From positions 1 through 29,579 of the IMG/VR virus record IMGVR_UViG_3300033124_000357: a stretch of DNA of 29,579 bases; one strand, 5' to 3'. Made by a program: the position numbers and the translations under genes. The notes beneath the pieces are model-generated. The model searched no databases. It was given only the letters and a program-made list of their open reading frames with translations, and was not told the origin of the DNA. Positions 1-29,579 of this stretch are shown one piece after another; positions within the stretch are counted from its first letter, which is position 1, and each line of letters begins with the position of its first letter. This stretch comes from a virus. Its lineage: Duplodnaviria > Caudoviricetes.

Positions 1-113
1 GATTCTGTTAAATCTTCATTTGCTTCAAAAACACGACTATCACGATTAGTGACATCCTCATAAGTCGCAAAACTTACAAATGTTTTATAACTGTATATAA
101 ATGCTCTATTCAT
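1..113 (-). CDS. 5' part of head-tail connector/adaptor protein (continues across the circular junction into 29579..29186; 168 aa in total)
   Basis: ATG at 113 preceded by AAAGGA SD; reads MNRAFIYSYKTFVSFATYEDVTNRDSRVFEANEDLTE with no stop; the last TC plus base 29579 (C) gives Ser, in frame with EINDYLEQASQRILTQIRNT. Directly follows the capsid gene; the 'FATYEDV...LEQASQRI' pattern is typical of adaptor N-termini. Confidence 0.75.
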   Translation of the reverse strand, partial: MNRAFIYSYKTFVSFATYEDVTNRDSRVFEANEDLTE

Positions 114-142
114 TGTGATAGTCCTTTAGATTAATTTAGCAA

Positions 143-1006
143 TTAAGGGTTGATAGTTGAATTGTTGTTCAATGCACGGCCATAGTTGCTCTGTAGAACA
201 CCTGTGCCATAGTATGCTGAACATACAATGTCATCACCCAAGAAACTTGCACGACGCTGTGTTTCAATAGCGATATCACCAATCATACCAAGACCCAACG
301 CATCACGCTGGAAAATAGCACCTAGATAGTTACCTGCTGAACCAGAGTTAGCAATGTTACTAGTTTCATAAACTGGGATACCAGCCAACATACCAACGAA
401 ACCGGCACGCATTGCTTCATTAGCATTCTCGCCGTAAGCACCCATTGTGAATGGAGTGTTACCAGCAGTTGTCAATGCTGACTTCAAGTCATAAGCGATT
501 TCTGGATGAATAACGCAGACCATACCTTCTGTAGGAACAGCACTTGCTTTTAGTAAAGCCACTGATTTGAAAATCTGCTCTGCTGTGATTGTAGTTGTTC
601 CAGCAGTAGGTGCTGTGAAACTACTGAATCTTGCTGTTAAGTCTTGGTCCATTTTGCGAGCAACTGCTTCACCAAATAAACGACCTAGGTCAGCAACAAC
701 ATTACTTGCACTTGCTACACGAGCAAAGTCAGTTAACAATGTGCGGATAGCAACTGGACTAACTGTTAATGTGCCTAGACTTGTAGTTACTTCTGTGTTG
801 TCTACTTCATTACCTTCAGTGATTGCGGCAGCACTCTGTGTTGGATAAATTGGAACTTGAACAACTTTACCTTGTCCTGGAGACAAAGTGTAATTTTTTA
901 CTAGACCACGCATAATACTGCGTTCGCTAGCAACGAACATCGCTTCTTGAACGATTAGGGGTAGCAAGTCGTTAAGACTTGTTGTGGTTGATGGACCGAT
1001 TGCCAT
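143..1006 (-). CDS. major capsid protein (HK97 fold)
   Basis: 287 aa; follows scaffold; AAGGAG SD; typical motifs 'VQVPIY', 'LGRLFGEAVARKMDQD', 'VCVIHPEIAYDL', 'VGMLAGIPVYETSN', 'YYGTGVL'. Confidence 0.9.
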   Translation of the reverse strand: MAIGPSTTTSLNDLLPLIVQEAMFVASERSIMRGLVKNYTLSPGQGKVVQVPIYPTQSAAAITEGNEVDNTEVTTSLGTLTVSPVAIRTLLTDFARVASASNVVADLGRLFGEAVARKMDQDLTARFSSFTAPTAGTTTITAEQIFKSVALLKASAVPTEGMVCVIHPEIAYDLKSALTTAGNTPFTMGAYGENANEAMRAGFVGMLAGIPVYETSNIANSGSAGNYLGAIFQRDALGLGMIGDIAIETQRRASFLGDDIVCSAYYGTGVLQSNYGRALNNNSTINP

Positions 1007-1028
1007 AATAAATTCTCCTTAATGAATT

Positions 1029-1700
1029 TTATCTTAATCCCGCAGTTTTTCTATATTCTGCGTAGATTTTTCTGTCTGCAGGATTTTTCATATCTAGTTT
1101 ACTAATATCAACCTTGCTTGTAGCGTTGCCTGTGACATTGCTTTTAGTATTAGTTGTTGCAGGTGCTGCCGACACAAAATGCGGATTGCTTTGCAGCCAC
1201 GACTGAACAAAACTATCCACACTTACTGGTCTTCCACTGTCATCGTAGCGAACAGAACCTTTTTCATCTAATACTTCAACTTCACCTTCCGGACTAAGTC
1301 TAACTTGATTACGAATCAACGCTTTAACTTGATCTGGATTTACCGCACGATAACGAGCGGCTGCATCTACAATTGGAGTCTCTACTTTGAAACTTTCAAT
1401 TACTCTATCCCTCTTTTGAATTTCTGCATCCTTCTTGGCTGCTAATTCTTGGATAACACGATCAAACTCTCCACGCTTTAGTTGTTGTTCTTGTTGAATC
1501 TTTTGATGCTGACTAACGATTTCTCGTAGTTGCTCTGGATCTCCAAGTTCTTCATACTTGCTGACATATTTCTTTTCTAGTTGACTTTTGGTCTTTGCTA
1601 GAATAGCGTTTACTTCTGCCTGCGTAAAAGTTTTTTCTGTTGCCTGATCATTTTGAGAGTTATCAGTATGCTCTGTTGCCGATGTTTCTTGTTGGGTCAT
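1029..1700 (-). CDS. capsid scaffolding protein
   Basis: 223 aa between portal and capsid; 'KTFTQAEVNAIL' N-terminal motif, coiled coil, 'WLQSNPHFV' motif; GAGGCGAGG SD. Confidence 0.8.
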   Translation of the reverse strand: MTQQETSATEHTDNSQNDQATEKTFTQAEVNAILAKTKSQLEKKYVSKYEELGDPEQLREIVSQHQKIQQEQQLKRGEFDRVIQELAAKKDAEIQKRDRVIESFKVETPIVDAAARYRAVNPDQVKALIRNQVRLSPEGEVEVLDEKGSVRYDDSGRPVSVDSFVQSWLQSNPHFVSAAPATTNTKSNVTGNATSKVDISKLDMKNPADRKIYAEYRKTAGLR

Positions 1701-1757
1701 CGTAGTCCTCGCCTCTTTAAGAGTTTGTTTGTTGAACAGATAATTCTGTTCGTAGTG

Positions 1758-1765
1758 TATTTATA
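1758..1765 (-). promoter_or_regulatory. T4-type late promoter candidate (TATAAATA) for scaffold-capsid operon
   Basis: Exact T4 late consensus in the intergenic gap; no -35 box; followed by hairpin GAACAGA-ATTA-TCTGTTC (1734-1751). Confidence 0.65.
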
Positions 1766-1768
1766 ATA

Positions 1769-3340
1769 TTATTCGCTCATAGGTTCCCAGGCAGCACACC
1801 ACCATACGGCTTTAACAGGTGCGTTGTTCCAGCGTGTGCATAATCCTTCTACATAGTATCCACAGTTCTTACAGTTTTCACTGCCAGTTGCAGGTTCATA
1901 TGCTTGAGGTAAATCTGGACTAATAGGTGTGCCATCAGGATAAGTTCTTGTTATCTCATCTTCATCTGGTTCAGGCTGGCCTTCTTGCTCTGCATATTCT
2001 TCAGCAAGTTCGTGTTCTGGCATTTCAATGTCAATAGTATCCATAACAGCGTTTTCGATTAACAAACGCTTGACTGGATCTTGAACAATCTCACTGGCAG
2101 TTTTCAAATGTGCTAATTCGTGATCTGTGTTCTTTAACGCAAAATTACTTGGATAATCAATTTCACCATCCCAAGTTGCACCCATATAGGTATAGATAAT
2201 CTGCCATACTTGTTCTTCAGCAAGTTCTAAGTTATCAGCAATGCTTGATAGTCTTGCGTTTAGTAATTGGAATTCTGTTTCAATGGCAATGCCTGACATC
2301 TCACGAGTTTCTGTTGATCTTACTGCACCAACATTACCCATTGAGTCAATCATCTTTTTACGATTGTTGATTGAATTATAAATCTTATCAATCTGTCCGC
2401 CTTCAAACTGTAAGACATATGGCTTTAAGTTTGCGTCTAAGTTCTCTTCCATAGTGATAACCTGACCGGCAGCGGCTCCTTGACATTGAGTGCCCGCGGT
2501 AGCAACAAGACTTGGATGTGTATCTAAACGAATACTGTCATAGACTTCACTTAATTCATTGTAAATCATACGCTGTTGGTCAGCAATGTCATCAATCAAT
2601 GAATTACCCAATCCACGCACAGGACTGCGTTCAGCATAAGCACAGACAAATGGTAGATAACCTAGACCATTTGTTTCCACTGTCATATCTGTGACACGCT
2701 CTTGTTGTGTGTCTAAGTTATAAGTTGTTATGCTGTCATATGTCCATTCTTTGACAACGGTTTCAGTGCCGTTGACTTCTTCAACATACTTGATATATTC
2801 TAATTGATAACCACCATTAGGTTGTCTAGCCCAACGCCAATCTGTGACTGCCAATGGATTATACATTGATAGATAAGGTCTGGCATTCATTGCTTGTTCA
2901 TCTGCCAAGGTAACTGCACCAACATCAGGCTTGGCTACGCAGATCCACATATGACCAAATACACTTGACCACTGTGCAACATCTTTCATAAACGCATCCA
3001 TACTGCGTCCATCTAAGTCAGCATCTTCTAGAATGTCTTCAATGGTAAAGTTATTTTCTAAACTACCAAACTCTCGTTTAGGTTCTGTTCTAAACAAGAA
3101 ACTTGTGTATAGACTAATCAAACTACGACATTGATTGTCTAGGGGTGTATTGTTTAATCTAACAGCGTATTGTGTGTCATTTTCTAAGGCATAACGCTGT
3201 AGGTATGCTCCTTCACGATAGGCTTGACCGCCTGTGAAGCTGTCAAGTAGAAACTTCCAGCGTAGTTGATTACGGCTGTAGGTTGTGTTACCACTGGTTG
3301 CCTGTAAGTAGGCATTTTGAAATGTCTGAAGTTCTGCCAT
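1769..3340 (-). CDS. portal protein (SPP1 gp6-like) with C-terminal acidic linker and HiPIP-like Cys4 domain
   Basis: 523 aa directly after terL; portal motifs 'NGLGYLPFV', 'SLIDDIADQQRMIYN', 'SGIAIETEF..LNARL'; C-terminus 'CKNCGYY..GLC..W..PV...WWCAAW'. Confidence 0.88.
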   Translation of the reverse strand: MAELQTFQNAYLQATSGNTTYSRNQLRWKFLLDSFTGGQAYREGAYLQRYALENDTQYAVRLNNTPLDNQCRSLISLYTSFLFRTEPKREFGSLENNFTIEDILEDADLDGRSMDAFMKDVAQWSSVFGHMWICVAKPDVGAVTLADEQAMNARPYLSMYNPLAVTDWRWARQPNGGYQLEYIKYVEEVNGTETVVKEWTYDSITTYNLDTQQERVTDMTVETNGLGYLPFVCAYAERSPVRGLGNSLIDDIADQQRMIYNELSEVYDSIRLDTHPSLVATAGTQCQGAAAGQVITMEENLDANLKPYVLQFEGGQIDKIYNSINNRKKMIDSMGNVGAVRSTETREMSGIAIETEFQLLNARLSSIADNLELAEEQVWQIIYTYMGATWDGEIDYPSNFALKNTDHELAHLKTASEIVQDPVKRLLIENAVMDTIDIEMPEHELAEEYAEQEGQPEPDEDEITRTYPDGTPISPDLPQAYEPATGSENCKNCGYYVEGLCTRWNNAPVKAVWWCAAWEPMSE

Positions 3341-3365
3341 ATTTTAGGCTCCAATATTAGTATAG

Positions 3366-3373
3366 TATTTATG
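3366..3373 (-). promoter_or_regulatory. T4-type late promoter candidate (CATAAATA) for portal
   Basis: 25 nt upstream of the portal ATG; overlaps the terL TAA stop, so it could partly be a stop-codon artefact. Confidence 0.5.
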
Positions 3374-4598
3374 CAAGTTGATGACCGAATGCTCTCGGAG
3401 CAACTCTTTCAACTTCTTTGTTGATAGGAAATAGGAATTGTATTGCATAAGTTAATGCATCAAACATATGGTCAAATCCACTGTCCTTATCTGGTATCTG
3501 GCTATCCGTTTTGTAACAGAATTGCTGTAGGCTTTTTATTGTGTGCTTGCACTTTGGATCAATGTAGAATCTTGTAGTTTTATCATCACGCTGAAAAAAC
3601 AAACTGTTGGCAGCGTTAATACGATCTTTAACCAATGGATGCTGTCTATGATAACGCACAGTGAATCCTGCGTTCTCTAATAACTTTATATCAGTGTTGC
3701 CATTTGCTGAAGTCTTGCGTTGCACACCTGCTGGGTCTGGAAATATCTGTATAGGATTCTTTGGATATCTATTTCTAATCTCATCAATTAGTTCATTAGT
3801 ATTACTACTATTGAGAACAATCTCGTCTATTTGATGTAAACCATCTTTAGTGCGTCGCATCACGCAACACGACATCGGCTGAATATTAAAGTCAGTGCCC
3901 AGTATAAGTTGTTCATTAGGATTCACAGCTTCGGCAGGTTTAACATTGTGTTGACCAAAACTATAAGCAATAATACCTGAGAAGTTTTCAAATGTTGCCA
4001 AGAACTCTTGACTGAATGTTCTTGCATCTAAATCTTCTCTGGCCTGAGCTACTTCATCTTCTGGGACATTGCCACCGTCAACGGTAGTAAATTGAAAACT
4101 CATCCAATTTGTTCTTGTTGTATGGTAGTCATAGATTTCTTTGAACCAATTCATACCTTTTGGTGTGCCTAAGAACAATGCGTGTCCTCCAGTGTCTGCC
4201 AATGTAGGGCGTAATACTTCATACCACGCTTCGCTGTCAATGTCAGCAGCCTCATCTAAAACAATAAAGTTCAATCCTACTCCACGCAGGCTATCATAGT
4301 TGTCAGCACCTCTTAGTGATATCTCTGAACCATTAACTAACTCCAATGTGAGATCTTGCTCATTTACTTTTTTAACCCAATTGATTGAAAGAAGTTTCTT
4401 TTTTAATTTCTTCCAAACAATCTGTTTCGCCATACGGTAAGTTGGAGCGACATACCAAACACGCTGGTCTGGTTGTCTGGCATATTTTGCTAATTCACGG
4501 ATTGCTAAATGTGTCTTGCCAAATCGGCGACCACAGACTGCAACACGGAATCTAAATGGTGCATCCGCTATCATTCGTTGTGCTTTACTCAGTGGCAT
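3369..4598 (-). CDS. terL: terminase large subunit
   Basis: Walker A 'CGRRFGKT', Walker B 'FIVLDEAA', coupling motif 'GTPKGMNWF', nuclease acidic motifs 'GTDFN' and 'DHMFDALTY'. Confidence 0.95.
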   Translation of the reverse strand: MPLSKAQRMIADAPFRFRVAVCGRRFGKTHLAIRELAKYARQPDQRVWYVAPTYRMAKQIVWKKLKKKLLSINWVKKVNEQDLTLELVNGSEISLRGADNYDSLRGVGLNFIVLDEAADIDSEAWYEVLRPTLADTGGHALFLGTPKGMNWFKEIYDYHTTRTNWMSFQFTTVDGGNVPEDEVAQAREDLDARTFSQEFLATFENFSGIIAYSFGQHNVKPAEAVNPNEQLILGTDFNIQPMSCCVMRRTKDGLHQIDEIVLNSSNTNELIDEIRNRYPKNPIQIFPDPAGVQRKTSANGNTDIKLLENAGFTVRYHRQHPLVKDRINAANSLFFQRDDKTTRFYIDPKCKHTIKSLQQFCYKTDSQIPDKDSGFDHMFDALTYAIQFLFPINKEVERVAPRAFGHQLA

Positions 4599-5004
4599 TT
4601 AATTCTTTATATTCATCACGCATATCTGCAAGTTGCTCTTCTGTGGGCTTGTCATCTTCATCATCTGTAAAAGGTAAAACTTTACTGTTGTCAGTGGTCA
4701 TACCATTATCGCTCATTCCCAGCATATTCTTGGCTAAGAAGATTTGAACAGCGGCATTTAAGTTAACACAAGCGTTTTTAAGCATTGCTCTGCGTAAACT
4801 GATTTTCAAGTCCTCTCTGCCCTTTATGAGATTATCCGTAAAATTGTATCTCAGCGTGTCTTCATTGATACCAAACCAATTAGCAATATCTCTGTCTGTG
4901 CAGCCAATTGATGCTAGGTCTTCTACTTCTTGTGGAGGCACAACCACTTTGTTACGACCAACAACTAATCCTGTAACTATTTTAGTGCCTTCGTGAACTG
5001 CCAT
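4585..5004 (-). CDS. terS: terminase small subunit
   Basis: Overlaps terL start; N-terminal HTH 'LASIGCTDRDIANWFGINEDTL' and 'NAAVQIFLAKNMLGMSD' motif typical of small terminases. Confidence 0.8.
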   Translation of the reverse strand: MAVHEGTKIVTGLVVGRNKVVVPPQEVEDLASIGCTDRDIANWFGINEDTLRYNFTDNLIKGREDLKISLRRAMLKNACVNLNAAVQIFLAKNMLGMSDNGMTTDNSKVLPFTDDEDDKPTEEQLADMRDEYKELNATE

Positions 5005-5150
5005 TAGAAAAATAATCCTACTATTTTATATATTGCTATTGCACAACCAACAAAGAAGCCACCAGCCAGTAAGCCGTTGACCATTTTAAAGAATCTAATC
5101 TTTTCTTCTACTAATGTTAGTTCTTTTTCTGTTTGTTCGTTTAATTTCAT
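5004..5150 (-). CDS. small membrane protein (48 aa, not in ORF track)
   Basis: MKLNEQTEKELTLVEEKIRFFKMVNGLLAGGFFVGCAIAIYKIVGLFF; AGGAG SD; ATGA overlap with the upstream gene and TAATG overlap with terS; one hydrophobic C-terminal segment. Confidence 0.7.
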   Translation of the reverse strand: MKLNEQTEKELTLVEEKIRFFKMVNGLLAGGFFVGCAIAIYKIVGLFF

Positions 5151-5365
5151 AAAAACTCCTTGAGTTGTTTTAATTCTTCGTGTGTTAAAAACATTTCATA
5201 TCTAGTGTCTAATACACTTTGGCTGTAGAATTCAATGTGCCAACACTTACTGGCTTCTACCCATACTTTACGAACTTTTAACTTGTAATCTTCGTTGTTT
5301 ATAATAACAAAATCTTCTTTTGGTGCTTGTCCACCATAAACAAAAAATGCTCCGTGTTTTGCCAT
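5147..5365 (-). CDS. hypothetical protein
   Basis: 72-aa ORF in tightly packed minus-strand operon. Confidence 0.7.
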   Translation of the reverse strand: MAKHGAFFVYGGQAPKEDFVIINNEDYKLKVRKVWVEASKCWHIEFYSQSVLDTRYEMFLTHEELKQLKEFL

Positions 5366-5370
5366 AATAT

Positions 5371-5739
5371 TTAACTTTCTATATAAAAATATTGTTCTGA
5401 TTTTTTGTTTAATCTATGATTAATTATCGCTCCACTACAATTATGAGACTGAGCTGCTTCTTTTCTTGAATTAAAAATTCCTAAGGGTGTTTGTATCTTT
5501 CTTATAGATTTGCTATTGCTTTCAGTAGCATTTTCACTACAGGTTATCTTACGCACATTATCAGGATGATAAGGACCAGTGTCTCCAATGCGAGCCATAA
5601 CTAATTGTCCTTTATAAGGACCTCTATTAACAATATCATCTCCCCACCAAGCAAGCCATTCTTCATAGGTAAATTGAAATTCAATCCCCCTTACTTTAGC
5701 GGCTGCTTTTTGAACTGAATATTTGTGTTTATAATTCAT
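5371..5739 (-). CDS. HNH-like (beta-beta-alpha) endonuclease with C-terminal NUMOD1-like HTH; possible homing endonuclease
   Basis: 'RGIEFQFTYEEWLAWW...RG...VMARIGDTGPYHPDNVRKIT..EN' pattern of phage HNH-like proteins; C-terminal 'TPLGIFNSRKEAA..H..S..IINHRL'. Confidence 0.6.
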   Translation of the reverse strand: MNYKHKYSVQKAAAKVRGIEFQFTYEEWLAWWGDDIVNRGPYKGQLVMARIGDTGPYHPDNVRKITCSENATESNSKSIRKIQTPLGIFNSRKEAAQSHNCSGAIINHRLNKKSEQYFYIES

Positions 5740-5741
5740 AT

Positions 5742-6005
5742 TTATATAATTTTCTTAACGGTAAAATCTTCTGTGAAGAATTGTTGATTTAGCTTCTTAG
5801 CTAAATTACGGGCAGCGGCTAAACTGGGATAAACTATTTTAGGATACTTGATCATTTCGCCCTGTGATGACCAATATCGTTGTCTAATATTAAATGGTTT
5901 ATCTTTGTATAACACAGCATACAAGCCCACCGCTTCTAATATATCTACATCCAAAAAGTCTGTGACTTCTGTTTTTATTATTATGTTTGCTGAGGGTCTA
6001 GTCAT
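5742..6005 (-). CDS. conserved hypothetical phage protein
   Basis: 87 aa; 'MTRP...YAVLYKDKPFN...KYPK..YPS..AARNLAKKLN..F.TEDFTV' resembles, from memory only, a family seen in large aquatic phages. Confidence 0.75.
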   Translation of the reverse strand: MTRPSANIIIKTEVTDFLDVDILEAVGLYAVLYKDKPFNIRQRYWSSQGEMIKYPKIVYPSLAAARNLAKKLNQQFFTEDFTVKKII

Positions 6006-6223
6006 TGTATAACTTTCAGTGGTTTAAGTATTGTCTGTAGTTCTGGGCAAACTATGTTGGCTTGAAACCATTGTTCCTTGTCCCAATATATTCTCCAATA
6101 GTCAAACTGCATATCATATTCTTTTCTTGTGCAGAATCTTGTAATTGTTTGTCTAGCGTTTGTGCTGACATCTTCATCTAATAAGCTAAACATATATTCG
6201 TTGATGCGTGTTTCAATGATCAT
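6002..6223 (-). CDS. hypothetical protein (apparent paralog of 6213..6443)
   Basis: 73 aa, overlaps both neighbours; shares IIExRI, W and PxLQ pattern with next ORF. Confidence 0.7.
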   Translation of the reverse strand: MIIETRINEYMFSLLDEDVSTNARQTITRFCTRKEYDMQFDYWRIYWDKEQWFQANIVCPELQTILKPLKVIQ

Positions 6224-6443
6224 ATTCTTCCTTGAAATAATATCGTTGTAGATCTGGATACTGTTTTATGCTTGACTGCCAGTATTCATCTTTGAAATAT
6301 AATGTATAGCAAAGATTGTTAGGGTCAAATAACAACACAGAGCAGTTGTTCTTTAACACTTCTACTAACTTGACAATCTGACCTTGGTGGGCAATATCAC
6401 CAAACTCTTCTAATAATATTCTTGCTTCTATAATTTTAATCAT
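6213..6443 (-). CDS. hypothetical protein (apparent paralog of 6002..6223)
   Basis: 76 aa, ATGA overlap with upstream gene. Confidence 0.7.
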   Translation of the reverse strand: MIKIIEARILLEEFGDIAHQGQIVKLVEVLKNNCSVLLFDPNNLCYTLYFKDEYWQSSIKQYPDLQRYYFKEEYDH

Positions 6444-6793
6444 AGTAGTTCTTTGTCTGGCCTATTTGTTTTTTTAAGTTCAAAGTGATGTTCATTAACA
6501 CACAAAGGATTACCACAGGTATGTGTAACTTTATATCCATTGACATCTTCATTGTTTATTGACATCCATATAAGGCGACTTGCCTGTGTCATCTGCTGTT
6601 TAGATTCATCATCATAGATCCTCCAAGCACCAAATAATGCGGCAGCAGGATGAACACTGCCTAGCCAACGCCAGCAATCATTGTTGTTGTCAGTTTTTTC
6701 AATCTTTGACCATAGTTTGTTGTCATCCCAACCCCAGTGTCCGATCTGTTTGTATCCTGGCTTTTTCTTAAACCATCCTTTACTTGCTGGCAT
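6440..6793 (-). CDS. HNH_3-type His-Me finger protein, possibly degenerate
   Basis: 'CWRWLG', 'ASRLIW' (cf. AHR), 'VTHTCGNPLCVNEHH' (cf. HHTCDNPxCVNPxHL). Confidence 0.7.
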   Translation of the reverse strand: MPASKGWFKKKPGYKQIGHWGWDDNKLWSKIEKTDNNNDCWRWLGSVHPAAALFGAWRIYDDESKQQMTQASRLIWMSINNEDVNGYKVTHTCGNPLCVNEHHFELKKTNRPDKELL

Positions 6794-7080
6794 TATTTCT
6801 GCTCCTCAATCATACGCATTAACACAGGATTTTCTTTTAAACAATGTATTAAAGCGGCTGCCATTGTATCTACTTGCTGTTCAGTTAGACATTGATTCAT
6901 AGTCATTTCCCAAATATGAAATATCTCGTGAAAGATAGTTTGTAGTCTAGGCCAGGCCTGTAATTCTGGATCTATAATAATTGTATTTGTTTTTGGATCA
7001 CACAAGCCAAGACAATCTATAAGTTCTCGGGGTTCGGCATCTCTGATTGTCCAGGTCTGGCTCATAAATGTAATCTGCAT
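6793..7080 (-). CDS. minimal zincin metallopeptidase-like protein (HExxH; ImmA/IrrE-like)
   Basis: 'LGLCDPKTNTIIID...LQTIFHEIFH...EQQVD' pattern; AAGGA SD. Confidence 0.7.
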   Translation of the reverse strand: MQITFMSQTWTIRDAEPRELIDCLGLCDPKTNTIIIDPELQAWPRLQTIFHEIFHIWEMTMNQCLTEQQVDTMAAALIHCLKENPVLMRMIEEQK

Positions 7081-7099
7081 ATCTTTGTTCCTTGTAATG

Positions 7100-7107
7100 T
7101 ATTTAGT
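7100..7107 (-). promoter_or_regulatory. late-promoter-like motif (ACTAAATA)
   Basis: TAAATA core intergenic, 19 nt upstream of ATG 7080, directly ahead of the SD. Confidence 0.5.
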
Positions 7108-7322
7108 TATTTTTTCAGTATTGCTCTTACTTGATCTTTTTTAATCCAATCAATCCAACTACCTGTTTTACGGCATTTGGGATTACCGCAATACAAGCCC
7201 CAATGAGGACCTGCTTGTTTGATTTCTATTTGGCAATTACGATGTAAGTTCTCTCTGGCCAAATTGACTAATTTCGTTGCTGTTCTTTGTTCATCGGGAG
7301 TTAATGCATTATGTATTGTCAT
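7107..7322 (-). CDS. small putative Zn-binding protein
   Basis: 71 aa; 'H..C...GPHWGLYC....C...WIDW' motif; ATGA overlap with polymerase-like gene. Confidence 0.7.
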   Translation of the reverse strand: MTIHNALTPDEQRTATKLVNLARENLHRNCQIEIKQAGPHWGLYCGNPKCRKTGSWIDWIKKDQVRAILKK

Positions 7323-8959
7323 AAGTGGCTCACTGATAGTCTATTGGGATTTAATGATAGCACTATATCTTCTAGCAATGCTGTATCTCCTGTGGCCAAT
7401 GCCAGTTTATAAAGTTCCACTGTGGGATTGACTTCTTGTTTAGGTAATTCAGTTTGAATAAAGTGTCCATAGTGTTCTGTAATTTCTACACTCAAATATG
7501 GATTAAGTTGTTGTAATGCGCTGACTAGTTCTGCTCTGTTTATCTTATGTTTAATATAAACTGCATCGTGAACTGGTAATAGCAATTCTTCTTGACCAAA
7601 GCGATCTATAACATATTTCATTATTGCTGCCAAATATTGATATTCTGCTTGTTGATATAGATATGCCATAACTTTATTATTGTTTATTCTGCCTGCCTTA
7701 TCCTTTACGCACATAGGCATCTCTTCTTTGGTATTGTCTAATCTTGTGCGTTCAATAACAAGTTTATTCATACTCTTCTGCTCATCAATAAACTCCATAA
7801 ACCAACGACTACTTGTTAGCAGTTCAACTTCTTCCTTGTTGATAATCTCACGGATTGCTGGTAGTTTATAGTTGTCATTGCCAGTGGGCCAAGGTGTTGC
7901 TTCAATGTCTGCACCAAAGCCAATGGCAGTTATAATCTGTTTGGCACGGCCTTGATGTTTATCACCAAGCACTTTAGCAAGTTGTTGTCTAAACCAATTC
8001 TTATCTTTGATAAGGCTTCTTGTATGCCCCATCTTAATGTTTGAGTTGATAGTCTCACACAAATGCACTTTCCAGGCCTGACTACATACATCAATGTCAA
8101 TGCTATAACAATGTCCTAATGCGGCGTGGCGTAGTTCTTTGGAGCAGTTCTGTAAGTTTAGACCCATAAAGTATAATCTACCAAAGTCGCTGTATTTGTA
8201 TGCCTGACTAAGTTTATTGTCCTCCTGTAGTTTAAGTATGCACACGGCCTGCTTTAAGTTTTCTGCCGCTTTTGCTTTATACTCATCACTGGCATATTTG
8301 TATGAGTTAGTTCGGCTGTCCCAACGACCCATTGACTCTACATTCAAACTGCGTTGTATAAAGATATTTAGACTCGGTAAGTCTATTGGTGTATCAAAAT
8401 AATCTTCTACATCTTTAATGTTCTTTTTGTAATATTCTTGAATAGCCTCTTTAGGCCAAGCAGTTAGTTCTTCTGCATCTGCGATTTCATAATTAAGTTT
8501 CACTTTAGTATTTTCCTCTGTTAAGTTATTGCCTCTTTCCACTATAGTATACAAACTATATGGGCTTTGTTCAAACCAATCCAACCAGAACTTTCTCTTT
8601 CCATTTAAGGTGTATTGTCCTAGTTTACGCTTGATGCGTTCTCTTCTTATGTGATATAAGTTAAGTTTTGTTTGACTTGGATTACGCCAGTTTAATTTTA
8701 CTTCTGTTGTAACCAAATCATAATAGTGTTTGACAACCTTTAAGTAATCAATTCTTGTTCCTCGTCGTGGTTGAGGTATTTCATTTGAAACTGCTGTGGC
8801 TGTCGTCTCTATGTCAAACTTACCAGTAGGCGACACCTCCCTCTCCTCCTCTCCTCCCCTATATGTGCTATATACAGGTGATGTAGTCATCCTTATACTA
8901 TTAGCCGTTGCAGTTATTTCATCACAGCCGTTGCAGTTATTTGTAATTAAATTAGCCAT
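7319..8959 (-). CDS. divergent family-A (PolA/T7-RNAP superfamily) polymerase-like protein with no recognisable exonuclease domains
   Basis: 'DFGRLYFMGLNLQNCSKELRHA' (cf. TGRLSS.PNLQNIP..IR.AF), motif A 'YSIDIDVCSQ', motif B 'RAKQIITAIGFGA', 'YLYQQAE', motif C 'LLLPVHDAVYI'. Start placed at 8959 (TAATG overlap); ORF is open to 8968. Confidence 0.72.
   Translation of the reverse strand: MANLITNNCNGCDEITATANSIRMTTSPVYSTYRGGEEEREVSPTGKFDIETTATAVSNEIPQPRRGTRIDYLKVVKHYYDLVTTEVKLNWRNPSQTKLNLYHIRRERIKRKLGQYTLNGKRKFWLDWFEQSPYSLYTIVERGNNLTEENTKVKLNYEIADAEELTAWPKEAIQEYYKKNIKDVEDYFDTPIDLPSLNIFIQRSLNVESMGRWDSRTNSYKYASDEYKAKAAENLKQAVCILKLQEDNKLSQAYKYSDFGRLYFMGLNLQNCSKELRHAALGHCYSIDIDVCSQAWKVHLCETINSNIKMGHTRSLIKDKNWFRQQLAKVLGDKHQGRAKQIITAIGFGADIEATPWPTGNDNYKLPAIREIINKEEVELLTSSRWFMEFIDEQKSMNKLVIERTRLDNTKEEMPMCVKDKAGRINNNKVMAYLYQQAEYQYLAAIMKYVIDRFGQEELLLPVHDAVYIKHKINRAELVSALQQLNPYLSVEITEHYGHFIQTELPKQEVNPTVELYKLALATGDTALLEDIVLSLNPNRLSVSHL
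8903..8942. repeat. 17-bp direct repeat x2 (agccgttgcagttattt) in 5' end of polymerase-like gene
   Basis: Identical copies at 8903-8919 and 8926-8942 (23-bp period). Confidence 0.85.
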
Positions 8960-9150
8960 TATAGCCACCTATCTGCATCACAGATTATTTTATTATTTTC
9001 AATGGCATATTGATCTAATGCACGATATAATTCTGCTATTAGATAATATTCCCAATCTGGTTCGGTAAATTCTTCACTGAATTGTTTTTCACAATTTAGC
9101 TCAGTGGCTAATCTTATCATACTATCAATTAGTTCTTGTTTAGTAATCAT
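8959..9150 (-). CDS. hypothetical protein (acidic)
   Basis: 63 aa; GAGG SD; ATGA and TAATG overlaps on either side. Confidence 0.7.
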   Translation of the reverse strand: MITKQELIDSMIRLATELNCEKQFSEEFTEPDWEYYLIAELYRALDQYAIENNKIICDADRWL

Positions 9151-9515
9151 TCTAAGACCTCTGCCAGTCTATCAATAACTTCTTGTTGCGTGTCAGTGGT
9201 CATAATAATAGTAGGCTTACTATCAGCATTGATTAAAGGTTCATTGACATTCCAATGTTTAATAAACTTTTTTTGAATCTCGCCATCTTTAACTTTGTAT
9301 TTTAAGTTATCAATGACTACACCATAACCACCATCTTGTAGCGTTATAATGTCACGCCAAAATACATAGTTTTTATTTGCTGGATCTATGTAACTATGTG
9401 CGATTTCATAGTTAGCATTAGCCATAGTGACCACACAGATGTTGCCACCATATCGGCTTTCTTGTTCGTATGTTTGTAGGACTACGAAAGGTCCTTTTGC
9501 GATATTTTTAGACAT
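9147..9515 (-). CDS. hypothetical protein (beta-rich; replication-operon gene)
   Basis: AGGAG SD before ATG 9515 (MSKNIAK...), so start moved from 9542; first gene of the operon containing the polymerase-like gene. Confidence 0.75.
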   Translation of the reverse strand: MSKNIAKGPFVVLQTYEQESRYGGNICVVTMANANYEIAHSYIDPANKNYVFWRDIITLQDGGYGVVIDNLKYKVKDGEIQKKFIKHWNVNEPLINADSKPTIIMTTDTQQEVIDRLAEVLE

Positions 9516-9613
9516 ATAGTCTCCTAAAAAATAATAAAACAACGACTACAGTCATTGAGTGTAACCAATAAACTCCTCTTTTGTATTTGCCAATGCTACA
9601 TTGTAGCATAATT

Positions 9614-9621
9614 TATTTATC
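9614..9621 (-). promoter_or_regulatory. late-promoter-like motif (GATAAATA) heading the replication operon
   Basis: Just downstream of the 9653-9680 terminator; followed by palindrome ATGCTACA-N-TGTAGCAT (9593-9609). Confidence 0.5.
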
Positions 9622-9652
9622 ATCGTCAAGTCTTTTTTAGGTTGTTATAGCC

Positions 9653-9680
9653 AAAAAAAAGCCCGAATATTCGGGCTTTT
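9653..9680 (-). terminator. intrinsic terminator
   Basis: Perfect 24-bp palindrome AAAAGCCCGAATATTCGGGCTTTT (9657-9680) with a T8 run on the minus strand. Confidence 0.85.
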
Positions 9681-9774
9681 AGTGTAATAGGACTTGTCTA
9701 AAGATTACTTTGGCAAATACAAATTAGAGAAAGGTTTAGTCAACTATTTTACTAGGAGCTTTTGCCTATTACAC
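9655..9774 (-). ncRNA. candidate small structured non-coding RNA (~115 nt)
   Basis: Lies between a GATAAATA motif (9778-9785) and a terminator; 10-bp closing stem GTGTAATAGG/CCTATTACAC (9765-9774 with 9682-9691) encloses two internal hairpins; no minus-strand ORF. Confidence 0.5.
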
Positions 9775-9776
9775 AG

Positions 9777-10094
9777 TTATTTATCATCTTTTTCAATATC
9801 ACGGGCTAGTTCTATAGAATTTTTAACTAATTCGGCTATGTCATCTTCATCCATACCATTAAGAATGAGATTGATGATACAATCAGTGCCCATAGCATAA
9901 ACAGCGCTCTGTGTGCAAAAGCCGGGAACAATTTTGTCCCACTCACCATTGACCAACTTGAAGAACCATTCATCTCCAAATGCTTGGCTCATCTTAATGT
10001 TATACTCAACGCCATCCTGCCAATAAGTGTGTGGATCATCGCGCCTTGCTTTGACTTCTTGTTCTTGAAGCTTTAGCCATTTCTTTGCGTCCAT
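9777..10094 (-). CDS. hypothetical early protein
   Basis: 105 aa; GGAG SD; TAATG overlap with upstream gene. Confidence 0.75.
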   Translation of the reverse strand: MDAKKWLKLQEQEVKARRDDPHTYWQDGVEYNIKMSQAFGDEWFFKLVNGEWDKIVPGFCTQSAVYAMGTDCIINLILNGMDEDDIAELVKNSIELARDIEKDDK

Positions 10095-10294
10095 TATGCT
10101 CGCTCCAATGCTTTAAGTTCTGCCTGTTGTTTTGCCAATAAGACTTTTAACTTGTCAGCCAGTTCAGGCATATCTTTAATAGCCATTTTGGTTTGTTTAA
10201 TATGAATCCGTTTTAATTCTGCTGGACCCATTGCTTGTAATGCTGTTAATGCTGAGTTCCATTGATCTGCTGTAAGCATTTTAGATTTAGCCAT
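10094..10294 (-). CDS. hypothetical early protein (helical, basic)
   Basis: 66 aa; AGGAG SD. Confidence 0.75.
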   Translation of the reverse strand: MAKSKMLTADQWNSALTALQAMGPAELKRIHIKQTKMAIKDMPELADKLKVLLAKQQAELKALERA

Positions 10295-10309
10295 TTTATA
10301 ATCTCCTAA

Positions 10310-10531
10310 TTAGTTGTTAACTGACAGTAATTGTTGTAAACTTTGTGCGTTTAGCAGATAACTGCGGTGAAACTGTTTACAGATTTTAATTCTGTGCTTT
10401 ACTCCCTGTTTAACGGATTTGTCTGTAATCTTCGCCAATGTAAGTTCTAACTCTTTAATGTTAACAACTTCTTGTGCCGCGGCAGCCAAGTTGTTTTCAA
10501 TTTGTTGTTTAGTCAATTCTTCTGTTCGCAT
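10310..10531 (-). CDS. hypothetical early protein (helical hairpin)
   Basis: 73 aa; AAAGGA SD. Confidence 0.75.
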   Translation of the reverse strand: MRTEELTKQQIENNLAAAAQEVVNIKELELTLAKITDKSVKQGVKHRIKICKQFHRSYLLNAQSLQQLLSVNN

Positions 10532-10551
10532 TTTCTGTCCTTTATAAAAAA

Positions 10552-10827
10552 TTAAGCCACTAACAAGTTAACAATGTCGTCACGCTCATCATACTCGCTC
10601 ATTTTGTAAAGCAAGTCTTCATAAGTGTCAAACGCTCTAACCAAACTTTTAGCATTAGCCAATGTGCTATCGGCAATAAGTTTTGTAATTACCGCTTCGC
10701 ATTGTTCAGCGTCGCTAATATACATCTCGCTCATCTCAGCATCTTCAACGGCAAGTTCTCTATTGTGTTCTGCTTCACCAATAAAAAAGTTTACCAAGTA
10801 GTTGCTTTGCTCTGTAGTTAATAACAT
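10552..10827 (-). CDS. hypothetical early protein (acidic)
   Basis: 91 aa; GAGGA SD; first gene after sigma70-type promoter. Confidence 0.75.
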   Translation of the reverse strand: MLLTTEQSNYLVNFFIGEAEHNRELAVEDAEMSEMYISDAEQCEAVITKLIADSTLANAKSLVRAFDTYEDLLYKMSEYDERDDIVNLLVA

Positions 10828-10878
10828 AATAAGTCCTCTGTGTGTGTTTTGCTGTAAAACTATTTTTACAACACTTGT

Positions 10879-10907
10879 AGTATAACACAGAAGTCAATTT
10901 GTGCCAA
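10879..10907 (-). promoter_or_regulatory. sigma70-type early promoter
   Basis: TTGGCA (10907-10902)-N17-TATACT (10884-10879) with extended TGn. Confidence 0.7.
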
Positions 10908-10948
10908 TTTATTACCCATATATTTTACTCAAGTATTACTCGTGTCCT

Positions 10949-11253
10949 AAAAACAACACTCGTAACTTAAGTATTACATTTTGGATCTATATAAAACTCG
11001 TATGCCAAAAACAACACTCGTAACTTAAGTATTACATTTTGGATCTATATAAAACTCGTATGCCAAAAACAACACTCGTAACTTAAGTATTACAAATAGA
11101 AAAACTCGTATGCCAAAAACAACACTCGTAACTTAAGTATTACAAATAGAAAAACTCGTATGCCAAAAACAACACTCGTAACTTAAGTATTACATTTTGG
11201 CATTACATAAAAACTTGTGTCCTAAAAACAACACTCGTAACTTAAGTATTACA
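10949..11253. repeat. non-coding tandem array: six identical 30-bp cores (aaaaacaacactcgtaacttaagtattaca) with 20-29 bp related linkers
   Basis: Cores start at 10949, 11007, 11065, 11115, 11165 and 11224 (periods 58, 58, 50, 50, 59); linker pattern A, A, B, B, C; a degenerate partial unit lies at ~10926-10948. Confidence 0.95.
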
Positions 11254-11262
11254 TTTTGGCCC

Positions 11263-11292
11263 AAAAAAAAGTGCTACATTTAGTAGCACTTT
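11263..11292 (-). terminator. intrinsic terminator insulating the repeat array
   Basis: AAAGTGCTAC-N5-GTAGCACTTT inverted repeat (11268-11292) with a T8 run on the minus strand. Confidence 0.8.
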
Positions 11293-11312
11293 AGTATTAC
11301 AATATAATTTGC

Positions 11313-11468
11313 TTATTTTTTAAGCAAATTCAGCAATAATTTATTAATTTGTTCATTTATGCTATTGCGTTGCCCAGTTTTAATCAAAATACCTTTTGTT
11401 TCCAATAAACGGTCAATTTCCAACATAATGTGCTTATGTGCTGTTGCTGTGTATTCATCATATTTCAT
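11313..11468 (-). CDS. hypothetical early protein (51 aa)
   Basis: AGGGA SD before ATG 11468 (MKYDEY...); has its own promoter and terminator; ORF-track start at 11498 lies inside the leader hairpin. Confidence 0.65.
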   Translation of the reverse strand: MKYDEYTATAHKHIMLEIDRLLETKGILIKTGQRNSINEQINKLLLNLLKK

Positions 11469-11518
11469 TTTAAGTCCCTGTGTGTTAAGTTGTAACAACT
11501 ATTTGCTACAACACAAGT

Positions 11519-11547
11519 AGTTTAACATATCAGCCATTTAAGGTCTA
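11519..11547 (-). promoter_or_regulatory. sigma70-type early promoter
   Basis: TAGACC (11547-11542)-N17-TAAACT (11524-11519) with TGn; shares 23-bp upstream block with the next promoter. Confidence 0.6.
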
Positions 11548-11600
11548 TTTGTTTAACTACTAGTGCTTTGCATTGTTTGTTTGTGCATCGCAGTAAAGTA

Positions 11601-11629
11601 ATTATAACGCACTTGGGAATTAAGGTCTA
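11601..11629 (-). promoter_or_regulatory. sigma70-type early promoter
   Basis: TAGACC (11629-11624)-N17-TATAAT (11606-11601). Confidence 0.6.
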
Positions 11630-11678
11630 TTTGTTTAACTACGACTAAAGTATTAGAGCCTATACGAAAGTAGTAGAC

Positions 11679-11710
11679 AAAAAAAGCCCCAGGAGTTACC
11701 CCAGGGCTTT
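11679..11710 (-). terminator. intrinsic terminator ending the late operon
   Basis: GC-rich GCCCTGGGG-TAACT-CCTGGGGC hairpin followed by T7; preceded by a second hairpin GATGATG/CATCATC. Confidence 0.75.
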
Positions 11711-11748
11711 AAAGCAGTAACGATGATGTTGATTAAGCATCATCTACA

Positions 11749-12501
11749 CTACTCAGTAGTGCTATTTTTATTTAACTCTGCAACTCTCAATAAGTATTCA
11801 TCAAGACTTATGTATTTGTATCCAGGGTTGGATTTGTTAAGATGATATGTAAGTCCGCAGAAACTCATACCCATATCAGCAGCCGCACTTGAAACACTGG
11901 CATAAACACCTGTGGGTGTCATTAAGAATTTACTGTTACGCCTAATATAAAACTTTGTAGGATCGCGCTTGATATAAGTTTTTCTTTTTTTTGGTTCAGT
12001 GTTAATATCTATATCTTTAGGACGACCAACAGGATTTAGGTCGCATAAGTTTATACCATTTACCATAAACTTATTTTGATCAGCGATCATTTCAATGTAA
12101 GTGACTTGATCAATTGTTTTAGCAGGAACTTCTCTAAGTGTATATGGTTTTTGTGGCAAACGAGGCTGTGCATATTGATTAAACCAATAACTATGTGCAC
12201 CAGCACTCATTTGTAACTCTATCCAGTTCTGTGCTAGTTCTCGTGGTATAAGTGGATAGCCGACTGCCTGCACCCATAGTCCAGTCTTTTTATCTCGGTA
12301 AATGAAAGCATCACTGGCAATTAAATCATTGGGTATCTTAGTCCAGGCCGCTGCTGCTATAATGTTGTTGGGTTCATATCCATTTAAAGTTGAATATTTT
12401 TTTGTGCTGTCAGGGACCCAATTTGTTGCCCGACTTAATACAAGGTCAGGGGCTTCTGGATGCGGACCATCGCCCATCCATTTTTTTCTAGTTTGTTTCA
12501 T
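11749..12501 (-). CDS. putative DNA-binding protein (C-terminal NUMOD1-like HTH, GRPK AT-hook-like motif)
   Basis: 'PVGRPK', basic linker, 'TPTGVYASVSSAAADMGMSFCGLTYHLNK..PGYKYI'; start placed at ATG 12501, 5 nt after TCTAAATA; ORF is open to 12522. Confidence 0.6.
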   Translation of the reverse strand: MKQTRKKWMGDGPHPEAPDLVLSRATNWVPDSTKKYSTLNGYEPNNIIAAAAWTKIPNDLIASDAFIYRDKKTGLWVQAVGYPLIPRELAQNWIELQMSAGAHSYWFNQYAQPRLPQKPYTLREVPAKTIDQVTYIEMIADQNKFMVNGINLCDLNPVGRPKDIDINTEPKKRKTYIKRDPTKFYIRRNSKFLMTPTGVYASVSSAAADMGMSFCGLTYHLNKSNPGYKYISLDEYLLRVAELNKNSTTE

Positions 12502-12527
12502 ATCTTTATTTAGATATGACATTCGCT

Positions 12528-12803
12528 TTACTTTGTAATCAAGTATCCTGCAAAAGCTAATATGGCAGTTATGATAGTGCCAAATGTTGCAATCATTTGA
12601 ACCTGCTTACTGGAATTTTGACGCTCCAATAATAACTTGATCTCACTAAAGCCTGCTTGAGTTTGACTTTTAAGGTCGTTGATAGTTGTTTCAATCTTTG
12701 CGATTCTAAGTTCAACATTGTCCAACCTTTCTTCTAGGGCCTTGTAGCGAAGTTCGCATAGTTGTATATGTCCCTTTAATGAGGTTTCTTTGAAGTTATC
12801 CAT
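12528..12803 (-). CDS. coiled-coil protein with C-terminal TM helix (XhlA/holin-like candidate)
   Basis: 91 aa from MDNFK; heptad region then 'MIATFGTIITAILAFAGYLI'; the upstream extension in the ORF track overlaps another gene. Confidence 0.65.
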   Translation of the reverse strand: MDNFKETSLKGHIQLCELRYKALEERLDNVELRIAKIETTINDLKSQTQAGFSEIKLLLERQNSSKQVQMIATFGTIITAILAFAGYLITK

Positions 12804-12804
12804 A

Positions 12805-12957
12805 TTATTTTTTCTTTGTTTGCTGTTGGCTGAGGCGTATTGCCACACCTTGCTTTGCTGCCCGAGCCTTGCCCCCGGGTCCAGGGTAGTAATGTCCGCT
12901 TGTTCCATATTTGTATCCTTTTCCGCCTCGGGGGCCTGTTACTCGTCTTACTGGCAT
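12805..12957 (-). CDS. small basic Gly/Lys/Arg-rich protein (50 aa, not in ORF track)
   Basis: MPVRRVTGPRGGKGYKYGTSGHYYPGPGGKARAAKQGVAIRLSQQQTKKK; TAATG overlap upstream; stop 1 nt before next ATG. Confidence 0.75.
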   Translation of the reverse strand: MPVRRVTGPRGGKGYKYGTSGHYYPGPGGKARAAKQGVAIRLSQQQTKKK

Positions 12958-13028
12958 TATTTTCTCCCGGGTCTTGGCTTTTTACGATTAGTTTTCGTTC
13001 TCATTCCGCGTTCTGGTAAATGTCTCAT
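12957..13028 (-). CDS. very small basic peptide (23 aa, not in ORF track)
   Basis: MRHLPERGMRTKTNRKKPRPGRK; strong AAGGAG SD identical in layout to the capsid gene; TAATG coupling to next ORF. Confidence 0.6.
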   Translation of the reverse strand: MRHLPERGMRTKTNRKKPRPGRK

Positions 13029-13040
13029 AATATTCTCCTT

Positions 13041-16000
13041 TTAAGCACCTACTGGCACTAGTGTAACAAACAAACTGGATGTTTCTGGTCCAAATGCTGT
13101 TGTAGTAAATGCTGGAAAATCAATATGAGTAGCATTGTCTACTGCATACATTAATTCCCAGTAATCTGTAGAGTTTGCACTGCTGATCATATTATCCCAG
13201 CCAGCAATGGTTAAACCATTAACAGCACCTTTGGCTTTGAAAATACCAACTCTGCCCATACTGCCTGGAATATCTGTGCCATTCTTTCTCCACCAAAAAT
13301 AAGCAAAATGTTCATCAGCAGTATCAGTATTTTGAACTTGAGCACTGAACTGTAGTTTATACATACCAGCCGCACCAGGAGTAATACGACTTGTGCTAAC
13401 AACACTGGCAATGTTAGTATAGTCTACTGTTGGTAGCGCAAACGCATAAGCAGTATTTGATGCCGCTGGCGTAACTGTGTTTAGATTCTGCCATTGTCCA
13501 TACACACGGTTGTAACTGATTTTATTACCAACTAAAGGAGTAACACCACCTATTTCATATAAGTTTACTGGTAAATTGATAGTGGCACTAGAGTCATTTA
13601 CACTTATACGATTTACTGTGCTATTAAAATTATTAAAATTAATTGTATCACTGTTAAATGCTAGACTGGTTACACTACCACTGATAACATCATAGGCATC
13701 CAATGTGCCAGTTTTAACAGAATTAAAACTAAAACTGCCACCATTAGCACCACCATACATTGTTACCGGTCCCACTGTTTGACTTGGGCTAACTGTCCAA
13801 GTGCTGCCGCTGCCGCTACCACTGATATTGGCAAGAATCTTTGTGCCTGCTGTTACACCAGTGCCATAAACTGACTGACCCACAACAGGTGCACCATTGG
13901 TTATAGTGCCAATAGTTAATGTAGTTCCACTGATACTTGATGCATTTGCAGTAAAGCCTGTCCAGTTTTCTGTGGCAAACGAACTAATAGCCGCAGTTGG
14001 ACCTCCAGGAACACCTGGATTACCAGTATAACTATTACCATTAAACTTAAACTGTCCAAGTCTATCTCCATTTTGTGTTGGTGAAAATGGTGCGGAACCT
14101 GTGGCGCTTCTTTGTGTAGTAAAATTAACAACAGCCAGTTGACTACCGCTAGTGGCTCGGTTATTAGTTATATTAAAATTCATATTACCATCAAAGAGAG
14201 GGTTTAAAGGACTTGGTTGAAAATTATATTGTCCTGACTGAAATGTCGTATTACTCAAATTCATAGTTAAAGCATTAACAGTTTGACCTGCGATACCATT
14301 TGTAGCAGCCAAAGGACTTAATCCTACTATCATACTTGTGCCAGCAGTTTGATTAGTCCAGTTTTCAGCAGCCTGGAAACGCATAAAACTACTAAGACCG
14401 CCAATACTTGATAACCAGCCATCACCACCGCCATTGATATCAGCACTGCCCACTGTTTGACTATTACTAACTGTCCAAGTGCTTCCACTACCGCTACCGC
14501 TAATATTAGCAGTAATTCTTGTTCCTGTGGTTACACCAGCACCAAATGTATAACTTGATATTAATTGACCAACAGCAGGAGTGCCGGAGACTAAAGTGCC
14601 AATAGTCAATGTAGTGCCCGTAATTGTAGAGCCAGTTGATGTAAAACCAGTGCCATCACTGACACCTGCCCAGCCATTACCAATAATTTCTATTATATTG
14701 TTACCATTGGTTAGTTGTGTTGGTGTGCTGGGATTTGTGCCACGAGCACTTTCACCAATAATACTATTTCTTGGAGCATTGGCATAGTTACGCAAAACCA
14801 TACCAGTGCGTTTACCAGTAGTAGTTGTTGATGTTGCATAATTGTCTAAACTAATACCTCTGTATGGATTTGTAATTCCTGTGTTAAACCCCCACATATC
14901 ACCTGCGGTTTGAGCCACTGCCTGACGAATAGCACCCATAACATAATTTCTGTCATTGGTTAAGTTTCCACCATTAGCAAATGTCATTACAACATTACCA
15001 GTGCCATTAGGATCTAATGTAATTGCTCCATTTGCACCTGCTGTAAATGTCATTGTGCCAGCATTTACACCAGCGGCTGTTTGTAAAATTAAGTTGCCTG
15101 TGGTAGTTGATATAGTTTGATCTGTGTCAATTCCTACAGTGACATTACCAAATGTGCCGCCTGCAAAAATAGGATTGTCTCCAGTGCCTACACTTTGTCC
15201 AATACTGATTGTTGCAGTATCTGCATCTGTGTAAGCCACTGTTACACCAGTGCCACTAGCAAACTTAACTGTGTCAGTTGTGCTATCACTGCCAACCAAG
15301 TTTAGATTTGCGCCGCCAGTTGTTGAACTAATATTCTGTGTATAAGTCGTATTTGTATCTGTAGAACTAATAGTGATTGTGTCTGCATCTGTTCTTGTAA
15401 CAGTGGTTGCACCTGAACCTAAATACGCTACACTGTCTGTGGTTGCATCACTGCCAACCAAGTTTAAGTTAGCACCACCTGTTGTGCTAGTTGCATTTTG
15501 AGTGTAAGTTGTATTTGTATCTGTTGAACTAACTGTAACTGTATTGGCATCAGTTCTTGTAACAGTGGTTGCACCGCTGCCTAATACTGCAATACTATCA
15601 GTGGTTGCATCGCTGCCAACCAAGTTTAGATTTGCACCACCTGTGGTTGATGTAGCATCTTGAGTGTATGTAGTATTTGTATCTGTTGATGTGATGGTAA
15701 CAGTATTGGCATCGGTTGAAGTAACTGTAGTTGCTCCTGAACCTAAGTATGCTACACTGTCTGTTGAACTATCACTGCCTGTTAATGTTAAATTGGCTCC
15801 GCCTGTTGTTGAGGCACTGGCAATGGTATAAGTTGTGTTTGTATCTGGAACAGTATTGGTAATAGTAATAGTATCAGCATCTGTTCTTGCTACTGTAATA
15901 CCTGTGCCGCTGGCAAACTTAACTGTGTCAACTGTGCTGTCGCTGCCAACCAAGTTTAGATTTGCGCCACCTGTAGCTGTGCTGGCATTTTGCGTATATG

Positions 16001-16379
16001 TTGTATCAGTGTTTATACTAGTATTTGTAATAACACCTGTTGAGTTGTCATAACTGATGCCAGTGCCTGCACTTAAACTTTGGCGTGCCAATGCTTGACT
16101 AAAATATTTGTTAGTGGCACCTTCGCTGATGTCATCTGTGTCTAAGACAACGATAGGACCTGTTTGTCCATTAACGCTAATAATGGTTCCAGCAACATCT
16201 TCAATAATTAAAGTGCCACTGGTTAATACTGTGATATTGTCTGTGGTGTTAGTAACATTTACGCTACTATTAGGAACTGTAACATTTATAGTTTGTCCCT
16301 CAGGTGTGGTTACTGTAATGCCACTAGTGTCTGTGACTTCAATAACACTTTGATTTGTTGTTACGAGAATATTTGACAT
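13041..16379 (-). CDS. long tail fibre / receptor-binding protein with tandem repeats and C-terminal C1q/BclA-like head
   Basis: 1112 aa, Thr/Gly/Ser-rich; 'SVNGQTG.VVLDTDDISEGATNKYF' fibre motif; five ~54-aa repeats; C-terminal 'AGMYKLQFSAQV...WWRKNGTDIPGS...DYWELMY'. Confidence 0.85.
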   Translation of the reverse strand: MSNILVTTNQSVIEVTDTSGITVTTPEGQTINVTVPNSSVNVTNTTDNITVLTSGTLIIEDVAGTIISVNGQTGPIVVLDTDDISEGATNKYFSQALARQSLSAGTGISYDNSTGVITNTSINTDTTYTQNASTATGGANLNLVGSDSTVDTVKFASGTGITVARTDADTITITNTVPDTNTTYTIASASTTGGANLTLTGSDSSTDSVAYLGSGATTVTSTDANTVTITSTDTNTTYTQDATSTTGGANLNLVGSDATTDSIAVLGSGATTVTRTDANTVTVSSTDTNTTYTQNATSTTGGANLNLVGSDATTDSVAYLGSGATTVTRTDADTITISSTDTNTTYTQNISSTTGGANLNLVGSDSTTDTVKFASGTGVTVAYTDADTATISIGQSVGTGDNPIFAGGTFGNVTVGIDTDQTISTTTGNLILQTAAGVNAGTMTFTAGANGAITLDPNGTGNVVMTFANGGNLTNDRNYVMGAIRQAVAQTAGDMWGFNTGITNPYRGISLDNYATSTTTTGKRTGMVLRNYANAPRNSIIGESARGTNPSTPTQLTNGNNIIEIIGNGWAGVSDGTGFTSTGSTITGTTLTIGTLVSGTPAVGQLISSYTFGAGVTTGTRITANISGSGSGSTWTVSNSQTVGSADINGGGDGWLSSIGGLSSFMRFQAAENWTNQTAGTSMIVGLSPLAATNGIAGQTVNALTMNLSNTTFQSGQYNFQPSPLNPLFDGNMNFNITNNRATSGSQLAVVNFTTQRSATGSAPFSPTQNGDRLGQFKFNGNSYTGNPGVPGGPTAAISSFATENWTGFTANASSISGTTLTIGTITNGAPVVGQSVYGTGVTAGTKILANISGSGSGSTWTVSPSQTVGPVTMYGGANGGSFSFNSVKTGTLDAYDVISGSVTSLAFNSDTINFNNFNSTVNRISVNDSSATINLPVNLYEIGGVTPLVGNKISYNRVYGQWQNLNTVTPAASNTAYAFALPTVDYTNIASVVSTSRITPGAAGMYKLQFSAQVQNTDTADEHFAYFWWRKNGTDIPGSMGRVGIFKAKGAVNGLTIAGWDNMISSANSTDYWELMYAVDNATHIDFPAFTTTAFGPETSSLFVTLVPVGA
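15200..16015 (-). repeat. five intragenic ~162-nt (54-aa) repeats 'DTNTTYTQ..STTGGANLNLVGSD.TTD.V...G.G.TTVTRTDA.T.TISST'
   Basis: Anchor ctgcc(aaccaagttta) recurs at 15289, 15451, 15613, 15775 (variant) and 15943 (spacings 162, 162, 162, 168). Confidence 0.9.
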
Positions 16380-16388
16380 ATATTCTCC

Positions 16389-16892
16389 TTAAGCTATTGT
16401 TAGTGCTGTAAAGCCTGCTGATAAAATAGGATTACCAATATCAACATCGGGTTCGTAGCATTGTATGAATGCCCAACGATGACTATTAGTTTGTGTTGGT
16501 GAGGTATTAGTTGTCCAACTTACACCTACAATGGTGATTGGAACATTCTTTCTTGCATCAGGAATAATTGCGCCTGTGTATAAGTTTGCTGGAATAGTAA
16601 TATTCACAGTGCCTAAGGCAGCATTTACAACATTGACTGTGGTTGAATCTACTGCTAGTTCTTGTTTAGGAAAATAACCTATGACCAAACTATTACTAAA
16701 GTTTGGCACGCCATTGCGGTCATATGTCACTGGATTTACAACTAATGTTTGACTATCCAAACCCCAGGTCCAACCTGTGATATCAGTGTTGAAGTTGTAA
16801 GCGTATGTGCGCTTGGTGCTTGGGAAGATTTGTTCTACCTGAATGTTATCTGGGCCGCCCAAATAATCTGCAAATGATAATACGCCTGACAT
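16389..16892 (-). CDS. fibre-anchoring / BppU-N-like beta-sandwich virion protein
   Basis: 167 aa between tip and fibre; 'DITGWT...VNVVNAALGTVNITIP' pattern; AGGAG SD. Confidence 0.55.
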   Translation of the reverse strand: MSGVLSFADYLGGPDNIQVEQIFPSTKRTYAYNFNTDITGWTWGLDSQTLVVNPVTYDRNGVPNFSNSLVIGYFPKQELAVDSTTVNVVNAALGTVNITIPANLYTGAIIPDARKNVPITIVGVSWTTNTSPTQTNSHRWAFIQCYEPDVDIGNPILSAGFTALTIA

Positions 16893-16940
16893 AGTTATTC
16901 TCCTGAGGAAGTAGTAAGGAATCTGCGGACTCCTTACTAT

Positions 16941-16948
16941 TATTTAGC
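16941..16948 (-). promoter_or_regulatory. late-promoter-like motif (GCTAAATA) with 5' leader hairpin
   Basis: Intergenic; followed by 9-bp inverted repeat TAGTAAGGA...TCCTTACTA (16912-16939). Confidence 0.55.
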
Positions 16949-16952
16949 CGAA

Positions 16953-17117
16953 TTAAACCTGCTGAAGTGCTGACAATAATGCTAGTCGTTGTTCTTCAGT
17001 TAATCCTGCTACTACTTCTAACATTGGATTATCAACAACTTCTACTTCTACTGTTTCACTAAAAAGTAGATTTCCATCTTTATCAAATGTTTCATTTATG
17101 TCTATTCTAAGTGCCAT
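16953..17117 (-). CDS. small acidic protein, possible fibre-assembly chaperone (54 aa, not in ORF track)
   Basis: MALRIDINETFDKDGNLLFSETVEVEVVDNPMLEVVAGLTEEQRLALLSALQQV; AAGGAG SD directly after tail-tip stop. Confidence 0.7.
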   Translation of the reverse strand: MALRIDINETFDKDGNLLFSETVEVEVVDNPMLEVVAGLTEEQRLALLSALQQV

Positions 17118-17127
17118 CTTTGTCTCC

Positions 17128-20100
17128 TTAATTTACTGTCCATTTAGCCCAGACTACACCAGGATGTCCTGCATTACCATATGCTCCATTACTCCAGTTT
17201 GCCGCGGTGGCTGGTGTTCCGCTGACATATGCTACACTACTTCTATTCATAGCATAAGTTGTTCCATCGCTGGTAGCAAAGCAATAACCATTACCAGTGA
17301 TGACTTGATTGGCTATACTTCTACATTGTAGCGTGCCGCCATAATTGCTAAATTGAACTGCCATTAGATATGAACCAGCTGGCAGACTTATGCTTAGACC
17401 TGTTATATTCTTTATACCTGTTGTTGTAATATTTGTTATTTCACCGCAGTATCCGCCGCTACGATTAGCACTGGGTTGCCATCCTGTGGTGCTAGGTGTG
17501 ACATCCACAATATAAATCATAGCATTGCAACTGGTTAATGTTGTTGCTGTTGATACTTGTAAAGCTACTTCTGTTAGTGTTATTGGTGCCGATACATAAA
17601 ATGGTTGATACCTAACCTGTTGAGCAGTTATAGTTAAACTATTACCAATACTGCCAAGAATAACACAGCCAGGTAAGGTGCTCCAAGGTTGCGCGGCTAG
17701 ACTTTCACTTTTGATTGCAGGTAGTGCTGATCCACTACCACTTGCTGTTGCCCAACTTAAAGTTCCGCTACCATTTGTTGATAATACTTGTCCACTGGTT
17801 CCATCTGCACCTGGTAATACATATCCTATATTATTACCAGTAGCAGGTGCTTGAAATTGACTATAACCACTTGTGGATCCATTTATTTTTAGTGAATTGC
17901 CCAATGTAAGATTTGGCGTGGTTGTCATTACTGTGGGGAATGTAATAGTTGGGAATCCGCCGCCACCTGTTGTAATACATTGATAGCCAACATTATTATT
18001 AATTCTATTTCCAACAAGTGTTAAATCACCTTGAATAGAAACATCATTGTCTAAAAGTTGAATAGCTATAGGATTTCCAACACCACCGCTCTTAATACTA
18101 TTATCACCGACTATGATATCACCGGCAATGGTTAAACTATTAACACCAGTGACATTATTACTGTCATCAATGATAACACCAGAATTTTGTATTAGTTTAC
18201 CAGTAGTTAAATTAAATCTTGCCACAGCATTGTCAGTGGCACTGGCTGGTCCGATAACATCACCAGCGGCAGCAGCCCAACTTAACACACCTGCTGTAGT
18301 AGATACTAATGCATATCCGTTACTAACAGGGTAAGCATCTGGTAATGTAAATTGTCTGTAAGCGCCTGGGCCTAATGAAGACGGTGATTGTAATGCAACT
18401 GCTCCACCTCCTAAACTGTTAAGAATTAAAGTTCCATCTTTAACAGTTAAATCACCTTCTATTGCCGCACTGGTTCCAATCAATGAAATTGCTGTAGTTG
18501 GACCTGAACCTGAACCGCTAGATTTAATCCCATCTCCAATAACTGTTAAATCACCGTTAATTAATAAATCACCATTGCTATACATTTTAGCTGATACATA
18601 TTCTGTTCCAGCTCTACTTAATCTAAAATCAAATCTACTATCAGCTGTTGTATCATTGTCTAATATAAGCTCTATGTCACCTGAAATAACATTTGTTGAA
18701 CTTAAAATAGATCCAGCATAGAACTGTATTCCTGTGCCAAATCCATTAGCTATAGCTACATTGGCTTCTGTTGACATCATCAGTCCAGGTGTAACTACAT
18801 TATGAACTGTTGTATGCACTAATGCATTAAGTGTCGGGACAGGTGTGGCACTATATACTCCTTGCACTATTAATTGTCCAACTGTAGCATCCCAAGTTAA
18901 AGTGCCGGGACCTGATGTTGATGTTGTATGAGGATATATACGAGTAATATCACTGAATATTATTGTTTCATCTGTGGATAAGTTTGGTTTTAATAATAAA
19001 GGTCCATTTGTTGTTGCTATTGTGTTATCTGTAAGAATGCCAATTGTTACATTACCAAAGTCTGCACCTGGACCATATATAGTTCCTGGTAAAATTGTAT
19101 CACCTATAGAATCTAATAATGTTAGTTCACGGGCAACTGTGTTTGTGCTAGGGAATGGCTGAGTTGTAACACCACCAGTATATTGACGAACATAAATTGG
19201 TTCGTCGCCATTATTACCTGAGGCAATGACCATAGCACCTGTGTTAGTAGTGCCACCGATAGCATATCCACCTACAAACCAATAATCATTACCAGCAATC
19301 TCGCCTTGAACACCTTTTGGCGTAGTTGTGCTATTATTTAATAGACCAAATTGATTAGCAAATGTCCAGTTAGTTCCGTTCCAAGTTAATGTGCTGTTTG
19401 CGCCAGCGCCTTTTGCATAAATGATAGAACTATTAGTATATTGAAGATTATTAATAGTTAAGTTACCAGCAATCTTTGTATCACTTTTACTTGTTTCTAA
19501 TGCTACATAGCTTGGCAGACCACCATCGGTAACTTCTAAACTTAGATAATAACTTTCTGCGCCTAAGGTTTTATCTTTTGTTCCTACTAATACTTCGCCG
19601 GCATTCATTTTATAATTACCAGCAGTATCTTCTACATTAAACTGCATACCTACACCAAAGCCATTGTCAATAGTGCCAGCGCCTGAATATGATTTATATA
19701 TTTGAAAAGCATTAGTATTAGCAGTAGGATTTGTGCTGTCTGAATATACAGCCAAATCTAAATGATTTCCCCATTTATTTGTGCTAGTATCATAAGTTAA
19801 TGCTTGATTGTCATAAATTGGCGGAGTTAAATCCACATCTGTTAGATCCGCCAATGATCCTGCGGCAGTTGGATTTGGATTCCAATTAATATTATTGTCT
19901 AGATCAAAAGGCGCAGTTGGACTAAACTTGCTAAAGTTTTTCTTATTACCTAATCTTGATTTTAAGAAATATCTACGATATGTTTGACTATTGGCAGGTA
20001 ATTCTACGATCCTCACAGTGACAGTTGAAGGACTAACAAATGCTGTGGCATTACCATCAGGCACAACTTTTTTCAAGAATACATAATCACTATCTATAGG

Positions 20101-22506
20101 CTGATCATATAATAATGTTGTTCCGCTTACAGGTAGTGAGCCTAAGTTTGCCACTGTGACAATATATCTACCAACGCCTCCAGCAACTTCACCACCAGTT
20201 GGTGTAAGTTGACTATCAACTATTACATCACCACTTGTAGATATACTTAAATAATCACCAGCGTTAATTTGATTGTAAGTTGCCGCTGTAACTGTGAGTA
20301 ATCCTTTGCCCACTGGAGCACCATTGCTGCCAGTGCCGGCAACAATACTACCAGTAATATTAAATGGATCCCATCCTTCTGTGTAATATATTTCTGCTTC
20401 ATCAAATGGACCGCCCGTGGCAGGAACATTAAAACTAAACAAAAAGCTAGGAACACTTGCACCAGGAGTTGGATTACTAATAATCGGAGTTACTGGTGCT
20501 GGCAATCCAACACTACTAACTAAATTACCAATCTTAATATTTGCCGCTGTGCTGAATTCTGAGATAGATTCAATAGTATAAGCATCAGCATTGTATTCTA
20601 AGGCCTGTATCTGTGCTACCAATCCACCTTCTTCAGTTTCCTGTTCTTTGACACGCATAGCCCTAAACAGTTTAGGTTCCCAACCATATAAGTCGCTGGT
20701 AACCTGTATAATATCTCCAGCCTGTGTTTGTATGCCATAGTGATTGCTGGTAAATTCAATGACCAAATCATCACGACTTTGTCTTAATTCAATTTGTCCT
20801 AGTAAATCACTTTGTATACTATTGTTACATAAATCCAAGCTCATTCTCAATGTATTATCTGGCTCATTGGGATTTAATTGTAGACTAGGCACAGTTGTTC
20901 TGTAATAAGCCTTTTGATCTTTGTTATACTTGTCGTAGAACTCTACTTCAACTTTATTGTATAAGTCTTCTAATCTAGTTGAACTAATATTGATACCTGA
21001 AATAATGTTATCATCATTGAAGGATAATGTTCCTGTTGTTGGTTGTGTTGCATACCAAGTAGTTGATGCTACTGCACCACCAGCAGTTGATGTTGTGTAT
21101 TTTCCAATTTGTCCAGAAGTATCTCCAACTGCTATCGCTTGTTGTGTTGTAACAGTTCCGCGGAATGATCCATCGCTGGTATATAAAAGTTGTCCTGGTT
21201 CTAATCTACCATTAGGAAATGATGTAACTGTTAATGTTTTATTGGCGTCATTGGCACGACTTGCTGTAAAATAAGTTGTGGCATCTCCTGGCACACCTGC
21301 TGTTACAGCTTTCTTAATCACTGGACTCCATAATCCTGTGGCAACATTATAACTCATCCAAGCACCACCATTTTGTAAAATAGTGTCTATGTTTGTTTTA
21401 ACTTGATTGCTGGTGTCTAGAATACCATTAATTTGATAACGATCTAAGACTTGATCAGCAGTGCCAGCACCACCTGCAGGATCTAAGTTTGCACTGGTAT
21501 AGTTAATGTCTTCAGCACAATAATTATACCAAGCAGTTCTTGCTGTAGAATCAATATCGGCTGCAGGTATACCTGCGCCATAACGCTTTGATGTCATATA
21601 ATCATACCAAACATCAGCAGGATTTGCTATATTGTTGGCTAGTTGGAATGTGACATTGGGTAAACTTGTGAATCCATTTTGAGCATAAGTCATTTTAACA
21701 ATGGCAAATACTAGACCCTTCATTTCATTTGCTGATGTCCAGCTGCCATCATTGTTGCCCCAGAATGTATAAGCATCAACAGTATTACCTGTTGATGGTG
21801 CAGGATAGATTTGATTGACACTACCACTACCACCAGCATAAACACGCAGTTCAACTAAACTATTATTATCAACAATAAAACCTGTATCAATGAAATCTTC
21901 TTCCTGTGCTTGTCCTGTGCCAGAGCCTACACCAGTGGCTGTAAATACTTGTCCAATATTATTTGTTTGTGCACCAATTAATGTAAAGTCAGTTGTGCCT
22001 CTTTTTGTAATAACATAAGTTTTGCCAACAACAAAGCTGCCTGCTGTGACAACTGCGCCATCAACTACTTTTCTACCATCTTTGACTTTGTGTGCGCTAG
22101 TTGTTGCATCAACTGCTGTTAGTCTAAGGTCATTCCATACAACACTTTCTATGCCATAACTAGGTGTTGTTAAGTTATTTGTATATTCACTTAACACCAA
22201 ACAATAATACATTGTATCATTGTTTGTTCCGCCAAGACTTTTTAATCTAGCATCTGTAATGATACCATTTACATATGCACTACCATAAACTACTGGTATC
22301 TTATTGTTGGTTGCTGGTGGAACCTGTATGCGTCCACCCTGTGTGGCTGCACTATTGTTGCCTTTGTTTTGATTGCCATTTATAATTCTTGATGTTATAT
22401 AAGCGGCGCCTGTGGCAACAACTGCTCCAACAACTATTGCGGCTGTGCCTACTAATCCTAATAATGTGCCTGCTACATAGGCTCCAACTGCTGTAAATGC
22501 TGGCAT
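17128..22506 (-). CDS. tail tip / host-specificity protein (lambda gpJ-like hub) with fused fibre extension
   Basis: 1792 aa; hydrophobic N-terminus, 'IPVVYGSAYVNG', 'NPADVWYDYMTSKRYGAG', 'YNKVEVEFYD', 'GDIIQVT...GW..K.FR', 'ALEYNADAY'; C-terminal fibre motifs. Confidence 0.85.
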   Translation of the reverse strand: MPAFTAVGAYVAGTLLGLVGTAAIVVGAVVATGAAYITSRIINGNQNKGNNSAATQGGRIQVPPATNNKIPVVYGSAYVNGIITDARLKSLGGTNNDTMYYCLVLSEYTNNLTTPSYGIESVVWNDLRLTAVDATTSAHKVKDGRKVVDGAVVTAGSFVVGKTYVITKRGTTDFTLIGAQTNNIGQVFTATGVGSGTGQAQEEDFIDTGFIVDNNSLVELRVYAGGSGSVNQIYPAPSTGNTVDAYTFWGNNDGSWTSANEMKGLVFAIVKMTYAQNGFTSLPNVTFQLANNIANPADVWYDYMTSKRYGAGIPAADIDSTARTAWYNYCAEDINYTSANLDPAGGAGTADQVLDRYQINGILDTSNQVKTNIDTILQNGGAWMSYNVATGLWSPVIKKAVTAGVPGDATTYFTASRANDANKTLTVTSFPNGRLEPGQLLYTSDGSFRGTVTTQQAIAVGDTSGQIGKYTTSTAGGAVASTTWYATQPTTGTLSFNDDNIISGINISSTRLEDLYNKVEVEFYDKYNKDQKAYYRTTVPSLQLNPNEPDNTLRMSLDLCNNSIQSDLLGQIELRQSRDDLVIEFTSNHYGIQTQAGDIIQVTSDLYGWEPKLFRAMRVKEQETEEGGLVAQIQALEYNADAYTIESISEFSTAANIKIGNLVSSVGLPAPVTPIISNPTPGASVPSFLFSFNVPATGGPFDEAEIYYTEGWDPFNITGSIVAGTGSNGAPVGKGLLTVTAATYNQINAGDYLSISTSGDVIVDSQLTPTGGEVAGGVGRYIVTVANLGSLPVSGTTLLYDQPIDSDYVFLKKVVPDGNATAFVSPSTVTVRIVELPANSQTYRRYFLKSRLGNKKNFSKFSPTAPFDLDNNINWNPNPTAAGSLADLTDVDLTPPIYDNQALTYDTSTNKWGNHLDLAVYSDSTNPTANTNAFQIYKSYSGAGTIDNGFGVGMQFNVEDTAGNYKMNAGEVLVGTKDKTLGAESYYLSLEVTDGGLPSYVALETSKSDTKIAGNLTINNLQYTNSSIIYAKGAGANSTLTWNGTNWTFANQFGLLNNSTTTPKGVQGEIAGNDYWFVGGYAIGGTTNTGAMVIASGNNGDEPIYVRQYTGGVTTQPFPSTNTVARELTLLDSIGDTILPGTIYGPGADFGNVTIGILTDNTIATTNGPLLLKPNLSTDETIIFSDITRIYPHTTSTSGPGTLTWDATVGQLIVQGVYSATPVPTLNALVHTTVHNVVTPGLMMSTEANVAIANGFGTGIQFYAGSILSSTNVISGDIELILDNDTTADSRFDFRLSRAGTEYVSAKMYSNGDLLINGDLTVIGDGIKSSGSGSGPTTAISLIGTSAAIEGDLTVKDGTLILNSLGGGAVALQSPSSLGPGAYRQFTLPDAYPVSNGYALVSTTAGVLSWAAAAGDVIGPASATDNAVARFNLTTGKLIQNSGVIIDDSNNVTGVNSLTIAGDIIVGDNSIKSGGVGNPIAIQLLDNDVSIQGDLTLVGNRINNNVGYQCITTGGGGFPTITFPTVMTTTPNLTLGNSLKINGSTSGYSQFQAPATGNNIGYVLPGADGTSGQVLSTNGSGTLSWATASGSGSALPAIKSESLAAQPWSTLPGCVILGSIGNSLTITAQQVRYQPFYVSAPITLTEVALQVSTATTLTSCNAMIYIVDVTPSTTGWQPSANRSGGYCGEITNITTTGIKNITGLSISLPAGSYLMAVQFSNYGGTLQCRSIANQVITGNGYCFATSDGTTYAMNRSSVAYVSGTPATAANWSNGAYGNAGHPGVVWAKWTVN

Positions 22507-22507
22507 A

Positions 22508-22957
22508 TCAATTATCCTTTAAGTAAAGTTTCTCTGTAAGCCTGAAACCACGGCGTTCTAAATCATAATCTGTGGTAGATGTCATACGGGTTGTAAAGTA
22601 TCCTTGTATTTGATCCTTGTCCAATAATAGATCACCTTGTTCGCAGAACTTAATAAACAATCTACCTGCACCTAGTGTGCCTCTGTATTCTTCTCTGACA
22701 TACCAAACCAATTCACGCAGACTTGTTTTATTTGGCATCCATACATTTTGTTCTTTGATTGCTATTAGTAATCCAACTGCTACTTGCTCATTAAAATATA
22801 ACCAAATGTATCCGTGATGTAACATTGAGAATACAAGTTTTTTAATGTGTTCTTGATTGATACCATTAGTATGATTATTGTAACTTGTAGATTGTAAAAA
22901 CTCTACTATTAAATCTGTGACAGTATTTAAGTCTGTTCTTGTTGCTAGTCTAATCAT
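22508..22957 (-). CDS. GNAT-fold acetyltransferase-like protein in tail module
   Basis: 'MIRLATRTDL', 'VGLLIA', 'ELVWYVREEYRGTLGAGRLF', 'LERRGFRLTE'. Confidence 0.8.
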   Translation of the reverse strand: MIRLATRTDLNTVTDLIVEFLQSTSYNNHTNGINQEHIKKLVFSMLHHGYIWLYFNEQVAVGLLIAIKEQNVWMPNKTSLRELVWYVREEYRGTLGAGRLFIKFCEQGDLLLDKDQIQGYFTTRMTSTTDYDLERRGFRLTEKLYLKDN

Positions 22958-23862
22958 TATGGAGCACCATACATAGTATAATCATAAGCATCAGTAACTT
23001 GTTGATTGCCTCCACCATCTACGGTGCTGGCAGCTTTGCCTGTGTAAGGTTTGCCAAAGTCAAAACTTTGATTAAACAATGCTTCAACTCTGTTCATACT
23101 TGGATCGGTGCTACTATTGCCTAATTCAGGCCAAACAATTTGATAGTCCTGTTGATTTGTTCTGCGTCCACTTACTTTGTTTTCCAATACACCCATAATA
23201 CTTGACGCAATAATGGTAATAGTATGTGTAACTCCAATATCTTGAGCAAATGTTTCTATGTCTTCTTGCACACTGAAATTACTAACTACACCAGAAAATC
23301 TTTTATAAACTTGATTGGTAATAACTTCCTGTGTATTGTAGTCAAAGAATGCACGATAAATGTTTACATCACCGCCTTTGATCTGTGTGCCCAATACTGC
23401 GGCAATGTATGTTGGAGGTATAGCACTTAGACTTACCTGCACTTCATCATTGCTGTTACTGATGTTATTTTGTATTTCACTGATTGTTAAGAAACCAGCC
23501 AATGCTTGATATGTTTTACTGTTATGCGTGACTTCTTTATAACAATTACTGATATAATAAGTTACACTGATAATACCTGCCTGTGTTTGACTGCCTGTGG
23601 CAGCACTGGCATAACTTACGCTACTTGTGGTTGCTGCCGTGACTACGAATGTTCCATTGTATGTTGCGGGTTCCATATTGCTGACTGTGATAGTATCGCC
23701 TATGGCAAATGGTGCTGTTGCCTGTGTGGCAAAAGTTATCGTAGCTGTTGATCCTGTGCCACTGGCGCCAGTTGTAGGATTAATTGCTATCAATGTTAGA
23801 TCAATTAAAACACCGTGTTCAATCTTGCGTTCTGTGTCTACTGCAGAAATAACTGTGGTCAT
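22957..23862 (-). CDS. minor tail / hub protein (gpL / DUF2163-like) with inserted beta-sandwich
   Basis: 'YQALAGFLTISEIQ', 'VSLSAIP', 'VNIYRAFFD', 'RFSG', 'GRRTN', 'D.SM.RV', 'FDFGK'; position after distal tail gene. Confidence 0.7.
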   Translation of the reverse strand: MTTVISAVDTERKIEHGVLIDLTLIAINPTTGASGTGSTATITFATQATAPFAIGDTITVSNMEPATYNGTFVVTAATTSSVSYASAATGSQTQAGIISVTYYISNCYKEVTHNSKTYQALAGFLTISEIQNNISNSNDEVQVSLSAIPPTYIAAVLGTQIKGGDVNIYRAFFDYNTQEVITNQVYKRFSGVVSNFSVQEDIETFAQDIGVTHTITIIASSIMGVLENKVSGRRTNQQDYQIVWPELGNSSTDPSMNRVEALFNQSFDFGKPYTGKAASTVDGGGNQQVTDAYDYTMYGAP

Positions 23863-24842
23863 AATATTTCCTCAATTAATTCAATGTCGCTGGTTAGTTC
23901 TACAAGTTGTCCAGGTAGATATCTAATCTGTGGTAGTTTGGTTACTATAACATTAAATGAAGCCGCTCTAGCACCAACACGAACTATTATATCAGCACCA
24001 ACAATGCTGCCAATATAACCTCTATGAATAGGAATAGCCACACAAGGAGTTGCTGTATTTCCGGTGCCGCTGAATGTCAATGAACCTGCTGTGCAATCTG
24101 TGGTGCTGACAATAATAAAAGTTGTAGAACTAAGAATACTTTCAATATAAGTTATACCACCAAATACACCAGTGCCTGCTGTTTTAGTTAATAATTGTCC
24201 AACACTTAGACCTGTAGTAGTCCCTGTAGTAAGAGTCACACCAGTTCTAGTTGCTGTGGTTAAAATAGTGTTATTTGATAAACCTTCTTGAACATTAAAT
24301 CTAACTCCGGCTGCTGAAATTGTTCCTACTCTGCCAGTAAATGCTGTAGGAATAATAACATCACTGGTAGCAATATATGGATATCTTTGACCTGCTGGAC
24401 GAAGATAGTCGCCTGCTTTAACTAAAAATAATCCAGGAGTAATAGTTGTTGCATTGTTATATGATAAAATAATTCTTGTTCCAGCAGTAGCACTTGTGGC
24501 ATAATAACTGTCAATGTTATTATCACTAGTAGGAGCATCAGCATTACCTTGATAGTTGACCATCCAACTATTACCCAATGTAGCTATACCAGTTGTTCCA
24601 TTTACATTATTCAATTCTATACCGTGTGTTTCATATTTGTCACGATCTAACAATGTTTCAAATGCCGCTCTATACTCACTGGCAGTCCAAACAGGTTTAG
24701 GCGTAATTACAAATCTAAATGGATTAGCCCAGTTACGACTTGCAACACTGATACGCCCACTGCGGCTAACAGTTTGTGCTACTAACTTACTGCGATTAAC
24801 TTCAATGTTTGTCGCGGTGTCTATAATATCTTGTAAAGCCAT
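23859..24842 (-). CDS. distal tail protein (Dit-like) with insertions
   Basis: Directly after tape measure; 'QTVSRSGRI', 'KAGDYL', C-terminal 'IELIEEIL'. Confidence 0.65.
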   Translation of the reverse strand: MALQDIIDTATNIEVNRSKLVAQTVSRSGRISVASRNWANPFRFVITPKPVWTASEYRAAFETLLDRDKYETHGIELNNVNGTTGIATLGNSWMVNYQGNADAPTSDNNIDSYYATSATAGTRIILSYNNATTITPGLFLVKAGDYLRPAGQRYPYIATSDVIIPTAFTGRVGTISAAGVRFNVQEGLSNNTILTTATRTGVTLTTGTTTGLSVGQLLTKTAGTGVFGGITYIESILSSTTFIIVSTTDCTAGSLTFSGTGNTATPCVAIPIHRGYIGSIVGADIIVRVGARAASFNVIVTKLPQIRYLPGQLVELTSDIELIEEIL

Positions 24843-27223
24843 TATCTTCTACTCCTTATTGGCATACTACGACGCCCTTGTTCACTGACATTATGTAAAA
24901 ACTCTGGATCACGAGCTAACAGTGTTTTGAAACTACTGGCATCAACTGCTTGAATACTGTATGTTACTGCTGTTGTATTATTATTAACAACAGGTTGTCC
25001 CATACTTAATTGATGATTAGGAACAATACGACCAGCACTTTGTGGAACAAATAGTTCTGGACCACGCTCGCCTACAATACTTGCTTGTCCTACTGGAGGC
25101 ATACCACCATTAGCAAATCCAAATAGTTTACCTATGCTGCCAAATAATCCGCCACCCATACCGCCGCCAAACAGTCCACTTAGCATTTTCTGTGCTTGCA
25201 CTCTAGCAAAGTCAGCAATCATACTGTTAGCAAGGTCCTTGATTGATAATTTACCAGTTTGAACAAACTTAACAAACGCATCTTCAAAGCCTTTGGTAAA
25301 GTTACTGAATTGTTGTGCGGCATATTCAGCATCTGTTTTAATATTGTTGCGAAACTTTTCTCCAGCATTGGACCAACCATAAGCAAAACTTTCTTGTTCT
25401 GCCTTTGTAGCGGCTGCTGTTTCTTCAATCTTAGCACGACGAGTATCATATAACGCATTAATTTCTTCCATCTTTTGCTTCATACCACCAACACCTTCAA
25501 ATGGTAGGTTTTGTATTTTCTGTATGGCTTCTAACTGTGTTTTGCGTTGTTGTTCTAAGTCAAATAACTTTTTAATATTTTCTTGATCACTACCACGCAA
25601 GTTTTGAATACTCTTTTCAAGTTGTTCGCGTTGTGTTATTAAATCTAAGGCATCTGCCTGTGCTTTAACCTGTTCAAATGCACTTACTCTTGCTTGATCC
25701 TGTGTGCTTTGGAAGCTGGCTATCTCTGCTTGATATTGAGCCATTTGTTCCATATAATCAAGAATGTTTTTAACTTCTTGTTGCTGTCTTGCGTATTCAC
25801 GGGTTTGTTCTCGTGTAATGTTAAAAATATCAAGTTCACTGTTACGAAGTTCTTCTAAGTTGGCAATCTCTTTATTGATTAAGGCCAGTGTTGCACCTTT
25901 GGCACCTTTTTTCTTTTCTTCTAATTGTGCTGTTTGGTCAGCATAGCGTTTGTTAATATCCGCTGTGCCTTTGATAATATCTTGTTCATCTTTGCTTTTG
26001 CCTAACATTTCAACTTCTGTGGTTAAGCGATCCATATTGGCCTGTGCGGCTCTACGATAACCATCAGCAAGATTTTGAACAGCGTTAAGTTGACTTTGTA
26101 ATTCTTTACCTATTGCAACAGCTCTTCCTTTTTGTTTTTCTAATTCATCGCCTGTTTTTGTTACGGCTGCGGCTTTTTCACCCTCAAGATTTAATGCATA
26201 GGCAGTTGCGGCTACACCACCTGCTAATCCAAGACCACCTGCGGCTGCACCGGCAGCACTAACTTTTTCTGCGGCAGTTAGCGGCACCTTTTTCATTACA
26301 GTTTCGCCACCTTTAAGTGTTTCGCGAACTAATCTAAATCCACTTGCTAATGCTTGCACACCTTTAACTGCGGCACCAATTAAAGTAACAAATGTTCTTA
26401 AACCTGTAGCAACAAAAACACCAATAATAATTGCGGCTAATACTTTGAATCCTGTAATTAAACTTGGCATTTGTTCTAATAACTTTGCCATACCTTGTAT
26501 CATTGGGCCAAATGCTTCTAAGAATGCTAAACGAATCTTAAAGATACTTTGTTCCCATTGATCATTAAGAGCGGCTGCTCGTTCAATGTCTGCGGCTTGT
26601 TTTTCAAATGTTCCGCGTAATGCTTCAAGTTGTTGAGAAAACTTTTCAGGACTTACACCTATCATTGATTTGCCAAATATATCTATTGCCAATGCTGTTT
26701 TAGTAGCAGGATCAGTAATACCTTTTAATCCATTTGCGGCTTGGTCAAATAATTCAACTGGTGTTCCAGTTTTAAGCATATCAAAAGAAATGCCTAATTT
26801 ACTCAATGCTAATTGTGTTTTATCACTACCTTGTGCTGCTTCATCTATACTTTTATAAAATTGAGTAATAAGTTTGCTGGCATCATCTGCTTTACCGCCA
26901 CTGGCTATTAAAGCATTTTGTATTTCAATAATTTTAGGAATAGTCATATCCGTAGCATCTGCTAAATCAGCAATAGCATCTGCGGCTGCAATAGCACTAC
27001 GACCAAAACTTACTAATGCCGCACCAACTAATGCTGCCTTAAGTTTAGTCATCCCTGTGAATAACTTATCTGCTTTACTACTTAGATTATCAAATGCACG
27101 ATCTACATCTTTGGCACCTGCCACAGCATCCTTGTTAAACTGTTTGGTAGCATCATCGGCAGCTTTAATACCGCGAATATAACCTTGATTATCTATTTCA
27201 AGCGTAACTTTTAAGTTTGCCAT
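24842..27223 (-). CDS. tail tape measure protein
   Basis: 793 aa, Ala/Lys/Gln-rich helical; lambda-type C-terminal 'FEDAFVKFVQTGKLSIKDLANSMIADF' and 'FANGG...VGERGPELFVP..AG.IVPN'. Confidence 0.93.
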   Translation of the reverse strand: MANLKVTLEIDNQGYIRGIKAADDATKQFNKDAVAGAKDVDRAFDNLSSKADKLFTGMTKLKAALVGAALVSFGRSAIAAADAIADLADATDMTIPKIIEIQNALIASGGKADDASKLITQFYKSIDEAAQGSDKTQLALSKLGISFDMLKTGTPVELFDQAANGLKGITDPATKTALAIDIFGKSMIGVSPEKFSQQLEALRGTFEKQAADIERAAALNDQWEQSIFKIRLAFLEAFGPMIQGMAKLLEQMPSLITGFKVLAAIIIGVFVATGLRTFVTLIGAAVKGVQALASGFRLVRETLKGGETVMKKVPLTAAEKVSAAGAAAGGLGLAGGVAATAYALNLEGEKAAAVTKTGDELEKQKGRAVAIGKELQSQLNAVQNLADGYRRAAQANMDRLTTEVEMLGKSKDEQDIIKGTADINKRYADQTAQLEEKKKGAKGATLALINKEIANLEELRNSELDIFNITREQTREYARQQQEVKNILDYMEQMAQYQAEIASFQSTQDQARVSAFEQVKAQADALDLITQREQLEKSIQNLRGSDQENIKKLFDLEQQRKTQLEAIQKIQNLPFEGVGGMKQKMEEINALYDTRRAKIEETAAATKAEQESFAYGWSNAGEKFRNNIKTDAEYAAQQFSNFTKGFEDAFVKFVQTGKLSIKDLANSMIADFARVQAQKMLSGLFGGGMGGGLFGSIGKLFGFANGGMPPVGQASIVGERGPELFVPQSAGRIVPNHQLSMGQPVVNNNTTAVTYSIQAVDASSFKTLLARDPEFLHNVSEQGRRSMPIRSRR

Positions 27224-27513
27224 TATTTAATTTTTCCTATTAAATCATCTATGCGTTTTTCTAAAAACTTTTCAGTGGGTGCAGTCATACCTTTTGGTGC
27301 TTGACGACTATAACCTTCATCCAAGCGTTCAGCATAAGCATAATTAGCATCAATGGTATTACCACGCAGACTTGTGCTTCGGCGAGCATTACCAGTGCGT
27401 ATTGGTGTGCTGTCAACAAAATAGTCATAAGTTTCTTTAACTAATGTTTTACTCACTGTTTCAGCTTCTTCAAACATCTTACTTACTTCTCTCATATTAA
27501 AGTTTAGTGCCAT
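27223..27513 (-). CDS. HK97 gp10-like tail completion/neck protein
   Basis: 'TPIRTGNARRS', 'YAYAERLDEGYSRQAPKGM' motifs. Confidence 0.75.
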   Translation of the reverse strand: MALNFNMREVSKMFEEAETVSKTLVKETYDYFVDSTPIRTGNARRSTSLRGNTIDANYAYAERLDEGYSRQAPKGMTAPTEKFLEKRIDDLIGKIK

Positions 27514-27763
27514 CTTTTTTATTGACCCTTTCCATTACTGCCATCAAGTCTTCTTGACTGGCTTTAACTGGTGCCTTCTTACCATCTGCCTTGTCCTGCA
27601 TATAAGTTTGGAAACCTAATGCCGCATCCAATACTACTAAATCAAATGTGGAAGCCTTGGACATTACTTCGCTGGGCAATAAACTATAACGCTTCCCTAG
27701 TGCATCTATGCTTAACAGCATTGACATTTCAACACCTTCGGGATCCAAGTCTTCCTGTGTTAC
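27497..27763 (-). CDS. tail assembly chaperone C-terminal (gpT-like) frame, reached by -1 frameshift
   Basis: -1 frame open from the slippery site (KVTQEDLDPEG...); 'LGKRYSLLPSEV' typical of gpT-like segments. Confidence 0.8.
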   Translation of the reverse strand, partial: VTQEDLDPEGVEMSMLLSIDALGKRYSLLPSEVMSKASTFDLVVLDAALGFQTYMQDKADGKKAPVKASQEDLMAVMERVNKKDGTKL

Positions 27764-28056
27764 TTTCCCAATGTTTCTACTACCTTACCTATTACTCTAG
27801 TTAAAATATTACTGGGTAATAGATATCCATCCTTGACAATTGGCGAACCATCTTCATCAAGAATCATTTTATTCACTATCTCAACCATATCACCAAAGTC
27901 TTCACTTTTCATAGTTGCCATCTTTACGAATACATCCATACCGGTGCGGTCGTAGATCCAGAACTCAAGTGGCTCACCATATTCTTTAATAGTGTCTTCA
28001 TCTGTGAGTTCTACTTTTACTAACTCTGGTTTTTTGCTTAGTTGTGTTAATTTCAT
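27760..28056 (-). CDS. tail assembly chaperone (gpG-like)
   Basis: 98 aa between tube and tape measure; 'ILDEDGSP'; ends in slippery site. Confidence 0.8.
   Translation of the reverse strand: MKLTQLSKKPELVKVELTDEDTIKEYGEPLEFWIYDRTGMDVFVKMATMKSEDFGDMVEIVNKMILDEDGSPIVKDGYLLPSNILTRVIGKVVETLGK
27763..27769 (-). other. programmed -1 ribosomal frameshift site G GGA AAG
   Basis: TTG GGA AAG TAA ends the chaperone ORF; heptamer identical to the lambda G/GT site. Confidence 0.85.
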
Positions 28057-28229
28057 TTCATATCCTCATATCGTTGTTTTAAGTAATGAATAGTTGCTAG
28101 TGCAAACTTCATTCTAACTTCTGCTTGTTCCAAATCCTTTTTGGCACATCTAATCTCGCTAAGTGCTTTAGCAACTTCGCCTTCTATACTGCGGAATATC
28201 TCATCTTCAGTTTTATCATCAAATATCAT
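28053..28229 (-). CDS. small helical protein (58 aa, not in ORF track)
   Basis: MIFDDKTEDEIFRSIEGEVAKALSEIRCAKKDLEQAEVRMKFALATIHYLKQRYEDMK; GAGGAG SD; ATGA overlap with chaperone. Confidence 0.75.
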   Translation of the reverse strand: MIFDDKTEDEIFRSIEGEVAKALSEIRCAKKDLEQAEVRMKFALATIHYLKQRYEDMK

Positions 28230-28245
28230 AATAACTCCTCACAGT

Positions 28246-28253
28246 TATTTATA
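28246..28253 (-). promoter_or_regulatory. T4-type late promoter candidate (TATAAATA)
   Basis: Exact consensus just after the tube-gene terminator and 5 nt before the GAGGAG SD. Confidence 0.65.
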
Positions 28254-28265
28254 CATTATTTCAGC

Positions 28266-28292
28266 CAAAGAAAAAGGATCACTAGGATCCTT
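28266..28292 (-). terminator. intrinsic terminator after tail tube gene
   Basis: AAGGATC-CTAGT-GATCCTT followed by TTTCTTT. Confidence 0.6.
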
Positions 28293-28314
28293 AATCTCTT
28301 CCCATCCCTGAGAA

Positions 28315-28782
28315 TTAAGCTACTGTGTAGTTACCTGTTACAGTTAATGTAACTGGAGATACCCATACTGGAGCGTCTGCTGATACAGTTGGAGCCAAGC
28401 CAGTAATGTAAGCAACACCTGTTAAAGTTTTGCCTGCACCGCCTGTGCTTGTATCACCCATATAAAGAGTGAAATCAACTGCTCTCTTGTTTTGACTTAG
28501 ACCAAAAATACCTTCTTTGATAGCCACATCTGTGCCTGTGCCTGTGCCAAAGAATTTAACTTGATCAAGAACTAAGTTCAAGTCTAAACTATTTGTTGCT
28601 GTTGTAGGAATCTGTAGTTTAGACTCTTCGTCTAACTGTGTCCAAGTGAATACATCCGTTGCGGCGTTTACAGTAATATCTTGTATTGCTGGAACCAACA
28701 AACCGGAAGTGTCACCAGTAACACGAATAGCCAATGTCATTTCTACATTTTCTACGCCTGGTGCTGGAAATATGAAAGCCAT
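28315..28782 (-). CDS. major tail tube protein
   Basis: 155 aa; 'GVAYITGLAPTVSADAPVWVSPVTLTVTG' lambda gpV/TP901-like C-terminus; position before chaperone. Confidence 0.85.
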   Translation of the reverse strand: MAFIFPAPGVENVEMTLAIRVTGDTSGLLVPAIQDITVNAATDVFTWTQLDEESKLQIPTTATNSLDLNLVLDQVKFFGTGTGTDVAIKEGIFGLSQNKRAVDFTLYMGDTSTGGAGKTLTGVAYITGLAPTVSADAPVWVSPVTLTVTGNYTVA

Positions 28783-28796
28783 ATTATTTTTTTCCT

Positions 28797-29189
28797 TTAT
28801 GCTAAATTAGCGAATCTATATTCGCCTTCATAGACAACTCTGTCGTTGTCTATGCTGACTGTATAGTCAAACAAGCGTGTATAAACGCCTGTGATGGTAG
28901 TGATATCCTTAGCACTACCTAAAATTGTCAATGCTGAATCTAAGTCTTGATTGCGATTTTTGGCATCAACTGTTAAGAACCATCTTACAATAGTTACTCG
29001 TTGATTGATTTGCAAACTGCCTAGTGTAGGCAACAGCGTGTCTTCTTCCGTATAAGGTTCATCAAGATATACTCTACGAGCATTCTTCATATACAGTGGA
29101 TTAGTTCCTTCTTGAAAAGGCAGTTCCTGACTGGTCTTGATAGATTCAGTCAGTTGTGCCGTCAAATAAGTTAATAATTCTGTTCTCAT
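28797..29189 (-). CDS. putative tail terminator protein
   Basis: 130 aa directly before tube; 'MRTELLTYLTAQL' N-terminal helix and terminal beta strand. Mainly a positional call. Confidence 0.55.
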   Translation of the reverse strand: MRTELLTYLTAQLTESIKTSQELPFQEGTNPLYMKNARRVYLDEPYTEEDTLLPTLGSLQINQRVTIVRWFLTVDAKNRNQDLDSALTILGSAKDITTITGVYTRLFDYTVSIDNDRVVYEGEYRFANLA

Positions 29190-29579
29190 CTTACACGAAC
29201 TCTATTTACAAAAGTAGCCATCTTGTCACTAGTATCAATGGTGCCATTTTCGCTGAAGTCATACCAGTCTCCGGCTTCAATTACTTCGTCAAATAATACA
29301 TTATAGCTGTCCTTGTAGAACTTAATTTTTGCAAATTCAGCACTGTCAGGATTGCCAAAGTCAGCAACTGTAGGATACACATATTCCATTAATGCGAAAT
29401 ACACATTAAGGTCTTTGAACTCCTGCGTTCTGGCTAATATATAATCTGGATTAACAGCGGGTAGTAGGTTTGGATTTGTGATCTGTGCCATTCTACGCTG
29501 ATACTCTCTCCACCACTCGGTATTTCGGATTTGTGTCAAAATACGCTGACTGGCTTGTTCTAAGTAATCGTTGATTTCG
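29186..29579 (-). CDS. 3' part of head-tail connector/adaptor protein (starts at 113 across the junction)
   Basis: Frame open to the window edge and in phase with 113..1; 'WYDFSENGTID' D-x-D-G-like C-terminal motif seen in adaptors. Confidence 0.75.
   Translation of the reverse strand, partial: EINDYLEQASQRILTQIRNTEWWREYQRRMAQITNPNLLPAVNPDYILARTQEFKDLNVYFALMEYVYPTVADFGNPDSAEFAKIKFYKDSYNVLFDEVIEAGDWYDFSENGTIDTSDKMATFVNRVRVR

Follow-up and report, generated by a model that had tools for sequence, protein, structure and literature searches.

Virophages of giant viruses, such as Sputnik and mavirus, build their own virion and carry helper-type late promoters. Sputnik also encodes a TV-Pol (PMC2579912, available text). 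Among bacteriophages, the Streptomyces satellites MiniFlayer and MulchRoom have their own encapsidation genes and need a large virulent phage as helper, MiniFlayer being non-integrating; these 14.8–17.4-kb genomes have no obvious replicases in the available text of PMC10690885, whose main text does not use the word "promoter". The initial annotation of the DNA described here overlooked this pair when it stated that known satellites lack the virion module. T4 late promoters, which involve gp55, gp33 and gp45, have TA at −13/−12 and no −35 element (PMC2988020, available text).

The window, meaning the whole stretch of 29,579 nucleotides analysed here, is a complete circular 29.6-kb genome of a river phage. 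An ORF spanning both ends encodes 168 aa that are 91% identical to relatives over their full length, which bears out the earlier view of an apparently complete genome. Each of the four sequencing runs mapped contains near-identical DNA in every one of the 30 bins of positions 1–20000. In RNA sequencing runs, only 5–7% of the window's words are present. Every called gene lies on the minus strand. Family searches recover a full siphovirus module (MCP, scaffold, portal, TerL, TerS, neck, tape measure and tail protein), confirming that the phage encodes a whole virion of its own. Head and packaging genes occupy 143–5004 (MCP 143–1006, scaffold 1029–1700, portal 1769–3340, TerL 3369–4598, TerS 4585–5004), while fibre, tail tip, tape measure, neck, tail tube and head-completion genes occupy 13041–29579, the final ORF beginning at 113, across the origin. 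Six 50–59-nt repeats at 10935–11271 are likely origin iterons; a CRISPR array was rejected, the spacers being short and repeated. A gene at 12528–12824 matches the PHROG "hemolysin" family phrog_1193 (E = 3.7e-6), which we read as holin-like, and no endolysin was found beside it. The HNH endonuclease gene at 5371–5739 is optional: it is missing in co-occurring strains (joint at 5299–5736) and was on that ground rejected as a required regulator. Its best-ranked cultured matches are phages of 136–175 kb; in IMG/VR, relatives of the HNH and of the N-part of the fibre all lie on contigs shorter than 58 kb, with no direct large-phage link, and cultured phages matching the fibre are small and unrelated. 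Vibrio PS32B.1 has the HNH without the TAAATA promoter pattern described below.

Like MiniFlayer and MulchRoom, the window specifies its own capsid and packaging genes; unlike them, it reaches 29.6 kb, encodes a full long tail and is not devoid of replication genes, having a probable primase, and its inferred dependence concerns late transcription and lysis. It departs from PICIs, P4 and PLEs, which are characterized by an integrase and the use of helper virion parts, in its full virion module and lack of an integrase match. Whereas virophages rely on a viral factory, this phage has a bacterial host and a tailed virion, and would combine host RNA polymerase with a helper sigma factor. From its gene and promoter content, we consider it probable that the window is a helper-dependent satellite phage with a full tailed virion and a predicted primase, whose virion operons stand behind gp55-type TAAATA promoters read only with the late sigma factor of a co-infecting T4-type large phage. 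Multiplication would likely be confined to co-infected cells because TAAATA precedes the virion operons and no recognisable reader is encoded. Full-virion satellites are already known from MiniFlayer; a literature search, with most subscription journals outside its coverage, found no full-virion phage relying on a helper's gp55.

The initial annotation described units headed by TATAAATA/nnTAAATA without a −35 box. TAAATA and the missing −35 box stand, but the octamer TATAAATA occurs three times against 3.59 expected by chance, one copy (5739) being the stop/start junction of the HNH gene, and it was rejected as the motif in favour of TAAATA. The hexamer precedes several units and is depleted overall (19 sites against 42.1 ± 6.0 in shuffles), with 16 of the 19 on the coding strand. 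Five of the 19 lie 9–100 nt before a start, compared with 10% for anagram hexamers (p = 0.045); this window-only signal is weak, and the case for TAAATA as a putative promoter rests on relatives.

In those relatives the position of the motif is conserved, as the original proposal expected. The predicted late-type promoter of the scaffold, MCP and head-completion genes (TATAAATA, 1758–1765, minus strand like all sites listed here) has a TAAATA counterpart, 37–70 nt before the start, in all 45 of the distinct upstream regions compared among relatives. TAAATA before the pep95...TerS/TerL unit (7100–7105) recurs in 7 of 7 relatives, and the TATAAATA that precedes g58 with the tail operon (28246–28253) has its counterpart in 34 of 42. 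The site before the portal (3366–3371), which overlaps the TerL stop, is found in 17 of 30 relatives and is retained where the upstream gene differs (L003, L065). The site preceding g167 and the fibre unit (16941–16946) lies at 54 nt in the window and at 55–65 nt in G001, G002, G004, G010 and G053. At 29203–29208 a possible promoter precedes g130 and the gene for the tail tube; it recurs in 11 of 52 relatives, always at 19 nt. TAAATA at 12507–12512 stands 11 nt before the ATG at 12501 of an endonuclease-like gene, likely a leaderless start, and homologues in G005 and G053 have it at 10–11 nt. Genes internal to units have no conserved upstream TAAATA (MCP 0/48, tail tube 0/37, TerL 0/21).

Of 30 related small phages, among which four different virion modules occur, 27 show anagram-controlled enrichment before genes at p < 0.05, whereas a single one of 13 control phages does; the small genomes are related and so not independent, and genes come from our own simple caller. 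The small genomes that fall short of significance are G004, G038 and G042, and both gp55 phages in the test are enriched as well (p < 0.05). G042, with a polymerase gene and no TAAATA, is an ambiguous counterexample that may comprise two adjacent elements. Separate anagram tests give p = 1e-5 for PA5oct and 1.7e-33 for Atu_ph07, and the degenerate TAAATA box is the same in the gp55-encoding phages phiM12, DSL-LC03, PA5oct and Atu_ph07. As in T4-type late promoters (PMC2988020, available text), the TAAATA core is a −10-type box before late genes, with no −35 element, AT-rich sequence downstream and a seemingly equal placement with respect to the predicted start; unlike in T4, TAAATA alone is invariant and the two bases ahead of it vary, as they do in those four phages. 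The distance from TAAATA to ATG is 10–11 nt, a leaderless-type spacing, at 29 sites and 13–20 nt at 8, with a broad peak at 21–33 nt, and this spacing fits TAAATA at −11..−6, as in the T4 late promoter. When four gp55 phages are scanned genome-wide, hardly any 10–11-nt peak appears.

A host sigma factor might instead read TAAATA, for example as a −10-only promoter in Alphaproteobacteria, and a helper would then be unneeded. Sphingomonads do host related proviruses, and −7T is often missing from alphaproteobacterial −10 boxes. The motif is nevertheless an exact hexamer, accompanied by a TTGACA-like −35 hexamer (≤1 mismatch) at only 8 of the 222 sites that 31 genomes contain, and its 4–5-nt spacer to the leaderless ATG is shorter than usual sigma70 spacing. 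TAAATA is also not used by the Pelagibacter phages that share this head module, and a prophage whose virion promoters were constitutively active would have to be held in check by a repressor, of which none was recognised. We therefore regard reading by a host sigma as very unlikely.

The preferred reading, a sigma factor supplied in trans, also depends on what the genome lacks. Six-frame searches for gp55 (phrog_234) and Sigma70_r2 gave no match in 40 small genomes, phiM12 being positive, and phrog_12791, part of the same test, matched 0 of 39, the positive controls being matched; the window thus differs from T4-like phages in not encoding gp55. Pfam, PHROG and NCBIfam profiles returned no integrase, repressor, clamp or helicase in the window. 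No phage lysozyme was found in its six frames or in 23 near-complete records of related small phages; the lysin searches covered two families in six frames, and the Glyco_hydro_108 profile matched nothing, positive controls included. The absences first reported (sigma, clamp, helicase, integrase, repressor) accordingly hold, except that of a primase, which is doubtful given the family-A polymerase fold of 7319–8959. A search for an encoded sigma factor or RNA polymerase that would read TAAATA, the finding named at the outset as decisive against a helper, yielded none. Because most small ORFs have no family match, they could include an activator that escaped recognition.

The gene at 7319–8959 (minus strand) probably encodes a primase-type replication protein or replication initiator, judging by its modelled TV-Pol-like, family-A polymerase fold. 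The predicted structure (pLDDT 83.9) matches Klenow (Z 14.9, rmsd 6.2, 286 aligned) and the T7, mitochondrial and N4 RNA polymerases (Z 10.2, 10.1 and 6.8–7.1) over residues 181–503, and R264, D291, K343 and D468 are invariant in 84 sequences. With TV-Pol and CCPol (PMC2579912, PMC7581432, available text) it shares a minimal family-A core with thumb, conserved Arg, two palm Asp, a basic fingers motif and no nuclease domain; it differs in that the likeness lies in the predicted fold, with no sequence-level match, and in having no D5 fusion or neighbour and no identified MP/SSB partner. Neither a D5 helicase nor a recombinase is present in the window, and PLV D5/DUF5906 fusion look-alikes of the protein exist. 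A sequence profile of this family of about 549 aa had no match in the PDB, so only folds placed it. The family is the widest protein cluster (26 of 32 clustered genomes), no cluster being common to all genomes of the guild, as we call these small phages. A search of GTDB genomes gave 35 pattern matches, none of them confirmed as a member; plasmids yielded none, and none of the small phages in a set of 50,697 phage records carries one. An integrase lies near the gene in G030.

The RNA polymerase likeness would suit an autonomous phage in which this protein, as a mini RNA polymerase, or a small unrecognised protein reads TAAATA; most polymerase-bearing genomes use the motif, and many ORFs are unannotated. 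Yet the polymerase-fold protein is missing from G004, which has terminal repeats, from the circular DSL-LC06 and from G002, all of which still have TAAATA before scaffold, TerS and other genes. Primase/helicase-type (D5-type) genes occupy its slot in G006, G010 and G016, and none was seen there in G053. Since kin swap or lose the gene yet keep TAAATA, it was rejected as the reader. Apart from the polymerase family, no non-virion cluster spans the four virion modules, and we judge an autonomous reader unlikely. G002 contains two tail-module copies and may be chimeric.

A minus-strand sigma70-type promoter (TTGACG-18-TGnTACAAT, 9600–9629) precedes g122, g63, the polymerase-fold gene and g71, and another (TTGGCA-17-TGnTATACT, 10879–10907) precedes four small early genes; both are consensus matches only, such matches numbering 16 in the window against 22.6 in shuffles. 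TAAATA at 9614–9619 lies within the spacer of the former, the putative promoter of the replication operon, and may have a function there. The proposal that the helper's late machinery must switch on replication is not supported, the TV-Pol-like protein being encoded behind the promoter at 9629–9600, which TAAATA overlaps; replication is probably partly self-initiated. One-strand genes downstream of sigma70-type promoters, the phage's own replication protein and endolysins in some guild members would also accord with a slow solo cycle by sigma70 read-through, TAAATA merely sustaining transcription after a T4-type phage seizes RNA polymerase. Terminator-like hairpins, however, close units at 11710, 11292 and 9680, neither an antiterminator nor an endolysin was recognised, and the polymerase family's absence from small phages in the records searched likewise speaks against such a cycle, which appears quite improbable.

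For obligate dependence on a helper, the 87-aa gene g87 (5742–6005, minus strand) points to a candidate class. Homologue searches find it in common with gp55-encoding jumbo phages (Atu_ph07, PA5oct group): all 13 matches among the 50,697 phage records are phages of 284–490 kb, and cultured homologues occur only in PA5oct/Atu_ph07-like jumbo phages. A late sigma is present in all three complete g87-carrying jumbo phages, and TAAATA lies upstream of 76 of 78 large-phage homologues with the same spacing split as in small genomes. Identity to jumbo homologues is 38–41%, a fold search was uninformative (best Z 5.2, Tic22, rmsd 2.3, 55 aligned), and the sharing could be ordinary gene flow. PA5oct/Atu_ph07-like jumbo phages are likely the helper class; the T4-type helper first proposed is supported, a jumbo phage of this kind being more likely than a classical T4.

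Conservation, controls, geometry, the absence of gp55 and g87 together support the original core idea of a gp55-type late sigma that reads the virion genes in trans, from which we infer helper dependence. The phage would enter by its own tail, and host sigma70 would transcribe the early genes and the replication operon. The TV-Pol-like protein may prime replication at the iterons, with helicase and processive polymerase from host or helper. The helper's gp55-like sigma on host RNA polymerase would then fire the TAAATA promoters, leaderless ones included, followed by packaging with the phage's own terminase and exit through the helper's endolysin. Because no integrase or partition gene was found, persistence is probably by co-infection or a short episomal stay; some guild members wait as integrated prophages. 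T4 late transcription requires clamp loading on replicating DNA (PMC2988020, available text), which counts against the helper model.

The cultured Pelagibacter phage group of HTVC111P and the MAG DSL-LC06 ("Nanhuiviridae", PMC10611076, available text) share related head and packaging genes with the window (MCP 42–49%, 46–49% in the HTVC111P group; portal 40–43%). DSL-LC06 has the TAAATA pattern, whereas the HTVC111P group lacks it and has a lysozyme, an HTH regulator and DnaD. The available main text of the DSL-LC06 paper mentions neither promoters nor satellites, and TAAATA is not described in the available text of PMC9004378 or PMC7318152, the latter reporting only sigma70-like promoters. 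G004 and DSL-LC06 appear to be without any replication gene. The sphingomonad proviruses G041 and G044 encode endolysins, and lysis dependence is therefore not general in the guild; G044 has, in addition, an integrase together with an HTH-looking ORF.

The helper-sigma lifestyle appears to be common to dozens of small phages. We lean slightly towards a widespread, polyphyletic guild of bacterial "virophages": phages of 24–48 kb, free or integrated, among which virion modules of at least four unrelated kinds occur and whose late programme would be wired to the gp55-type sigma of T4-type or jumbo phages, firing only under such attack, parasitising the attacker and possibly protecting the host population. 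TAAATA promoters without gp55 provide a sequence rule for this guild, and sphingomonad lysogens would make the idea testable now. If true, it would extend the virophage strategy of an own virion under a helper's late promoters to bacteriophages, and would account for a class of aquatic phage genomes that are abundant, carry neither regulators nor lysins and, in the collection searched, are without a cultured representative. For integrated members, what sets off the prophage would be the sigma factor of an attacking phage and not stress in the host. Small phages now counted as independent lytic viruses would be jumbo-phage parasites, altering the view of freshwater viral top-down control.

We consider it probable that the window is a satellite phage that would supply its own virion and replication initiator but rely for late transcription, and probably for lysis, on a large phage encoding gp55, the late sigma of T4-type phages. 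The genome, 29,579 bases in a single phage record, is circularly complete, since a 168-aa protein encoded across its two ends matches relatives at 91% identity over its full length. At least half of the sampled window words were present in 12 of the 20 listed sequencing runs, riverine metagenomes included, and each of four runs covered all 30 bins of positions 1-20000. Every called gene lies on the minus strand. Pfam and PHROGs identified MCP, scaffold, portal, both terminase subunits, neck, tail and tape-measure genes, along with two HNH nucleases, an acetyltransferase, a peptidase-like gene and a holin-like gene. Among the 40 ORFs they recovered no HTH protein and, in agreement with the initial annotation, no sigma, integrase, helicase, clamp or endolysin; NCBIfam yielded nothing further for 28 of the 40. 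The fibre gene contains 162-nt repeats (15211-16031) whose copy number differs among strains. A GIY-YIG/NUMOD-like feature match (11749-12501) lies downstream of a likely leaderless late promoter, and its product could be a nuclease against helper DNA.

Units had initially been described as headed by TATAAATA/nnTAAATA without a -35 box. The longer motif falls away (3 occurrences against 3.59 by chance), whereas TAAATA is borne out by conserved upstream regions. The window contains 19 copies of TAAATA where 42 would be expected, and 16 of the 19 are on the coding strand. Five of the 19 lie 9-100 nt upstream of a called start, versus 68/654 for 14 anagram hexamers (p=0.045); this window-only enrichment is weak, so the case for TAAATA promoters rests on relatives. 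Across 80 loci found with MCP as query, counting distinct upstream regions, TAAATA precedes scaffold in 45/45, the small genes g58 and pep95 in 34/42 and 7/7, and portal in 17/30, confirming its positional conservation; it precedes MCP in 0/48, tail-tube in 0/37 and TerL in 0/21. The scaffold site is kept although protein identity drops to 51%. Of the window's sites, seven or eight appear functional; at 5368, 5739, 9778 and 27224 the motif overlaps a stop codon, and these four are at most putative promoters.

The pattern extends to a guild of related small phages, comprising 29 length-selected IMG/VR records (8 reached through MCP and 21 through a 549-aa ORF, the latter search covering 47) and the MAG DSL-LC06, with at least four virion modules and GC of 32-58%. 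TAAATA is enriched upstream of starts in 27/30 genomes (p<0.05, uncorrected; exceptions G004, G038 and G042), in both gp55 phages tested, and in 1/13 control small phages, that case resting on 2 of 3 sites. A -35-like hexamer accompanies just 8/222 guild sites, which upholds the original description; that a host sigma reads TAAATA seems to us very unlikely. TAAATA-to-ATG distances peak at 10-11 nt (29 sites), are sparse at 13-20 nt (8 sites) and become frequent again at 21-33 nt. T4 late boxes, as outlined in PMC2988020, lack a -35 element and carry TA at -13/-12, which places TAAATA at -11 to -6; by analogy, the 11-nt class would be leaderless mRNAs beginning at the T4-type start position. 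The two bases 5' of TAAATA vary in the guild, as in the gp55-encoding large phages phiM12, DSL-LC03, PA5oct and Atu_ph07. Cultured Pelagibacter phages of the HTVC111P group have the guild's head module but lack the TAAATA pattern, and carry a lysozyme, an HTH protein and DnaD. Genes g72, g73, g87 and pep95 (5004-7322) and fibre genes are common to siphovirus-type and podovirus-type members (the window versus G046 and G048-G051), which suggests common hosts or helpers. A ferritin-like gene occurs in nine guild genomes (locus L159:2276-2710, cluster 24).

A reader of TAAATA encoded by the small phages themselves would argue against a helper sigma. Six-frame searches found neither gp55 (phrog_234) nor Sigma70_r2 in 40 small genomes, with phiM12 as positive control, and no jumbo-type late sigma (phrog_12791) in 39, although that search gave positives elsewhere. 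Among 300 proteins, the majority drawn from 422 listed cluster representatives, Pfam detected no sigma or transcription regulator, and the sole HTH match also fits terminase small subunits. That an unrecognised activator of the phage's own reads TAAATA is an unlikely alternative.

The 549-aa ORF (7319-8959, minus strand) is the most widely common protein (26/32 clustered genomes). Its model (pLDDT 83.9) resembles family-A DNA polymerases (Z 14.9) more closely than T7-type RNAPs (Z 10.2), and polinton-like-virus D5 fusions are among its structural neighbours, which would fit TV-Pol as presented in PMC2579912. An SCCmec family-A polymerase is described in PMC7581432 as priming DNA together with a partner. 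By genome comparison the ORF is not the reader, because G004, G002 and DSL-LC06 keep TAAATA boxes without it and close kin swap its slot, for a D5-type primase in G006 (phrog_1156) and G010, a P-loop-looking protein in G016 and nothing evident in G053. It lies downstream of a predicted sigma70-type promoter and six repeats. With its TV-Pol-like fold, this arrangement calls for correcting the initial claims that a primase is missing and that replication waits for the helper. Of two palindromes sharing GCTAC...GTAGC (9593-9609 and 11268-11292), one is a possible operator and overlaps the replication-operon promoter at its -10 box. Shorter divergent relatives of the protein (268-362 aa) occur in G001, G003, G008 and G051. 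G004 (L136-L137) and DSL-LC06 (L129) are complete 27-30 kb genomes in which no gene for replication, lysis or regulation could be recognised.

None of the 23 near-complete guild records contains phage lysozyme. Endolysins are present in two proviruses, G044 (L179-L181; Sphingobium yanoikuyae), which also has an integrase, and G041 (L175-L176; Sphingomonas cluster). Both have GC of 53-58%, TAAATA upstream of most virion genes and the endolysin on the opposite strand. Facultative exploitation of a large phage, rather than dependence on one, we regard as quite unlikely.

The helper class is likely Atu_ph07/PA5oct-like gp55 jumbo phages, to judge from the 87-aa gene g87 (5742-6005, minus strand). 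Its 13 matches among 50,697 phage records all fall in 284-490 kb phages, namely Atu_ph07 and the PA5oct group, and both encode a gp55-type sigma and use TAAATA; at ~40% identity this link indicates a common gene and is not proof of co-infection. Contigs carrying environmental homologues reach 524 kb. A late sigma is found in 6/11 large carriers and 3/3 complete ones, and TAAATA precedes large-phage homologues in 76/78 distinct regions, at 11-15 nt and then at least 22, the same split as in the guild. In PA5oct and Atu_ph07 (L280, L281) the homologue follows RNase H / 5'-3' exonuclease at a distance of a few genes, the position of dsbA and gene 33 in T4.

Helper-activated late promoters are familiar from P4 and virophages, and EPIPs are reportedly another kind of full-virion satellite. 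Full-virion satellites are already known from MiniFlayer, as reported in PMC10690885. The literature searched yielded no account of complete phages placed under the control of a helper's gp55. The sphingomonad proviruses provide a culturable test system.
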